IMG/VR virus record: IMGVR_UViG_3300046352_000133 | Coordinates: 1 to 57,253 of that record | Length of the DNA stretch: 57,253 bases | From: a virus | Lineage: Duplodnaviria; Caudoviricetes | Reading direction: 5' to 3' (one strand) | Shown: positions 1-57,253 of the stretch, piece by piece | Layout of the letters: each line of letters opens with the position of its first letter | How positions within the stretch are numbered: position 1 is the stretch's first letter | Notes under the pieces: model-generated | Told to the model about the DNA's origin: nothing | The model's database searches: none | What the model saw: only the letters and a program-made list of their open reading frames with translations | Made by a program: the position numbers and the translations under genes

Positions 1-369
1 TTCAATGGGTTAGTTGTTGTAAAAAACCGAAAAGAGGAAGAAATTATAACAAAAAATGTAAAATTAGATGAACCAATTCGGCAAGATTCCGAATTAGTGG
101 AAAAAAATTATCAAATATACAATGATAGTGGAAAAAATTTGATAAAAGAAGAAGAATCCGAAGTTTTAGTGGAAAATATTTTACAAACGGAAACACTTGC
201 ACCACCTTTACAATGGGAAGAGTTTATGCATCCAGATTTCCAATGGAATAACAAAAAATTGTGGATAAATAATTCAAAAGCAGTAAATTATTGGTTAAAC
301 TCAAGAGGAGGAACTGCAAGAGAACTGAATAAAATCAAAAACGAAGAGGAAAACGTAAAAATTTACTAA
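1..369 (+). CDS. Hypothetical protein, 5'-truncated by the window edge
   Basis: Frame 1 is open from base 1 (FNGLVVVKNRKEEE...) through the GTG at 97 to TAA at 367-369, so the real start probably lies upstream of the window. Confidence 0.75.
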   Translation, partial: FNGLVVVKNRKEEEIITKNVKLDEPIRQDSELVEKNYQIYNDSGKNLIKEEESEVLVENILQTETLAPPLQWEEFMHPDFQWNNKKLWINNSKAVNYWLNSRGGTARELNKIKNEEENVKIY

Positions 370-701
370 TGATAACCGTTTCAGAAATAGCATTAAATCA
401 CATTACATCTTTGATGATGGAAAAAGGCATAAATATCGATACTCATTATTTGAGAGTTGGTGTTGAAGGTGGTGGTTGTAGTGGTTTATCGTATGTAATG
501 GATTTTGATGATAATATTAAAACAACAGATGATGTTGTAGATACATCAAATGGATTAAAAGTAATAATAGACCGTAAATCACTTCTATATCTAGCTGGCA
601 CAGAATTATCATATTCCGATGGATTAAATGGCAAAGGATTCCAATGGGGAAACCCCAACGCAAGTAGAACTTGTGGGTGTGGTGAAAGTTTTTCTATATA
701 A
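369..701 (+). CDS. iscA: A-type Fe-S cluster carrier protein (IscA/SufA/HesB family)
   Basis: LRVGVEGGGCSGLSY and C-terminal NPNASRTCGCGESF motifs supply the three conserved Cys. Confidence 0.95.
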   Translation: MITVSEIALNHITSLMMEKGINIDTHYLRVGVEGGGCSGLSYVMDFDDNIKTTDDVVDTSNGLKVIIDRKSLLYLAGTELSYSDGLNGKGFQWGNPNASRTCGCGESFSI

Positions 702-702
702 G

Positions 703-734
703 CTTGGAATTATAAAATAAATTTCTTATATTTG
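703..734 (+). promoter_or_regulatory. Bacteroidota-type -33/-7 promoter upstream of uvsE
   Basis: CTTG (703-706), 20 nt, TATATTTG (727-734) matches TTTG-N19-21-TAnnTTTG. The same architecture recurs at 23153, 39213 and 40877. Confidence 0.7.
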
Positions 735-738
735 AATT

Positions 739-1635
739 ATGAATATAGGATATGCGTGCATCAATATGACATTAGGAGAACAAACTCCTAAAATTACTAC
801 AAATCGTAGTATGGTTAAGAAAACTTTTACACAAAAAGGTATTTCTTATGCTTCGGAACTAGCACTACAAAACTCTCGTGACTTATTTGAGATTCTCAAA
901 TGGAATGTAGCAAATAACATCAAATTATTTCGTACTTCATCGGATATGTTTCCGTGGGCAAGTGAATACAATTTAGAAGATTTGCCAGATTACAACAAAA
1001 TATCAAATATCCTAAAAGGTTGTGGTACTTATGCAAACAATAATGGTTTGCGTATAAATTCACATCCAGGTCCGTTCAATGTGTTAGTTTCTCCTAATCC
1101 AAAAGTAGTACAAAATACATTTGTAGATTTAGAAATACATGGTAAAGTATTTGATATGATGGGTTTATCTAAAACCCCATACAACAATATTAATATTCAT
1201 TGTAACGGTGTCTACGGAGATAAAATCTCTGCAATGGATAGATTCTGTGCTAACTTTGAGAAACTCTCTGACAGTGTAAGGAAACGATTGACAATAGAGA
1301 ATGATGATAAGGCATCTATGTACTCTGTTTCGGATTTGATGTATATTCACAAAAAGATTGGCATTCCAATCGTATTCGACTATCATCACCATCAGTTTTG
1401 TACCGGTGATTTATCAGAAAAACAAGCATTGGAGTTAGCATCTACAACTTGGCCAAAAGGTGTTACACCAGAAGTACATTATTCAGAATCAAAAGCTTTG
1501 CACGAAGAAAATAGTAAATTAAAACCACAAGCTCATTCTGATTATATTAAACAACTACCTAACTTATACGGTAATGTTGTAGATATTATGGTTGAGGCAA
1601 AAGCAAAAGAATTAGCAATATTACCCTTTTTATAA
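739..1635 (+). CDS. uvsE: UV damage endonuclease (UvsE/UVDE)
   Basis: IGYACIN N-terminus; LFRTSSDMFPWAS, HPGPF, IENDD, FDYHHH, HYSES, AHSDY and MVEAKAKELA motifs. Confidence 0.95.
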   Translation: MNIGYACINMTLGEQTPKITTNRSMVKKTFTQKGISYASELALQNSRDLFEILKWNVANNIKLFRTSSDMFPWASEYNLEDLPDYNKISNILKGCGTYANNNGLRINSHPGPFNVLVSPNPKVVQNTFVDLEIHGKVFDMMGLSKTPYNNINIHCNGVYGDKISAMDRFCANFEKLSDSVRKRLTIENDDKASMYSVSDLMYIHKKIGIPIVFDYHHHQFCTGDLSEKQALELASTTWPKGVTPEVHYSESKALHEENSKLKPQAHSDYIKQLPNLYGNVVDIMVEAKAKELAILPFL

Positions 1636-1636
1636 T

Positions 1637-1975
1637 ATGAAAAAATACGCACTATTCATCGGAAGATGGCAAACTTGGCATGAAGGACACGATTGGTTAA
1701 TATCACAACAATACGATAACGGTAAAAATGTTTGGATAGCAATTAGAGATGTTCCACAGGATGAAAATAATCCTAAATCACCCAAAGAAGTATTGGATGA
1801 ACTAACGCATATATTACAAAATAAAATAGAAGAAGGTAGATTATATATTTCAATTATTCCTGATATTGAAAGTGTAAATTATGGTAGATATGTTGGGTAT
1901 GATGTTATATATCACGAACCACCAACTGAAATTGGTTTAATAAGTGGAACTTCAATAAGAAATGGTTCAGTATAA
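1637..1975 (+). CDS. Small HIGH-superfamily nucleotidyltransferase (cytidylyltransferase-like)
   Basis: FIGRWQTWHEGH (HxGH) at the N-terminus and ISGTSIR (SxT/S-x-IR) at the C-terminus. Confidence 0.8.
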   Translation: MKKYALFIGRWQTWHEGHDWLISQQYDNGKNVWIAIRDVPQDENNPKSPKEVLDELTHILQNKIEEGRLYISIIPDIESVNYGRYVGYDVIYHEPPTEIGLISGTSIRNGSV

Positions 1976-2183
1976 AAGACATATTGCAAAAACTATATCT
2001 TACAGAATTATTAGCACTCTTATAGGGTTTCTTTTAATGTGGTGGATAAGTGGTTCAATTAAAATAGGAACTGCATTTAGTATAATAGAAATAATTTACA
2101 AACCGATTCAATATTATGTTCACGAAAGAATATGGTATAGATTTATAAAATACGGATTAAACGATAAAACAAAAAGAAAATGA
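1962..2183 (+). CDS. Small membrane protein, DUF2061-like
   Basis: KRHIAKTISYRIIST...YYVHERIW pattern with hydrophobic helices. Confidence 0.75.
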   Translation: MVQYKRHIAKTISYRIISTLIGFLLMWWISGSIKIGTAFSIIEIIYKPIQYYVHERIWYRFIKYGLNDKTKRK

Positions 2184-2821
2184 AATTAATTACAGACAAA
2201 GGAACAAACGGTTTAACCACCTCAGAATTTAAAAAGTTTCTTTTAAAACCAACTCCAAAAACAGAAATTACTGCAAAAGAAGCAGACGAGTTAGAGCAAT
2301 TACTTAAAGATGGTTTAGCACAATATCCAGGTTTGGGTATTTCTGCAACTCAATTGGGTATTAAAAAAAGAGCTTGTTATATTAAGTTTGGAGATGAAGA
2401 AAATGGTAGAGAACTATTCCTTTTAAATCCAGTTATTACATATCGTTCTAATGAAGGATTTATTTTCTATGAAGGTTGTTTATCTATTCCAAAAACAGTT
2501 GAGAACCCATTAAAAACTATTAGAGCTTGTAAAGTTGTAGTTGATACGGATAATTTGGGAACTTTGAAATTTGAAATTAACAAAGAAGGAGATAAAGATA
2601 TGGTTTCGGTAGAAACTATGATGACAGTTATTGTTCAGCATGAGATTGACCATTTAGATGGCATTACTATTAAAGATAGGGTATATTCAACAACTCGTAC
2701 AGTTAAAACAAAACCTGGCAGAAACTCAATTGTGGTTATGAAATCACCAGAAGGGGAGTTAGTTGAAGTTAAGTATAAGAAAGCAAATGATTATTATTTA
2801 CAAGGATACGAAATAGTTTAA
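2180..2821 (+). CDS. def: Peptide deformylase
   Basis: All three PDF motifs: GLGISATQLG, EGCLS and QHEIDHLDG. Confidence 0.95.
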   Translation: MKLITDKGTNGLTTSEFKKFLLKPTPKTEITAKEADELEQLLKDGLAQYPGLGISATQLGIKKRACYIKFGDEENGRELFLLNPVITYRSNEGFIFYEGCLSIPKTVENPLKTIRACKVVVDTDNLGTLKFEINKEGDKDMVSVETMMTVIVQHEIDHLDGITIKDRVYSTTRTVKTKPGRNSIVVMKSPEGELVEVKYKKANDYYLQGYEIV

Positions 2822-2823
2822 TT

Positions 2824-3063
2824 ATGGAAATTATACTAGGAATTGTAATTGTTTGTTTATTAGCAGCAATATACGGAATTTATAATCTTCTAAAAAAATT
2901 AGAAAGATACGAAGATTTTATCGAACAAGAAACAACTAAAAACCAGGCATTGCTGGAAGCATTAAGAGAGATTGATTCTCGTGAAATGTTTGAGAAGGAT
3001 GATGACGTAGGTTCTATATTTTATCAAATAAAAGAAACTATCGAAAGATTCAAAAACATTTAG
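2824..3063 (+). CDS. Hypothetical protein with an N-terminal membrane anchor
   Basis: Hydrophobic N-terminal ~20 aa followed by a charged helical region; tightly packed between its neighbours. Confidence 0.7.
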   Translation: MEIILGIVIVCLLAAIYGIYNLLKKLERYEDFIEQETTKNQALLEALREIDSREMFEKDDDVGSIFYQIKETIERFKNI

Positions 3064-3064
3064 A

Positions 3065-3754
3065 ATGGCAAGAAAAGCAAAAAGTAAACAATACTTTACA
3101 AAAGATACAGAAGATGCAATTATAGAATATAATTTATCGGATGAACAAAGAGTTAAAGATTTATTATACAGAGATAGAATAAAACCTGCATTTGATAAAC
3201 TTGCTGAAATAGTTTATAATAAATGGAAGTTTAGTTACTTTGATGATGGTCCGCAGGATGTGATGGCAGAAGTTGTTGCGTTTATGGTTGAAAAGATTCA
3301 TATGTATAAGAATGGTAAAGGTAAAGCATTTTCATACTTTACAATTGTTGCTAGAAATTATCTTATTTTAAATAATAACGCAAATTACAAAAGGTATAAG
3401 GATACTGATGTTTTATCTTCTTTACCAGAAACGTTTGATACTGAAAATAATTTCAAAGAAGAGGTTATAAACGATGAATTCCGTACATTTAATAAAAGAA
3501 TGTTAGCATATTGGGATGTTCATTTAGAAAATTATTTTCCAAAGAAACGTGATATGCAAATTGCCGATGCGGTTTTGGAATTATTTAGAAGAGCAGAATA
3601 TATAGAAAATTTCAATAAAAAATCTCTATACCTGCTTATTAGAGAAATGACAGGCCACCCAACTCATTACATAACAAAAGTTGTCAATAAAATGAAAGAA
3701 AGACAAATGGATTTATTTAATGAATTCCAAGATATAGGGGACATTAAAATTTAA
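3065..3754 (+). CDS. Putative phage sigma factor (T4 gp55-like late sigma)
   Basis: KIHMYKNGKGKAFSYFTIVARNYLI resembles the region-2 (K/N)(A/P)F(S/A)YFT motif of phage sigma factors; basic N-terminus with a YF motif. Confidence 0.6.
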   Translation: MARKAKSKQYFTKDTEDAIIEYNLSDEQRVKDLLYRDRIKPAFDKLAEIVYNKWKFSYFDDGPQDVMAEVVAFMVEKIHMYKNGKGKAFSYFTIVARNYLILNNNANYKRYKDTDVLSSLPETFDTENNFKEEVINDEFRTFNKRMLAYWDVHLENYFPKKRDMQIADAVLELFRRAEYIENFNKKSLYLLIREMTGHPTHYITKVVNKMKERQMDLFNEFQDIGDIKI

Positions 3755-3758
3755 CACT

Positions 3759-5462
3759 ATGATTCAATTAGGGATTTCAGCTTTCTATCATGATTCAGCA
3801 GCTTCAATAGTAATAGATGGTAGAGTTATATGTGCAATAGAAGAAGAGAAGTTGTCAGGCATAAAGCATGACAACTCTTTTCCATTTAAGGCAATTGCTT
3901 GGTGTTTAAGCTACGCAAATATAACAATCGATGATGTTACTATGGTGTGTTGGTATGAGAACCCAGATTTGAAGTATGATAGGGTAAAACATACATTGGG
4001 TAAGAGGTGGATTCGTAATTTTAAGACTTGGTTTAAGTTTAAAAAAGAATTTAACGCAACAGAAGGCAATTTATCCCAATTTTTAGATAAAAACATCGGT
4101 TTTAGGGGTAAATTATACAAAGTTAAACACCATTTATCACATTTAGCACTATCTTTCTATACATCACCATATGATGATGCTATCGGGGTGTCTATTGATG
4201 GGGTGGGTGAATGGGATACTATTTCCATTGCAAAGTGTGATATTGGGGGTATTAGAGAGGTAAAATCGGTATATTTTCCCAATTCTTTGGGATTGGTGTA
4301 TTCAACTATAACTGCATATTTGGGATTCAAACCCAATGAAGGAGAATATAAGGTAATGGGGTTAGCTCCCTACGGAACTCCTAAAAACTACGAACACGTT
4401 TTTGATAAATTCACTAAATTAGGTGGAGATGATATTGTTAGTATAGACCAAAAGTATTTTACTTGGCAATATTCTAATACTGATATGTTTACTATGGATT
4501 TAGTAGACTTAATTGGGTTTGAACCAAGAACGCCAGATTCGGAAATAGAACTACATCATATGGAGTTAGCATCGGCTCTTCAAACTTGGTATGAAAAGTG
4601 TTTTTACTATTTAATCAACGTTTCAACCGAATACATTGATAGTAAGAATTTAGTATTAGGTGGTGGGTGTGCATATAATGGAACTGCTAATGGTAAGATA
4701 AAACAAAACACATCTATAAAGGATGTGTGGATTCCGTATGCTCCATCTGATGCAGGTTCTGCAATTGGTGCGTGTTTATATGTTTGGCATGATTGTTTAG
4801 GGCATCATAAAAAAAGAGGAGGTGATAACCAATCACCATATTTAGGACCTGAGTTTAGTGAAGAATATATTTTGGATATTATAAAAAAATCCAATAACTT
4901 AATGGTCGATATTATCGAAGATGAAGACGATTTATGTAGAATTACTGCTAATATTATAAATAATGGAAAAATCGTTGGTTGGTTTCAAGATAGAACTGAA
5001 TTTGGTGCAAGAGGGTTAGGTAATCGTTCTATATTAGGTAATCCACATATATCAGATATTAGAGATAGAATAAATAAAGTTGTAAAGAAAAGAGAAATGT
5101 TTAGACCATTTGCTCCATCTGTAACTTTTGAAGATTATGCAAAATACTTTGATTCAGAAGGAGAAGTGCCATATATGAATCAAGTTGTTAAAGTTACTGG
5201 ATATAAAGATATACCATCTGTAACACACATTGACCGTTCAGCAAGAATACATACGGTTAGAAGAGAACAAAACCCATTATATTATAAACTCTTAAAAGAA
5301 TTTGAAAAAATAAGTGGAACTCCTATATTATTAAATACATCTTTTAATTTAAAAGGACATACTACAACTAACGACCCACATAAAGCAATTTGGACATTTG
5401 AAAATTGTGATATGGATTATTTGGTTATGGGAAACTGTATAATCAGTAAATTAAAGAAATAA
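3759..5462 (+). CDS. Carbamoyltransferase, NodU/CmcH/TobZ family
   Basis: LGISAFYHDSAA, HHLSH, DGVGE, GEYKVMGLAPYG, EFGARGLGNRSIL, KKREMFRPFAP and LLNTSFN motifs. Confidence 0.95.
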   Translation: MIQLGISAFYHDSAASIVIDGRVICAIEEEKLSGIKHDNSFPFKAIAWCLSYANITIDDVTMVCWYENPDLKYDRVKHTLGKRWIRNFKTWFKFKKEFNATEGNLSQFLDKNIGFRGKLYKVKHHLSHLALSFYTSPYDDAIGVSIDGVGEWDTISIAKCDIGGIREVKSVYFPNSLGLVYSTITAYLGFKPNEGEYKVMGLAPYGTPKNYEHVFDKFTKLGGDDIVSIDQKYFTWQYSNTDMFTMDLVDLIGFEPRTPDSEIELHHMELASALQTWYEKCFYYLINVSTEYIDSKNLVLGGGCAYNGTANGKIKQNTSIKDVWIPYAPSDAGSAIGACLYVWHDCLGHHKKRGGDNQSPYLGPEFSEEYILDIIKKSNNLMVDIIEDEDDLCRITANIINNGKIVGWFQDRTEFGARGLGNRSILGNPHISDIRDRINKVVKKREMFRPFAPSVTFEDYAKYFDSEGEVPYMNQVVKVTGYKDIPSVTHIDRSARIHTVRREQNPLYYKLLKEFEKISGTPILLNTSFNLKGHTTTNDPHKAIWTFENCDMDYLVMGNCIISKLKK

Positions 5463-5488
5463 ATAATTATTAGTATATAAACAATATT

Positions 5489-5893
5489 ATGGCATCGGAA
5501 TTCCAGTTATTTGATGGTAAAAACTTATCATCACTATTTAAAGATATTTACGAAAATCAACAAGCAAAAAAGAAGAATATTTCAGAAATGATTGAATCTC
5601 TTCGTAAGTTGATTCGTAATGTAGGTGAAGCAACAGTTCTTGCTCCAATTATTAGAGATTTGATTGATTCATCTATTAAGAATGACGACCATTTAATTAA
5701 ATTGGCAACAATTGCCCAAAGATTAGCATCTGCGGAAGCAAAGGGAATTGGTGAAGATGGGTGGTTGAGTGAAGCAGAAAAAGCACAATTAGTAGGTGAT
5801 ATGGAAGATACTATAAATGAAATTGAAAAAAAGAACGATGAACGGTTATTAGATATTCAAGTTGAAATAGAAGATATAAAAACAAAAATATAA
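5489..5893 (+). CDS. Hypothetical helical/coiled-coil phage protein
   Basis: Clean ORF abutting the next start; KNDDHLIKLATIAQR helical pattern; no function recognised. Confidence 0.75.
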   Translation: MASEFQLFDGKNLSSLFKDIYENQQAKKKNISEMIESLRKLIRNVGEATVLAPIIRDLIDSSIKNDDHLIKLATIAQRLASAEAKGIGEDGWLSEAEKAQLVGDMEDTINEIEKKNDERLLDIQVEIEDIKTKI

Positions 5894-7096
5894 ATGGAAG
5901 CATTTTTAGCAACGGTTGATAAAGTATATCCAACTAATACTGATTTTTTAAAAAAAGATGTTGATAAAATATCAATATATAATGATAATACAAAATTTTC
6001 GGATTTAGATGCTAGACGGTATGGTGTTATAACGTATTTATCAGAAACCGGTGTTGAAACTGACCCTGCACAACCATTTGATAAAAATAATTTTACATTT
6101 CCAATTAAAGGTGAGACGGTTGTAATATTCAAAATTGCAAATCAAACATTTTGGATGCCATACACAAATACACCATATGTAAATTATAGAAAAGATTATA
6201 TTACAAAAACAGCAACCAACGCAGAAGATATAACCGAAGTTGGTGGAAATACAACTGCAAAAAAACATAGAGAAACGGTAAATGTAGGTGGGACTACTAC
6301 AAACGCAGCTGCTGGAAACCCTTCGGATAAAAAGGAATATAAAGTAAATGAAAAAATTAAATTTTTAAATCCAAAAGAAGGTGATACTATTTTAAGTGGT
6401 AGAGTTGGTAATACAATTCGTTTATCCGAATTCTTTTTATCTTCAGATGGTAAATCTTATCCTGGTATATTCATTCGTAATAAACAAAATGCAGAATTAG
6501 ATTCTAAACCTATTGGAGAACTTATAGATGAGGATATAAATAAAGATGGAACATCTGTTTACTTTGTATCGGGTAAAACCAAAGTTCCGTTTAAAGAAAC
6601 AATATCTAAAACTAAAATAGGATTTAAAGAATATCCATCTGATTTTAGTGGAGAACAATTATTTATAAATTCGGATAGAATAATCCTTTCAGCAAAAGCA
6701 AAAGAGTTTATTATATATGGAAAAGGAAACACAGGTGTAATTACAGATGGTAACTATTCGGTAGATGCGGGTAAAGATGTTTATATAAATTCCAATAAAA
6801 ATATTATAATACATTCCAATAAATCAAATCAAATATTTTTAAATTCAGAAAATGGTAAGATATTTTTAGGAAAGAATGAACCTCCCGGTGATGCAGATGC
6901 ATCAGTTCAAAAAATGGTATTAGGAGGAGAGTTAGTACAAATACTTACAGAATTAATAGATACAATAACACAACAGGTATATCTAACACCCGCAGGACCA
7001 TCTGCACCAGGACCAACTAATGTTGCTCAATTTAATGCTATAAAATCAAAATTACAAACAATACTATCTGCTAATAATTATTTGAGTAAAAACTAA
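5894..7096 (+). CDS. Baseplate hub/spike protein (gp5/VgrG-like, no lysozyme domain seen)
   Basis: N-terminal OB-fold-like FPIKGETVVI; EGDTILSGRVGNTIRL; beta-helix-like repeats (INSDRIILSAK, IYINS, IFLNS); C-terminal VLGGEL...TPAGPS; lies upstream of gp25/gp6 homologues. Confidence 0.65.
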   Translation: MEAFLATVDKVYPTNTDFLKKDVDKISIYNDNTKFSDLDARRYGVITYLSETGVETDPAQPFDKNNFTFPIKGETVVIFKIANQTFWMPYTNTPYVNYRKDYITKTATNAEDITEVGGNTTAKKHRETVNVGGTTTNAAAGNPSDKKEYKVNEKIKFLNPKEGDTILSGRVGNTIRLSEFFLSSDGKSYPGIFIRNKQNAELDSKPIGELIDEDINKDGTSVYFVSGKTKVPFKETISKTKIGFKEYPSDFSGEQLFINSDRIILSAKAKEFIIYGKGNTGVITDGNYSVDAGKDVYINSNKNIIIHSNKSNQIFLNSENGKIFLGKNEPPGDADASVQKMVLGGELVQILTELIDTITQQVYLTPAGPSAPGPTNVAQFNAIKSKLQTILSANNYLSKN

Positions 7097-7647
7097 TGTC
7101 TTGGAATACTTTTAAATCTACACTATTACCCGCTATGCAATCAAATGTATATGGGAATAATATTGCCGGATTTTCAAAAGTATTTACAACATCATATGAT
7201 ATTACTATAAAGAGTGGATTTGATTCATTGAATAAAGTACCACTTGCAAAAGGTAATACTACTTTAATGGAATCAACCATAACTGCATTATTAACACAAA
7301 CTCAATTATCAACATCATTAACATTTTTAGATGTGGTAGGTCCTGCTATAATTGGATATTGGGTAGGTGCTGAATTATCACATTTTCCACCACCGATGAT
7401 ACCTGCGGTTGGGACTATACAAAATATATCAACATTATCTGCGATTGTATTATCACCCGGTGTATGGACACCATTACCGGTTGTTCCTACTAATAATTCA
7501 TCTATATTTTTAGATTCTTTTATAAGTTCTGCAAAAATACATTTAACAACTATTAGTGGTATTTTTTCAGTAATAGGACAATATCCACCACCTGCACCCG
7601 CAGCACCTGCCATATTATCCTGGTCTGGATATAATGTTATTGGGTAA
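7096..7647 (+). CDS. Hypothetical virion/baseplate-associated protein
   Basis: Translationally coupled (TAATG) to the spike gene; rich in Pro and small residues. Confidence 0.6.
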   Translation: MSWNTFKSTLLPAMQSNVYGNNIAGFSKVFTTSYDITIKSGFDSLNKVPLAKGNTTLMESTITALLTQTQLSTSLTFLDVVGPAIIGYWVGAELSHFPPPMIPAVGTIQNISTLSAIVLSPGVWTPLPVVPTNNSSIFLDSFISSAKIHLTTISGIFSVIGQYPPPAPAAPAILSWSGYNVIG

Positions 7648-7660
7648 ATTTTAAGTTATT

Positions 7661-7668
7661 ATATTTAT
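7661..7668 (+). promoter_or_regulatory. Putative phage late-promoter motif ATATTTAT
   Basis: Same octamer lies in intergenic gaps before ORFs at 7692, 14257, 19354, 21301, 22527, 27747 and 55881. Confidence 0.6.
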
Positions 7669-7691
7669 TACTAAACAAACAATTTTTTTTT

Positions 7692-8198
7692 ATGAAATCA
7701 GACATTTTAGTAACCCTTATCAAAGAGGTTGTAAAAAACGAAGTTAAACAACAAGTTAAAGAAGAACTTGTTAAACTTATCAAATCTGGTGTAGTTACAT
7801 TAAACTCACAAAACAAATCAACACCATCGTTAGCAGAATTAACGGAGGTTAGAACCGCTCCTGTTAAAAAACAAACAGTAGCACCTACTCAACAAAGAAC
7901 TCAACAAACACAGAGGGAATTTACAAAAGACCCAATGATAAATGAGATTCTTAATATGACAACTCCATTTACATCTGCACAAAGAGTAGAAGGTGGACAA
8001 GGTGGTGGTAGTGTATTAGATATGATACAACCAAAAATGAGTGTTGAAGAAGATGGTTGGGAAACTATGGATTTTAGTGGAGCAGGTGTTCCACAAAATA
8101 TTCCACAACAATTTGAATCAACGGGTGATGATTTACAAGATGCAACAATGAAAGCATTAACAAGGGATTATTCAGAGTTAGTTAAAAGATTTAAATAA
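7692..8198 (+). CDS. Hypothetical phage protein
   Basis: N-terminal LIKEVVKNEV and C-terminal ALTRDYSELVKRF; sits directly before gp25. Confidence 0.75.
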   Translation: MKSDILVTLIKEVVKNEVKQQVKEELVKLIKSGVVTLNSQNKSTPSLAELTEVRTAPVKKQTVAPTQQRTQQTQREFTKDPMINEILNMTTPFTSAQRVEGGQGGGSVLDMIQPKMSVEEDGWETMDFSGAGVPQNIPQQFESTGDDLQDATMKALTRDYSELVKRFK

Positions 8199-8635
8199 TG
8201 GCAATAGAGCTTGGTAAGGTAAATGTAGTAGATTTAGCGGAAAATGATTATAAAGTATTAGGTATTGGAATAAATAACACTTCCAATTCTAATGGTATTT
8301 TTGCTGTCAATTATACTACACTTACTCAAGCAAAAGATAATCTTAAAAATCTTATCTTAACTAGAAAAGGTGAAAGATTAATGCAACCTGAATTTGGGTG
8401 TGATGTTTGGGGAGTGTTATTTGAGCAAATGGGTGGTAATGTAATAGAAACAAGTATAGAAACTTCAATATTAGATGCAGTATCTATTTGGTTACCATAT
8501 TTAAATATAGATACTATCGTATTCGATTACGATGAAAATGACATAGATAATAATAGAATAGCTTTGGATATTAAATTTTCATTAGTTTCAAATAAGAATC
8601 TATCCGAATCAATACAAATAACTGTAAATAACTAA
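8198..8635 (+). CDS. Baseplate wedge / sheath initiator, T4 gp25-like
   Basis: NLKNLILTRKGERLMQPEFGC and WLPYL motifs typical of GPW/gp25. Confidence 0.9.
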   Translation: MAIELGKVNVVDLAENDYKVLGIGINNTSNSNGIFAVNYTTLTQAKDNLKNLILTRKGERLMQPEFGCDVWGVLFEQMGGNVIETSIETSILDAVSIWLPYLNIDTIVFDYDENDIDNNRIALDIKFSLVSNKNLSESIQITVNN

Positions 8636-8637
8636 TA

Positions 8638-10674
8638 ATGGCAATCAAACCGTTGGATAAGAATTTTGGAAGTAATAACAAAAACATAAATTATGTTGGT
8701 AAAGATTTTGCTGCATTAAAGCAAAATCTTATTGATTACACCAAAACATATTTCCCAAACACATATTCAGATTTTAATGAAGCATCGCCAGGTATGGTGT
8801 TTGTTGAGCAAGCAGCTGCAATTGGAGATATACTTTCATTTTATCAAGATACACAATTAAAAGAATCTATATTATCATATGCTTCCGAAAAGAAGAATGT
8901 GATGGCATTGGCACAAAATATGGGATACAAACCAAAGGTAACATCACCTGCGGTTACAACCTTAACTGTATATCAAATAGTACCATCAATCAATAGTGGT
9001 AGTCTTAATGCACCAGATGAGAGATACCTTTTTAAAATAAAAGATGGAATGGAAGTTGAATCAACATCTAATTCAAACATTATTTTTAGAACAGTTGATA
9101 CTGTTGATTTTGCAAATACTACAAATAGAGATGTAGAAGTTTACGAAAGAGATACACAAACAGGAGCACCAACTAGGTATTTAGTAACTAAAACTGTAAA
9201 GGCGATTTCTGCAAAAGAAGTATCAACATCTATTACATTCTTAGATGATACCGATTACCCAACAGGAACTTTAACTGATACCAATATTATCGGTATATCA
9301 TCTGTTACTGATAATAATGGAAATGTTGTTTATTACGAAGTTCCATATTTGGCACAAGAAAGTATATTTGCTGAGCAATCTAATACAGATTACAATTCTG
9401 AATTATCTGAATATTCAAACACAGTTCCTTATATCTTAGAAGTAAAAACTGTTCCTTATAGATTTTCTGTAAAGGTAAACTCTGATAATACGGTGGATTT
9501 ACAATTTGGTAGTGGTGATACAAGATTAAATGATGAGCAAATATTACCAAATACAAAAAATGTAGGATTGGGATTAGCTAATTCAGTTCAACGATTAAAT
9601 CAAGGTATTGACCCATCCAATTTCTTAAAAACAAATACATTTGGTATAGCACCTATAAATACTTCTTTAATTGTAAAATATTTAGTTGGTGGTGGTATTG
9701 CATCAAATGTAAATAGTGGTGATTTAACTACAATTAGAAGAGTGGAATTTGAAGAAGACCTTTTATCTATTCCAGCTGATTTACTAAATTCATATAATGA
9801 TACTAAATCAACAATAGCAGTTGAGAACTTAGAACCCGCTATTGGCGGAAGAGGTGCAGAATCGATTGAAGAAATAAGACAGAATGCATTAGCAACATTT
9901 GGTTCTCAAAACAGAGCAGTAACTAGACAAGATTACATTGTAAGAGCATTGAGTATGCCAGAACGATATGGTAGTGTTGCAAAGGTACATGTTTCACCTG
10001 ATGGTGAGGTTGATGTAAATTCTCCCGCATCCATTCTTTCCAATCCAAAAAATATTACAGAATTCACAACAGAATTCGTAGGAGTAGTTGAAGGATTAAA
10101 AAACAAATCAAAAACAGAAATACAAAACGAATTAACAAACTATTTAAGAAAGAAAAAATCATCATTAACAGTTGATAATAACCCATTTGCTATCAATATG
10201 TATGTATTGGGTTATGATGTAAATAAGAATCTTTCAAACTTAAATAATGCAATCAAACAAAATCTTAAAACTTATTTAGGTGAGTATAGAATGCTAACCG
10301 ATGGCGTAAATATAATCGATGGTTTTGTAATAAACATTGGTTGTGATTTTGAAGTTATTTGTTATTCAAACTATAATAAAAGAGAAGTTCTTGCTAATTG
10401 TTTAGTAGCATTACAAAGTTACTTTAATATAGATAATTGGACATTCAACAAATCAATAAATATTTCAGAAATAGAATTGATATTGGCAAATGTAGAAGGT
10501 GTAATGAGTGTTCCATCTGTAAAGATTTCTAATCTATGTTGCACAGATAATTACTCAAATCATAGTTACAATATAGAGCAAGCAACCAAAGGTAAGATTG
10601 TATATCCATCTTTAGACCCTTGCGTTTTTGAAGTTAAATATCCAAATAAAGACATTAAAGGGAGGGCTATATAA
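8638..10674 (+). CDS. Baseplate wedge subunit, T4 gp6 / baseplate J-like
   Basis: YVGKDF..LKQNL, YSDFNEASPG, LSFYQD, MGYKP, LQFGSG, GGRGAESIEEIR and QNRAVTRQDY motifs. Confidence 0.9.
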   Translation: MAIKPLDKNFGSNNKNINYVGKDFAALKQNLIDYTKTYFPNTYSDFNEASPGMVFVEQAAAIGDILSFYQDTQLKESILSYASEKKNVMALAQNMGYKPKVTSPAVTTLTVYQIVPSINSGSLNAPDERYLFKIKDGMEVESTSNSNIIFRTVDTVDFANTTNRDVEVYERDTQTGAPTRYLVTKTVKAISAKEVSTSITFLDDTDYPTGTLTDTNIIGISSVTDNNGNVVYYEVPYLAQESIFAEQSNTDYNSELSEYSNTVPYILEVKTVPYRFSVKVNSDNTVDLQFGSGDTRLNDEQILPNTKNVGLGLANSVQRLNQGIDPSNFLKTNTFGIAPINTSLIVKYLVGGGIASNVNSGDLTTIRRVEFEEDLLSIPADLLNSYNDTKSTIAVENLEPAIGGRGAESIEEIRQNALATFGSQNRAVTRQDYIVRALSMPERYGSVAKVHVSPDGEVDVNSPASILSNPKNITEFTTEFVGVVEGLKNKSKTEIQNELTNYLRKKKSSLTVDNNPFAINMYVLGYDVNKNLSNLNNAIKQNLKTYLGEYRMLTDGVNIIDGFVINIGCDFEVICYSNYNKREVLANCLVALQSYFNIDNWTFNKSINISEIELILANVEGVMSVPSVKISNLCCTDNYSNHSYNIEQATKGKIVYPSLDPCVFEVKYPNKDIKGRAI

Positions 10675-11750
10675 TGCATAAATTTTATACATCATCATAC
10701 GATGCGAGTATCTACTTACAACAACCAGACCAAAATGCGGGTAGAGATGAGATATTAGAGGTTGGTAAATTATATTATGGAACTATGAAAGATATTTATA
10801 GAACCTTAATAAAATTTGATGTATCTACTTTGGAAACTGGTAGTGGATGGAAAGCATATTTAAATTTAAAAGCAGCTAACTCAGAAGAATTACCTTTAGA
10901 ATATACAATATATGCAAATGCTCTTTCTTCAAGTTGGAGTATGGGAACTGGTACTAAATTTGATAATATAACATCGGATGGTGTTAGTTGGAAATATAGA
11001 GATGGTGAAACAAAATGGGTTGGATACGATACAACGGGAGGAACTGCGGTTTATCCTACAACGGGAAATACAACAACGGGTTCAGCAAATGCTGAGGGTG
11101 GTGTATGGTATTTAAGTGGTTCATCATCCCAATCATTTAATTATGAAAGTGATGATATTAGAATGGATGTAACCAATATGGTAAATATATGGTTAAGTGG
11201 TTCGATTTCTAATAACGGTTTGGTTATTCATCATAGTTTGAGTGCAGAAAATGATACATTGGATTATGGTGTTCTTAAATTCTTTTCAAAAGAAACTAAT
11301 ACAATATATCAACCCAAATTAGAAATTGTATGGGATGATAGTTCTATCGTTACAGGTAGTTTAGCACCTGTTACGGGTTCAGCGGAAGACGGATATAAAG
11401 TTATTGTTACAAACTTAAAGACACAATACGAAGTAAATACAAAAGTAAAGGTTAGAGTAAAAGGTAGGGATAAGTATCCATCTAAATTATTTGCAACTAC
11501 ATTCGCATATGACCAATCTAAATATTTACCATCTGGTTCAACATATTACCAATTAGAAGATTATACTACGCAAGAAATTATATTCCCATTTGGAAATTAT
11601 ACAAAGGTTAGTTGTGATTCAACTTCGAATTACTTTATAATGGATTTATCAACATTGCCTATAAACAGAACATACTTACTAAAATTAAAAATAGTTGAAG
11701 GTGGTATTTCTACTATAATAGATGATAAATTAAAATTTGAAATAATATAA
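10674..11750 (+). CDS. Virion structural protein (DNRLRE-like beta domain)
   Basis: DASIY...NAGRDEILEV, RTLIKFD, DVTNMVNIWL..SNNGL and FFSKETNTIYQPKLEI pattern; located in the baseplate operon. Confidence 0.6.
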   Translation: MHKFYTSSYDASIYLQQPDQNAGRDEILEVGKLYYGTMKDIYRTLIKFDVSTLETGSGWKAYLNLKAANSEELPLEYTIYANALSSSWSMGTGTKFDNITSDGVSWKYRDGETKWVGYDTTGGTAVYPTTGNTTTGSANAEGGVWYLSGSSSQSFNYESDDIRMDVTNMVNIWLSGSISNNGLVIHHSLSAENDTLDYGVLKFFSKETNTIYQPKLEIVWDDSSIVTGSLAPVTGSAEDGYKVIVTNLKTQYEVNTKVKVRVKGRDKYPSKLFATTFAYDQSKYLPSGSTYYQLEDYTTQEIIFPFGNYTKVSCDSTSNYFIMDLSTLPINRTYLLKLKIVEGGISTIIDDKLKFEII

Positions 11751-12889
11751 TGACATCATTAGAAGCAATTGCGGAAAAGTTAGCAGATAAACGAAAAAAA
11801 GATTTAGAATCTATTTTAAGTATATCCGGTTCTTCTGCTATTTCAAAAAACAATTATGGAGTAACAATTGTAGATGAGCAAAATATTGCATCATCTTTGA
11901 TATTCAAATCCCTAACCAAAGTAAAACAAGATGATGTAGAATTGGTTAAAGCAGTTGATGTTGTGGTTAAAGAATTAAAACCAAACATACCAATTCCTAA
12001 TTTAGATTTAGTTCCAAAACCATTATATACAGAGCAAGTTACAATAAATGAAGATTTAAGAAAACAAGTTGCTGATTTAAATATAGAGGTAACCGATTTA
12101 ACTGGACAAGTTACTACATTAAAATCAGAAGTTAAAACTCAAATAAATAACAGATTAAACATAGAGCAAACAAACGATGCTCTTGTAAATCAAACCGAAT
12201 CACTTATAAAAGTAGTTGGTGATTTTTCAACACAGATACAGAATGCGGTTCAAAAATCAGTTGATGAATCTATTTTAAGAGCATCCTTACAAGCACAGAA
12301 CACAGGTTTCAAAGCACAGATAAATGCGTTAATTAAACAAATCGATTCATTAAACGCAATCATTGAAGGTTTGCAATCCCAATTAGGGGCAGTTCAACAA
12401 CAACAAGCAATTCAACAATCAACTGCGGCAAATGCAGCAGCAGCGGGTGCAGATGCTTTTGTAAATGCAGTTATTGTTAAATTTGAAGGTGAGAGTCAAT
12501 GGACTAAACAAACGACAGGTTTATTTGCGTATGTAAATGCAAAAACATATGAAAGTAAATGGATGAGAAATGGAACTCTTAAACTCACAAATAATGATAA
12601 ATCATCTGTTAAAATAAATATGGTATTTAAATCTGCAAATAGTTGGAATTGGTTAGTTATACCTAAAAATAATTTTGATTTAGCAGCAGGTGGTAGTGAT
12701 GATATTGTATTTGGTATAAATTCAAGAGCAGTTCCAGAAAGAGCCGAAGCTACATCTAAACTTTTCGGTTGGGGTGGTAGTACGGAGTATCAAGGAACAT
12801 TAAAATTAACTATAACAAAAGCAGACGGAACAAGTCAATCAAAAGATTATCCCGCTGGTTTCCAAAAAACTGCACCTGGTAGCTATTAA
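11750..12889 (+). CDS. Coiled-coil virion protein with C-terminal beta domain
   Basis: Long heptad Q/L/N-rich region, QQQQ/AAAA linker, beta-rich C-terminus. Confidence 0.65.
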   Translation: MTSLEAIAEKLADKRKKDLESILSISGSSAISKNNYGVTIVDEQNIASSLIFKSLTKVKQDDVELVKAVDVVVKELKPNIPIPNLDLVPKPLYTEQVTINEDLRKQVADLNIEVTDLTGQVTTLKSEVKTQINNRLNIEQTNDALVNQTESLIKVVGDFSTQIQNAVQKSVDESILRASLQAQNTGFKAQINALIKQIDSLNAIIEGLQSQLGAVQQQQAIQQSTAANAAAAGADAFVNAVIVKFEGESQWTKQTTGLFAYVNAKTYESKWMRNGTLKLTNNDKSSVKINMVFKSANSWNWLVIPKNNFDLAAGGSDDIVFGINSRAVPERAEATSKLFGWGGSTEYQGTLKLTITKADGTSQSKDYPAGFQKTAPGSY

Positions 12890-12894
12890 AAAAT

Positions 12895-14223
12895 ATGGCA
12901 ATTAAAAAATATACAAATTTTGATGCAGTAAATGCAAAAACTACGAATGAAGGTAAATACCTACAATCGGAAGACTTGTTTATTGTATCCAAAAACGAAA
13001 TAGAAGATACTGATTTTGGTGATTGTAAGTATGATGTAATGGAAGTATCTGTATATGATATAAACAATAACTTATTGCCTCATAAAAGTGGTAAAAATGT
13101 TGAGAATGTTAAATATCAACATATTGGAGAGTATTTACATTCTATGACAAACAAAGGAGGCCAGAAAGAAATTGCTATTGATGCTGAAAAGTTATTAAAC
13201 GATTTAGGTTTTACAAATGGTGTTCTTAAATTGAATATAAACTTTGTCCGTCAGAGAGTTGGTTCAGATAATGAATTACAGAGAGTTTGGATACAAGAAA
13301 TATCACCATCGAGAGAAGAGATTAGAGTTGTTCCTTTAAAAACAAAAGATAATAATATAAATGGAATTGTAAATAGAGAATTTAAAAATTTAGATAATCT
13401 TACAAAGGATTTTAAATACTATAAGAAAAATATATTAGATTCATTAGATTCATTCGAATTTAATTTTTTAACTACAATAGATGATGCTTTGGTTGCTAAA
13501 TTTGGAAACGATTTTAGAGCAACAGTTAGAAAAGATTTTGGTTTAAGAGATTTAGATGCTTTCAATAAAAGAGTATTTGAAAATTTTAGAGATAGTGTAA
13601 AAAATTGGGTAAATAACAGATATTATGATGTATCACAATCTAATTTTGGAGCAGCATCTGAAATAAGATTTGATGATTGTGAGCAATATCCATTTGCAGG
13701 ATTATTAAATGAAATACAAAATATATTAAATAACTGTATTGCATTTAATATAAAATCATTAAAAAGAAGAAGTGTAAATTATACACAGATTCCAAAGGAG
13801 TTTGGTATAGTTGAATTGAGAAAACAAATACAAGATAATTTAGATTCATTCCAAACAAGATTAGATATTAAAAAGAATGTGTATTCACCTGGTGCAGCAG
13901 CTGCTACGGTAAGTGGAACTCAACTTTTACCACCAATTACAACCGTTATAGAAGTACCAATTGCAGTAGACCCACCAATAACTCCAATTATTAAAAAACC
14001 AATAGAAAAAGTACAGGTACAAGAACCCAAAACTCCACCTGTAAAAGTTGCACCACCAAATGTAGAACCTGCACCGGTTATAGAACAACCGTTTATAGGT
14101 GGAGGTAGTTCTACTAAATATATACCTGTGGGATTAGATGGGACAACTAACTATTACAACGGGTTTGATACCAGAGGATTTGAAAATTTGGATACCGATA
14201 TAACAGGTAGAGATTTTGGATAA
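12895..14223 (+). CDS. Putative virion structural protein with Pro-rich C-terminal tail
   Basis: WIQEISPSREEIRV motif; located in the structural operon. Confidence 0.6.
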   Translation: MAIKKYTNFDAVNAKTTNEGKYLQSEDLFIVSKNEIEDTDFGDCKYDVMEVSVYDINNNLLPHKSGKNVENVKYQHIGEYLHSMTNKGGQKEIAIDAEKLLNDLGFTNGVLKLNINFVRQRVGSDNELQRVWIQEISPSREEIRVVPLKTKDNNINGIVNREFKNLDNLTKDFKYYKKNILDSLDSFEFNFLTTIDDALVAKFGNDFRATVRKDFGLRDLDAFNKRVFENFRDSVKNWVNNRYYDVSQSNFGAASEIRFDDCEQYPFAGLLNEIQNILNNCIAFNIKSLKRRSVNYTQIPKEFGIVELRKQIQDNLDSFQTRLDIKKNVYSPGAAAATVSGTQLLPPITTVIEVPIAVDPPITPIIKKPIEKVQVQEPKTPPVKVAPPNVEPAPVIEQPFIGGGSSTKYIPVGLDGTTNYYNGFDTRGFENLDTDITGRDFG

Positions 14224-14227
14224 TACC

Positions 14228-14235
14228 ATATTTAT
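14228..14235 (+). promoter_or_regulatory. Putative late-promoter motif ATATTTAT
   Basis: Intergenic, 21 nt before ATG 14257. Confidence 0.6.
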
Positions 14236-14256
14236 ATTAAAACAACATAATAATTA

Positions 14257-17200
14257 ATGTCAGCACCGAGAGAGATAGGGTATAATGAAAGTGGTAACTC
14301 ACCAATGAACGATTCAGCTGCATTTCAGGCATCATTTGATGGTGGCGGAGGTGGAGGAGGAAATCCAATTTCTGCAACGCCAAATCCTGTAATACCAATC
14401 ATACCATATGTTCCACCATTAGAACAAAGTCCTTTAAAGATTTTTTTAACAACAAAGGATGGTTCTGCGGTAGAGTTTTTTGAAGATAGTAAATCAAAAG
14501 GTATTGGTGATAATATAACAGTAACACACAACCCATCTACTGCGTTTGGTTCAAGAAGAGAATATACTGCCAGTATAAATGGTGGAAAAATACTTTCTAA
14601 ATTTATAGTTTCTATCATTAATTTTGATTCTTTCAATTACGATGGAAGTGCTAGATACACCGAAGGTATTAGAATAATTGAATATAAATGGGAAAACGAC
14701 CAATGGGCTGAACAACAATTTCCACGTACATTTAATTTTACAGCAGGAACTATAACATTAAATTTCGGTGTTGAAAAAACAAAGGTATCAGAACCACAAC
14801 CTGCGCCTACACCATCAAAGCCAACAACGGCAATTGTATCAAATCCAAATCCAAACTCACAATACGAAGTATCATTTGGTAGTAATCTAAATGGAGAGTT
14901 AGGAAATTCTTTAAATTTGGTTTACAATATATTCTATGGAACTAATATAGTTTCAAGTGGGATATTGGGATTAGGGCAAAATAAAATAGAAGAATTATCC
15001 GATGAAGTTTTATTAAATTCAACTGTAAACTTTTCCGTAGAGGGTAATTTACCAGATGGTATATCAATAGAACAAATATATGGTGGTTTATCATCTCAAT
15101 TATTGGGTGGTGATTTTTCAAAATTAGAAAAGTTTCCATATGCGTTTAGTGTTCCTGCATCTAGATTAAAAAGTTCATTTGTAGTAGTAGTAGATGCTGC
15201 AAAAGAAATCAAATTTGCAGAACCAAAAGTATTTTTACCTCAAACTCAATTTAATATCGGTGTAAAAGAATCCGATTTAGAAAGAGAAGTAAGCATTCCA
15301 TTTAACACAGAATCAGCTGATAGTGTATTAGTTTATACATCAACTGATAAATTTATAGAAATCCCTGCATCTAATGGTAGAGTTTCATTATTTTTTCAAA
15401 AAGATTTTAATGAAATATACGGAACTAAAAAAGTAATATTAGTTGCTCAGAGTAATAATTTTGGAACTGGCCAAAAAGCAGAAGCACTTATTACATTTAC
15501 TGCAATAAATGATTATCCATCATTAACAGAGGTAACGTTTGCAGATGCAATAGATGTTCCATCATTCTCTGATTTTAATATTGGGTTTGATGTTAAATGG
15601 AATTCATTTGCAACAACGAGTGTAGATATTTACTTAAAATTAAAAGATGGTTCGTATGTTTTATTATTTGGTAATCAATCTTCAAATGGTGGAATATTAA
15701 TAAACCTAAAAACTTTAAGAGAAAAATATCCTAATTGGGAAGGTAGTGATAATGTAACATTAAAATTAAAACCATTTAATAGAGGTGGTGTAGAAGAATT
15801 GGTTGGTAATGATTATGAAGTTGTTACTAAATTAACTCTACCAACTTTGTATTTAGATGATGATATATTAAAAAGTGCATTGTTTCAAGCATTTGGTGAA
15901 AAATTAAGTGTAATAGAACCAGAACCAAATAGTAAGTATCTAACACATCTTGCTAACTTTGGAAATAACGAGCAAATTTTAATTTCATCTTGGGAAAATG
16001 ATAATTGGTCATTATCTAAAAAATCGGTTGATAATTTAGGAAACGAATTTGTTAAAGATACTGATAAAGTAGAATCTGTAATATTAAAATTATACTCTCC
16101 TTTAAATGCGGAGATAATAAACAATTCTACATTTTGGATTACTAGATTAATGAGTAACCCATTAATTGAAACTGTTGTTTTAACAGAACAAGCTGATATA
16201 TTATGTCCTCCATTAAAAGGACCTAATTTTGCAGCTGATATAGATTTCACAACAGGTCAATCAACTAATTACGAATCATTAGATAATTTGATATTATCTG
16301 CATCCGTATCAACTTCTTCTACATTAGTTAGTACATATTTAAGTGCATCTTTAATAGATACAACACCATTAAATATAGAATATACGGATGGTTCAACATA
16401 TTTATGGGATAATTTTGTTCATTTTAGTTCTGCAAAAGAAAGAGTAGATAATTTTGCATATAAAGTTCAATTGATTGAAACATATGAAAATTTATATGTA
16501 AGTGCATCTGCAAGTGGTTCACATAACCAATCGGTAGCTGCTTCAAATGAGAGAGAAAGGCAATTATTAAAGAAAAACCAATTAATAAATAATTTTGATG
16601 GGTTTGAAAAGTTTTTATATACATCTTCTTCAATGTCTTGGCCGTATAGTGGTGGTAATAGATTATCATCTACAAACCCCACCGTATCCAATTGGTATGA
16701 TGATGTAATATCATTAGCAGAAGTATTTGATACAGAAAACCCCAACTTTGTTCAAAATAATATACCACAATATATTGTAAATAATACCGATAATCAAAGT
16801 TTATTGTTATTCTTTGCAATGGTTGGGCAACATTTTGACAACATCTACTATCACACAAAAGCAATTGAAAAAAGTAGAGGTTTAGGGTATAAATCAAAAG
16901 ATGGTATATCAGATAAACTATTATTTGAAGCATTAAAATCATTCGGTTGGGATGCTAAAAGTTTAGCATCGGATACTAAATTATGGTCTTATGTATTTGA
17001 AAATCAAAATAATGAAACAGAATTAAATCCTGCAAAACAAAGAACATATGCAGTTTGGAAAAGAATTATAAACAACTTACCTTATTTATTAAAACATAAG
17101 GGAACAAGAAGAGGGGTTTATGCTTTAATGAGTTGTTATGGCATCCCATCATCTAATCTTAGTATTTTAGAATTTGGTGGACCAGAAATAACTACTGATA

Positions 17201-19305
17201 CCCAAACAAAAAGTAAGTTAGTAATGTCAAATATTACAACTGCTCTTAAATTTAATAATACCGCATCAATTTCTATGGATTGGAAAGACACTGAAAGAAG
17301 TAGAAGACCAGATACCATTGAATTTTTTGTAAAACCTACAACAAGTGGTATATACACTTTAATTTCAGGTAATGGTTGGGATGTAAAATTAAGTGGTTCT
17401 GTTGATAATAATTATGGTCGTGTAATATTTAATTATTCCGGCTCAAATTCAATTACTTCTTCTATATTACCAATATTTAATGGTTCATTCTTTGGTGTAT
17501 CGGTAAGTAGAGAAGTTAGTGGTAGTTTACATAATTTTGAATTAAATGTTAGACAAGCAAATAAAGAAAGAACTTTATTTCAAAATAGTATATCTGCAAG
17601 TGTTGCAAGTAGTAGTTCTAATTGGAATAGTGGTTCTTTAATTACATTAGGTGGAAATTTTGTAGGTAGTATAGATGAATTCCGTTTATGGTCTACTCCA
17701 TTGGATAAAGAAAGATTTTATGAGCATGTTTCATTTCCTGAAATGATAAATGGTAATCATATTTCATCTTCAACGGATGATTTGTATTTCCGTTTAGATT
17801 TTGAATATCCAAAAAATTTATATGCAACCGCTTCTTTAATAAATGTTGATACAAATATTTATTTTGAAAGTGGATATACTAGAAATGATTATGAAAGTGG
17901 TTCGTTGATACAATTAAAATCTACTAACACATCACCATTGTTATATGCTAGTGCAAGTGGATTTGCAGATATTGATACATACCCACATCAATTTGAAGCA
18001 ATTGATAGAAGTTTTGTTCTAGAAGTGCCAGATTTAGGTTCAGGTAGATATTCGACTAATAAAGTTAGATTTGAATCACAAGAGTTAGTTTCCGATTTAT
18101 CATCAAAACATCGTTCAACTGTTAAAGCATATGATAAATCCCCAACAGATTCAAATAGAGTTGGTTTATTCTTTTCACCTACAAAAGAATTAAATTTTGA
18201 TATTGCTAAATCATTTGGTGGAATCAATTTAGATAATTATATTGGTAATCCTGCTGACATTTATAAATCAAATTATTCAAAATTAGATGGTTTAAGAAAA
18301 TATTATTTTAAAAGATTTAATAATAGAGATATTTATGAGTACATTAACTTAATCAAACTATATGAGAAATCTATGTTTGAAGATATTAAGAAGATGTTAC
18401 CTGCAAGAGTTAAAGCAACTACTGGTTTATTAATTGAACCACATATTTTAGAAAGAAGTAAAATTGCTTATAAAAGACCATCGGGAGAAGATTATCAACA
18501 AGAAGTAAATATTAATTATTCGGATACAACTGTAATGACATCCGAAAACAACCAATACGATGCATTTGTAGATGCTGATATGGGTGGTATTTTAACTGCT
18601 GAAAACAATCAATACGATGCTTTAATTACAACTGCATCCGTTGAAACTGTAATTGCAGAAAATTATCAACAAGAATCTATAATAGATGCTAATTCTAATT
18701 TTATTTTAGAAACGGATTATTATCAAAAAGAAGTTGTAATTGATGCAGGATTGGGTGAACCTACAATACTAACTGAAATTTCATTGGGTATTGAAACATA
18801 CGGTCAAACTGATTACGAAACAATTGGATTTGGTTTATATGCACAAAGTGGTTCAGCAATTAGAACATATTTTGATAAAGGTAATAGAGTAGTTAAAGAA
18901 AGAGTAAGAGTTAATTTAGTAACAGAAGAAAAAACAAAATTAGTAGATAAATTTAATGTTGTAATTAACGGCCAAGGAGACCCACGTGGTGGATTTTATA
19001 TTGGAACACAGACATATACTGAAACTAAATTAAATATTCAACCATTTAGTGGTTCATCTATACCAGTTGTTAAAGGTAATATAATTGATGTTAAACCTTT
19101 AAATGGATATTTATCTACTCACAATAAATTTACTTCTGATTTAACGAGAGGATTACAAAATTCTTTTTATAAAGGTTCTAAGAATACGGCAGCAACTACA
19201 TTAGATGGAACTCCACCTATTGAAACATTTACTTCAAACCCTAATACATTAAAAGTAAATAAAGCAGGTAGAACGGCAAATGAACCAATTTTGGAAGTTG
19301 AGTAA
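14257..19305 (+). CDS. Large baseplate/tail structural protein (1682 aa) with a tail-protein-I/gp7-like segment and a LamG-like domain
   Basis: NLPYLLKHKGTRRGV..LMSCYGI (P2 tail protein I-like); F.GSIDEFRLW LamG signature; IKKMLPARV; ~19-aa ENNQYDA repeats near the C-terminus. Confidence 0.7.
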   Translation: MSAPREIGYNESGNSPMNDSAAFQASFDGGGGGGGNPISATPNPVIPIIPYVPPLEQSPLKIFLTTKDGSAVEFFEDSKSKGIGDNITVTHNPSTAFGSRREYTASINGGKILSKFIVSIINFDSFNYDGSARYTEGIRIIEYKWENDQWAEQQFPRTFNFTAGTITLNFGVEKTKVSEPQPAPTPSKPTTAIVSNPNPNSQYEVSFGSNLNGELGNSLNLVYNIFYGTNIVSSGILGLGQNKIEELSDEVLLNSTVNFSVEGNLPDGISIEQIYGGLSSQLLGGDFSKLEKFPYAFSVPASRLKSSFVVVVDAAKEIKFAEPKVFLPQTQFNIGVKESDLEREVSIPFNTESADSVLVYTSTDKFIEIPASNGRVSLFFQKDFNEIYGTKKVILVAQSNNFGTGQKAEALITFTAINDYPSLTEVTFADAIDVPSFSDFNIGFDVKWNSFATTSVDIYLKLKDGSYVLLFGNQSSNGGILINLKTLREKYPNWEGSDNVTLKLKPFNRGGVEELVGNDYEVVTKLTLPTLYLDDDILKSALFQAFGEKLSVIEPEPNSKYLTHLANFGNNEQILISSWENDNWSLSKKSVDNLGNEFVKDTDKVESVILKLYSPLNAEIINNSTFWITRLMSNPLIETVVLTEQADILCPPLKGPNFAADIDFTTGQSTNYESLDNLILSASVSTSSTLVSTYLSASLIDTTPLNIEYTDGSTYLWDNFVHFSSAKERVDNFAYKVQLIETYENLYVSASASGSHNQSVAASNERERQLLKKNQLINNFDGFEKFLYTSSSMSWPYSGGNRLSSTNPTVSNWYDDVISLAEVFDTENPNFVQNNIPQYIVNNTDNQSLLLFFAMVGQHFDNIYYHTKAIEKSRGLGYKSKDGISDKLLFEALKSFGWDAKSLASDTKLWSYVFENQNNETELNPAKQRTYAVWKRIINNLPYLLKHKGTRRGVYALMSCYGIPSSNLSILEFGGPEITTDTQTKSKLVMSNITTALKFNNTASISMDWKDTERSRRPDTIEFFVKPTTSGIYTLISGNGWDVKLSGSVDNNYGRVIFNYSGSNSITSSILPIFNGSFFGVSVSREVSGSLHNFELNVRQANKERTLFQNSISASVASSSSNWNSGSLITLGGNFVGSIDEFRLWSTPLDKERFYEHVSFPEMINGNHISSSTDDLYFRLDFEYPKNLYATASLINVDTNIYFESGYTRNDYESGSLIQLKSTNTSPLLYASASGFADIDTYPHQFEAIDRSFVLEVPDLGSGRYSTNKVRFESQELVSDLSSKHRSTVKAYDKSPTDSNRVGLFFSPTKELNFDIAKSFGGINLDNYIGNPADIYKSNYSKLDGLRKYYFKRFNNRDIYEYINLIKLYEKSMFEDIKKMLPARVKATTGLLIEPHILERSKIAYKRPSGEDYQQEVNINYSDTTVMTSENNQYDAFVDADMGGILTAENNQYDALITTASVETVIAENYQQESIIDANSNFILETDYYQKEVVIDAGLGEPTILTEISLGIETYGQTDYETIGFGLYAQSGSAIRTYFDKGNRVVKERVRVNLVTEEKTKLVDKFNVVINGQGDPRGGFYIGTQTYTETKLNIQPFSGSSIPVVKGNIIDVKPLNGYLSTHNKFTSDLTRGLQNSFYKGSKNTAATTLDGTPPIETFTSNPNTLKVNKAGRTANEPILEVE

Positions 19306-19322
19306 TAATTTTTATAAAAACT

Positions 19323-19330
19323 ATATTTAT
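19323..19330 (+). promoter_or_regulatory. Putative late-promoter motif ATATTTAT
   Basis: Intergenic, 23 nt before ATG 19354. Confidence 0.6.
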
Positions 19331-19353
19331 TAACAAACGAATTAATAAACACT

Positions 19354-19977
19354 ATGGGATATTTAAGTAATGCCGAATTAACGGTAGATGCAATTCTTAC
19401 AAAAAAAGGTAGAGAAAAACTTGCAGCAGGTCAAGGATTAAACATTACTCAATTTGCATTAGCAGATGATGAGATTGATTATTCATTATATGAGCCAGCT
19501 CATCCACTTGGTTCTGCTTACTATGATGCGGCAATTAAAAATATGCCAGTATTAGAAGCAAATCCTGATGAAACGCAGGTAATGAAATATAAATTGGTAA
19601 CACTTCCAAAGAATACAACTCGTATTCCTGTGGTAGAATTTGGTATTCCAAATGTATCAGTTAATCAAAAGAGTGGTGAAGTTGCTTTATCACCAACAAC
19701 ATCTCCAGCAGGAAACAGAAGTTTAGGATACACTATTGTATTATCTAACAAAAATGCAGGAGATATTGTAGGAGAAGGTGTAACATCCGATGTAGGTTCA
19801 GTACCAATCTTTATAGGAGATGATGTATCTGCAACTGCAGCAATCGCAAAAGGATTAACATTCAAATTTATTCCAAACCCATCTTTAACTTCAACTATCA
19901 AAACTACAATTACAGTTTATGGTAACGAAACAGGTGGTTCACAAACGATTCCAGTAACCGTAACATACGTTCAATAA
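19354..19977 (+). CDS. Virion structural protein (baseplate / tail-collar-like N-terminus)
   Basis: VDAILTKKGREKLA...ITQFALADDEIDY motif; structural context. Confidence 0.65.
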   Translation: MGYLSNAELTVDAILTKKGREKLAAGQGLNITQFALADDEIDYSLYEPAHPLGSAYYDAAIKNMPVLEANPDETQVMKYKLVTLPKNTTRIPVVEFGIPNVSVNQKSGEVALSPTTSPAGNRSLGYTIVLSNKNAGDIVGEGVTSDVGSVPIFIGDDVSATAAIAKGLTFKFIPNPSLTSTIKTTITVYGNETGGSQTIPVTVTYVQ

Positions 19978-19985
19978 GATAGACA

Positions 19986-21230
19986 ATGGCATTAATTAGA
20001 GACAATAGAGGAGCACTTTTAGCAAGTAATATATCACAATACTTGGCAGGAGCAGCGAATACCGCAGGAACTCCCGTAGATACTAACGAATTAGTTAGAC
20101 TAGTAAACCAATTTTTAGGACAAGGTGAACAAATCAGTTCAGATTTGACAACCGTAACTAATGGTGTTTACAAAAAATTTGGAGCAATTGATAAAGTAAC
20201 TAACAGAACAGAAATCGTAACATCTGGAATTTGGAGTGGTGATACTGGTTCATTAAATGTATTCTTTACTTCATCTACTCAATTAAATTCTGTAAGTGGT
20301 AAATATTATTTAGATGTTTATAATGTAGCAACATCATCCGATGCAGCAGAGGTTCAATTCTCAATTGCATATGGTGATGTAGATGGTTACGGAGCACCTA
20401 CATTAACACAAAACGATAATTCTAATTTACAAACTACTGCGGTTTATAACCAATTTAAGAATGTTTTATTAAATTCATCAGACCCATATTTTTCTGTTTT
20501 AAGTGGACCAACTGGTAGTGCAACTGCTACTATTGATTTACGTGAATTTTATGCAATCAACATTAATAGAGCAAGATACAAAGAAAAATTAGACCCAGGT
20601 AATGTTCAAATTACACTATCTGGTTCAAATGGTATAATCACTTTAATAGATGATTCGGGTGGAACTGATGCAAATGTAACAACTGCGGGTAGAGTTTATA
20701 ACATCGTTAGTGGTGCATTAAATATTGGTACGGCATTAACCGCAACAATAAAACAATATACAGATAAATCAACTCAACAAGGATATGGTTTATTCTATCC
20801 AGATATGGGTATTATTTTATTGAATCCAAGTGCATTAACTGGTTCCGTTCAAGGTACATTAGCACCAGCAGCGGGTTCAACAACATCATTATATCACCAA
20901 TCGGGTTCAGCATCTGGTTCATTAAAACTATTTGAAGCATTAAAAGGTGGTGCAGACTTCCAAGCAAGAAGAACAGAGAATGTATCTACATCTCACTATT
21001 TCGTAAGAGCAAACAACAGAGAATTTAACTTCTCAAACAACCCAACATTTGTAACGGGGTCAGTTGGAGCTTTTGTACAACCATTATTTGAAAGAGACCC
21101 GAAAGTTTACATAACAACAGTAGGTTTATACGATGATGCTAACGAATTATTAGCAGTAGCAAAAACTTCTAAACCAATTGAAAAATCATTTGATAAAGAA
21201 GTAGCAATAAAAGTAAAGTTAGATTTTTAA
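19986..21230 (+). CDS. Virion structural protein (baseplate / tail-fibre attachment-like)
   Basis: C-terminal YITTVGLYDDANELLAVAKTSKPIEK...VKLDF; shares C-terminal motifs with 21301..22497. Confidence 0.65.
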   Translation: MALIRDNRGALLASNISQYLAGAANTAGTPVDTNELVRLVNQFLGQGEQISSDLTTVTNGVYKKFGAIDKVTNRTEIVTSGIWSGDTGSLNVFFTSSTQLNSVSGKYYLDVYNVATSSDAAEVQFSIAYGDVDGYGAPTLTQNDNSNLQTTAVYNQFKNVLLNSSDPYFSVLSGPTGSATATIDLREFYAININRARYKEKLDPGNVQITLSGSNGIITLIDDSGGTDANVTTAGRVYNIVSGALNIGTALTATIKQYTDKSTQQGYGLFYPDMGIILLNPSALTGSVQGTLAPAAGSTTSLYHQSGSASGSLKLFEALKGGADFQARRTENVSTSHYFVRANNREFNFSNNPTFVTGSVGAFVQPLFERDPKVYITTVGLYDDANELLAVAKTSKPIEKSFDKEVAIKVKLDF

Positions 21231-21254
21231 TAGAGAATAACTTATAAACTACTG

Positions 21255-21276
21255 ACCCACCTTTTGGTGGGTTTTT
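21255..21276 (+). terminator. Rho-independent terminator
   Basis: Stem ACCCACC / loop TTTT / GGTGGGT followed by TTTT, 24 nt after the stop at 21230. Confidence 0.8.
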
Positions 21277-21285
21277 AGTTTTATG

Positions 21286-21293
21286 ATATTTAT
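21286..21293 (+). promoter_or_regulatory. Putative late-promoter motif ATATTTAT
   Basis: Directly after the terminator and 7 nt before ATG 21301. Confidence 0.55.
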
Positions 21294-21300
21294 TAGTGAT

Positions 21301-22497
21301 ATGTTAAAAAGAATTCCCAAATCAGATATTAGTATAAGACCTTTTAAGGCATACAAAGAATGGAGTTTTAATCAAGACTCTACTGAAATTGATGTTTTAT
21401 CTGCATCCGATGCCGTTTCATCATATTCATCTGGTGATAATCTATCTTTCCAACAAACTGCAATATATGCTCAATTAAAAGCACAATTTTACAACGGTAA
21501 TGAAAACAACCCATTTACAAGAGTTGGAGCAGCGGGTTTAGTTTATAACATTTCCGATATAACCAAAGATAGATTTTTAAATGGTAGTGCAAAAATAATA
21601 TCAATACCACAAACTTGTATAGGAGAAGGAATTAAAAAAGGAACTGTTACATTAACGGATGATACAACTATATATGGTGATGATAAATATGGTAATTTAA
21701 TATCAATTGTAGGAGATACTTTATCTGTTGGGTATATTGGTACTCCAATTTCAGATACAGAATCTTTGGGATATTTGTATTTTTCAGATGTAGCAAACAA
21801 TACATATACTGCTTCTATTGTAGAGTATGATGTTAATACGCGTATAATAGATTTGATTTATGAAGGAACAAATTATAACGGACTCCAAGTTTTAAGTTTT
21901 AATTTACAATATGGTAGTATGGTTATAGATGAAGTTCCATTTTTAACAGGTATAGGAACTAATAGAATTGGTAATGTATTTTATAATCAAGGAATTATTG
22001 TTTTAACAAGAGATTCGGATTTATATTTAAATGGTAGTTGGAATTTAACATACAAATCAACTCAAACTATTTATGAAAATGAATATCTTTTAATTGTAAA
22101 TGAAGATGAATTTAATGTTTCACAAAACCCTTCTGCAATTTATGCATTAGGACAAGAAACTGGTTCATTTGCAGATACATCCGGGAGAATTATTAAAACA
22201 ATTACAAATCCAGGTGTAAAATATATTCGTAAAAAATCTACATTAGAAAATGGTGAATTATTGGATTATAGATTTACAGGTTCATATAGTGGTTCTAATT
22301 CGGCATCATATGCGGGGTTTGAACATTATGATTTAAGTGGTTCAGTAGATTCAACCGGTTCATTCTTAGCACCATTTATTACAACAATTGGATTGTATGA
22401 TGATAGTTGTGAATTAGTAGCAGTAGCCAAATTACCACAACCCATCAAATCCGAACCAGATATTACTGTTAATTTTATTGTTCGTTTTGACACATAA
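21301..22497 (+). CDS. Virion structural protein, paralog of 19986..21230
   Basis: GNVFYNQGIIVL, EFNVSQNPSA and FITTIGLYDD..ELVAVAKLPQPIK...VRFD. Start moved from 21283 to 21301 because the ATATTTAT motif overlaps the upstream start region. Confidence 0.65.
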   Translation: MLKRIPKSDISIRPFKAYKEWSFNQDSTEIDVLSASDAVSSYSSGDNLSFQQTAIYAQLKAQFYNGNENNPFTRVGAAGLVYNISDITKDRFLNGSAKIISIPQTCIGEGIKKGTVTLTDDTTIYGDDKYGNLISIVGDTLSVGYIGTPISDTESLGYLYFSDVANNTYTASIVEYDVNTRIIDLIYEGTNYNGLQVLSFNLQYGSMVIDEVPFLTGIGTNRIGNVFYNQGIIVLTRDSDLYLNGSWNLTYKSTQTIYENEYLLIVNEDEFNVSQNPSAIYALGQETGSFADTSGRIIKTITNPGVKYIRKKSTLENGELLDYRFTGSYSGSNSASYAGFEHYDLSGSVDSTGSFLAPFITTIGLYDDSCELVAVAKLPQPIKSEPDITVNFIVRFDT

Positions 22498-22500
22498 TCT

Positions 22501-22508
22501 ATATTTAT
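22501..22508 (+). promoter_or_regulatory. Putative late-promoter motif ATATTTAT
   Basis: Intergenic, 18 nt before ATG 22527. Confidence 0.6.
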
Positions 22509-22526
22509 ATATAAACAATACAAACT

Positions 22527-22733
22527 ATGCCTACAATAGAGGAATTATACAAAGCACAACAATCAGCATTAGGTGTTGATAAGATTGGATTTGCAGCAGG
22601 TGAAAATGCTAAAACTCCATACACTACAAACGATTTGAAAAAAGCAGATGAGCAAGTTTTAACTGCTGAAAAATTCAAAACAGGTAGAGGTGGTGCAATA
22701 AACGAAAAAATGTATTCTGATACATTTAAGTAA
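22527..22733 (+). CDS. Small hypothetical protein (probably late-expressed)
   Basis: Preceded by the ATATTTAT motif and an A-rich leader; fills the gap exactly. Confidence 0.7.
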   Translation: MPTIEELYKAQQSALGVDKIGFAAGENAKTPYTTNDLKKADEQVLTAEKFKTGRGGAINEKMYSDTFK

Positions 22734-22735
22734 TA

Positions 22736-23152
22736 ATGGCTAAAAAAGTTACTGCTAAAAAATCCAAGTCTTCTTGGGTTGGTAGAAAGTACGGATTCAA
22801 ATCTGGTTTAGAAGAATCTGTATCTACTCAAATAGAATCAAAAGGAATCGTAGTGGATTATGAATCTGAAAAGATTCCATACATAGTTCCTGCATCCAAC
22901 CATACCTACAATCCTGATTTCAAATTACCCAATGGCATCTTTGTAGAAACCAAAGGAAGATTTGTTGCAGCAGATAGAAAGAAACATCTATTAGTGAAGC
23001 AACAAAATCCAGAGTTGGATATACGGTTTGTATTTACATCATCAAAGAACAAAATAAGCAAAGTATCTAAAACATCATATGGTGATTGGTGTGATAAAAA
23101 CGGATACAAATACGCAGACAAGTTCATTCCAGACGAATGGTTTAACGAATAG
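22736..23152 (+). CDS. Holliday junction resolvase, T7 endonuclease I family
   Basis: FKSGLEE, YNPDFKLPNGIFVETKGRF, DRKKHLLVK, LDIRFVF, SYGDWC and IPDEW mirror T7 gp3. Confidence 0.93.
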   Translation: MAKKVTAKKSKSSWVGRKYGFKSGLEESVSTQIESKGIVVDYESEKIPYIVPASNHTYNPDFKLPNGIFVETKGRFVAADRKKHLLVKQQNPELDIRFVFTSSKNKISKVSKTSYGDWCDKNGYKYADKFIPDEWFNE

Positions 23153-23184
23153 CTTGGAATTTTCAATTTTTATTCGTATATTTA
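23153..23184 (+). promoter_or_regulatory. Bacteroidota-type -33/-7 promoter upstream of the primase
   Basis: AGCTTGGAAT identical to 701-710; CTTG, 20 nt, TATATTTA. Confidence 0.65.
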
Positions 23185-23188
23185 CATT

Positions 23189-24130
23189 GTGTTGAATAGT
23201 ACAGATAAAAATAAAGTAACAAATGCGTTGTCTACATCGTTAGGTAGTTATTCCGTATTGCGGGGTAATGAGTTGGCATTTTACTGCCCTTTCTGTAATC
23301 ACCATAAACAAAAACTTCAAGTCAATTTAGAATCACAAAAATGGCATTGTTGGACGTGTAATAGTGGTGGTAAGAAACTCACATCCTTATTAAAGAAGTT
23401 AGATGTTGATAGAAAAACTATTTCTATGGTTAGGGAAATCTACGGAGATTCCAACTACAATCCACAAACGGAGGATGCTGACACAAAGGTATTTATTTCA
23501 TTACCAAAAGAATTTATTTCATTAGTAGAAAAGCCAAAAGGTTTTAATCCTGAATATAAGAATGCATTGCATTATCTTACAGAAAGAGGAATTACTATGA
23601 AGCAGATTGTTAAGTATAATATAGGTTATTGTAAAGAAGGTTTATATAGTAGAAGAGTAATTATACCATCTTACAATTGCGATGGGCAATTAAATTACTT
23701 TGTTTCTCGTTCGTATTATCCAGAAGAGAAAATGAAATATAAAAACCCACCAATCAGTAAGAATGTGATTTGTTTAGAATCTCAAATAGATTGGAATGAA
23801 CCTATTATATTATGTGAGGGTGTGTTTGATGCAATTACAATCAGAAGAAATGCAATTCCACTATTAGGTAAGTTTCCATCAAAGTTGTTGATTGAAAAAA
23901 TCTTTATGAGTGGTGTTAGTGATATTGTTATTTCATTAGATAATGATGCTAAAACAGAAGCATTGAGAGTATCGGAGTATCTTCGTAAGCAAGGTATAAA
24001 TGTTAGGTTTATGGATTTAAAAGATAAGGATGCGGCAGATATGGGGTATCAAAAGTTTTATGAGGAGTTAAATAATACAAAAGAGTTTGGGGAAGAAGAT
24101 TTGTTATTAAGCAAGATTAGTAGTTTATGA
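23189..24130 (+). CDS. DNA primase (zinc finger + TOPRIM)
   Basis: CPFC...WHCWTC zinc finger, YLTERGI, RVIIP, KYKNP, CEGVFDA, LDNDA and KDAAD; GTG start. Confidence 0.9.
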   Translation: MLNSTDKNKVTNALSTSLGSYSVLRGNELAFYCPFCNHHKQKLQVNLESQKWHCWTCNSGGKKLTSLLKKLDVDRKTISMVREIYGDSNYNPQTEDADTKVFISLPKEFISLVEKPKGFNPEYKNALHYLTERGITMKQIVKYNIGYCKEGLYSRRVIIPSYNCDGQLNYFVSRSYYPEEKMKYKNPPISKNVICLESQIDWNEPIILCEGVFDAITIRRNAIPLLGKFPSKLLIEKIFMSGVSDIVISLDNDAKTEALRVSEYLRKQGINVRFMDLKDKDAADMGYQKFYEELNNTKEFGEEDLLLSKISSL

Positions 24131-27100
24131 AATTAAAAAAGATTTACCACATTGCCGATGTGCATATCCGTAATGTGAAAAGACACAATGAGTATCGTCA
24201 AGTATTTGAAAAGATGTTTGATGAAATTCGTAAAAGAGGAACTGATGATTCTATTATTTATTTAGCAGGAGATATTGCTCACGCTAAATTAGAAATGTCT
24301 CCTGAATTACTAAAAGAAATTAGTTGGTTATTTACAGAGTGTTCTAAACTATGTGATACTATCCTTATTACAGGTAATCACGATTGTAATATGAATAATT
24401 TGGATAGATTGGATGTTCTTACTCCAATTGTAGAGGCATTAAACCTACCAAACTTTCATTATTTAAGAGATACACAAGTTTACTCTATTGGTGGAGTAGA
24501 TTTTGGTGTATTCTCTATATTTGATAATAAAAACAATTGGCCAAAAGCAGATACTTTATTTGGAAACAAAAAGATTGCTTTATTTCACGGACCAGTTGAT
24601 AATTCCCAAACAGATATTGGGTATGTGGTATCTTCACGTCATTTTACAACTGAAATGTTTGATGGTTATGATTTAGCACTATTGGGTGATATTCATAAAC
24701 GACAAGAGATGATTTCTCCTAAAGGGTGTAAGATTGCTTACGCGGGTTCATTGGTTCAACAAAACTTTGGTGAAACTTTGGATAAACATGGCTTCCTTGT
24801 TTGGGATTTGGATACAATGAGTTATGAAGGAGTTGATATTCAAAACGATTATGGATATTATACATTAGATGTTGATAATGGGGTTGTTCCGATTGTTAAT
24901 AATATGCCAGTAAAACCTCGTTTAAGAGTTCGTTTATCTAATACAGATACTGCGGATACTAAAAAGGTAATAACTGAAATTAAAATGAGATATGGTGTTG
25001 ATGATTTTACAATTATCAGAACAGACTCACTTGCCAAATCCAAAACAGGAGATAGAGATAATAAATTAGATTTTGAAGATGTATCGGATGTAAATTATCA
25101 GAACTCACTATTGAAAGAATATGTTGAGAGAATGATGCCGTTTACAACACCTGAAGATATTGAAGGATTGTATGAAATAAATCAAGATATAAATAGTAGA
25201 ATCATTCACGATGATATTCAAAGGAATATCAATTGGAAACCTATTAAATTTACATTCTCAAATATGTTTTCTTATGGTGAGAACAATAAAATTGATTTTA
25301 CCAAAGTAGGTGGGTTGATGGGATTATTTGCACCAAATGCATCTGGTAAATCATCTTTATTTGATGCAGTATCATTCTGTTTATATGATAAGTGTAGTAG
25401 GGCATTCAAAGCATCTAATATTCTAAACAATCGTAAACAAGATTTTGATTGTCAATTACATTTCCAAGTTAATGGTATAGATTATCATATTAAAAGAACT
25501 GCCAAAACAATTAACAAAGGAAAGAATGTTAAAGTTGATGTGCAGTTTTGGAGAGAGGATGATGGGAGAACTACATTATTAAACGGAACAGAAAGAAGAG
25601 ATACGAATCAAATCATAGAACAATATGTAGGTAAGTATGAAGATTTTGTTCTAACCGCTCTTTCATTGCAAGGTAATAACTCAATCTTTATTGATAAATC
25701 ACAATCAGAAAGAAAAGATTTATTAGCACAATTTATGGGATTGAATGTATTTGATAAATTGTATGAAACTGCAACTGAAGATATTAAAGAAGTTTCTGTA
25801 TTGATTAAAAACTTTAAGAAAACCGATTTTACAACAGAACTTGCTGAAAAAGGAATAGAATTAAAAGATAAGAAAAACGAACTTAAAGAATTAGAAAAAT
25901 CCTTAAAACTTAAATCGGATGATGTAATTGATTTGGGAGAAAGGATTATTGGGTTAAGTACTCAATTAGTTCCAATGGATGGTAATCTAAATATAGATGA
26001 ATTAAATACAAATAAATCTAAATTAGAAACTACATTAAATACTTACACATCTTCATTTGAAACAAAAAAAGGTACTATTACCGATTATAATAACTTAGTT
26101 GGGGAAGTTTCTCAATCAATGGAAAATACTAAAAAGTTTTTCATTTCGGAAGAAGAGTATATTGATGTTGAAGAAGCACACTCTAATTATGTTCAAGCAG
26201 AAAAAGATTTTAGTGAAGCAGATACTAAACACCAATTATTAAAACAAAAGATTCAATCTATTAAAGATAAGATTGCTCATTTGGAAAAGCATGAATATGA
26301 CCCTAATTGTAAGTTCTGTTGTGATAATGTTTTTGTAAAAGATGCATTAAAAGCAAAGGAAGAGTTAGAAGGATTAGAAGATAGTTTGGATTATAGTTTA
26401 GATGATGTAAGTGGTTATCTAAATGTAATAAATATGTTTGAAACATCCAAAGAACAATACAAAAATTTACAAACATTAAAATTAAAATATCAAAAAGGAT
26501 ATTCTACAATAGAAACTGAAAAAGCAGAACTAAACGGATTGACAACTAAAATACAATTGGCACAACACCAATTAGAAGTAGTTGAAGCAAATATTAGTAA
26601 ATACTATGAGAATGAGGAAACGATTAAACGAAATACTCAAATCGAAACTGTAATAAATGGGTTGCAAAGAACCAAAAAAGAAATAGAATTAGAAGTTGTT
26701 GCAGTCAATAAACAAATTAGTAGTTTGAATGGTTCTATTTCTTCAATAGTTGCCTTTGTAGAGGAGATAAAGAGGAAGATGAATGAAGTTAAAGACTTAG
26801 AGGAAAAGAATCGTTTATACACCTACTATTTAGATTCTGTAAAGAGAGATGGGATACCATATGAATTAATTTCTAAAGCTCTACCTGTTATTGAAAATGA
26901 AATAAATAATATTTTAGGACAGGTTGTAGATTTTGGTATTGTAATGGATGTAGATGGTAAATCAATCAATGCTAAAATAGTTTATGATGACCAAGAGTGG
27001 CCATTGGAGATGTGTAGTGGTATGGAGAAATTTGTAAGTGGGTTAGCAATCAGAGTTGCTCTTATTAACATATGTAACTTACCCCGTCCAAACTTCTTAG

Positions 27101-27285
27101 TAATTGATGAAGGATTTGGTACATTGGATAGTGATAACTTATCATCCCTATTTATGATGATGCAATATTTAAAGACACAGTTTGACTTTATTTGGATGAT
27201 TTCTCACTTAGAACAAATGAGAGATATTGTAGATGGATTAATTGAAATTAAAAAAGAAAACGGATTTAGTAAAATTGATTTTTAA
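24127..27285 (+). CDS. Fused Mre11/SbcD nuclease - Rad50/SbcC ATPase (gp47-gp46-like)
   Basis: N-terminal phosphoesterase motifs DVH, GD, GNHD, HG and GDIH; then NMFSYG, Walker A APNASGKS, Q-loop LSLQG, coiled coil with CKFC zinc hook, signature SGMEK, Walker B VIDEGFGTLD and H-loop ISH, all in one frame. Confidence 0.93.
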   Translation: MKLKKIYHIADVHIRNVKRHNEYRQVFEKMFDEIRKRGTDDSIIYLAGDIAHAKLEMSPELLKEISWLFTECSKLCDTILITGNHDCNMNNLDRLDVLTPIVEALNLPNFHYLRDTQVYSIGGVDFGVFSIFDNKNNWPKADTLFGNKKIALFHGPVDNSQTDIGYVVSSRHFTTEMFDGYDLALLGDIHKRQEMISPKGCKIAYAGSLVQQNFGETLDKHGFLVWDLDTMSYEGVDIQNDYGYYTLDVDNGVVPIVNNMPVKPRLRVRLSNTDTADTKKVITEIKMRYGVDDFTIIRTDSLAKSKTGDRDNKLDFEDVSDVNYQNSLLKEYVERMMPFTTPEDIEGLYEINQDINSRIIHDDIQRNINWKPIKFTFSNMFSYGENNKIDFTKVGGLMGLFAPNASGKSSLFDAVSFCLYDKCSRAFKASNILNNRKQDFDCQLHFQVNGIDYHIKRTAKTINKGKNVKVDVQFWREDDGRTTLLNGTERRDTNQIIEQYVGKYEDFVLTALSLQGNNSIFIDKSQSERKDLLAQFMGLNVFDKLYETATEDIKEVSVLIKNFKKTDFTTELAEKGIELKDKKNELKELEKSLKLKSDDVIDLGERIIGLSTQLVPMDGNLNIDELNTNKSKLETTLNTYTSSFETKKGTITDYNNLVGEVSQSMENTKKFFISEEEYIDVEEAHSNYVQAEKDFSEADTKHQLLKQKIQSIKDKIAHLEKHEYDPNCKFCCDNVFVKDALKAKEELEGLEDSLDYSLDDVSGYLNVINMFETSKEQYKNLQTLKLKYQKGYSTIETEKAELNGLTTKIQLAQHQLEVVEANISKYYENEETIKRNTQIETVINGLQRTKKEIELEVVAVNKQISSLNGSISSIVAFVEEIKRKMNEVKDLEEKNRLYTYYLDSVKRDGIPYELISKALPVIENEINNILGQVVDFGIVMDVDGKSINAKIVYDDQEWPLEMCSGMEKFVSGLAIRVALINICNLPRPNFLVIDEGFGTLDSDNLSSLFMMMQYLKTQFDFIWMISHLEQMRDIVDGLIEIKKENGFSKIDF

Positions 27286-27485
27286 TGGAAAGTGTAGAAA
27301 ATTACAGAAATAGCGGATATATTTACGGTAAGTTAAAAGATTATTCCGATTTAATAGATTTAGATGCATTTAAACAAATAAAAAATTATATAGATAATAC
27401 AAACTTTGTAAGGCATTCAAAATATGAATATCTATTTAAATACAATCAATGCTCATATATTGAAGAAATATTATATGAGGATTAA
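27285..27485 (+). CDS. Short hypothetical protein, possibly a gene remnant
   Basis: Coupled by TAATG to the upstream gene; 66 aa; stop overlaps the stop of the convergent minus-strand gene. Confidence 0.45.
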   Translation: MESVENYRNSGYIYGKLKDYSDLIDLDAFKQIKNYIDNTNFVRHSKYEYLFKYNQCSYIEEILYED

Positions 27486-27655
27486 AATGATTTAATTTTA
27501 TCTGCTTTTAATGTAGAAGATTGTGGTTTAGTTACCCCAATGTGTTTTTTAATTAAGTTTTCTACCAAGCTTCCCATTTTAAACCCATGTTCTTCACAAT
27601 ATTCTTTGAGAAGTTCGTGGGTTTCTTTTTTTATTTGTAACATTGCGTACTTCAT
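27482..27655 (-). CDS. Ribbon-helix-helix (CopG/Arc-like) DNA-binding protein, 57 aa, not in the ORF track
   Basis: Translated by hand: MKYAMLQIKKETHELLKEYCEEHGFKMGSLVENLIKKHIGVTKPQSSTLKADKIKSF*. Strand-helix-G-helix pattern; own ATATTTAT motif on the minus strand at 27694-27701. Confidence 0.75.
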   Translation of the reverse strand: MKYAMLQIKKETHELLKEYCEEHGFKMGSLVENLIKKHIGVTKPQSSTLKADKIKSF

Positions 27656-27693
27656 AATTTTAGTTTTATTTAGTAATTATTAGTTTTCTAAAT

Positions 27694-27728
27694 ATAAATA
27701 TCATACTTTAATTTTTTAAGATATTTAT
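27694..27728. promoter_or_regulatory. Divergent pair of ATATTTAT motifs
   Basis: ATAAATAT at 27694-27701 (motif on the - strand, facing the RHH gene) and ATATTTAT at 27721-27728 (facing the tail fibre gene). Confidence 0.6.
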
Positions 27729-27746
27729 GGTAAAAGAAATCGGATA

Positions 27747-30700
27747 ATGTCTGTAATTAAAAAAACCCTATTTGATGAAAAGCTAGAAAAAGTAAATGTA
27801 TTAATAAATGATACAGATGCTAATAGTAAGTATTTCAAAATAACCGAACTTAATGATACATTTACTGGCGGTAAAAATGCATTCCTTATTCAAGGTTCTG
27901 AATATTTGGTAAGTGATACTATAATCAAAATCCAAATAAAAGATGCAAATGGTAATACTATTTATTATGAACCAGGAGAAGGTATGGTTTCCTCTTCTGT
28001 AAATGGAGAACCGTTTGTATCAGAATATTATGAAGGAACATCAAAAGTAGTTTCGGTTTACATCTACCCAAACAAAACAATAGATACAAATGGCAATCCA
28101 TCGGATGGAACTGCATTTGGACCTGCTACGATTACCATATTAGGTGAATTAAAAGAATACGAATCAAACGGATTAGTATTACCAATTCCACCCGAATGGG
28201 AGGGGCAGTATAGTGTAAAATGGACAAGAACGGTAAATATAAATCCATCATTACCGAATGTTACAAAGATTCGTTTTTACAAAAGACCAACTGCAACTAT
28301 TAAAGAATTGTTGCAACCATTGTATAGTATTGATGGTGGTACTGGATTAAAAGTAGATTCTGGAATAAGTCAATCATTTGCTCAAATAAACCTTTCCAAT
28401 TTAGAAACATTTGCAGGTGATGTAAAAAGAGTAAAAGTTTTTAGAACATCGCAAGGTGATATTTCTGATTACGATTTAATACAAGATGTTTTATTAGAAT
28501 CAAAAGAATTACTAACTACATATGGGTTAAGTGGTAGTGTAATTGGAGAAACAGGTATATTTACATCGGAAACTTTACAAAATTATTGGAATACAGGTTC
28601 TTTAAGAGCAGAACTTACTTCAAGTAGAATAGAAAGTGGATTAAAATTATCAGGTAGTGGTATATTTGCATATACTCAATCATTAGATTTAAGTTCTACC
28701 AATACATACGAATTAAATTTAGATGCATTTTATTCATCATCTGTAAGTTCTAATTTAGGAATATATTTAAGTTATACTACTGAATCAAAAACAGTTAGTA
28801 GTAGTATTGGAACTTTATATGGATTAGCACCAACAAAAAACCTTTTAGATACAGTAATACCATTTACTATTGGAAGTAATTACCCATCTGCATCTTTATA
28901 TTTTTCTCAATCAAGAGGAGAATGGCATTTAGGTAATATAAGTTTAAAACTATCAGAGGATACGGCATTCTCACCAGATAGTGTTTCGTTTATTACAACG
29001 ATGCCAACTATATTAGGAAATGATTTATTTAATTTTAAATTTGAGTTTTATGATTTAAATAACAACTATGTTCCGGTATTTGTAACTCAAAGTGCAACAT
29101 TCGTTGGTAGTCAAAGAGCAATAAATACGGATGCAATTATAAGCGCATCACTTTCACAATCATTAGATGCTTTGTATAAAGTATCATCTTCTATTAGTGG
29201 AACAATGACTACATACAGTTCATCAGCTAGTGGTAGTATTACAGTAGTTAGTGGTTCTGTATTTAGTTTAAGTGGTTCGGTAAGTACATCAGTATTACTA
29301 TTAACTGGTTCAATTAGTTCATCATTATCATCTTCATTTGGATTTACAAGTAGTTCCGTTTATACATTAAGTGGTAGTGTTAGTTCATCATTATCATCGT
29401 TGAGTTCATCCGTAAGTCAAAGTATATATCAAGGATTATTACCCGCATTTACAAAAGTTCAACAATTAGCAGATGGTAATTATAGTGGTTCATTTATAAG
29501 TGGTAATATAATTTACGCACCTGTAATAGGTGGCCAGTTAGGATATTTTAGTACGTTATTTAAAGTTGGACAATCACCTAATTCAATTTATTTAGATGCA
29601 AGACAAACTCCTAGAAAAATATTCATAGGTGGGGTAGTACCAGGTGGAGGAGATACGGAATCATCAGGAGCATACAATAATACAAATACATCTGTTTACT
29701 TAGATAGTGCAGGTCAATTCTCATTAGGTAATAAATTATCATATGATGGAACAAACTTATCAGTAAATGGAACTATAAATGTAACTGGTGGTGATGCGGC
29801 AACTGATGCAAATGCTTTATTATATTCACAAAGAGCAGCTGCTTCGGCATCAATATCGGCATCAACTGCATATACAAGGTTACAATCTTTGGCAGATGGT
29901 GGATATAGTGGCTCGTTTATAGGTAGTACAACCATTTATTCTCCAAATATTGGTGGACAAAACGGATACATTTCAAACATATTAAAAGTTGGACAAAATG
30001 GTATAACATTAGATGGTGGTAATAGAAAAATATATGTAGGAACAGGAACTTATGGAAATGCAAATACTCCATTTTATTTTGCATCAGGTTCTACAAATGT
30101 ATTTTCATTAGGTGATAAACTTACATTTGATGGAAGTAATTTAAGTGTTAATGGTAATGGAACATTTAGTGGTAATTTATCAGCAGCAGGTGGTTCATTT
30201 ACCGGAACATTGGTTGCAGCGGGTGGTTCATTTTCAGGACAAATAAGTGCAGCAAGTGGGCAAATTGGAGGCTGGACAATTGATAACTCTTCAATATATG
30301 TTCCAAATGCAATTTCATTCAACTCTTCTGCAAAAACTATAACAATTTCCGAATCAAGTGGAACACCTAGAATATTAATCAATCAAAATACTTCATTTAG
30401 TTCTTTGACTGCGGGTTCTCCATCAACCGTATCCGCTGGAACTACTGTTAATAGTGGTGTGTATTCATTTGGTGATTATGATAGAACATTAGGAACGATT
30501 GCAACCGTTAGTGGTAGAAGTTACAATATTACAAGTACATTTACTGCTACAAATGGTATAAATGCTATAACATTGAGTGCGGGTGCATATTCAATTAGTG
30601 TATATTCTAAAATTATAATAGATAATGGTGTAACTACTATTGAAGTTGCACAAGAATCAGATGGTGTATCTGGTTACAATACTACGGCAACATGGAGTGC

Positions 30701-31328
30701 TATAAATGGTGCAGTTCATAATTCAACTCTTACGGGTAATGGAAATACTTGGACAGTAATTCAAAGATTTTCAATGAACATTATGGGTGCACCTGGTGGT
30801 ACATATGCTTCATCATATACCCAACCTGCGGTTAGTGTAACAATGGCAGGGGCAAACTCATTTGTTGAAATTATTGCAGGTGGTATTCAAGTTGGTAGAG
30901 ATTCTGCAAACTATGTAATTATGGATAGAACTGGTACTAATCCTATGTTGCAAGTTGGTGGAGATGGTACATTTACAGGTGATGTAACGGCAAATACTTC
31001 GGATAGACGATTAAAGAATAATATTAGAGTAATAGATAATCCATTAGAAAAATTATCAAAAATAAATGGTGTATATTTTAATTGGAATGATGTTGCTAAG
31101 GAATTGGCAAATAAAAGTGATGTTGAAGAAGTTGGATTTTTAGCACAAGAAGTTCAATCTGTATTACCACATATTATTAAACCTGCTCCTTTTGATATTG
31201 ATACAAAAACAGGAGAATCTAAAAGTGGTGAAAATTATCTGACAATTCAGTATGAAAAAATAGTTCCATTATTAGTGGAAGCAATAAAAGAATTAAAAAA
31301 AGAAATTGACGAATTAAAGAATAAGTAA
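27747..31328 (+). CDS. Tail fibre/spike with C-terminal intramolecular chaperone (peptidase S74)
   Basis: Ser/Gly-rich fibre repeats, GQIGGWTI, then SDRRLKNNI...GVYFNWN...[12 protein letters not shown]...[15 protein letters not shown]. Confidence 0.88.
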
Positions 31329-32755
31329 TGGCATTACCACCATCGGGAACAATTAAAATGTCGCAAATAAAAGCTGAATTGAGTTCAACATCGAATTCAT
31401 TGAGAGCATATAACGTCATTGCAAAAGCTGCTACATCTAATGTAAAATTTGATGCTCCTGATAAATTAAGTGATTTTTATTCGTATTTAAGTGGAACTAC
31501 AACTACAACTGTTACACCAACCGTAACACCTACTCTAACACCAACAGTTACACCAACGGCTTCACCAACTACAACTATACCACCATTAACTATAACAAAT
31601 AGTGGTGTAACTTGTTCTGGTGCACTTGGTGCATTCACTTCAACAATTGCAGGGGGCAGTGGTACATATAGTTTTATTGCAATTGCAACCTCACAAGCAG
31701 ATGCATCTAACGCGGTTAATGATATTAGTGGTACAAGATATTCAGTATCATCTAATCCATATTTATGGACTAATATATCAAACGGTACTTATTATGTTGC
31801 GGTAAAAGATTCGTTGGGTACGGTAACGGTTCAAGGAGCATCAGTAACAGTAAATTGTATTCCACCAACAGTTACTCCAACAGTTACACCAACTGCAACG
31901 CCTACTTTAACACCTACTCTAACACCAACTATTATACCAACGGCTTCTCCAACTACAACTATACCACCATTGACATTATCAAATAGTGGTGTAACTTGTT
32001 CTGGCGCAGTAGGTTCGTTTACTTCAACAATCGCAGGAGGTACTGAAACATATAGTTTTATTGCAATAGCAACTTCTCAAGCAAATGCAGATAATGCAGT
32101 AAAAGGAATTAGTGGAACAAGATATTCTATATCACAAAATCCATACCCTTGGAATAGTATTTCAAATGGTACTTACTATGTAGCGGTAATGGATTCGGCA
32201 GGAACTGTTACAGTTCAAGGTGCATCGGTAACAGTAAATTGTATTCAGCCAACTGTAACACCAACTGCAACACCAACGGTTACTCCAACAGTTACACCTA
32301 CGAATACACCGACTGTTACACCTACGGCTACACCAACGGATACACCAACTACTAGTACCACTACGGCTACACCAACTGTAACACCAACTGCAACACCAAC
32401 GGTTACTCCAACAGTTACACCTACGAATACACCGACTGTTACACCTACGGCTACACCAACGGATACACCAACTACTAGTACCACTACGGCTACACCAACT
32501 GTAACACCAACTGCAACACCAACGGTTACTCCAACAGTTACACCAACGGCTGCACCAAATGATTGCCAACAATATAATTTGTATAATGGTGATAGTCAAT
32601 ATTCAGATTTTTATACTTATCAGTCTTGTGATGGGAATTGGAATTACGATGTTGAATTACAATATAGTGGGTTTGTATATATTTGTGCAAGAACTGGAAC
32701 AGTTAGTGCAGGTGGTGCAATAGATGTAAGTGCTGCACTAGGTGCATGTTCATAA
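31328..32755 (+). CDS. Mucin-like Thr/Pro-rich virion protein with two Cys-flanked beta domains
   Basis: N-terminus [18 protein letters not shown]...LSDFY, typical of genes following S74 fibres; three (PTxT)n tracts; two ~128-aa repeats ending GTYYVAV.DS.G...VTVNC; Cys-rich C-terminus. Confidence 0.8.
31553..32245 (+). repeat. Diverged direct duplication, period 384 bp (128 aa)
   Basis: ccaacggcttc(a/t)ccaactacaactataccaccatt at 31553 and 31937; both copies end acagtaaattgtatt. Confidence 0.85.
32249..32544 (+). repeat. Perfect tandem repeat, 123-bp unit, ~2.4 copies
   Basis: Units start at 32249, 32372 and 32495 and encode [41 protein letters not shown]. Confidence 0.92.
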
Positions 32756-32786
32756 TACAAATATACTAATTAAAAATAAAAAAGTT

Positions 32787-33758
32787 ATGAAAAATTTAAG
32801 ATTTATATGTGCTCAACCTGCTATTACTTATTACGTTTGGCAAGTTGAAACTATGATAAACAATTTTATGGAGATGGGTATAAACCCTAATCAAATTGAT
32901 ATTGTTTGTAGTATTGGAGATGATGGGATTCCATCGGATTGGTCAAAATTGGCTAATAGGTATCCCGCAAGATTTCTTTTCTATAAAGATATTCGTGTAA
33001 CTAAACACTATGTTTCATCTATCAGACCTAATATACTTAAACAACATTGGTTAAGATTTCCTGAATTAAAAGATGAAGTAATTCTTTATCACGATTGTGA
33101 TATACTTTTAACAAAACCACCTAAAGATTGGATTACCGAAGAAATGCTTACTGATGATAATTGGTATGGTAGTGATACAAACTCATATATTTCTTATGAT
33201 TATATCAAAGAAAAAGGTGATGATGTATTGGACTTAATATGCACAATAGCAGGCATTAGCAAAGAACTACTTAAAGAAAATAATCTAAATTGTATAGGAG
33301 CTCAATATCTTATGAAAGGTATTACTAATTGGTATTGGGAAAGAGTTGAGTTTGATTGTGAATTAATGTTCAAATATGTTACTGAATTAAATAATCAAAA
33401 AATTATTGAGGATAGAAGAACAATGCCACCCGAAGAAGACAGAATACCATACCACCCTTTACAAATTTGGTGTGCCGATATGTGGGCGGTATTATGGGGA
33501 GGTTGGAAAATGGGAAAGAAAACAATTTGCCATCCTAACTTTGAGTTTAGTTGGGGAACACATAGTGAAGATGATTGGAATAAGTTTAATATATTTCACA
33601 ATGCAGGAGTTTTAAATACTATGGATGAACTATTTTACAAAGGTAATTGGATGAATGAATTACCATATGGTAAGGAGTTAAATATTAAAGAAAATACAGC
33701 ATCATTAAAATATTGGGAATGGGTTAGTAAAACGGGAACTACATCATGTTTGATTTAA
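32787..33758 (+). CDS. GT-A glycosyltransferase resembling GT95/GT96 peptide O-glycosyltransferases
   Basis: YYVWQ near the N-terminus, YVSSIRPNILKQHWL, DxD (HDCD), IGAQYLM, WCADMWA and IFHNAG. Start placed at ATG 32787 after the A-rich leader. Confidence 0.6.
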   Translation: MKNLRFICAQPAITYYVWQVETMINNFMEMGINPNQIDIVCSIGDDGIPSDWSKLANRYPARFLFYKDIRVTKHYVSSIRPNILKQHWLRFPELKDEVILYHDCDILLTKPPKDWITEEMLTDDNWYGSDTNSYISYDYIKEKGDDVLDLICTIAGISKELLKENNLNCIGAQYLMKGITNWYWERVEFDCELMFKYVTELNNQKIIEDRRTMPPEEDRIPYHPLQIWCADMWAVLWGGWKMGKKTICHPNFEFSWGTHSEDDWNKFNIFHNAGVLNTMDELFYKGNWMNELPYGKELNIKENTASLKYWEWVSKTGTTSCLI

Positions 33759-34741
33759 GACCTATATTTTTTTATTGGGATGGGTTTATTCATTCGGATA
33801 GATTACAAATATTAAAAGATTGCATATATTCAACAAGATTATGGAATCCAAAACACAATATAGTTTTAATTTCAAATAATTTAACACAAGACTTATTTGA
33901 TGATAGATTTGCAATAGAAGTTCGTAAATGGGATAAATCATTTTTTAGTGGATTACCTATACCTGAAGAGAAATTAGATAAATACATTAATTCACATCCT
34001 AGAGATTTTAGTGATTTATTTAGATTAGTTCTACTATATCAATTTGGTGGTAGTTACATCGATACTGATGATTTAGGTATTAAGGCAATATCGGATACAC
34101 CAAACTTAATTTGTAGAAGTTATGACCCACATACATCATTTTATTCTAAAATAGATGCAGATGGTTGTGTGCCAGGTTGGACAAGAGAATTAAGAGGATG
34201 GGATAACATCAATATGTTTCCACGCAATGATTGTTGGCATAACTTTGAACCTAAATCTGAATTCATAAAAGATTTACTTTGGAATGATAACTTCTTATCT
34301 AATAAGGATATTGTTTCTATATGTGGAGAGTTAAGTTGGCAAGGTTTAACTAATGATACTTGCATTAAAAGATTAGAAGGATTTGGAACGGAATGGAACT
34401 TTGGTTTAACTTTACTTTATTTATTTGAAGATTTTATATCAGTAAGTTCACAATGGGATAGATGTGTATTAGGTGGGGAAATGTGTGAACTATGGAAAAA
34501 ATTACCAAATGTAAACGATTACGATTGGGGGTTTTATAAATGTAAACGGGATGATGCATTAGAATTTTATAATATAATATATAACTTATACCCAAATCTT
34601 TCACATATGTGGCTTCATCATAAAAATGAAAAAGCTGAGTGGATGTTAAATGAATTAGATGAGGATGGTTTATATTCAGTTTCTACTTGGATATATTGGG
34701 ATATAAAACAAAAAATAAAAAAATATGAGCGAAAAATGTAA
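33746..34741 (+). CDS. Glycosyltransferase, GT32/Och1-like DxD family
   Basis: IFFYW, CIYS...NP and SDLFRLVLLYQFGGSYIDTD. Confidence 0.85.
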   Translation: MFDLRPIFFYWDGFIHSDRLQILKDCIYSTRLWNPKHNIVLISNNLTQDLFDDRFAIEVRKWDKSFFSGLPIPEEKLDKYINSHPRDFSDLFRLVLLYQFGGSYIDTDDLGIKAISDTPNLICRSYDPHTSFYSKIDADGCVPGWTRELRGWDNINMFPRNDCWHNFEPKSEFIKDLLWNDNFLSNKDIVSICGELSWQGLTNDTCIKRLEGFGTEWNFGLTLLYLFEDFISVSSQWDRCVLGGEMCELWKKLPNVNDYDWGFYKCKRDDALEFYNIIYNLYPNLSHMWLHHKNEKAEWMLNELDEDGLYSVSTWIYWDIKQKIKKYERKM

Positions 34742-35351
34742 ATTTTCAATAATAATACCTACAATGTGGTGCAGTGATTTAATTTTTAAATTATTGGATT
34801 TACTAAACGATTCCACATTTGTTGGAGAGATAATACTAATTGATAACGATAAGTCAAAGAGACCATCTCAAATCAATTCTACAAAAAAACTAAGAATCAT
34901 AGAGCAAGAAAAAAACATTTATGTCAATCCTGCCTGGAATTTAGGTGTTGAATTAGCGAATTATCCAAACATTTGTATATCGAATGATGATTTAGTTTGG
35001 AATGTACAAATACTCCCTATTATTTTTGAAAACATACATTTAGGAATTATAGGACAAGCTACATCAAATTACTTTGAAGGAGATACTGAAATAAAAATAG
35101 AAGCTATTACTGAAAGGAATTGCGGATGGGGATGTTGTTTTTTTTTACATAAAGATAATTGGATTCCAATACCTTCAGAACTTAAAGTTGCGTATGGTGA
35201 TGATTGGTTAATTAGTAAAATAAAACCATATCAGATAAGTGGAACAATGGTAGAAACAGAACCACACCCGTGGGGATTATCTCGTACTGCAAGTAAGAAT
35301 GAATTTGTAGAAATATCATTTAGAGATGAGGAGGCATTTAAGAAATTATGA
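34725..35351 (+). CDS. Glycosyltransferase family 2
   Basis: FSIIIPT, EIILIDN, NIYVNPAWNLG, ISNDD and GDDW. Confidence 0.85.
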   Translation: MSEKCKFSIIIPTMWCSDLIFKLLDLLNDSTFVGEIILIDNDKSKRPSQINSTKKLRIIEQEKNIYVNPAWNLGVELANYPNICISNDDLVWNVQILPIIFENIHLGIIGQATSNYFEGDTEIKIEAITERNCGWGCCFFLHKDNWIPIPSELKVAYGDDWLISKIKPYQISGTMVETEPHPWGLSRTASKNEFVEISFRDEEAFKKL

Positions 35352-36034
35352 TTTCAGTTTTAACATTAACATACCAAAGAAAAGATTTATTAGAAGAAGC
35401 AATATACTCATTTCTAAATCAAAATAAATTAGAAAATGCTGAAATGGTAATAATAAATGATTCACCAATAGTAGAATATCGAATAGATAATCCAAAGGTA
35501 AAAATAATAAATCTAAATAAAAGATTTAGTTCTGTTGGAAAAAAATTAGAATGGGGATTTACTCAATGTAATGGTGATGTAATATATCGTTTAGATGATG
35601 ATGATTTACTTACACCTTGGGCATTAGAATTACAAAGAGAATATCATATTGATTCACCTGCTAGTGATATATACCGATGTCAAAAACATTATTTCTTTTC
35701 TAATAACCACTATGAAGGAATTTCCGATTCTGTAAATAATGGTAATGCATATAAAAATAAATGGATTAAAGGAATTGATATTATTGATAAATCTATTGGT
35801 GAAGATAATTGGCTAACGTTTCATACAAATGCCAATATACATATAGGAGATAAAGGTAGATACTCTATGATTTATAGGTGGGGTATGGGTGTATATCATA
35901 TATCAGGAATGGGTGACAGACCTAATGAAGAAATATATAAAAAAACTGATGAATCTAATAAAGAGTCTGGTGTAATATATTTAGAACCAAAATTTAAAGA
36001 AGAATATTGGTCACAATTACCACATTTATTTTAA
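35348..36034 (+). CDS. Glycosyltransferase family 2
   Basis: ISVLTLTYQR, EMVIIND, GDVIYRLDDDD and GED. Confidence 0.88.
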   Translation: MISVLTLTYQRKDLLEEAIYSFLNQNKLENAEMVIINDSPIVEYRIDNPKVKIINLNKRFSSVGKKLEWGFTQCNGDVIYRLDDDDLLTPWALELQREYHIDSPASDIYRCQKHYFFSNNHYEGISDSVNNGNAYKNKWIKGIDIIDKSIGEDNWLTFHTNANIHIGDKGRYSMIYRWGMGVYHISGMGDRPNEEIYKKTDESNKESGVIYLEPKFKEEYWSQLPHLF

Positions 36035-36074
36035 TAAAAACACCCGTTTTGTTGTAAATTAAATAATTATAAGT

Positions 36075-37058
36075 ATGATTGTATTTATCACAACAGGTTA
36101 CGGAAAAAACATAGTAGGAGGTTCGGATATATGGTGTAACAACTTTGTAGAGAACATCTTACCATTAGTTACAGAAGATTACAAAATTGTAGTTGATGGT
36201 AGACCTTTGTTGCCAGAAAAAGATGCAATCTACACTTTTGGAAACGATGAGGAAATAGATAGCATATTAGATGAGTGTGATAAGATAGTGTTTCTACATC
36301 ATTCTTACAAACCAAATCCTATAATCAAAAAGTATCTTCACAAAACTCACACAACTTTTGTTCATGCTTTTATTCCTGATATGTTAGGATTAAACGATGA
36401 ATACGAAAACCTAATGACAAGAATGGATTGGCATTGGCAAAAGGATATTTTAGATAATTCTAAAAATATCGTATGGATAGGGTATGATAAAGATACAATA
36501 CACACATACTACCCAAATACAATTACTATACCAAACTACTATGAATGGAAACACAACAAACCATATACGGAGGTAGTAAGTAATAAGATTGGTTATGCTG
36601 CAAGATGTGAAACGAGAAAGAATGCTCATTACTTAGATGGGATACCTGCTTTTATATTCTCAAACAAATATGATTACAAACGAATGTTGGAGGGGAGTAA
36701 GATAAATGCAGATGTGCATACTTTTATAGAGTTTGATTATCGTTTTCATAACACATTTTTTCAAAAACAATTTAAAATATTTCACGGTTGTTACACCAAA
36801 GAACCATTTGGGTATGCTATATTTGATGCAATAGATAATGGAAAACTTCCAATTATACATTCTGATTGGATGAAAGATATTAAATACAGATACAGAGCAA
36901 TGAATAAAAAACAATTTCACTATCAGTATCTCAGAATATTAGAAGATGGGTTTGAAAAAAATAAAAAACAATTTGATAGATTAAAAAAAGGATTAGAAAA
37001 ATTTACAAACAAACAAAATTGGATAAATGAGGTCGTTAAATATATTAGCAACATATAA
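36075..37058 (+). CDS. GT-B fold glycosyltransferase (GT4-like)
   Basis: N-terminal VGGSD, IPNY, GYAARCETRKN and EPFGYAIFDAIDNGKLPI (variant of E-x-F-G-x4-EA). Confidence 0.75.
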   Translation: MIVFITTGYGKNIVGGSDIWCNNFVENILPLVTEDYKIVVDGRPLLPEKDAIYTFGNDEEIDSILDECDKIVFLHHSYKPNPIIKKYLHKTHTTFVHAFIPDMLGLNDEYENLMTRMDWHWQKDILDNSKNIVWIGYDKDTIHTYYPNTITIPNYYEWKHNKPYTEVVSNKIGYAARCETRKNAHYLDGIPAFIFSNKYDYKRMLEGSKINADVHTFIEFDYRFHNTFFQKQFKIFHGCYTKEPFGYAIFDAIDNGKLPIIHSDWMKDIKYRYRAMNKKQFHYQYLRILEDGFEKNKKQFDRLKKGLEKFTNKQNWINEVVKYISNI

Positions 37059-38349
37059 TGAGTTACAAAATTTGTTTCCAGAAGCAAATTTAATTTCAAT
37101 AAATGATATTACTCGTAATACACACCATAAACTTATTATAAATAATAATGGTGAAGATATTGAAATACATCATCATATACAAAACCCATATGATATACTT
37201 AATGAATTAAAATCATTTGATAATATAACTTCAATTGATTTGTTATATATTAATCCAATAGATGATTTGATAATAGTGGTTGATAGAAAAATATGGAGTG
37301 AGTTTTATTTACCACTAATGAAATCAAACACAATTGAATTTTCTAAATTAGAACAATTATATGTTGAAAAAAATGTAAAAGTTTTATTTAATTTTGCATT
37401 TTTAGAAGCAAATGAATATGAAATAGATGAAAAATATTTTAGATATGATTTTAAATTTAATCATATTAAAATGATAGATTATGAATTATTTGATGGTGGT
37501 AAAAATTTTCATTACGATTCATTCTATTCTATGTTTCATTTAATGGCAGAAGGACAGTTTACACATTTTTTATTTCCAGATTATACTACTGGTAAATTAC
37601 CATATAATAATAATTTTTATGATGTATTTGAAAATCTTAATATATCACATAGTATAGACAAACCATATGTTTATTGTAGCCAGGCATTAAAACCAAGATT
37701 TCATAGAGTTCAGTTTTTGTTAAAAGCAAAGGAATCGGATATATTAAAAAGTGGTTTAAATTGCATAAATGAAAAATTCTTATCAGAATATTTACAAGCA
37801 ACTAGTGAAGGACATATTTATACAGACCATACAACAACTCATACCGATAATCATATAAAATATTTTACAAAAGAAAATTTTAATAAATTACAATCTATAC
37901 GAAATGAAATAAATGTTACACCTTTGAATGCTCCATTTGAGTTTGACCATTTACTTTATTATTTTAAAGAAAGAGAATACGATTTATCATATTTTGAAGT
38001 GATTGGTGAAACACATTGTATTTTTAATTTAAAATATGGATTCTTTACAGAAAAATCTATAAAACCAATATTATCGGAAAAACTTCCATTGATATTTGGT
38101 TCTAATAAAGTATATAGTGAATATGAAAGAATTGGCATAGATTTATTTTTAGATGAATTTGGTTTACAAGGAATTCAAACAAAAAATGAATTAGAACAAA
38201 TTGATATGATAATTGATTTTTTAAAAAACAAAAATATAAATGATGCTAAAAATATATTCATTCAAAAAACACCAATATTAAAAGAAAATAAAGAAAAAAT
38301 TACAAAACATTATTGTAAAATAATGAACAATATAAATAAATTATTATGA
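37027..38349 (+). CDS. Hypothetical glycan-island protein, possible GT-B/GT10-like C-terminus; paralog of 50727..52136
   Basis: KPRFHR...SYFEVIGET...FFTEKSIKPI....PLIFG motif shared with 50727. Confidence 0.55.
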   Translation: MRSLNILATYNELQNLFPEANLISINDITRNTHHKLIINNNGEDIEIHHHIQNPYDILNELKSFDNITSIDLLYINPIDDLIIVVDRKIWSEFYLPLMKSNTIEFSKLEQLYVEKNVKVLFNFAFLEANEYEIDEKYFRYDFKFNHIKMIDYELFDGGKNFHYDSFYSMFHLMAEGQFTHFLFPDYTTGKLPYNNNFYDVFENLNISHSIDKPYVYCSQALKPRFHRVQFLLKAKESDILKSGLNCINEKFLSEYLQATSEGHIYTDHTTTHTDNHIKYFTKENFNKLQSIRNEINVTPLNAPFEFDHLLYYFKEREYDLSYFEVIGETHCIFNLKYGFFTEKSIKPILSEKLPLIFGSNKVYSEYERIGIDLFLDEFGLQGIQTKNELEQIDMIIDFLKNKNINDAKNIFIQKTPILKENKEKITKHYCKIMNNINKLL

Positions 38350-39209
38350 TACTAACAAACGGTTGTTCATATACCGCAGAAGGTGATAATTGGCCAAACG
38401 GATTTGTAAATTATGGTTATACCTTTTATGACAATTTTAATAAAGAAAATAAGCATGATATTGTAAATATAGCAGCCGGTGGTGCAGGTAATACTTTAAT
38501 CCGAAGAAAAACTTTTCACGCACTACATGGAACAAAATACAAAAACAATGTGCATTATGCAATAATCCAATGGTCTACGATTGATAGGTGGGATTACCCT
38601 ATTTTTGTTTCGGAAGATAAAGCAAATAACTTTCCAAGAATGAATCAATTTCCAGAAAGAATAAACAAAATAAATTATATGCATAACGGAACGGATACGG
38701 AAGGGTATGCAAAAGAATTTTATGAAAAGTATTACTCAATTCATGGTGCAGTTATTGATACATTAGAAAACATATACCATACACAGATATATTTAAAAGA
38801 TGCAAACATACCATATAAGATGATTACTATTGGTAATTTGTTTGCAATGGATGCTAGTATAAGTAAATTAATTGAATTGCAGGATGATAATGAAAGAGGA
38901 AATTATTCAAATTTAAAAATTAATAATATATTAGAACAACTAGAAGATTACGAAGATTCTTTTTATGAAGTTAATATAATAAAAGAATTATTAGAAAAAA
39001 TAGATTTTAGTAATTTTTTATTTACTAATAATAATATAATAGGTGGATTTGGTGGAGGAATAATAGAGTGGCTAACTGATAATAATGAATCAATGCATAA
39101 ATACGGATACCATCCAACTTTAAAACAATCTACTAGATTTTTTGATGAATTTTTATGGCCTAAAATTAAAAATGAAGTAGAAGCAAGTTATACTAAAATA
39201 AATCAATAA
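38346..39209 (+). CDS. SGNH-hydrolase-like protein; paralog of 53139..54182
   Basis: N-terminal NGCSYT, NIAAGGAGN, IIQWS..DR and C-terminal HP. Confidence 0.6.
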   Translation: MILTNGCSYTAEGDNWPNGFVNYGYTFYDNFNKENKHDIVNIAAGGAGNTLIRRKTFHALHGTKYKNNVHYAIIQWSTIDRWDYPIFVSEDKANNFPRMNQFPERINKINYMHNGTDTEGYAKEFYEKYYSIHGAVIDTLENIYHTQIYLKDANIPYKMITIGNLFAMDASISKLIELQDDNERGNYSNLKINNILEQLEDYEDSFYEVNIIKELLEKIDFSNFLFTNNNIIGGFGGGIIEWLTDNNESMHKYGYHPTLKQSTRFFDEFLWPKIKNEVEASYTKINQ

Positions 39210-39212
39210 AGT

Positions 39213-39244
39213 TTTGTAAATATAGATTTTTTTTCGTATATTAG
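39213..39244 (+). promoter_or_regulatory. Bacteroidota-type -33/-7 promoter
   Basis: TTTG (39213-16), 20 nt, TATATTAG; preceded by TTCG as at 23173. Confidence 0.6.
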
Positions 39245-39272
39245 TGTTACTTTATAACTTATTCATTAAAGC

Positions 39273-40031
39273 ATGCTACAAGACTTAATATACATAAAGA
39301 ATACTCTAACAAATAATATTGAATTTAATGAGTACCAGGAACAAGAAGAAATACCAATCCCTTACAGATGGTCTCACGGAGCTACTGATACTCATTTAGG
39401 AGATGGTTTAATTATCTATTCTCTTATTCAGTATATGAGAGCAAAAGTTTGCGTTTGTTTAGGTAGTGGTGGGGGGTTTGTACCTAGACTAATGACACAG
39501 GCAAGAATAGATTTACACAGGCAACATATATTCGAAGGTAATGATGATTTAAATTGGGGAGATATTGGATGCACTTATGTAGTTGATGCTATGAATGGTA
39601 TTGGTGGTAAGGTAGATTGGTTCAAAGAAGAATCATTTTTCAGAAGAACATTTCATCCTCGTATTTTAGGAACTACAACAGAGGAAGCTTTTCATAACCA
39701 CTTTGTATTAAATGATATTAAAATTGATTACTTACATATAGATGCAGGACATAGCTATGAAAATGTTAAAGAAGATTTTGAATTATATTCCCAACTCCTA
39801 TCCCCAAATGGAATTATTTCTATTCACGATACTGACCCTAATTTTGCGGATAGTTACTTAGTTACAAACGAAGTTAAAGATAGAAACGACCATGAAGATT
39901 GGAATGGTCCTATTCAGTTTGTAAAAGAATTAAAAGATAATCCGAAATGGGAAACATTTGATTTGTTTAACTTTGGAATAGTAAAAAATAAACCATCATC
40001 AACAGGTCTTACATTAGTTAAAAGAAAATGA
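39273..40031 (+). CDS. Class I SAM-dependent methyltransferase (Methyltransf_24-like)
   Basis: VCLGSGGG, IDYLHIDAGHSYE..KEDF and LSPNGIISIHD. Confidence 0.85.
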   Translation: MLQDLIYIKNTLTNNIEFNEYQEQEEIPIPYRWSHGATDTHLGDGLIIYSLIQYMRAKVCVCLGSGGGFVPRLMTQARIDLHRQHIFEGNDDLNWGDIGCTYVVDAMNGIGGKVDWFKEESFFRRTFHPRILGTTTEEAFHNHFVLNDIKIDYLHIDAGHSYENVKEDFELYSQLLSPNGIISIHDTDPNFADSYLVTNEVKDRNDHEDWNGPIQFVKELKDNPKWETFDLFNFGIVKNKPSSTGLTLVKRK

Positions 40032-40876
40032 TTAGATTAGTTACAGTAACGGGTTCTAGAACAACAACATTAAAACATATGTTAAACCATTATACAGATA
40101 TGGTTGATGAAATGTATATTGTTGTATATGATTGGGAAGAGCAATCCAATTTAGCAGAGGTTCAAAATATTGTATCCGAATTCCGAAATGCTAAAATTGT
40201 AAAAACTGTAATTGAAGAAAAATACAATTGGGAAAAAGTAACCCAATTATATAACGAAGTTAAACTAACTCACCCAAACGATTGGTGGGTAATATCAGAT
40301 GATGATGAGTTTCACTCTTATTCATATTCACTTAAATCAATTATATGCGATTGCGATATGAACGGATGGGATATGGTTAGAGGTGGATTCGTAGATAGAA
40401 TTGGTATAGACGGAGATATGGTTGAACTATTGGATACGGATGATATATTTGAAAAGTTTCCATATGCTGGTTTTTTTAGACATCCATTAAGTGGAGCAAA
40501 CCCTAATAAGATTTGTATCGCAAAAGGATATGTTGAAATTACAAACGGGCAACATTATGCAAAGATAGATGGCCATACGACTTGGAAATGGCAAGGTTGG
40601 AATCATCCATTGATTGCACCAATTGATAAATACAATGTGCAAGTTCATCATTTTAAATGGGATAGCACCTGTGGAAAAAGAATTAGAGCAGTTGCAAATA
40701 TACAAAAAGATTACTCTTATTCGGAAGAATATAGAAAAATGTACAGAGAATTAGCAAAGTATAGATTTAAATTACCATTAGATGATGAAAGGTTTGGGTT
40801 TGAATTATCCCCAACTTATCATTATTTGGGATATGAAAAATGGGAGCAACTAATTAAAAAAATAATATCCATATAA
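40028..40876 (+). CDS. GT2-like glycosyltransferase (Glyco_tranf_2_4/GT92-like)
   Basis: LKHMLNHY, WWVISDDDEF, GQH and VHHFKW. Confidence 0.75.
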   Translation: MIRLVTVTGSRTTTLKHMLNHYTDMVDEMYIVVYDWEEQSNLAEVQNIVSEFRNAKIVKTVIEEKYNWEKVTQLYNEVKLTHPNDWWVISDDDEFHSYSYSLKSIICDCDMNGWDMVRGGFVDRIGIDGDMVELLDTDDIFEKFPYAGFFRHPLSGANPNKICIAKGYVEITNGQHYAKIDGHTTWKWQGWNHPLIAPIDKYNVQVHHFKWDSTCGKRIRAVANIQKDYSYSEEYRKMYRELAKYRFKLPLDDERFGFELSPTYHYLGYEKWEQLIKKIISI

Positions 40877-40908
40877 TTTGGAAATATCAATTAAAAATAG
40901 TATTTTTA
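40877..40908 (+). promoter_or_regulatory. Bacteroidota-type -33/-7 promoter (weaker match)
   Basis: TTTG (40877-80), 20 nt, TATTTTTA. Confidence 0.45.
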
Positions 40909-40924
40909 CTAAAATAATAAAGTT

Positions 40925-41113
40925 ATGACAGAAGAAGAATTATCATTAGAAAAAAGAAAAGTAAAAGCATTAGAAAAGATTGCAACTACAATGGATGCAC
41001 TTACCGTTTGGTTTGAAGAAATTGAAAAAGATGAGTGGGGTGATAGAATACAATGGTATTTAGCTGAATTTTTAAAAACAACGCAGCCAAAAGACCCAAC
41101 AATTGATGGATAA
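40925..41113 (+). CDS. Small hypothetical protein
   Basis: 62-aa ORF after an A-rich leader, overlapping the next start. Confidence 0.7.
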   Translation: MTEEELSLEKRKVKALEKIATTMDALTVWFEEIEKDEWGDRIQWYLAEFLKTTQPKDPTIDG

Positions 41114-42404
41114 AAAATTAGGAATAATTGTTCCTTATAGAAATCGTTTTGAACATCTTGAAGAATTTAAACAATCAATAGTTAAATATCTTAATGATAA
41201 TGGTTATACAAATTATACAATCATTATTGTTGAACAAGATGATGCAAAGTTGTTTAATCGTGGAATGCTACTTAATATTGGATTTAAGGAATCAAAAAAA
41301 CTTAAATGTGATTATGTAGTATTCCACGATATTGATATGCTACCAATTGATGTAGATTATTCTTTTTCAGATGTGCCTATACATTTGGCAACTGATAATA
41401 TACCTTTTGAATCTTACTTTGGAGGGATGGCATTATTTCCCTCACAGATATTCGAACAAATAAATGGCTTTTCTAATTTATATTGGGGTTGGGGATTTGA
41501 AGATGATGATTTGAGATATAGATGTGTAAAAAATAATGTATCTTTTGAAAAATATATAGTACCACAAACCACAGAATCAAAATTACCAATCTTTAATGGA
41601 GTTGATGCATATGCAACAATTTCAAATATTATAAATTACAATAGAAGTTTTAAAATAAAATTAGATATTAATTTAGATAGAGTTGTTTATGATGTAGATA
41701 AGCAATTTGATATATTTCCTATTTTATCAATAAAAGGTTACGATTTTAAACTTTTTTATAATTCTTTTAATAGATTTTATTTGCAACTTTTTGATAAAAA
41801 AGGTAATTATTACGATGTTTATTCTGATATTGTATCTACATCACATAATACTATAAAAATTGAATATGATAGAAATGAGAACATAATTAATTTTTTAGTA
41901 AATGAAAAATTAAATACTATCTATTTTTCAAATAGCATATATAATTATTCTAATGTAGATAAAATTATAATTGGTTCGGATGATGAAAAAAAAGATTTTT
42001 TTAAAGGAAGTATAAATGAATTTTTATTAGAACAAAACGATGAAATAAAGATACATTATAAAAATTATAATATTAAAAATTATTACTTTACTGATATTTC
42101 GGGTAATAAAAACAATGGTGAATTATTTAATGTTTATTTAGATTATTTTAAAGATTTTAAAAATTATTATTCATATGTGCCATTTAGAAGAAATAGTAAA
42201 TTATTAAAATTAAAACATGATGACTGTGGATTTAATGATGGACGATGGAGAGATGATAATAGTAGATGGAATCAGTTGAGATATAATAATGAAGTTCAAA
42301 ACGGATATAGAGATGATATAGAAGATGGATTATCTACATTAAAGTATCAGCTTTATGCAAAAATAAAAGAAGATAAAATAACTCATTTAAATGTTGGGAT
42401 ATGA
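41106..42404 (+). CDS. GT7 beta-1,4-galactosyltransferase-like enzyme with an inserted LamG-like domain
   Basis: IIVPYRNR..HL, EQ....FNRGMLLNIG, FHDID, YFGG, NGFSN.YWGWGFEDDD; insert FNGVDAY...FFKGSINEF...DISGNKNNG; terminal DGLSTLKY. Confidence 0.88.
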   Translation: MDKKLGIIVPYRNRFEHLEEFKQSIVKYLNDNGYTNYTIIIVEQDDAKLFNRGMLLNIGFKESKKLKCDYVVFHDIDMLPIDVDYSFSDVPIHLATDNIPFESYFGGMALFPSQIFEQINGFSNLYWGWGFEDDDLRYRCVKNNVSFEKYIVPQTTESKLPIFNGVDAYATISNIINYNRSFKIKLDINLDRVVYDVDKQFDIFPILSIKGYDFKLFYNSFNRFYLQLFDKKGNYYDVYSDIVSTSHNTIKIEYDRNENIINFLVNEKLNTIYFSNSIYNYSNVDKIIIGSDDEKKDFFKGSINEFLLEQNDEIKIHYKNYNIKNYYFTDISGNKNNGELFNVYLDYFKDFKNYYSYVPFRRNSKLLKLKHDDCGFNDGRWRDDNSRWNQLRYNNEVQNGYRDDIEDGLSTLKYQLYAKIKEDKITHLNVGI

Positions 42405-43807
42405 AATTAGGTGTATGTGTTCCGTATAGAAACAGAGAGGAGCACTTAAAGGAGTTTGTACCGATTGTATCAAAGTTTTTAGAATCAAAAGATATTGATT
42501 TTAAAATATACTTTGCCCATCAAACTGATGACAAACTATTTAATAGAGGCGCAATGAAAAACATTGCTGCTAAACACGCATTTGAAGATGGTTGTGATTA
42601 CATCGTATGGCACGATATAGATATGGTTCCAGAGGATGACACTTGCGATTATTCGTTTCCTAATGATAACCCCCAACACATTGCAGTTCGTATCTCACAA
42701 TCCGATTATCAACTAAAATATGAAGAATACTTTGGAGGTGCGGTTCTATTCTCAAAAGAGCAAGTAGAACGAACAAACGGATACTCTAATGATTATTGGG
42801 ATTGGGGTATGGAAGATGATGATTTGTTTTGGAGATGTGTAAAAGAAGGATATGCAAACAAAACTAAATTAGATTACAATGAAGAGCAAGTTGTAGCATA
42901 TTTTAATGGTGTAGATTCTAAAATTGAATTCAAACCATCCAGAGAACAAAGAGCATGTTTATCGGATTCACATACCGTTTCTATATTAGTAAAAGCAGAC
43001 CAACAGATAGAAAAAGTTCCTATTTGGTTGATTGGTGATTCTGAAAGACAATTTGTAGAGTACCCAATATTCAGAAAGCCAGGTTACGATTGGGGTTTAT
43101 CATTTAACAACAGTAGAGCATATACAATGCAACTTTGGGATAGAATGAAAAATCATATATACCAATGGATTAAGAGATATGAAAACCAATGGACTTGGGT
43201 TACGATGGCAGTTGATGCTGAAACTAAAAAAATACATTTCTACTTAAATGGTAGAGAAAGTGATGCAAGATTGGGAACAGGAACACAATCTCCTTTTACT
43301 TACGAAGAACCATTAAAAAGATACGGAACGGAGCCGTTTTATGTTGGGTATTCAAACTCACCAAACGAATCATTTTTTAAAGGAGGAATTGCATCAATTG
43401 CAATGTGGAATAGGCGTTTAACTCCTGATGAAATAAAAAACATACACACCGAATTTCCAAATGATGGGTTAGTATTAGACCTTTTTACTATGGGATTGGA
43501 TTTTGGAGAATCTACAAATATAGAATTTAAAAAAGAAAATATAGAAATCCCACACACCATATTACCACATAGAATAAATGGTAAATTTAGATGTTTGCCT
43601 CACCAAACGGAGGGGTTAATAAATGAGGGTGGAATTGATAAATGGGCAAAGGGAGAAACAACTGCAAAAAATGAAAGAAGATATATATTAGAAATGCAGC
43701 AGGATAAAATTGATTACAAATCCGATGGCATAAATTCAGTTAGTTATCAGTTGGTATCCGTTGATACGATTGATGGAAAACATCAAATGATAAATGTAAA
43801 ATTATAG
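42401..43807 (+). CDS. GT7 beta-1,4-galactosyltransferase-like enzyme with an inserted LamG-like domain
   Basis: VPYRNREEHL, FNRG, WHDID, YFGG, NGYSNDYWDWGMEDDD; insert with WTWV...FYLNG...FKGGIASIAMWNRRLTPDEI; terminal DGINSVSY. Confidence 0.88.
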   Translation: MKLGVCVPYRNREEHLKEFVPIVSKFLESKDIDFKIYFAHQTDDKLFNRGAMKNIAAKHAFEDGCDYIVWHDIDMVPEDDTCDYSFPNDNPQHIAVRISQSDYQLKYEEYFGGAVLFSKEQVERTNGYSNDYWDWGMEDDDLFWRCVKEGYANKTKLDYNEEQVVAYFNGVDSKIEFKPSREQRACLSDSHTVSILVKADQQIEKVPIWLIGDSERQFVEYPIFRKPGYDWGLSFNNSRAYTMQLWDRMKNHIYQWIKRYENQWTWVTMAVDAETKKIHFYLNGRESDARLGTGTQSPFTYEEPLKRYGTEPFYVGYSNSPNESFFKGGIASIAMWNRRLTPDEIKNIHTEFPNDGLVLDLFTMGLDFGESTNIEFKKENIEIPHTILPHRINGKFRCLPHQTEGLINEGGIDKWAKGETTAKNERRYILEMQQDKIDYKSDGINSVSYQLVSVDTIDGKHQMINVKL

Positions 43808-43809
43808 TT

Positions 43810-45225
43810 ATGGCAGAAGAAAAAACATATTCGGAAAACCCGATATATTTACAGGTAAAAGATGATTTAGATAGTGTAGGTCCTGGTATGTGTTTAGCAA
43901 AATGGACACAGGTTACATTACAATTACAAAATGGACACAACCACTCTTGCCACCACCCTACAACTCACAAAATTTCAGAAGCGGAAATAGCAAGAAATCC
44001 ATCTGCATTACATAATACAAGACATAAAAAACTTCGTAGAAAAGAAATGTTGCAAGGTGCAAGGCCTACGGAGTGTGATTATTGTTGGAAGGTGGAAGAT
44101 AATTCAGACCGTTTTTCTGATAGAATATTTAAGTCGGGTGAAAGTTGGTCTTGGGATTATAAAGAAGAAATATTTAATTCAGATTGGAGAGAAGACTATA
44201 CCCCAAAATATGTAGAAGTTGCATTTTCTAATGCATGTAATTTTAAATGCTCTTATTGTGGACCTGCATATAGTTCTAAGTGGGTAGAAGAAATTGAAAA
44301 ATATGGTGGATACCCTACAACAGATAATTTTAATTCTAATGAGTGGTTAAAAACAGAAAACAAATTTCCTATTCTACATAGTGAATATAATCCATATATT
44401 GAAGCATTTTGGAAATGGTGGCCTGATTTGTATAGAGAGTTGCATACATTCAGAATTACAGGTGGAGAACCTTTATTATCAAAAGATACTTGGGGAGTAT
44501 TAGATTATATATTAGAACACCCTAATCCAAATAGAGAATTAAAATTGGCAATTAATTCTAACTTAGGTGTTCCAGATAAGTTAATTGATAGGCTAATTGA
44601 AAAAATTAAAAGATTAGAAGATGAAGGTCGGGTGAAAGAACTTATAATTTTTACATCAACAGATGGTTGGGGTAAACAAGTTGAATATGTTAGAACCGGT
44701 ATGGAATTTAATAAATTTTGGGATAATGTAAACAAAATATTGGCTGCATCAAATAGGACGAATGTAACAGTTATGTCTACATACAATGCATTAAGTGTAT
44801 TTAGTTATCCAAAATTAATTCAAGAAATATATTCATTAAAAGATAGTTTTGCAAGTACCGATAGATATTGGAACTCAGCAGTATTTTTGGATTCATCTTA
44901 TTTAAGACATCCACAACATCAAACTGTTCAAGTTTTACCCCATCAGTTTTCTAATAACATATTGGACCAATCTAAATTAATTACATATTACGCAGCACCA
45001 TCTTTTAGTCCCAAACATATTGGATATTCGGATGTTGAAGTTCAAAAAGTAAAAAGAATTTATGATTGGATGGTTTCACCGCAAGATGCATCAGAACAAA
45101 TGAAAAATAGGTACAACTTTTATAAATACTTTACGGAGCATGATAAAAGAAGAGGATTGAATTTTTGCAAAACATTTCCTGAATTAGAAGAATTTTATAA
45201 CTTTTGTGGAACAATACAGATATGA
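43810..45225 (+). CDS. Radical SAM protein with N-terminal twitch/SPASM-like Cys cluster
   Basis: CNFKCSYC, ITGGEPLL, INSNL; N-terminal CLAKW...SCHH...CDYCW. Confidence 0.9.
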   Translation: MAEEKTYSENPIYLQVKDDLDSVGPGMCLAKWTQVTLQLQNGHNHSCHHPTTHKISEAEIARNPSALHNTRHKKLRRKEMLQGARPTECDYCWKVEDNSDRFSDRIFKSGESWSWDYKEEIFNSDWREDYTPKYVEVAFSNACNFKCSYCGPAYSSKWVEEIEKYGGYPTTDNFNSNEWLKTENKFPILHSEYNPYIEAFWKWWPDLYRELHTFRITGGEPLLSKDTWGVLDYILEHPNPNRELKLAINSNLGVPDKLIDRLIEKIKRLEDEGRVKELIIFTSTDGWGKQVEYVRTGMEFNKFWDNVNKILAASNRTNVTVMSTYNALSVFSYPKLIQEIYSLKDSFASTDRYWNSAVFLDSSYLRHPQHQTVQVLPHQFSNNILDQSKLITYYAAPSFSPKHIGYSDVEVQKVKRIYDWMVSPQDASEQMKNRYNFYKYFTEHDKRRGLNFCKTFPELEEFYNFCGTIQI

Positions 45226-45971
45226 GTTTAAGAGTAGATAAAAATAATATATATTTTATATTACCAGAAAGTAGATATTCCGTTTCTAATAAAATAGATG
45301 GATATATGGAAGAAGATTTTACTTTGCATATTACTGCAAAATTATTTCCAGAAACCATAACGAATACTGAATCATTTTTAATAGCTAGAAATGGAATGCA
45401 TAGTGGTGTTTCCACATTTAAAGATGAACACAACATTGTAAATATTATGTTTACATATTGGTTTAATGATAAAAATGGTAATCCAAAAGTAAAACAAATA
45501 ACATATAAAGTACCTGATTTGTTACTTAACGGGTTTAACAGATACACTATGATTTGTGACCATAATAACGAAAAAAAAATTAGTTGTTATGTAAATGATG
45601 AAATTGTTGGTGAAATGTTATATGGGGATGATGTAAAACAAACTTATGAAAACGGATTTTATTGGTTTGGTTGTGGAAGTATGATTGGTCCAGAAGAACA
45701 TAGAGCATTTGGTGTTTTTGAATATAGACTTTCTTTTGTTTCAAACAAAAATCTTTCATTGCAAGAATTAAAAGATTTTACTGGTAGTTACAAAAGTAAA
45801 TACTCAGAAGTAATTTTTGGTGATTTGCGTAGATTAAACAATGATTGCCCTTATATAGAAAATTTTGCATTTGTATGTGATTTTGAACATTGCAATAGAT
45901 ACAAAGTTTGGGATTTAAGTTTTAGTGGAAATTACCCACAATTTTATATAAAAGATAATATATATTTCTAA
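45222..45971 (+). CDS. Hypothetical protein, LamG/concanavalin-like fold
   Basis: DFTLHI, IARNGMHSG, CYVND and VWDLSFSGN. ATG 45222 overlaps the upstream TGA (ATGA). Confidence 0.55.
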   Translation: MSLRVDKNNIYFILPESRYSVSNKIDGYMEEDFTLHITAKLFPETITNTESFLIARNGMHSGVSTFKDEHNIVNIMFTYWFNDKNGNPKVKQITYKVPDLLLNGFNRYTMICDHNNEKKISCYVNDEIVGEMLYGDDVKQTYENGFYWFGCGSMIGPEEHRAFGVFEYRLSFVSNKNLSLQELKDFTGSYKSKYSEVIFGDLRRLNNDCPYIENFAFVCDFEHCNRYKVWDLSFSGNYPQFYIKDNIYF

Positions 45972-45979
45972 AAGGTTAT

Positions 45980-46951
45980 ATGAAAATATTAATTACAGGT
46001 GGTGCAGGTTATTTGGGTTCTGTTATTACTGGCAGAATGCTAGAAGAAGGACATGAAGTTGTTGTTTTGGATAAATTATTATTCAATCAAACTTCTTTGT
46101 TACAATACACTTCAAATCCAAAATTCAAATTTATTTATGGAGATGTTAGGAACTACGAACTCCTAAGAGGACTTTGCACAGATGCAGAAGTTATTATTCC
46201 ATTGGCAGCAATCGTAGGATTTCCTGCTTGTGCAGCAGACCCAAAGTTAGCAAAAGAAATTAATTTTGAGCAAATCCTAAACATTATTAAAATAACAAAA
46301 GGAAAAGGCAAAAAGATTTTATATCCAAATACAAATAGTGGTTATGGATTAGGAGAAGGTGAATTAGAATGTACGGAAGAATCTCCATTAAAACCAATAT
46401 CAGTTTATGGAACTACAAAGGTAGAAGCGGAAAAGTATTTAAAAACAAATACTGATGCAATTATATTCAGATTAGCAACTGTATTTGGTGTATCACCTAG
46501 AATGAGAACCGATTTGTTGGTAAATGATTTTACTTACAAAGCAATTACAGATAAATACATTGTTGTTTTTGAAAGAGAATTTAAAAGAAACTTTATTCAT
46601 ATTCAGGATGTAGCAGATGCTTTTGTGTTTATGTTAAACAACTATGATACACACAAAGGACAAGTATTCAATGTAGGATTGAGCGATGCAAATTTAAATA
46701 AACAACAATTGTTAGAAACTATACAAGGACACGTTACCGATTTTGCAATATCTTACAATGATTTCTATGAAGACCCTGATAAAAGAGATTACATAGTTTC
46801 TAATGCAAAAATAGAAGCAACTGGTTGGTATCCTAAATGGAGTTTAGATATGGGTATTGCCGAACTTATAATGGCATACCAAATGATAGTTCCAAAAATG
46901 GGAGCAGAGTTTAGAAACGGATTCCCATTAGGTTACGCAAAAAATACATAA
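45980..46951 (+). CDS. NAD-dependent nucleotide-sugar epimerase/dehydratase (extended SDR)
   Basis: ILITGGAGYLG, LAAIVG, canonical YGTTK, RLATVFG.SPRMR.DLLVN and RNFIHIQD. Confidence 0.92.
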   Translation: MKILITGGAGYLGSVITGRMLEEGHEVVVLDKLLFNQTSLLQYTSNPKFKFIYGDVRNYELLRGLCTDAEVIIPLAAIVGFPACAADPKLAKEINFEQILNIIKITKGKGKKILYPNTNSGYGLGEGELECTEESPLKPISVYGTTKVEAEKYLKTNTDAIIFRLATVFGVSPRMRTDLLVNDFTYKAITDKYIVVFEREFKRNFIHIQDVADAFVFMLNNYDTHKGQVFNVGLSDANLNKQQLLETIQGHVTDFAISYNDFYEDPDKRDYIVSNAKIEATGWYPKWSLDMGIAELIMAYQMIVPKMGAEFRNGFPLGYAKNT

Positions 46952-46952
46952 T

Positions 46953-47489
46953 ATGAGTTCAAATTGGAAAGAGTTTGAAATAACTCCATCAAAGAAATTC
47001 CGAAACGAAGTAGAAACATACACACCATCAATTTATAGAGAATACAGAGGTGAGATATTTACAACATTTCATTCAGAGGAACATCCTGTAATGTTAAAAC
47101 TTGCACCATATGTTTCAGTACATGGGAGATTCTCTCGTTCTTATAAAGGAGTATTGAGAGGATTACACTATGATACTAAAACTTGGAAGTTAGTTCAAGC
47201 AGTAGTTGGAGATATATACCTCATTGTTTTGGATGTAAGAGAAGATTCTCCTACTTATGGAGATTGGGAATCATTCATTATATCTGAACGTAACAGACAA
47301 CAGGTATTAGTTCCTCCTGGGTTCGCAAATGGTCACTTTGCACTTACTGATTGTATGTTTCATTATAATTTATTTTACGATGGACAGTATGTGGATGCAA
47401 ATGAGCAAGGTGTAATCAAATGGAATGACCCCGAGTTTCAAATGGAATGGCCTAATAATCACCCAATTTTACAAAAAAGAGATAGATGA
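46953..47489 (+). CDS. rmlC: dTDP-4-dehydrorhamnose 3,5-epimerase family (RmlC cupin)
   Basis: RG.I, SRSYKGVLRGLHY, KLV....G.IY...LDVREDSPTYG.W, VPPGFANGH and IKWNDP. Confidence 0.9.
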   Translation: MSSNWKEFEITPSKKFRNEVETYTPSIYREYRGEIFTTFHSEEHPVMLKLAPYVSVHGRFSRSYKGVLRGLHYDTKTWKLVQAVVGDIYLIVLDVREDSPTYGDWESFIISERNRQQVLVPPGFANGHFALTDCMFHYNLFYDGQYVDANEQGVIKWNDPEFQMEWPNNHPILQKRDR

Positions 47490-48121
47490 TACAAAACATA
47501 AAAAAATACAAAACTTTAGATGAGGTAGATACCAACCTCACATCACAAGATTTAATCGATTTTGAAAATGGAATAGTAGAGCAATGGGAAGGTGGTAAAA
47601 TACGAGGACCTATACATTTATCAAATGGAAATGAAGAGCAACTAATAGAGATATTTAAAAGAATATCTGCAAACGATTGGGTGTTTTCAACTTGGAGGTC
47701 TCACTATCATGCATTATTACATGGTATTTCACCTGAATGGATTACAAACGAAATATTAGATGGCAAATCTATCACTCTTTGTAATTTAGATGAGAAGTTT
47801 TATTCATCCGCAATTGTAGGTGGAACGTTATCTATTGCATTGGGTGTAGCAATGGGATTAAAACAAAAAGGAAGTGATGAGAAAGTTTGGTGTTTTATAG
47901 GAGATATGTCTTTTGAAAGTGGTATATTCTATGAAGTTCACAAATATGCAAGAAACTTTGATTTACCTATTTATTTTGTTATTGAAGATAATGATGTTTC
48001 AACTTACACTCCAACGGAAGCAACTTGGAGTACAAAAAGAGAAATACCAAAAGATGTAATTTACTACAAATATAAATCTAAATATCCACACTACGGAAGT
48101 GGTAAATGGGTAGTTTTTTAA
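47486..48121 (+). CDS. TPP-dependent enzyme, E1-alpha-like subunit (short form)
   Basis: GKIRGPIHLSNGNE, STWRSHYHAL, SAIVGG and TPP motif GDMS.ESG...EDN. Confidence 0.88.
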   Translation: MIQNIKKYKTLDEVDTNLTSQDLIDFENGIVEQWEGGKIRGPIHLSNGNEEQLIEIFKRISANDWVFSTWRSHYHALLHGISPEWITNEILDGKSITLCNLDEKFYSSAIVGGTLSIALGVAMGLKQKGSDEKVWCFIGDMSFESGIFYEVHKYARNFDLPIYFVIEDNDVSTYTPTEATWSTKREIPKDVIYYKYKSKYPHYGSGKWVVF

Positions 48122-48122
48122 T

Positions 48123-49313
48123 ATGTTATACAATTCGGAATTAAATAGTTTTAAAAGGTTTATATCAGAATGGGATATTGATTCCGAATATGTTTTATTC
48201 GGTGCTAGTAAGGAGTGTGTCCAATTCATTAGAACTATGGACTTCTTATTTGGTTCTGAAAAATTAAAGATAAAATGTATTGTAGACCATAGTGTAAAAA
48301 CTGGTATTGCAAACAATCTAAATGAGGTAAGTGAATATTACCACCAATCAAAAGATTTTAATAATAGCAGAACCAATATACAATTGGTAAACATAAATGA
48401 TTTTGATAAACAAGGGGATGTTATTATAACAACTGATGAGTTTAGAAAAAATTATCAAATCTATTTAGAAGAGCACAAAATAAAACACACTTGGTATAAA
48501 AACATTGCTGCTATCTGGCCGTATGATTATCTAAACAAAGTTCATATATTCCAAAGTGATGTATTAGTAACGGAGAAATGCAACTTAAATTGTTCTCATT
48601 GTAATATGTTTATTCCACACTTTGAAATGCCAAAACATAGAGAGTTAGATACGATGATAAAAGATATTGATTCTTATTTCAATATCGTTGATTATGTTAG
48701 TGTATTTCATTTAGTAGGGGGAGAGCCATTTTTACATCCACAAATTGAAAATGTTATTCAACATATTTTATCAAACTACATAGATAAAATTGACAAGTTT
48801 ATAATAACAACTAACGGTAGTATTGCTCCCAAACCATCTACAATTGAATTACTAAAGAGTAGTAATGTGATTTTGAGTGTAAGTAATTATTCAGATAAAT
48901 TACAAAAACTAAAAACTAAAGTTGAAAAAGTAATTGGTATTTACAAATCAAATGGTATCAAACACTATGTTAGAAATGAAATAGAGTGGTATGATTTTGG
49001 TGATTTAAGAGTTAAAAAGAATCTACCAACAGATAAACTAATCAAACACTTTGATTCTTGCACTGCTCCATTTAGAGGATTAAATGATGGTAAATTTTAT
49101 TACTGTCATTTAAATACGGGTGCAGTTTTGACAAAGTTATTCCCATTAGATAAAAACGATTATGTTGAAATAGATAAAATATCAAAAGAAGATTTACTTA
49201 AATTTGATTTAGGATATACTGATTTAGGATATATTACTTTTTGTGATAATTGCAATGGTTGTAATACAGGAATTAAAATACCTGTAAGTTATGAAAAGCA
49301 AGGGGTAAGATGA
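48123..49313 (+). CDS. Radical SAM protein with N-terminal Rossmann-like segment and C-terminal Cys cluster
   Basis: VLFGAS; CNLNCSHC, VGGEPFLHP, TTNG; C-terminal C...GKFYYC...CDNCNGC. Confidence 0.88.
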   Translation: MLYNSELNSFKRFISEWDIDSEYVLFGASKECVQFIRTMDFLFGSEKLKIKCIVDHSVKTGIANNLNEVSEYYHQSKDFNNSRTNIQLVNINDFDKQGDVIITTDEFRKNYQIYLEEHKIKHTWYKNIAAIWPYDYLNKVHIFQSDVLVTEKCNLNCSHCNMFIPHFEMPKHRELDTMIKDIDSYFNIVDYVSVFHLVGGEPFLHPQIENVIQHILSNYIDKIDKFIITTNGSIAPKPSTIELLKSSNVILSVSNYSDKLQKLKTKVEKVIGIYKSNGIKHYVRNEIEWYDFGDLRVKKNLPTDKLIKHFDSCTAPFRGLNDGKFYYCHLNTGAVLTKLFPLDKNDYVEIDKISKEDLLKFDLGYTDLGYITFCDNCNGCNTGIKIPVSYEKQGVR

Positions 49314-50725
49314 TAATAGTTGATATAGATAATACACTTGCTAACAATTTAGATAGATACAAACTAGCAACTAACTCTGATGGTACTATAAATTGGGATG
49401 TGTTGTATGATTACAATAATGTTATATTAGATAAACCGATTCAATATATAATAGATTCTGTTAAAATATGGAAACGTTTGGGGTATAGAGTTCTTTTATT
49501 TACAAGCAGACCAGAACAAATTAGAGAGGCAACCGAATATTGGTTAAACAAATACGATGTTCCATATGACGAATTACATATGAGAAGTATTGAAGAACAC
49601 TATATTAAAGATACAGAATTAAAAAGAAAAATGCATGACAAATTTGTAAATGAAGAAGTTTTATTTGCAATAGATGATAAGCAGGAAATAATAGATTTGT
49701 GGGAGCAATTGGGAATCAGATGCTACAAAGTAGATTCAATAGAATACCATACGGATTTATTATTGGAAGAAAAAAATTGGGAAAATCCTAAATCATTAAA
49801 AGAATTAGGATACATTTATTTTGGACCTTTATTATTTAATTATTTTGCTTGGTTAAAATCCGAATTAAATGGATGTGATAAAGTTTTGTTTAATTCAAGA
49901 GAAGGTTTATTTTTATTAGAAATTTACAATATATTTAAACAAAAATTTGATTTACCGGATGGGGTTTATTTTAAAACATCACGCAAACTTTCATTGGTAG
50001 CATCTCTTTTTAATAAAAACGATGTCTATGATTCTTTTAAATTACATAGATACAAAGGTAAATTATCCAATCTATTAAAAGATAGATTTAATATTATAGC
50101 AAGTGAATCCGATGTTGAAGTAGATACTCATATTGAATTACCAGATTTAAGTTTTTGTATGAATCAAATATTGCAAAAAGCAGAAGATACACGAAAACAA
50201 TATGGTGAATACATTAAGAGTATTATGGCAGATTCTAAAAATGTAGTAATGGTTGATAGTGGTTATCAAGGAACTACTCAACAAAATATAGAAAAAACTT
50301 ACAAATTAAAATTTAAAGGTAGGTATATAATTTACAAAAGTAATAATCTGTTAGAAGATGTAAAAGGTTTATATGATTTTAAAAAGTCTAAATTAAAAGA
50401 AAATTTAATTTTTTTAGAATCCGTATTCATAGATAGAGTAGGCAGTTATATTGATATTATAAATGGAGAATTTAAAAACGAAGAAATAAATAAAACACAT
50501 AAACACTTTGAAGATAAAATAGAAATAATAGAAGGTGTTAAACGTTTTGTTTTAGATATGTTAAAATTTGATATTGATACAAATAATGTTTCTTATCAAA
50601 AACCTGCTTATATATTTGATTTAATGTGTAACAAAGATTTTGTAAAAAACGATGTATTGTTTGAAAGTTTTTATCACGATAATTTATATGTTAGAGAAGG
50701 AGTAAAACGAATAGAAAGAAAATAA
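49310..50725 (+). CDS. HAD phosphatase (PNKP-like) fused to a polysaccharide-locus-type domain
   Basis: DIDNTLA, FTSRP, WL..Y.VPYDELHMR, AIDD; second domain FGP...LFNSREG...TSR...VDSGYQGTTQ. Confidence 0.75.
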   Translation: MIIVDIDNTLANNLDRYKLATNSDGTINWDVLYDYNNVILDKPIQYIIDSVKIWKRLGYRVLLFTSRPEQIREATEYWLNKYDVPYDELHMRSIEEHYIKDTELKRKMHDKFVNEEVLFAIDDKQEIIDLWEQLGIRCYKVDSIEYHTDLLLEEKNWENPKSLKELGYIYFGPLLFNYFAWLKSELNGCDKVLFNSREGLFLLEIYNIFKQKFDLPDGVYFKTSRKLSLVASLFNKNDVYDSFKLHRYKGKLSNLLKDRFNIIASESDVEVDTHIELPDLSFCMNQILQKAEDTRKQYGEYIKSIMADSKNVVMVDSGYQGTTQQNIEKTYKLKFKGRYIIYKSNNLLEDVKGLYDFKKSKLKENLIFLESVFIDRVGSYIDIINGEFKNEEINKTHKHFEDKIEIIEGVKRFVLDMLKFDIDTNNVSYQKPAYIFDLMCNKDFVKNDVLFESFYHDNLYVREGVKRIERK

Positions 50726-50726
50726 T

Positions 50727-52136
50727 ATGGGAGCAGTACACGGTCATAATTTTAAATTGGTTTATACGGATTGGTTTATTGCACATAATCAACTAAAACC
50801 ATTTGGTAATGGGATACATCCTATTATTAGAGAATTTGTTCAAGATGTATTTAAAAGAAATTTAAATATAAATTGGTTTGATATGTTGCAATACCAATAT
50901 GAAGAAAAAGCATTTAAGTTTGACCATTCGGAATTGATAAATTATTTTACAAGAAACTATCCAAATAATATATTATCTTTAAATCAAATCAAAGATGATA
51001 ATTCTATTTACATATACCCATTAGAAATAAAAGCAACACTTGGTGCATTGAATGATGAAAATGGATTCGTATTAAATGATGTAAAATATAAGTGGTATTT
51101 AAAAGATATAATCCCATCAGAAATTATAGAATATGCTAAATCCGGTAAAGTAAAAATTTTAATCAATATAATCCATGACCCATTATACGATGATAATAGC
51201 ATAAGAAAATTTGAATTACAAATGAATGAATTTGGAATAGATGGTTCAAATATTATATTTTTAGGTGGTAGTAATTTTTCAGAGTATTATGATAAACACC
51301 CAAGTAGTAGTGTAAAAATATACAATGGACATTTATTTATAAGAGGATATGCTGATGAAATAAATTCATTTCCAATGATTGGTAATTTGGGATATTTGTG
51401 TGAATTGTTTGAAGAAAAAGATTTGGATTCTACTAAAATTAGAAAACATAAATTTTTATCTCCAAATAGAACAATGGAAAAAGTACAAAGAACCATGTTA
51501 GGGTATTTTGCATTAAAATATGAATTTTTAAATGATGGATTATTTACATTTATACAAAAACTACCAAAAGATAGATTGAGTAGTATAGTAAAACAGGTGT
51601 ATGATGATACGGTTGAAAATATAGAAAAATACACATCTGAGTTAGAGTTGATGTTACCATATGAAGATGATACAACAGACGTACCAGCTGATAAAAAACA
51701 ACAATTTGGTGTTAGAAATAACAAAAAAGAATGGTACGAAAATTCATATTTTCATTTAGTTACAGAAACATTTTTTGGACCAAATGTATTTCTTTCAGAA
51801 AAAATATTTAAACCAATATCAAATCTACAACCATTTTTAGTATTTGGTGATTATTTAACTTTGGCAGAATTAAAAAAATTAGGATTCAAAACATTTGAAC
51901 CATTTATAGATGAGAGTTATGATTTGGAAAAAGACCCAAAGAAAAGAATGTTACTTTTAGAAAAAGAACTAATTAAATTAAAAAATATGCCAATAGAAGA
52001 ATTACATAATTGGTATTATTCAATAACTGATATATTATTACACAATCAAAAACACATATATACATTTGAAAACTATGAGTGTTTTGATGAAATATTTGGA
52101 AAAATAAAAATAGATTATACACAAAAACTAATATAA
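50727..52136 (+). CDS. Hypothetical glycan-island protein, possible GT-B/GT10-like C-terminus
   Basis: FLSPNR, SYFHLVTET, FLSEKIFKPI...QPFLVFG, LKKLGFKTFEPFIDESYD and LLHNQ. Confidence 0.6.
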   Translation: MGAVHGHNFKLVYTDWFIAHNQLKPFGNGIHPIIREFVQDVFKRNLNINWFDMLQYQYEEKAFKFDHSELINYFTRNYPNNILSLNQIKDDNSIYIYPLEIKATLGALNDENGFVLNDVKYKWYLKDIIPSEIIEYAKSGKVKILINIIHDPLYDDNSIRKFELQMNEFGIDGSNIIFLGGSNFSEYYDKHPSSSVKIYNGHLFIRGYADEINSFPMIGNLGYLCELFEEKDLDSTKIRKHKFLSPNRTMEKVQRTMLGYFALKYEFLNDGLFTFIQKLPKDRLSSIVKQVYDDTVENIEKYTSELELMLPYEDDTTDVPADKKQQFGVRNNKKEWYENSYFHLVTETFFGPNVFLSEKIFKPISNLQPFLVFGDYLTLAELKKLGFKTFEPFIDESYDLEKDPKKRMLLLEKELIKLKNMPIEELHNWYYSITDILLHNQKHIYTFENYECFDEIFGKIKIDYTQKLI

Positions 52137-52137
52137 A

Positions 52138-53139
52138 ATGGAATTTAAAGGAAAAACGGTTTTAATTACCGGAGCAAATGGATTGGTAGGATTACCCGCA
52201 GTTAAAAAATGTTTAGAAGAAGGTGCTGATAAAGTATATGCAGTAGACCTTAAATTTAGTGAAAATTTAGAATTTTTACAAAAACAATATCTACACGGTA
52301 AATTAACATTGATAAAAACCGATTTAACTTATTTATCACATTGTGAAGAATTATTTACAATGGATAAAATTGATATTGTATTACACATAGCAGGGGTTAA
52401 GGGTTCACCTGCAAGGTCTTCAACACAACCTGCAGATTATCTATTCCCAATGTTGATGTTTAATACCAATATGATTAAAGCATCATTTGATGCCAAAGTT
52501 GATTGGTTTGTATATCTTTCATCGGTTGGAGTTTATAAGCCAGCAGATGTAATGAATGAAGAGGATATTTGGTCACAAGAAGAAACTTGGGCATCAACTC
52601 CATCTCGTTTAGATTGGCATCCAGGTTGGACAAAAAGAATGGGTGAATTAACATTAGATTCTTTAAGAGTTCAGTACGGTTGGGATAATTGGACTGTAAT
52701 TAGACCTTCTAACATCTACGGAACAAACGATAATTTTGCACAAGATGCAACTGTAATTTCTTCTAACATTTGGAAATTATTCAATGTAGAAGGTGAAGAG
52801 ATGGTTTGTTGGGGAGATGGTTCATCAAAAAGAGATTTTGTATTTGGAGATGATGTAGCACAGGCATCTATTGATGTGGTTAAAAAAGAAGTTAAAGATA
52901 TTATAAACTTTGGATGTGCAGAGGCAGTAACAATTAAAGATACGATTGAAACAATTGTTGAATGTTACAAAGAAATCACAGGTAAAACAAAAGTTATAAC
53001 TTGGGATTCTACAAAAACAAACGGAGATGCTATTAGATGTTTAGGTTCTAAAAAACAAAAACAATATGGAATCTTACCACAAACTACATTAAAAGAAGGA
53101 TTAACAAAATCAATTTTAGAATATAAAAGTAGATTATAA
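52138..53139 (+). CDS. Extended SDR, GDP-L-fucose synthase-like, lacking the canonical catalytic Tyr
   Basis: ITGANGLVG, RPSNIYGTNDNF and WGDGSSKRDFVF; PGWTK in place of YxxxK. Confidence 0.85.
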   Translation: MEFKGKTVLITGANGLVGLPAVKKCLEEGADKVYAVDLKFSENLEFLQKQYLHGKLTLIKTDLTYLSHCEELFTMDKIDIVLHIAGVKGSPARSSTQPADYLFPMLMFNTNMIKASFDAKVDWFVYLSSVGVYKPADVMNEEDIWSQEETWASTPSRLDWHPGWTKRMGELTLDSLRVQYGWDNWTVIRPSNIYGTNDNFAQDATVISSNIWKLFNVEGEEMVCWGDGSSKRDFVFGDDVAQASIDVVKKEVKDIINFGCAEAVTIKDTIETIVECYKEITGKTKVITWDSTKTNGDAIRCLGSKKQKQYGILPQTTLKEGLTKSILEYKSRL

Positions 53140-54182
53140 TGAAACATATAGTAGTATCGGGATGTTCATTTACAAATAATTTTAGAATTAATATTGGGGA
53201 TGAAAGACGGTGGGAAAGAGACCCAATTCAAGATTGGACTTGGGCACATTGGTTGCAAAACTCGTTAAAGAAAACACATGAATTACATAATTACGCAACA
53301 GTAACTAATGATAATAAAACCATTGCTCGTTCTATTATTTACAAAGTTTCGGATTTATTAAAACAAGGTGTAGACCCAAATGATATATCAGTAGTTGCTC
53401 AATGGACAACTTTAACTAGGAATTCATTTTTTATTTCACCAGAAAAATATCAAAACGATAAAAACCCATCAAATAGTTATATTAAAAACCGCGATAGTTG
53501 GGCACATACTTGTGATTATTTAATAGGTGGTAAGGATAAATCTTCGGAATATTCAGAAGGTTATTTTCATTTAACTGGTGGATTTAATCCAACCAATAAT
53601 CCTTTAAATATAGACCCTGTTGTGTTTGAGTGGTTTGATAAAGTTATGTCTAATGATGAGCGATATTTGGAATGGTTTGAGTATATTTTATTATTACTTA
53701 GTTTTTTAGAAGTAAATGGGATTACAAAGATAAAGTTTTTTAATATGAGTAACAACTTTTCTAAAAATTATTTAAGAGAAGGTAAAACTCCACCATTCTA
53801 TAATACACCCGTAGATAAATCAGTATATGAGTGTATAGTTACAAATAGAGATATATGTAATACTTGGGAACAAAAGGAATTGGAATTTGATAATGCTTAT
53901 GTAAAAAGTTATGCAGATAAGATAAATTTTAGTAAATATTTTTGGTTTTTTGAAGAAAATTCCGTATCTTTGTACGGAGGAATTATAGAATGGAGTATTA
54001 GAAACTTTAATTCTGAATTAGAGACTGATAATCTACCAAAAGTTTTATGGAGAGAAATGAATGGTATGAGTATTGATGAACAAAGCGCATATTTAGAAAG
54101 AAGTTGGTATGGACACACATCATCCATATTAGCACACAAATTTGTAAAAGATGTAGTATTAAATTGGAATATTTTTAATTAA
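53139..54182 (+). CDS. SGNH-hydrolase-like protein
   Basis: VSGCSFT, NYA....DN, AQWT...R, GGIIEW (shared with 38346) and C-terminal GH. Confidence 0.55.
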   Translation: MKHIVVSGCSFTNNFRINIGDERRWERDPIQDWTWAHWLQNSLKKTHELHNYATVTNDNKTIARSIIYKVSDLLKQGVDPNDISVVAQWTTLTRNSFFISPEKYQNDKNPSNSYIKNRDSWAHTCDYLIGGKDKSSEYSEGYFHLTGGFNPTNNPLNIDPVVFEWFDKVMSNDERYLEWFEYILLLLSFLEVNGITKIKFFNMSNNFSKNYLREGKTPPFYNTPVDKSVYECIVTNRDICNTWEQKELEFDNAYVKSYADKINFSKYFWFFEENSVSLYGGIIEWSIRNFNSELETDNLPKVLWREMNGMSIDEQSAYLERSWYGHTSSILAHKFVKDVVLNWNIFN

Positions 54183-54187
54183 AGAAA

Positions 54188-55180
54188 ATGAAAAAAACAG
54201 ACAAAATTTTAGTTACGGGTGCAAGTGGATTTATTGGTTCACATTTATTACGGTTGTTACACCTAAAAGGTTATACAAATTTAAGAGCAACATCTTATAG
54301 TAGAAATTTAAGACATGATTTTGATGGTAGCAGAGATATTCCTTTTTTTAAAGGTAATTTACAGGATGCTAAATTCTGTCAAGAAGTCTCAGAAGGAGTT
54401 GATGTAGTATTTCATTGTGCAGCAAACACATCAAATGCATTAGATACTAAATTCAATCCATTATTACACGTTACACCAAACGTAGAAATGAATGTAAATT
54501 TAATGGAACAAAGTTGGAAAAACAAAGTTCGTAAATTTTTATTTATTTCATCAAATACAACTTATCCAGATATGGGTACTGAATTTTGTACCGAAGATAT
54601 TGACGTTCATGCAACTCCAATGTTACCTGTTTACAAAGCAGTTGGTGGTATGAAGAGATATGGTGAAATGCTATGTGATTTCTTTTCTAATCAGATTCAC
54701 GAACCGATGCAATGTTTGATTGTTAGACCTTCAAACGCATTTGGACCTAATGATAAGTTTGATTTTGAAAAGTGCCACGTTACTCCTGCAAACATTCGTA
54801 AAGTAGCAGATGGGTTGAATCCAATTCCAGTTTGGGGTGATGGTACGGAAGTAAGAGATTTATTGCATGTTGAAGATATGGCAGATGGTTTTATCTTTGT
54901 AGCAGAGAATAACGATACATATGACATCTTTAATGTATGTTATGGTGAAGGATTTACAGTAAATGAAACACTTGAAACAATTAAAGAATTAGATGGTAAT
55001 ACCAATCCAATTGAATATGTAAATAATAAAGCACCAATGATTCCTATCCGATTATTATCTTCTAAAAAGATTAATGCATTAGGATGGAAACCAAAAAGAA
55101 ATCTAAAAGAAGCTTTAAAAGAAACCATTGAGTGGTATAAAGCACATAAAAGAGAATTTAACCCAAATTCAAAACCATAA
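54188..55180 (+). CDS. Extended SDR, GDP-L-fucose synthase-like, lacking the canonical catalytic Tyr
   Basis: VTGASGFIG, HCAA, RPSNAFGPNDKF, HVTPA and WGDGTEVRDLLHVED; VGGMK in place of YxxxK. Confidence 0.87.
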   Translation: MKKTDKILVTGASGFIGSHLLRLLHLKGYTNLRATSYSRNLRHDFDGSRDIPFFKGNLQDAKFCQEVSEGVDVVFHCAANTSNALDTKFNPLLHVTPNVEMNVNLMEQSWKNKVRKFLFISSNTTYPDMGTEFCTEDIDVHATPMLPVYKAVGGMKRYGEMLCDFFSNQIHEPMQCLIVRPSNAFGPNDKFDFEKCHVTPANIRKVADGLNPIPVWGDGTEVRDLLHVEDMADGFIFVAENNDTYDIFNVCYGEGFTVNETLETIKELDGNTNPIEYVNNKAPMIPIRLLSSKKINALGWKPKRNLKEALKETIEWYKAHKREFNPNSKP

Positions 55181-55722
55181 TGAGCACACCTCAATTTTCT
55201 CCATACAAAGATGAACTAACAAAAGCAATGACATTTCTTGCTCAAAAAGAAGATACAATCTTTATTGGACAACAAATAGTTTATGCGGGAAACCCTATGA
55301 GTACAACTTTGGGGGAAGTTCCAAAAGAAAAAATGATTGAAGTTCCTGTGATGGAAGAAACGCAAATGGGAATGAGTTTAGGAATGGCAATGACGGGTAA
55401 AACCGTCATTACCTTTTATCCTCGTTGGGATTTTTTAGTATCGGCAACAAACCAATTGGTAAACCACGCTGATAAGTTTGAAAATATGACAGGTAAAAAG
55501 GCAAACATCATTATTAGAGTTGGTGTTGGTAGTACAAACCCATTAGACCCTGGTATCCAACATAGAAACAATTATACAAAAGAATTTAAATCTATCTTAC
55601 AATTTACAAAAATTTGGGAATTAAAAAATCCAAATGATATTTATAAGATATACACAGATGCGTATAACGAAGGTGGGGTTCACATTATAGTAGAATGGCC
55701 TGGATTATACTACGAAAACTAA
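55180..55722 (+). CDS. TPP-dependent enzyme, E1-beta/transketolase pyrimidine-binding domain only
   Basis: FIGQ, IEVPVMEETQMGMSLGMAMTG, ATNQLVNH, IIIR and GIQH; 180 aa, so the C-terminal domain is absent. Confidence 0.88.
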   Translation: MSTPQFSPYKDELTKAMTFLAQKEDTIFIGQQIVYAGNPMSTTLGEVPKEKMIEVPVMEETQMGMSLGMAMTGKTVITFYPRWDFLVSATNQLVNHADKFENMTGKKANIIIRVGVGSTNPLDPGIQHRNNYTKEFKSILQFTKIWELKNPNDIYKIYTDAYNEGGVHIIVEWPGLYYEN

Positions 55723-55727
55723 CTCAT

Positions 55728-55853
55728 ATGAAAAATTTACCTATTATCTCATTCTTTATAAAATGGTATGAATCATACAAAACAAAGAAAAAAATCCAAA
55801 AAAAATTAGAAGAACTTAAAAAAAGAGACCCATTTGTTTACAAAAATTTCTAA
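55728..55853 (+). CDS. Small basic protein, 41 aa (KKRDPF motif), not in the ORF track
   Basis: Translated by hand: MKNLPIISFFIKWYESYKTKKKIQKKLEELKKRDPFVYKNF*; fills the intergenic gap. Confidence 0.7.
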   Translation: MKNLPIISFFIKWYESYKTKKKIQKKLEELKKRDPFVYKNF

Positions 55854-55868
55854 TCTGTCAAATTTAAG

Positions 55869-55876
55869 ATATTTAT
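55869..55876 (+). promoter_or_regulatory. Putative late-promoter motif ATATTTAT
   Basis: 4 nt before ATG 55881. Confidence 0.55.
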
Positions 55877-55880
55877 ATGT

Positions 55881-57253
55881 ATGAATTTGAAAGAAGTAGA
55901 TAAACCAGAAGTAAAAAAGACCGTTGTAGTTTATTCGGGTCGGTTTCAACCATTCCATAGTGGACATTATATTTCTTATTTAAAACTTGCAAAAAAGTTT
56001 GGTAAAGATAATGTCTACATTGCTACGTCTAATGATACCTCTGGACCTAAATCTCCTTTTAATTTTAATGAAAAAGTAAAAATAATTACTACAATGTTCG
56101 GTGTTCCATCGGACAAGATAATTCAAGTTCGGAATCCATATGCTCCAAAAGAAATATTATCATCATTAAATGGTAAAACTACTGCTTATATTGCAGCAGT
56201 TGGAGAAAAGGATGCAAATAGATTATCGGGTAAATACTTTAAACCATACAATGGAAAAACAGGATATGGTTATGATGAAATCGGTTATGTATATGCAGTC
56301 CCTTCTGAAAAGAATCCAATTAGTGGAACGGATGTTCGTAGTTGGTTAGGCAAAGGAGATGAAGAAGAAAAAAAGAAAGGATTTTTAAAAGCATATCCTA
56401 AATATGATAAAGAAATATTCAATATGATAACTGGTAAATTAAATGAGTCTGTAAACACAGAACCATCTTCTGCGATGAGACCTGAGCCAACTCCAATAAG
56501 ACATGATATAGAACATCCAGAAGATGAAAAGAAAGCATTTGATGGAAATTCAGCACCGTATGACCCGATTGGAGAAATCATTCATGAGTATATTACAAAC
56601 GACTTATTTGAAGAATTTATCCAAAATTATTTAGGAGAAGCACCAAATGCAAATTTAGACCAAGATATATCATATACAGATACAAAAGGAAAACCTCAAA
56701 AAATAAAAGCAAGAAGTGCATTACGATTAGCAAAAGACCATCCTGCTCATATTCAAGCAGCAAAATTAGTTGGTAGTGATAAAGGTGCAAAGATGGCAAA
56801 AGGACCAACAGATGCTCCTATAAACCAACCAAAGAAAAAAGAAGAACCTGGTAAAGCAGCAACGCAAGCAGCAAAACCATCCGTTCCAGGTCAACCAGTT
56901 AAAAAAGACCAAACACAACAAGGTAAAGCAGATAAAGCGGGAGCATCTACTAATAAAGGAGGAGCAGAAGCAGGTGGAGCACCACAACAGGTAGACCCAC
57001 AAAAGTTAAGTGGTGCAGAATTAAAATCAAAAGCAGAAAAATCACCCGCTGATAAAGCAAAAGAATTAGCAAAAAAAATTGCAAAGAAAAATACTGAAAC
57101 TTTAAAATCAATTATTAAAGATGATTTTAATAAAGAAGAATCACACGATGCACACGAAGTAAGTAATCTAAATTCAGAAACAAGAAAAGGTTGGGGAGAA
57201 AGAATTGGAAACTTTTTAAAATCAGCACCTGCTAATATAATAAAAGGAGCATA
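55881..57253 (+). CDS. Large protein with N-terminal HIGH nucleotidyltransferase domain, 3'-truncated, not in the ORF track
   Basis: Translated by hand: MNLKEVDKPEVKKTVVVYSGRFQPFHSGH...SPFNFNEK...AVGEKD..RL...ISGTDVR; continues through a K/A/P/Q-rich linker with no stop seen before the window end. Confidence 0.88.
   Translation, partial: MNLKEVDKPEVKKTVVVYSGRFQPFHSGHYISYLKLAKKFGKDNVYIATSNDTSGPKSPFNFNEKVKIITTMFGVPSDKIIQVRNPYAPKEILSSLNGKTTAYIAAVGEKDANRLSGKYFKPYNGKTGYGYDEIGYVYAVPSEKNPISGTDVRSWLGKGDEEEKKKGFLKAYPKYDKEIFNMITGKLNESVNTEPSSAMRPEPTPIRHDIEHPEDEKKAFDGNSAPYDPIGEIIHEYITNDLFEEFIQNYLGEAPNANLDQDISYTDTKGKPQKIKARSALRLAKDHPAHIQAAKLVGSDKGAKMAKGPTDAPINQPKKKEEPGKAATQAAKPSVPGQPVKKDQTQQGKADKAGASTNKGGAEAGGAPQQVDPQKLSGAELKSKAEKSPADKAKELAKKIAKKNTETLKSIIKDDFNKEESHDAHEVSNLNSETRKGWGERIGNFLKSAPANIIKGA

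Follow-up and report, generated by a model that had tools for sequence, protein, structure and literature searches.

What is decorated by the products of the sugar-related genes behind the tail fibre gene of this virus, its own particle or the envelope of its host, is the question raised by this locus. The window analysed is the entire 57,253-nt IMG/VR virus record IMGVR_UViG_3300046352_000133, which has a CheckV completeness of approximately 24%, a GC content of approximately 0.30 and all of its long ORFs on the + strand. This large uncultured phage encodes a protein rich in threonine and proline along with 23 soluble enzymes for building sugars, and together these probably coat parts of the particle with sugar. 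Cytoplasmic glycosylation of virion proteins is a likely function for the first genes of the region, designated module A, while for the region as a whole the same reading stands about evenly balanced.

Gene content of the region

ORFs were assigned to families by Pfam, PHROG and NCBIfam profile searches. The region begins with a long tail fibre of 1193 aa (27747-31328) carrying a C-terminal S74 intramolecular chaperone domain (Peptidase_S74, PF13884, E 1.9e-14), for which 12 of 18 PHROG hits were annotated as tail fibre or baseplate, followed by a PT-rich protein (31328-32755) and 23 co-oriented, mostly abutting ORFs (32742-55722), an arrangement described in an earlier note on this DNA and confirmed here by the ORF map, Pfam, PHROG and a tract scan. 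Overlaps or gaps among the 23 ORFs were at most 63 nt with the sole exception of a 226-nt gap at 40876/41103, and no terminator-like sites were found on the + strand from the fibre gene to position 46900. To the right, the island is flanked by a conserved nucleotidyltransferase-like gene that runs off the end of the contig (55881-57251; Pfam CTP_transf_like and weak NMN-adenylyltransferase models) and was left out of the island count; in the island-less relative G002, 1.8 kb separate its homologue from the GT-A glycosyltransferase gene upstream.

The PT-rich protein, a candidate O-glycan acceptor of 475 aa, is 35% Ser+Thr and 10% Pro. Besides its three (PTxT)n tracts, it has an N-terminal domain, a Cys-bracketed domain of about 90 aa that is present twice, and a Cys-rich C-terminal domain. 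The tracts at residues 54-90 (31487-31597), 178-217 (31859-31978) and 306-410 (32243-32557, with 53 Thr) together contain 92 Ser/Thr (87 Thr and 5 Ser), and the gene includes tandem DNA arrays of 12, 24, 123 and 384 nt. Extended PT tracts were restricted to this protein within the window, and relatives occupied the same position in four other loci (L007, L010, L022 and L042). Its gene position suggests that it is a component of the particle. PT tracts can also be plain linkers, which are common in multidomain proteins.

A GT-A glycosyltransferase behind Ser/Thr-rich proteins

The next gene (32787-33758; phrog_4417, PHROG E 1.8e-59) encodes a soluble glycosyltransferase and candidate priming enzyme, with an alternative start at GTG 32742 while its homologues begin at ATG 32787. 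By its predicted structure (AF2 pLDDT 95.5) it is a GT-A fold enzyme, with Foldseek matches to WbbM, UGGT, glycogenin and LgtC (E 1e-6 to 1e-5), and its H-D-x-D motif was invariant in 30/30 homologues. Relatives were encoded in 331 IMG/VR stretches. Among the 75 viral loci that had an upstream gene, this gene was Ser/Thr-rich (S+T of at least 0.27) in 58, versus a background of 4.7% of 1072 ORFs, and grouping of the upstream proteins by sequence gave 24 clusters, with uninterrupted Thr runs in many cases. Cultured phages contributed 77 records with a homologue at 27-34% identity. In all six cultured phages examined, capsid, tail-tube or major-tail proteins with Thr runs were encoded near the homologue (an unannotated protein in MA9V-3), directly upstream in five of them, with examples including the phiFL1A major tail protein, a PMBT8 protein with a 16-Thr run and the phiCTP1 tail tube protein. 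Across phages, the gene directly ahead of this GT-A family encodes a Ser/Thr-rich or poly-Thr protein, in many cases a structural one. Among 20 representatives of the downstream genes examined from other loci were five glycosyltransferases, four methyltransferases and one radical SAM/SPASM protein.

These statistics bear on the proposal that proteins are not glycosylated at all, in which the PT tracts serve as plain linkers and the transferases hypermodify DNA bases or act on a small molecule or on host glycans alone. Besides the frequency of such linkers, this proposal can draw on ORF 50727-52136 described below, whose fold matches include the T4 alpha- and beta-glucosyltransferases (Z ~6), and phage transferases that glucosylate DNA are well known, as cited in the available text of PMC12619734. 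The pairing of the GT-A gene with Ser/Thr-rich genes was nevertheless twelve-fold over background, involved 24 unrelated upstream clusters and extended to Firmicutes phages, and genes of a hydroxymethyl-base pathway were not found in the window, which represents about 24% of the genome. We regard this proposal as very improbable.

Module A (31328-36034) is composed of the PT-rich protein, the GT-A enzyme and a cassette of a GT32-like glycosyltransferase with a DXD sugar-binding region (33746-34741; PF04488, E 7.5e-7) and two GT2 glycosyltransferases (34725-35351, E 4.8e-6; 35348-36034, E 9.5e-15; both PF00535). The four transferase genes recurred at 84-92% amino acid identity in G003, a complete 32.7-kb phage (89%, 92% and 87% for the three cassette genes), where they were preceded by another PT-rich protein (S+T 0.38, 103 PT/PS-type dipeptides) and shared a gene run with portal and tape-measure-like genes. 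No homologues of the sugar-synthesis proteins of the window were found anywhere in the G003 genome. G002, a 92% complete genome whose backbone is the closest to that of the window, retained the fibre, a poly-Thr protein and the GT-A enzyme but lacked the 22-kb island.

It is likely that module A functions as a self-contained virion O-glycosylation cassette. Working in the cytoplasm and independently of a lipid carrier, the GT-A enzyme would place the first sugar on Thr residues within the (PTxT)n tracts of the adjacent PT protein, and the GT32-like and two GT2 enzymes would then lengthen the glycan from host nucleotide sugars.

Modules B and C

Module B starts, in close relatives, with a protein without family assignment (36075-37058) that had homologues in 29 of 79 module-B loci, followed by a member of a virus-only family with weak local similarity to ORF 50727-52136 by sequence comparison (37027-38349) and a second protein without assignment (38346-39209). 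The core includes a SAM-dependent methyltransferase (39273-40031; PF13578, E 6.3e-11; 75/79 loci) and an ORF with a weak GT2-like hint (40028-40876; 78/79 loci). The module continues with a glycosyltransferase of GT7 type (GT-A) that is extended at its C-terminus (41103-42404; GT7N+GT7C, PF13733 and PF02709), its full-length paralogue fused to a ConA-like Laminin_G_3 domain (42401-43807; GT7N+GT7C by Pfam; 79/79 loci) and an N-terminal-twitch radical SAM enzyme (43810-45225; NCBIfam NF033640, 341 bits against a cutoff of 170; 72/79 loci). The first of the GT7-type enzymes had 231 relatives in IMG/VR. The radical SAM enzyme is probably sugar-modifying; its bacterial homologues were located in exported-polysaccharide loci with an ABC-2 transporter, GT1 enzymes, a DegT aminotransferase and a carbamoyltransferase, which points to a possible origin of the island in pathways for surface polysaccharides. 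A further protein without a family (45204-45971) follows.

Module C includes three extended SDRs, namely an NDP-sugar epimerase/dehydratase/reductase type (45980-46951; PF01370, E 7e-36; below all equivalog cutoffs), a GDP-fucose-synthase-like enzyme (52138-53139; Pfam and NCBIfam) and a third member (54188-55180; PF01370, E 9.8e-45). An RmlC-like NDP-4-keto-6-deoxyhexose 3,5-epimerase (46953-47489; PF00908, E 1.4e-34) scored 113 bits against TIGR01221, under the cutoff of 155.75. The two halves of a split E1-like TPP enzyme, the alpha-like TPP-binding half (47486-48121; E1_dh, E 7e-16) and the beta-like pyrimidine-binding half (55180-55722; Transket_pyr, E 9e-7), aligned to positions 4-197 and 238-400 of a single 405-position profile, phrog_34187. 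By analogy with AviB1/AviB2, for which the available text of PMC4753412 proposes the addition of a two-carbon branch, this enzyme could add such a branch. The module also encodes a second radical SAM enzyme (48123-49313; PF04055 and Fer4_12), a HAD phosphatase fused to a 320-aa domain without a family (49310-50725; HAD_PNKP, E 9.6e-19), whose counterparts are two separate genes in loci L090 and L173, and a protein without a family (53139-54182). Altogether, seven ORFs or domains were left without assignment. Pfam and NCBIfam searches of the island revealed neither a nucleotidyltransferase nor a clear 4,6-dehydratase. ORF 50727-52136 belongs to a virus-only family with 931 relatives, none of them named, and is tentatively GT-B-like on the basis of its modelled fold (AF2 pLDDT 72), for which the best Foldseek match was OtsA (E 4.5e-4, TM 0.27) and comparison with C-terminal domains of GT-B enzymes gave VIA Z of 6-7, below the bar of Z 8.

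Most enzyme families listed in the earlier note were recovered, with Pfam support for the GT32, the two GT2 (34725 and 35348) and the two GT7 enzymes, and Pfam, PHROG or NCBIfam support for the three SDRs, RmlC, split TPP enzyme, methyltransferase, two radical SAM enzymes and HAD fusion. Other assignments were not upheld. The two proposed SGNH-like proteins had no counterpart, as no SGNH family matched ORFs 36075, 38346, 45204 or 53139 at E<=5; the supposed GT4-like GT-B enzyme had just the weak fold matches of ORF 50727; and the GT2 assignment of ORF 40028 fell below the cutoff (Glyco_tranf_2_4, E 0.02).

Distribution of the modules

The stretch running from the methyltransferase gene to that of the twitch radical SAM enzyme was found again in 79 loci. 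Among the 54 with at least 8 kb of upstream sequence, the GT-A enzyme was present in one and lacking in 53, and a PT-protein homologue was found in none. In only 31 of 62 loci was module B preceded, within 3 kb, by an ORF with S+T of at least 0.27, and in only eight by a run of six Ser/Thr. An S74-type fibre end was located on the same strand up to 3 kb upstream in 47/62 loci and downstream in none of them. The gene conserved ahead of the sugar modules is the tail fibre gene, and it is such a gene that steadily accompanies modules B and C. In L090, a fibre gene of 71% identity was joined straight to the island, with the homologue of ORF 36075 (88% identity) directly after it and the PT protein absent, which comes close to an island without a Ser/Thr-rich structural protein, a finding that the earlier note had named as counting against its proposal.

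The island is a mosaic of separately travelling modules of which only module A is clearly tied to the PT protein, and the interpretation as virion glycosylation is for this reason only partly supported. The co-occurrence of PT-rich genes with the island in relatives, suggested previously, held for the first glycosyltransferase and failed for the remainder of the island. Likewise, virion O-glycosylation was favoured at the front of the region, where a soluble GT-A enzyme stands behind Ser/Thr-rich genes, and a single integrated pathway of 24 genes was not.

In such a pathway, as first proposed, all 24 genes would build one complex glycan on the PT tracts, primed by module A and elongated and tailored by modules B and C. 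The genes are all co-oriented and tightly packed, and modules A and B/C adjoin each other in the same arrangement both in the window and in the diverged genome G001 (gene order kept in a backbone of only 48% identity). By analogy with polypeptide GalNAc-transferases, a tract that already carries sugar could be held by the lectin-like domain of ORF 42401. However, the modules are independently mobile, module A is complete by itself in G003 and modules would be expected to meet at a hypervariable spot anyway, making a single pathway unlikely.

Target of modules B and C

Since modules B and C occur without module A, L090 lacks the PT protein and G002 lacks the island, the target of modules B and C may be virion proteins or the host envelope. 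A division of roles, in which module A glycosylates the PT protein while the nucleotide sugars and transferases made by modules B and C alter the O-antigen or capsule of the infected host by way of its own lipid carrier, flippase and ligase, is a less likely alternative that still deserves weight. The travel of these modules without GT-A or PT protein is consistent with it, as are the ABC-2 exporter loci of the bacterial radical SAM homologues and the RmlC, SDR and GT2-like enzymes, a set typical of O-antigen clusters.

The hydropathy scan (Kyte-Doolittle, 19 residues) identified no membrane-helix-type segments in any window ORF, and transporter, Wzy/Wzz and phosphoglycosyl-transferase families had no Pfam or NCBIfam match in the window, in agreement with the earlier note, in which no flippase, Wzy/Wzz, ABC exporter, undecaprenyl-phosphate transferase or obvious transmembrane glycosyltransferase was seen. 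O-antigen glycosyltransferases are often soluble as well, so that the absence of membrane segments is weak evidence. Family searches and scan together left the island without a priming phosphoglycosyltransferase, flippase, polymerase, ligase or exporter, which argues against host remodelling, as does the fixed position right behind a same-strand fibre gene with stop and start codons often overlapping, a position that would suggest co-expression with the fibre gene.

The glycan islands of pelagimyophages and cyanomyophages, with glycan genes beside tail fibres, are read as host O-chain modifiers in the available text of PMC7029224 and PMC12801897, a reading that is itself inferred from annotation. 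If roles were divided in this way, superinfection would be blocked or recognition changed, as published there for the host-recognition clusters of these phages.

Under the preferred reading of virion glycosylation, modules B and C (36075-55722) would make up a second system, tied to the fibre gene. In it, module C would supply unusual NDP-sugars from a 4-keto-6-deoxyhexose through RmlC, the three SDRs, the split TPP enzyme, the second radical SAM enzyme and the HAD phosphatase, and module B would contribute the methyltransferase, the two GT7-type transferases, one with its lectin-like domain, and the twitch radical SAM enzyme. Their product would most likely also be put on particle proteins before lysis, either on the glycan of the PT protein or on the fibre, and the region behind the fibre gene would be a hot spot at which independently mobile sugar modules are stacked.

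Pro/Thr-tract protein and the first glycosyltransferase

A tail fibre of 1193 aa with a C-terminal Peptidase_S74 chaperone domain (27747-31328) was followed by a 475-aa protein (31328-32755) carrying three (PTxT)n tracts (aa 54-90, 178-217 and 306-410), here called the PT protein, and then by 23 ORFs reaching 55722 that mostly overlap or abut, an arrangement in agreement with an earlier note on this DNA. The tracts hold 87 Thr and 5 Ser (92 Ser/Thr) and are tandem arrays at the DNA level, and the other parts of the protein are an N-terminal domain, two ~90-aa domain copies bracketed by Cys and a Cys-rich C-terminal domain. Comparable tracts were absent from all other window proteins. A tblastn search of cultured phages with the whole protein or aa 1-181 gave no match, and a word-indexed search with the N-terminal 60 aa gave only three relatives, none of them named. 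The tracts sit in the gene between the fibre and a GT-A-fold protein (32787-33758, termed GT-A below), and membership of the PT protein in the particle is suggested by this position only. Promoter- and terminator-like signals were not above chance in the window. The T4-type late promoter word TATAAATA was not enriched (16 copies versus 19.9 expected; one copy 47 nt before the fibre start was not counted), sigma-70-like sites numbered 144 versus 137 in shuffles and terminator-like sites 3 versus 5.5.

Alignment of homologues placed the true start of GT-A at the ATG at 32787 within the ORF 32742-33758. The protein matched phrog_4417, annotated as 'unknown function', and no Pfam family at E<=5, so it is not a member of a Glyco_transf_8-type profile; an hmmsearch with a 30-sequence profile likewise matched no PDB sequence at E<=10. 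An AlphaFold model built from a 30-sequence alignment (pLDDT 95.5) had a GT-A Rossmann-like fold with 181 PDB matches in Foldseek at E<=0.001, headed by WbbM, the UGGT catalytic domain, glycogenin and LgtC (E 1e-6 to 1e-5, TM ~0.4-0.5), and solved GT95 and GT96 structures were absent among these matches. The best named match in BFVD was Orf49 of Lactobacillus phage LP65 (TM 0.69). The residues H102-D103-x-D105 were invariant in 30 of 30 aligned homologues, and we infer that this HDxD is the putative catalytic DxD motif for metal and nucleotide-sugar. The fold and a DxD-type motif are common to GT-A and the GT8/GT24-type retaining enzymes (glycogenin, LgtC, UGGT, WbbM), of which glycogenin and UGGT act on proteins. 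However, identity to these enzymes was 7-13% at TM ~0.4-0.5 with no Pfam or PDB sequence match, and GT-A is a separate unnamed family (phrog_4417).

Pairing of GT-A with Ser/Thr-rich genes

Relatives of GT-A were present in 331 IMG/VR stretches, the best 80 of which were examined. The protein encoded upstream had a Ser plus Thr fraction (S+T) of >=0.27 in 58 of the 75 GT-A loci having an upstream gene, whereas the background was 4.7% among 1072 ORFs taken from these loci. Clustering by sequence gave 24 groups of these upstream proteins; their N-termini were of several unrelated kinds, and pure Thr runs occurred in many of them. Downstream genes, taken as representatives of 20 clusters, included five glycosyltransferases, four methyltransferases and one radical SAM/SPASM protein.

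In cultured phages, 77 records contained a GT-A homologue at 27-34% identity (tblastn), and Enterococcus, Staphylococcus, Lactobacillus and Clostridium are among the hosts of cultured phages with a homologue. Six of the 77 records were examined (phiFL1A, PMBT8, phiCTP1, Iacchus, MA9V-3 and VPE25). Poly-Thr runs were found on the gene directly upstream of the GT-A homologue in phiFL1A, PMBT8, phiCTP1, Iacchus and the Chryseobacterium phage MA9V-3, and in the first four this gene was annotated as a major tail or tail tube protein. The major head protein of phiFL1A also had Thr runs at its end. VPE25 has its runs on the major tail protein, at a distance of 2 kb, and on one further protein encoded upstream. 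A literature search found no published description of poly-Thr tags paired with a phage glycosyltransferase.

A radical SAM/SPASM gene lay directly after GT-A in six of the related loci (L007, at 10942-12027, L008, L010, L019, L038 and L042) and directly before it in L057 (7074-8114). Many poly-Thr proteins of the loci bearing such a gene had Cys-rich C-terminal domains. The radical SAM/SPASM enzymes could cross-link peptides of the same poly-Thr proteins.

Mosaic structure of the region

The region was divided into module A, consisting of the PT protein, GT-A and a GT32-GT2-GT2 cassette up to 36034, and modules B and C (36075-55722), in which ORFs are referred to by their start positions. Module A occurred by itself in G003, a 32.7-kb genome with terminal repeats that is rated complete, where a different PT-rich protein was followed by GT-A, GT32 and two GT2 genes, whose products had 84-92% aa identity to their window counterparts. 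The cassette shares a gene run with portal and tape-measure-like genes in G003, and the genome had no homologue of any window sugar-synthesis protein. Given the GT-A enzyme, its strong and taxonomically broad pairing with poly-Thr structural proteins and the self-sufficient cassette in the G003 structural gene run, there is a good case that module A probably carries out virion protein O-glycosylation. Beside these observations, a reading in which nothing in the region glycosylates protein seems very improbable.

The closest backbone relative, G002 (176 kb, 92% complete; primase 86%, SbcCD 82% and fibre N-terminus 82% identical), contained the fibre, a poly-Thr protein, GT-A and a radical SAM/SPASM gene. 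As the homologue of 55881 was located just 1.8 kb past GT-A and RmlC was absent from the whole of G002, the 22-kb island is lacking in this genome. A candidacy of 55881 as the nucleotidyltransferase of the island was rejected, since it is conserved flank in the island-less G002 and its weak matches were NMN adenylyltransferases. In G001 (130 kb, SbcCD 48% identical) the fibre, a poly-Thr protein, GT-A and a radical SAM/SPASM gene were followed in near window order by homologues of 36075, 39273, 40028, 41103, 42401, 43810, 45204, 45980, 46953 and 47486 and then of 50727 (three copies), 52138, 54188, 55180 and 55881. In locus L090 a fibre 71% identical to that of the window was abutted directly by the island from 36075 on (49-88% identity) and the PT protein, GT-A and the three-glycosyltransferase cassette were all absent. 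Nearly the whole island (36075-54188) was also present in window order on L173, a 23-kb contig of a Candidatus Pelagibacterales MAG bin. L173 and three other MAG-binned contigs (L174, L191 and L194) carried the island at 57-85% identity, with a GC of 0.27-0.30, in bins titled Candidatus Pelagibacterales/Pelagibacter and Flavobacteriales. All four are probably of phage origin and were binned on their composition, and the host hint they give is ambiguous. The island was thus assembled from at least two independently mobile modules, which is a new observation.

A scan with GT7 gave 231 relatives, and 79 loci were examined. The core of module B was conserved across the 79 loci, including the methyltransferase (39273) in 75, 40028 in 78, the GT7-LamG protein in 79 and the twitch radical SAM (43810) in 72. 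Module C genes (SDR 45980, RmlC, TPP alpha) were found in 20-24 of the 66 loci with >=7 kb of downstream sequence, and other module-B loci had different downstream genes in their place. Of 62 module-B loci, 47 had a same-strand S74-type C-terminus ending no more than 3 kb upstream and none had one downstream, and PHROG searches identified fibres in L099, L124 and L149. Module B is a widespread fibre-linked core, also a new observation.

Co-occurrence of PT-rich genes with the island, proposed as a check in the earlier note, held for one part of the region and failed for the other. PT or poly-Thr genes pair with GT-A and not with modules B and C, as among the 54 module-B loci with >=8 kb of upstream sequence GT-A was found in one and a PT homologue in none. 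Of 62 module-B loci, 31 had an ORF with S+T>=0.27 in the 3 kb upstream and only eight had a run of six Ser/Thr there, and none of 720 ORFs at or past the start of module B was Ser/Thr-rich. The single integrated pathway that the earlier note had envisaged, running from the PT protein through the whole island, is improbable.

Approximately 35 module-B loci had a fixed trio of genes between the fibre and the methyltransferase (for example L099 6346-8257, L124 4663-6546 and L108 6319-8219), encoding proteins of 175-183 aa, 152-163 aa (S+T ~0.3) and 284-290 aa, the last with a DxD-like motif. The 284-290-aa protein was considered as a diverged equivalent of the phrog_4417 GT-A and was rejected, as hhalign and BLASTP gave no similarity.

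Enzymes of the island

Pfam, PHROG and NCBIfam profiles recovered most of the enzymes listed from the sequence alone, including a GT32-like and two GT2 glycosyltransferases, the methyltransferase, two GT7-type enzymes (one fused to Laminin_G_3), the twitch and a second radical SAM (48123), three extended SDRs, an RmlC-like epimerase (46953), two E1-like TPP halves and a HAD fusion. The labels 'SGNH-like' and 'GT4-like' were not reproduced in a Pfam search to E 5, and 40028 had been counted as a GT2 and matched only at E 0.02. The proposal of a soluble island without carrier machinery was upheld. A membrane-type hydropathy segment was found in none of the 49 window ORFs, with the threshold merely touched in the Rossmann/TPP folds of 45980 and 47486, and an initiating phosphoglycosyltransferase, a flippase or ABC exporter, a polymerase and a ligase had no Pfam or NCBIfam match in the window. 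The carrier genes of lipid-carrier (Wzx/Wzy or ABC) polysaccharide clusters are accordingly absent from it.

No PDB sequence was matched by 36075, 37027, 38346 or 40028 in phmmer, tblastn of GT7 against cultured phages gave no match, and the Pfam hits of unassigned ORFs at E<=5 were all hints below threshold. In total, seven ORFs or domains received no family assignment. In the ESM Atlas 37027 and 50727 fell in virus-only clusters, and GT10 was the closest cluster bearing a name (0.79-0.80), a lead only. The 50727 family comprises at least 931 unnamed proteins, and its GT-B-like assignment is tentative because the fold matches were weak (Foldseek E 4.5e-4, TM 0.27) and the VIA score of Z 6.9 was under the bar of Z 8.

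The RmlC-like epimerase and the three SDRs point to putative NDP-4-keto-6-deoxyhexose chemistry. A 4,6-dehydratase was not identified among the SDRs by motif inspection, and as no dehydratase or nucleotidyltransferase was assigned in the island, the sugar precursors may come from the host. A HAD phosphatase and a 320-aa domain of no assigned family formed a single ORF in the window (49310-50725), whereas L090 and L173 encode them separately. The twitch radical SAM had bacterial homologues (36-44% identity), mostly in Bdellovibrionota, and these were located in polysaccharide loci that also encode an ABC-2 exporter, glycosyltransferases of families GT1 and GT2, SDRs, a DegT aminotransferase and a carbamoyltransferase. 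For this reason the enzyme probably acts on sugars. The bacterial loci come with an exporter, whereas the phage island is without one. A Bacteriovoracaceae MAG contig (L182, 3131-15025) carried eight twitch radical SAM paralogues, of which seven form a tandem array and the eighth has the opposite orientation.

The TPP enzyme was split into E1-alpha-like (47486-48121) and E1-beta-like (55180-55722) ORFs. Split E1-alpha/beta-like ORFs occur within deoxysugar gene sets as AviB1/AviB2 and Pau11/Pau12 of branched-chain octose biosynthesis, for which the relevant passage of PMC4753412 proposes a C-4 acetyl branch derived from pyruvate. The window ORFs resemble AviB1/AviB2 in being separate and alongside RmlC and SDRs, although the window halves are 7 kb apart, and by analogy the enzyme may be a two-carbon brancher of this type.

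Other genes of the window

The window of 57,253 nt is the entire IMG/VR record, estimated at ~24% complete, has a GC content of ~0.30 and carries all long ORFs on the plus strand; the phage is aquatic with a genome of roughly 240 kb. An IscA/HesB-type iron-sulphur cluster assembly protein (369-701, Pfam PF01521, E 3e-17) could be a source of Fe-S clusters for both of the island's radical SAM enzymes. It was followed by a UvdE UV-damage endonuclease (739-1635) and a peptide deformylase (2180-2821), the latter listed as a core gene of pelagimyophages in a passage of PMC7029224. A small ORF labelled 'kinase' (1637-1975) showed weak paralogy to the N-terminus of 55881-57251 (25% identity over 149 aa, E 6e-4). 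A NodU/CmcH-type carbamoyltransferase (3759-5462) was encoded 28 kb upstream of the island and may belong to it functionally because its homologues adjoin twitch radical SAM genes. Such homologues (28-37% identity) were found in the Bdellovibrionota loci L176, L184 and L190, and polysaccharide-locus character was established for L184 and L190.

Other left-half products were gp25- and gp6-like baseplate proteins, large structural proteins, an endonuclease I, a primase and an SbcCD fusion. The best relatives of the baseplate protein in cultured records were from Microcystis phage Mel-JY01, Flavobacterium phage immuto and an uncultured 484-kb phage (39-42% identity), and megablast of 19 kb of the region gave no nucleotide match in cultured phages. 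The baseplate relatives Mel-JY01 and immuto (~40% identity) are not T4-like pelagiphages; the window does have gp25- and gp6-like genes.

Comparison with known glycosylation systems

Virion glycosylation is known from mycobacteriophages, whose capsid and tail-tube subunits carry glycans at the C-terminus (Freeman et al. 2023, Cell Host Microbe, as cited in a passage of PMC12619734). The window is similar in having phage-encoded soluble glycosyltransferases (GT-A by fold; GT32, GT2 and GT7 by Pfam matches), and the GT-A homologues of phiFL1A, PMBT8, phiCTP1 and VPE25 adjoin capsid or tail proteins with poly-Thr C-termini. It differs in its candidate acceptor, a mucin-like protein with internal (PTxT)n tracts beside the fibre, and in an additional 22 kb devoted to genes that synthesize and tailor sugars. 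No mycobacteriophage was present in the organism tally of the GT-A tblastn search of cultured phages. In chloroviruses and mimivirus fibrils, capsid or fibril proteins are glycosylated by cytoplasmic enzymes and nucleotide-sugar pathways that the virus itself encodes, without recourse to the host secretory machinery. These are eukaryotic viruses, and the likeness of GT-A is at the level of the fold (GT8-like giant-virus proteins in BFVD, TM ~0.4-0.5). To our knowledge, glycan-coated virions have so far been measured only in mycobacteriophages and giant viruses.

Fibre-adjacent glycan islands have been described in aquatic myophages, and the passages on the pelagimyophage host recognition cluster (Zaragoza-Solas et al. 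2020, PMC7029224) and on the cell-wall gene sets of cyanomyophages S-SCSM2R/P-SSM2 (PMC12801897) read such genes as modifiers of the host O-chain. The region resembles these clusters as a hypervariable one with fibre genes and variable glycosyltransferase, deoxysugar and radical SAM cassettes, gained or lost among the window, G001, G002, G003 and L090; the same passages contain no mention of a glycosyltransferase paired with poly-Thr proteins.

The published O-chain view is one of three points against a virion target for modules B and C, the others being the independence of modules B and C from PT or poly-Thr genes and their likely descent from surface-polysaccharide pathways. The O-chain view is itself drawn from annotation. 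We consider a division of roles, with module A acting on the virion and modules B and C on the host envelope, rather unlikely. For modules B and C the support for a virion target is positional, namely that they lie behind the fibre gene, are all soluble and come without carrier machinery. Overall, a mosaic region directed at the virion is given about an even chance, and it is we who infer every functional role in the region.

A phage 'mucin' is a tentative elaboration of the virion-directed reading, possible though not favoured, in which approximately 90 Thr of a fibre-associated protein would be O-glycosylated, primed by GT-A and extended to a complex methylated, branched 6-deoxy-sugar glycan. 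Dense Thr O-glycosylation would then take place in the cytoplasm without a lipid carrier, priming would be by a GT-A family used on poly-Thr tags by many unrelated phages, and branched-chain and methylated 6-deoxy sugars would be produced by the phage TPP and radical SAM enzymes. The coupling of the GT-A/poly-Thr pair to a mucin-like PT protein is new.

The GT-A family and the poly-Thr tags form a directly testable enzyme-substrate pair, and the island is a source of soluble unusual-sugar enzymes (split TPP, twitch radical SAM) and of tools for carrier-free protein glycosylation. If virion proteins are the target, phage sugar coats would be common in nature, widespread and diversified beyond mycobacteriophages, with a bearing on adsorption, stability, escape from host or grazer recognition and sticking to mucus or exopolymers. 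The 'LPS-like auxiliary genes' beside tail fibres in the host-recognition clusters of marine and freshwater phages would then be interpreted as virion-glycan genes.

What the first reader, a model, noticed from the sequence alone, without database searches (positions are those of the whole stretch)
32787..33758. First island gene resembles plant/algal peptide O-glycosyltransferases (GT95 HPAT / GT96 SGT1) and abuts its likely substrate
Seen, in order: YYVWQ, YVSSIRPNILKQHWL, HDCD, WCADMWA, IFH. As I recall them, serine alpha-galactosyltransferases and hydroxyproline arabinosyltransferases carry Y.DWQ, Y..INKP....HWL, DxD, W..EMY(G/A) and .H(Y) in the same order, and they glycosylate Pro-rich extensin-like peptides. 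The gene starts 31 nt after the stop of the Thr/Pro-repeat gene. Inference: this is the priming enzyme that puts the first sugar on Thr/Ser.
Basis: partly seen in the sequence, partly recalled or inferred. Interest (0 to 1): 0.85.

Follow-up and report, generated by a model that had tools for sequence, protein, structure and literature searches.

The report
Phage enzyme that sugar-coats Thr-rich proteins
This phage gene belongs to a large, unnamed enzyme family that most likely attaches the first sugar to threonine-rich stretches of the phage's own particle proteins, which suggests that mucin-like sugar coats are common on phages.

Summary
Window 32787-33758 (+) encodes a 323-aa soluble protein with the five motifs in the stated order, starting 31 nt after the Thr/Pro-repeat gene. 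It has no Pfam family and belongs to phrog_4417 (unknown function). The family holds at least 836 clusters at 50% identity.

The main result is comparative. In 40 of 51 dereplicated viral loci, the gene just upstream encodes a protein with a poly-Thr/Ser/Pro tract, against 27 of 806 other ORFs. These proteins fall into 16 N-terminal families. The link holds at about 30% identity: Enterococcus, Staphylococcus, Lacticaseibacillus and Clostridium phages carry poly-Thr tails on head and tail-tube proteins. Eight GT-less phages with a homologous tail protein lack the tail. In Bacteroidota chromosomes the domain sits in bacteriocin-type clusters with Thr/Ser-rich precursor peptides.

Best reading: a cytoplasmic peptide O-glycosyltransferase that primes Thr tracts. 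Kinship with plant HPAT/SGT1 was not shown. There is no biochemical evidence.

The parts
32787..33758 (+). Glycosyltransferase gene (323 aa, P0001). GT-A fold, GT8-like, member of phrog_4417.
   Evidence: ORF and translation. phrog_4417 at E 1.5e-59. AF2 pLDDT 96.9. Fold matches.
33093..33101 (+). Codons of D103-C104-D105, the DxD motif (predicted metal and NDP-sugar binding).
   Evidence: D105 is invariant and D103 is >=90% conserved in 43 sequences. Position. The role is inferred from the GT-A fold.
33597..33599 (+). Codon of invariant H271 (H-N-x-G), the predicted C-terminal metal-binding His of retaining GT-A enzymes.
   Evidence: Invariant column. The role is inferred, not tested.
31328..32755 (+). 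Thr/Pro-repeat protein (475 aa, 115 Thr), the predicted acceptor substrate. It has an N-terminal ~55-aa domain, two copies of a ~95-aa all-beta domain and a C-terminal Cys-containing domain, joined by Thr/Pro linkers.
   Evidence: The orthologue in L005 has pure poly-Thr in the same linkers.
31481..31597 (+). Linker 1 (residues 52-90; 18 Thr, 7 Pro).
   Evidence: TRF 12-nt array at 31506-31570.
31856..31981 (+). Linker 2 (residues 177-218; 16 Thr, 11 Pro).
32243..32557 (+). Linker 3 (residues 306-410; 53 Thr, 24 Pro). It includes a 123-nt unit repeated 2.4 times at 99% identity.
27747..31328 (+). Tail-fibre protein (1193 aa). Its stop overlaps the start of the Thr/Pro gene.
   Evidence: 18 PHROG tail-fibre families, best E 6.3e-29. 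Coordinates.
33746..34741 (+). Second GT (Gly_transf_sug, DXD type). It overlaps the end of the target by 13 nt and is a likely glycan extender.
   Evidence: Pfam E 7.5e-07. Metagenomic fusion protein P0004 joins target domain + Gly_transf_sug + GT2 in the same order.
34725..36034 (+). Two GT2-family glycosyltransferases (34725-35351 and 35348-36034).
   Evidence: Pfam PF00535 at E 4.8e-06 and 9.5e-15.
39273..40031 (+). Methyltransf_24 methyltransferase.
   Evidence: Pfam E 6.3e-11.
41103..43807 (+). Two GT7-like (beta4GalT-type) glycosyltransferases, the second with a Laminin_G_3 domain.
43810..57253 (+). Sugar-nucleotide tailoring genes: radical SAM enzymes, three NAD epimerase/dehydratases, an RmlC-like 3,5-epimerase, split TPP enzyme parts, a HAD phosphatase and a cytidylyltransferase.

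Best explanation
The gene encodes a soluble, metal-dependent GT-A glycosyltransferase of a large uncharacterised family found in phages and Bacteroidota. It most likely transfers a sugar from an NDP-sugar directly onto Thr (and Ser) hydroxyls in Thr-rich, Pro-containing tracts of phage-encoded proteins. This would happen in the host cytoplasm before or during virion assembly.

In this phage the predicted acceptor is the 475-aa Thr/Pro-repeat protein. Its gene lies immediately upstream, directly after the tail-fibre gene. The GT32-like, GT2 and GT7-like enzymes and the sugar-nucleotide genes downstream would then extend and decorate the glycan. The result would be a mucin-like, protease-resistant, extended linker or brush.

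Shown here: the fold, the conserved DxD and His, and the genomic coupling to Thr-rich proteins and peptides across very distant relatives. Inferred: the acceptor, the priming role, the retaining chemistry (alpha-linkage) and the biological effect.

For: (2) Adjacency. 80 IMG/VR loci (47-82% identity) collapse to 52 clusters, of which 51 have an upstream ORF. The -1 ORF has >=70% S/T/P in a 30-aa window in 40 of 51, against 27 of 806 other ORFs. Fisher p = 1.3e-40, not corrected for relatedness. By position, STP-rich ORFs are 54 of 77 at -1, 16 of 72 at -2, and 0 of 289 at +1 to +4.

(3) Independence. The upstream proteins form 16 BLAST-distinct N-terminal families. These include a major tail protein (phrog_1407, E 1e-15) and a virion structural protein (phrog_14478, E 5e-186).

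(4) Distant relatives (~30% identity). I sampled 9 of the 77 GT-positive isolate phage records. Eight carry a tract of >=80% S/T over 15 aa in the virion module. The tracts sit on: phiFL1A major head and major tail proteins; R3.3 major head protein, directly upstream of the GT; PMBT8 major tail protein, directly upstream; VPE25 major tail protein; phiCTP1 head protein and portal.

(5) Natural experiment. phiFL1A's tail protein continues past the conserved C-terminus with a ~25-residue Thr/Ser run, and the GT start overlaps its stop. Eight homologous tail proteins, sampled from 76 records, come from phages whose whole records lack the GT. They end without such a run. None of those 8 records has any run of 8 Thr codons.

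(6) Sole GT. phiFL1A has no other annotated glycosyltransferase. If its poly-Thr tails are glycosylated by the phage, this enzyme must do the priming.

(7) Peptide context in bacteria. There are 61 Bacteroidota chromosomal loci with a fused form of the domain. Of these, 44 have a peptidase-containing bacteriocin ABC exporter; the example matches PCAT1 4ry2 at E 9e-116 over its full length. 26 have a homologue of the 425-aa protein encoded beside that exporter (I took it for HlyD-like from its size and position; no family search was run on it). 21 have double-glycine-leader precursors under a strict regex, against 0 of 80 viral loci. The precursor cores start Thr/Ser-rich: S+T 0.34 in the first 12 residues against 0.19 in the rest, over 33 cores.

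(8) Pathway. Fusion protein P0004 joins this domain, Gly_transf_sug and GT2 in the window's gene order.

(9) Linker comparison. The orthologue in L005 keeps the globular domains (57% identity) but has pure poly-Thr where the window has (TPTV)n. Thr is the conserved linker residue.
Against: - No biochemical or mass-spectrometric evidence exists. Donor sugar, acceptor residue and stereochemistry are all inferred.
- Most of the closest structures transfer to sugar acceptors (LgtC, UGGT, GlyE, LARGE1, Skp1 GalT). Only glycogenin primes a protein.
- 11 of 51 clusters have no Thr-rich gene at -1. For one near-complete exception (G010) the poly-Thr proteins lie about 27 kb away. For G013 (44% complete) and four fragments no 8xThr run was found.
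- In TPWB06 and phiCTP1 some tracts are on a prohead protease and a portal, which are not obviously surface-exposed.
- Iacchus had no strong tract in the 41 kb examined.
- Many of the 80 viral loci share ancestry, so the counts overstate independence.
- In the window at least six other GTs are available as alternative primers.
- 15 of the 61 bacterial clusters also hold a separate GT2-like gene.
- Poly-Thr could simply be a flexible linker that co-travels with the gene.
Confidence: 0.62

Rival explanations
1. The enzyme belongs to the same virion-protein glycosylation pathway but extends a glycan. The first sugar on Thr is added by another enzyme, either one of the neighbouring GT2 or GT32-like enzymes or a host enzyme.
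Against: This is the one GT that stays next to the Thr-rich genes while the others come and go. phiFL1A has no other annotated GT. In fusion proteins the domain is almost always N-terminal and first in order.
Confidence: 0.17
2. The enzyme works on a non-protein acceptor of the host envelope or a free glycan, such as a cell-wall polysaccharide, teichoic acid or LPS/capsule precursor. Its position beside Thr-rich genes would then be incidental, for example as part of a mobile tail-fibre accessory module.
For: Phage GTs that alter host surface glycans are well known (review text quoted in PMC12619734, passages read). The window carries a large sugar-nucleotide island that could build a free polysaccharide.
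Against: The enzyme has no membrane segment (max Kyte-Doolittle 19-aa mean 0.89). No flippase or polymerase was seen in the window proteins I scanned against Pfam or PHROGs. The gene occurs inside head and tail modules of strictly lytic phages. This reading does not explain why the poly-Thr tail tracks the presence of the GT, nor the RiPP-type context in bacteria.
Confidence: 0.08
3. The enzyme glycosylates modified DNA bases (5hmC or 5hmU type hypermodification) to evade restriction.
For: Phage GT clusters that hypermodify DNA are widespread and can lie near structural genes (abstract of 10.1101/2023.12.21.572611, outline only). phiFL1A encodes a cytosine methyltransferase.
Against: No hydroxymethylase or TET/JBP-type gene was found in the window proteins scanned. 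The window is only about 24% of the genome, so this is weak. No such gene is annotated in phiFL1A. This reading does not explain the Thr-tract association or the bacteriocin-type clusters.
Confidence: 0.03

Closest known systems
Mycobacteriophage virion glycosylation (Che8 gp110, Corndog gp38 and partners; Freeman et al. 2023)
   Same: Phage-encoded glycosyltransferases modify the phage's own capsid and tail-tube subunits at their C-termini. I know this from secondary descriptions in PMC12619734 and PMC12363180 (passages read). In this family too, the Thr-rich tails sit at the C-termini of major head and tail proteins.
   Different: No mycobacteriophage is among the 77 phage records that tblastn found for this family, so the enzyme family appears different. 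The predicted acceptor here is a poly-Thr tract. The hosts are Bacillota, Bacteroidota and aquatic bacteria. The primary paper was not held, so its acceptor sequences and GT families could not be compared.
CAZy GT8 / GT24 retaining GT-A enzymes (LgtC, glycogenin, UGGT catalytic domain)
   Different: Sequence identity is 7-11%. There is no Pfam Glyco_transf_8 hit at E<=0.1. The predicted acceptor is a Thr-rich peptide rather than a sugar.
Plant/algal GT95 HPAT and GT96 SGT1
   Same: By my reading they work alike: priming O-glycosylation of repetitive Pro-rich structural proteins. GT95 is predicted to be GT-A-like (PMC8476585, passages read). There is a language-model lead to Pfam HPAT.
   Different: No significant HMM match. 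The protein is soluble rather than membrane-anchored (the plant topology is recalled). The acceptor would be Thr, not Hyp or Ser. GT96 was predicted to have a different, possibly novel fold.
Serine-rich-repeat adhesin glycosylation in streptococci and staphylococci
   Different: In that system priming is by a GT-B pair (GtfA/B, recalled). The substrates there are exported bacterial adhesins, not virion proteins.
Glycocins (SunS-type glycosylated bacteriocins)
   Same: The Bacteroidota paralogues sit with double-glycine-leader precursors and a PCAT-type exporter, as glycocin clusters do.
   Different: Known glycocin transferases are of another family (GT2-type, recalled). No paper on Bacteroidota clusters with this domain was found.
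Animal mucin-type O-glycosylation (polypeptide GalNAc-transferases, GT27)
   Same: A retaining GT-A enzyme primes Thr/Ser in Pro/Thr/Ser-rich tandem repeats (recalled). The product architecture, globular beads joined by glycosylated linkers, is analogous.
   Different: Different family, Golgi-resident, with a lectin domain. No sequence relation was seen.

Membership tests
GT-A fold glycosyltransferase superfamily | Rossmann-like alpha/beta/alpha nucleotide-sugar-binding fold | tested here: met
GT-A fold glycosyltransferase superfamily | DxD motif after a beta-strand, conserved across the family | tested here: met
   The strand LYHD103CD105 spans residues 98-102 in the model. D105 is invariant and D103 is >=90% conserved.
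CAZy GT8 (retaining GT-A) | Closest structural similarity to GT8 members | tested here: met
CAZy GT8 (retaining GT-A) | Sequence match to the family model (Pfam Glyco_transf_8) | tested here: not met
   0 Pfam families at E<=0.1 for the target. None of the 13 families hit among 43 relatives at E<=1 is Glyco_transf_8.
CAZy GT8 (retaining GT-A) | Retention of anomeric configuration | not testable with these tools
   Needs product analysis.
GT95 HPAT (Pfam PF23452) | Match to the family HMM above the 23.9-bit cut-off | tested here: not met
   No hit for the target. 1 of 43 relatives at E=0.23. 0 GT genes hit in 30 GT-bearing records. Only an indirect Atlas lead. A profile-profile test could not be run.
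   The target's motifs are confirmed. No plant sequence could be obtained from a tool for comparison.
GT95 HPAT / GT96 SGT1 | Membrane-anchored Golgi enzyme (recalled) | tested here: not met
   No hydrophobic segment: max KD 19-aa mean 0.89. The model is globular from residue 4.
phrog_4417 (phage protein family, unknown function) | Full-length HMM match | tested here: met
   E 1.5e-59, residues 5-316 against profile positions 2-291 of 293.
Phage virion-protein glycosylation systems (mycobacteriophage type) | GT encoded with structural genes, and virion proteins carrying glycans | tested here: inconclusive
   The gene position in head, tail and fibre modules is met. The glycans themselves are not testable here.
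Phage DNA-hypermodifying GT clusters | Co-occurrence with a hydroxymethyl-pyrimidine pathway (MT + TET/5mYOX or hydroxymethylase) | tested here: inconclusive
   None was found in the window proteins scanned. The window is about 24% of the genome.

The most novel reading that the evidence does not exclude
Mucin-type O-glycosylation of poly-Thr tracts is a widespread and so far unrecognised property of tailed phages, including Enterococcus and Staphylococcus phages of therapeutic interest and many aquatic phages. It would be primed by one dedicated, unannotated GT8-like enzyme family. The same family would make a new class of O-glycosylated double-glycine-leader peptides in Bacteroidota. It would share ancestry with the plant extensin-priming enzymes (HPAT/SGT1), forming a peptide-priming GT-A lineage that spans domains of life.
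Probability: 0.3. Interest if true: 0.9.

Novelty: new variant of a known kind. Interest (0 to 1): 0.8.

Why it matters
Only one group of phages (mycobacteriophages) is documented to glycosylate its own virions. According to the secondary sources read here, the glycans there shield the particle from antibodies.

This finding links a very large, unnamed protein family to Thr-rich tails and linkers on head, tail-tube and fibre proteins in phages of many hosts. The family holds 836 clusters at 50% identity and more than 4,000 at 90% identity. It has no Pfam family, and all source names are 'hypothetical'.

If the prediction holds, it would:
- give that family a function;
- predict which virion proteins are glycosylated from sequence alone;
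- bear on phage immunogenicity, stability, mucus adherence and host recognition;
- explain the repeated appearance of poly-Thr 'beads-on-a-string' proteins in aquatic phages;
- point to an unexplored set of putatively glycosylated bacteriocin-like peptides in Chitinophaga, Pedobacter and Sphingobacterium.

The prediction is directly testable on phages already in culture.

Tried and rejected
- **Sequence searches of the target.** Pfam at E<=0.1 found nothing. The PDB sequence search at E<=10 found nothing. Megablast of the 12-kb region against isolate phages gave no match.
- **HPAT link.** Pfam PF23452 was searched against the window, against 43 relatives and against 30 GT-bearing records. The only hit in the records was an unrelated 44-aa stretch at E 0.012. 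I could not run a profile-profile comparison because no HPAT/SGT1 sequence was obtainable from a tool, and I did not type any from memory.
- **DUF7164.** This Atlas lead was not pursued. Three phage homologues gave no Pfam hit at E<=1.
- **PqqD note.** The annotators of phage 9183 noted homology to a 'PqqD family peptide modification chaperone'. This was not reproduced: the 120 best homologues are unnamed, 'hypothetical' or 'Prophage pi2 protein 34'.
- **Substrate domain.** The repeat domain of the Thr/Pro protein folded at pLDDT 55.6 from a 4-row alignment. That is too poor for a fold search, so none was run.
- **C-terminal half of the Bacteroidota fusions.** No PDB sequence match. Only 3 of 60 have BLAST hits to window proteins. 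One metagenomic fusion carries Glyco_transf_7C.
- **Not used.** Complex prediction (an enzyme-substrate pair, which the tool advises against), sequencing-run tools and RNA tools.
- **Literature.** Ten searches found no paper on this family, on poly-Thr tails of phage proteins as glycosylation sites, or on such Bacteroidota clusters. The library lacks most subscription journals. Supplements were closed: the supplementary tables of Pyle et al. (GT families) and of PMC8476585 (fold assignments) may bear on this and were not seen. Freeman et al. 2023 was not held.
- **Sampling.** The 9 GT-positive and 8 GT-negative isolate phages were chosen by me to span host genera. They are not random samples of the 77 and 76 records.
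- **Dropped rows.** L004 was dropped because it has no upstream ORF at the contig edge. One search used only upstream proteins with a complete N-terminus and STP>=0.7.
Full report
**Observation**

The ORF at 32787-33758 (+) is open for 323 codons. The Thr/Pro-repeat gene ends with TAA at 32753-32755, and the ATG at 32787 follows after 31 nt. Homologues begin at the same N-terminus, so the ATG is the start rather than the upstream GTG at 32742. The next gene (33746) overlaps the end of this one by 13 nt.

The window is a virus record that CheckV estimates as 24% complete. It is about 30% G+C and nearly all genes are on the + strand. It has a tail-fibre gene (27747-31328; 18 PHROG tail-fibre families) whose stop overlaps the start of the Thr/Pro gene.

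**What the protein is**

- No Pfam family matches at E<=0.1, and no PDB sequence matches at E<=10.
- It is a full-length member of phrog_4417, function unknown (E 1.5e-59).
- An exhaustive HMMER search of 1.84 billion representatives found 836 clusters at E<=1e-3 and 330 at E<=1e-30.
- A profile search of the 90%-identity collection found 4,297 proteins. The 120 listed are all unnamed or 'hypothetical'.
- In a 43-sequence alignment the invariant or near-invariant columns include D103, D105, G171, Q173, Q226, W228, M232, W233, H271, N272 and G274.
- The AlphaFold model built from that alignment is very confident (pLDDT 96.9, pTM 0.93).

Foldseek against the PDB returns only glycosyltransferases of the GT-A class at the top: WbbM, the UGGT catalytic domain, glycogenin, XXYLT1 and LgtC.

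So the protein is a GT-A enzyme whose nearest fold relatives are retaining GT8/GT24 enzymes. It has a DxD and a C-terminal His where those enzymes bind the metal. The fold is shown; the metal binding and retention of configuration are inferred. It has no hydrophobic segment, so it should act in the cytoplasm.

**Context in the window**

Downstream lie:
- a Gly_transf_sug-type GT, two GT2 enzymes and a methyltransferase;
- two GT7-like enzymes;
- a long run of sugar-nucleotide tailoring genes.

Metagenomic fusion proteins join the target domain, almost always at the N-terminus, to GT2, Gly_transf_sug, GT6, GT7C, methyltransferase or radical-SAM/SPASM domains. One of them (P0004) reproduces the window's gene order.

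No gene of a DNA hydroxymethyl-pyrimidine pathway was found among the window proteins scanned. Three quarters of the genome is unseen.

**The key test: is the adjacency to a Thr-rich protein conserved?**

I fetched 80 related loci from IMG/VR (47-82% identity), called ORFs and dereplicated at 85% GT identity. This gave 52 clusters, 51 with an upstream ORF.

- The ORF immediately upstream, on the same strand, has a 30-residue window that is >=70% Ser/Thr/Pro in 40 of 51 clusters, against 27 of 806 other ORFs. Fisher p = 1.3e-40, not corrected for relatedness.
- Over all 80 loci such ORFs are 54 of 77 at position -1, 16 of 72 at -2, and 0 of 289 at +1 to +4.
- The upstream proteins are 200-2,231 aa long. 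They are built as small Cys-containing globular domains joined by poly-Thr linkers.
- Their first 70 residues fall into 16 BLAST-distinct groups. One group is a major tail protein (phrog_1407) and another a virion structural protein (phrog_14478).
- The window's own protein has an orthologue (L005) with 57% identity in the globular domains. That orthologue has pure poly-Thr where the window has (TPTV)n. Thr is therefore what is kept in the linkers.
- Thr codons in the window's Thr/Pro gene are mixed (51 ACA, 43 ACT, 17 ACG, 4 ACC), and the poly-Thr runs matched in other records also mix Thr codons. This argues for selection on the protein rather than a simple DNA repeat. Part of linker 3 is nevertheless a recent 123-nt duplication.

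**Distant relatives**

tblastn finds the family in 77 isolate phage records, all below 35% identity. The hosts are Lactobacillus, Enterococcus, Staphylococcus, Lactococcus, Clostridium, Chryseobacterium and others. I sampled 9 of these records to span host genera.

The gene lies:
- directly after the major tail protein in phiFL1A, PMBT8, TPWB06 and phiCTP1;
- directly after the major head protein in 9183, VPE25 and R3.3;
- after two poly-Thr proteins in Chryseobacterium phage MA9V-3.

Eight of the nine carry a tract of >=80% Ser/Thr over 15 residues in the region examined:

| Phage | Protein(s) carrying the tract |
|---|---|
| phiFL1A | C-terminal tails of the major head and major tail proteins |
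| R3.3 | C-terminal tail of the major head protein |
| PMBT8 | C-terminal tail of the major tail protein |
| VPE25 | C-terminal tail of the major tail protein |
| phiCTP1 | a head protein and the portal |
| 9183 | a protein of unknown function next to the baseplate |
| TPWB06 | the prohead protease |
| MA9V-3 | two proteins next to the GT |

Iacchus had none at that threshold in the 41 kb of its 138 kb that I examined, though its record holds three 8xThr-codon runs.

**A natural experiment**

phiFL1A's major tail protein shares its C-terminal motif (PGETTGDY.NI) with tail proteins of Streptococcus, Lactobacillus and Bacillus (SPP1) phages. I took 8 of the 76 records.

- None has a gene between the tail protein and the tail chaperone.
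- None has the GT anywhere in its record. The profile search found only phiFL1A, at E 4e-94.
- None of the eight tail proteins continues into a poly-Thr run. phiFL1A's continues with about 25 Thr/Ser residues.
- None of the eight records has any run of eight Thr codons.

The near-complete 'exception' genome G010, where no Thr-rich gene is adjacent, does carry poly-Thr linkers. They are in a 1,503-aa virion-structural-like protein and a 195-aa protein about 27 kb away.

**Independent support from bacteria**

A scan of one genome per prokaryotic species gave 80 loci.

- Nineteen hold single-domain forms, mostly on short MAG contigs. Seven of these have an STP-rich ORF at -1.
- Sixty-one hold 400-900-aa fusions in chromosomes of Chitinophaga, Pedobacter, Sphingobacterium, Mucilaginibacter and relatives. 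Only one of these has such a neighbour.

The fusion-type loci instead have the following within 8 kb:
- 44 of 61 have a homologue of a 728-aa protein. In locus L126 that protein matches the peptidase-containing bacteriocin exporter PCAT1 over its whole length (E 9e-116).
- 26 of 61 have a homologue of the 425-aa protein encoded beside that exporter in L126. I read it as HlyD-like from its size and position; no family search was run on it.
- 21 of 61 have one or more small ORFs with a double-glycine leader under a strict pattern (...LSREQLKNVLGG). The same pattern hits 0 of 80 viral loci.

The 33 distinct core peptides start Ser/Thr-rich (0.34 in the first 12 residues, 0.19 afterwards) and then become Cys-rich.

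In a wholly different setting, then, the same catalytic domain again keeps company with ribosomal peptides that have Thr/Ser-rich stretches next to disulfide-rich domains.

**Interpretation**

The most economical reading is that this family transfers sugar directly to Thr/Ser of peptides. In phages its substrates are Thr-rich tails and linkers of virion proteins. In this window the substrate is the 475-aa Thr/Pro protein encoded between the tail fibre and the GT.

The priming role is inferred from three things:
- this is the GT that stays with the Thr-rich genes while other GTs vary;
- it is the only annotated GT in phiFL1A;
- it holds the N-terminal position in fusions.

The likely effect is stiff, protease-resistant, hydrated linkers or a glycan shield. 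That is inferred by analogy with glycosylated Pro/Thr linkers and with mycobacteriophage glycans, which I know only from secondary descriptions.

The points against this reading are set out in the Against line. The main ones are that no chemistry has been done, that most structural neighbours extend glycans, that there are exceptions, that some tracts sit on internal proteins, and that the loci are not independent.

Pfam contains an HPAT model (PF23452). It gives no hit to the target. It hits 1 of 43 relatives at E=0.23. It hits none of the GT genes in 30 GT-bearing records.

A protein-language-model search places the target near clusters in which a minority of members carry PF23452: the share shown for the best such cluster is 10%, and 19 of the 30 nearest named clusters belong to that set. 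That is a lead, not a test.

A published fold survey predicted GT95 to be GT-A-like but GT96 to have a possibly novel fold (PMC8476585, passages read). So 'works like HPAT/SGT1' is plausible, while 'is a member of GT95/GT96' is not supported. The nearest demonstrable relatives are GT8/GT24.

**Novelty**

Ten full-text searches found no description of this family, of poly-Thr tails as phage glycosylation sites, or of the Bacteroidota clusters. The library has gaps, supplements were closed, and the key mycobacteriophage paper was not held.

Virion glycosylation by phage GTs and GT-A priming of Thr-rich repeats are both known kinds. The enzyme family, its acceptor signature and its breadth appear to be new. 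I therefore rate it a new variant of a known kind, with high interest because the prediction can be tested on phages already in culture.

Noticed in passing
L126 (about 1600-14900), L133, L147 and other loci of L111-L179: Bacteroidota chromosomes (Chitinophaga, Pedobacter, Sphingobacterium, Mucilaginibacter) hold clusters that look like an undescribed class of glycosylated bacteriocin-type peptides. Each cluster has several double-glycine-leader precursors with Thr/Ser-rich then Cys-rich cores, ~380-400-aa proteins with signal-peptide-like N-termini, a two-domain GT carrying this family's domain, a PCAT-type exporter and a 425-aa protein that I took for HlyD-like (no family search was run on it).
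   Followed up: partly
window 41103-43807: Two adjacent GT7-like (beta-1,4-galactosyltransferase type, N and C domains) genes in a phage. The second is fused to a Laminin_G_3/ConA-like lectin domain.
   Followed up: no
window 47486-48121 and 55180-55722: Separate genes for a TPP-binding E1/DXP-synthase-like part and a transketolase pyrimidine-binding part lie inside the sugar island, with three radical SAM enzymes (43810, 48123, and a SPASM type in relatives). This suggests branched-chain or otherwise unusual sugars.
   Followed up: no
L005:10918-12000; protein P0009: A radical SAM-SPASM enzyme follows the GT directly in L005, the locus that carries the orthologue of the window's Thr/Pro gene. 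It is fused to the GT domain in a 658-aa metagenomic protein. SPASM enzymes often modify peptides, so this may be a second modification of the same substrates.
   Followed up: no
window 32249-32548: A 123-nt unit repeated 2.4 times at 99% identity inside linker 3 of the Thr/Pro gene. This is a recent duplication, so linker length may vary between close relatives.
   Followed up: no
window 369-5462: Auxiliary genes typical of aquatic phages: an IscA-like Fe-S assembly protein, UvdE UV endonuclease, peptide deformylase and a Nol-like carbamoyltransferase.
   Followed up: no
window 27747-31328: The tail fibre has a long Ser-rich, low-complexity middle part (63% S/T/P in 30 aa). Its C-terminal ~130 residues match many tail-fibre PHROGs. 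It could be a second, Ser-type glycosylation substrate.
   Followed up: no
L097 (TPWB06) 14179-15300; L094 (phiCTP1) 2356-3945: Poly-Thr tracts also occur near the C-terminus of a prohead protease and of a portal protein. These are internal or buried components, which does not fit a simple surface-shield picture.
   Followed up: partly
L092 (Enterococcus phage 9183) 11233-12102: The depositors noted homology of this family member to a Streptococcus protein named 'PqqD family peptide modification chaperone'. I could not reproduce the name among the 120 best homologues.
   Followed up: partly
L093 (PMBT8) 8053-12871: The region upstream of the GT in Staphylococcus phage PMBT8 has gaps in its annotation. 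The 'major tail protein' there is only a 105-aa C-terminal piece carrying the poly-Thr tail. This suggests an intron, homing-endonuclease interruption or frameshift in the tail gene.
   Followed up: no
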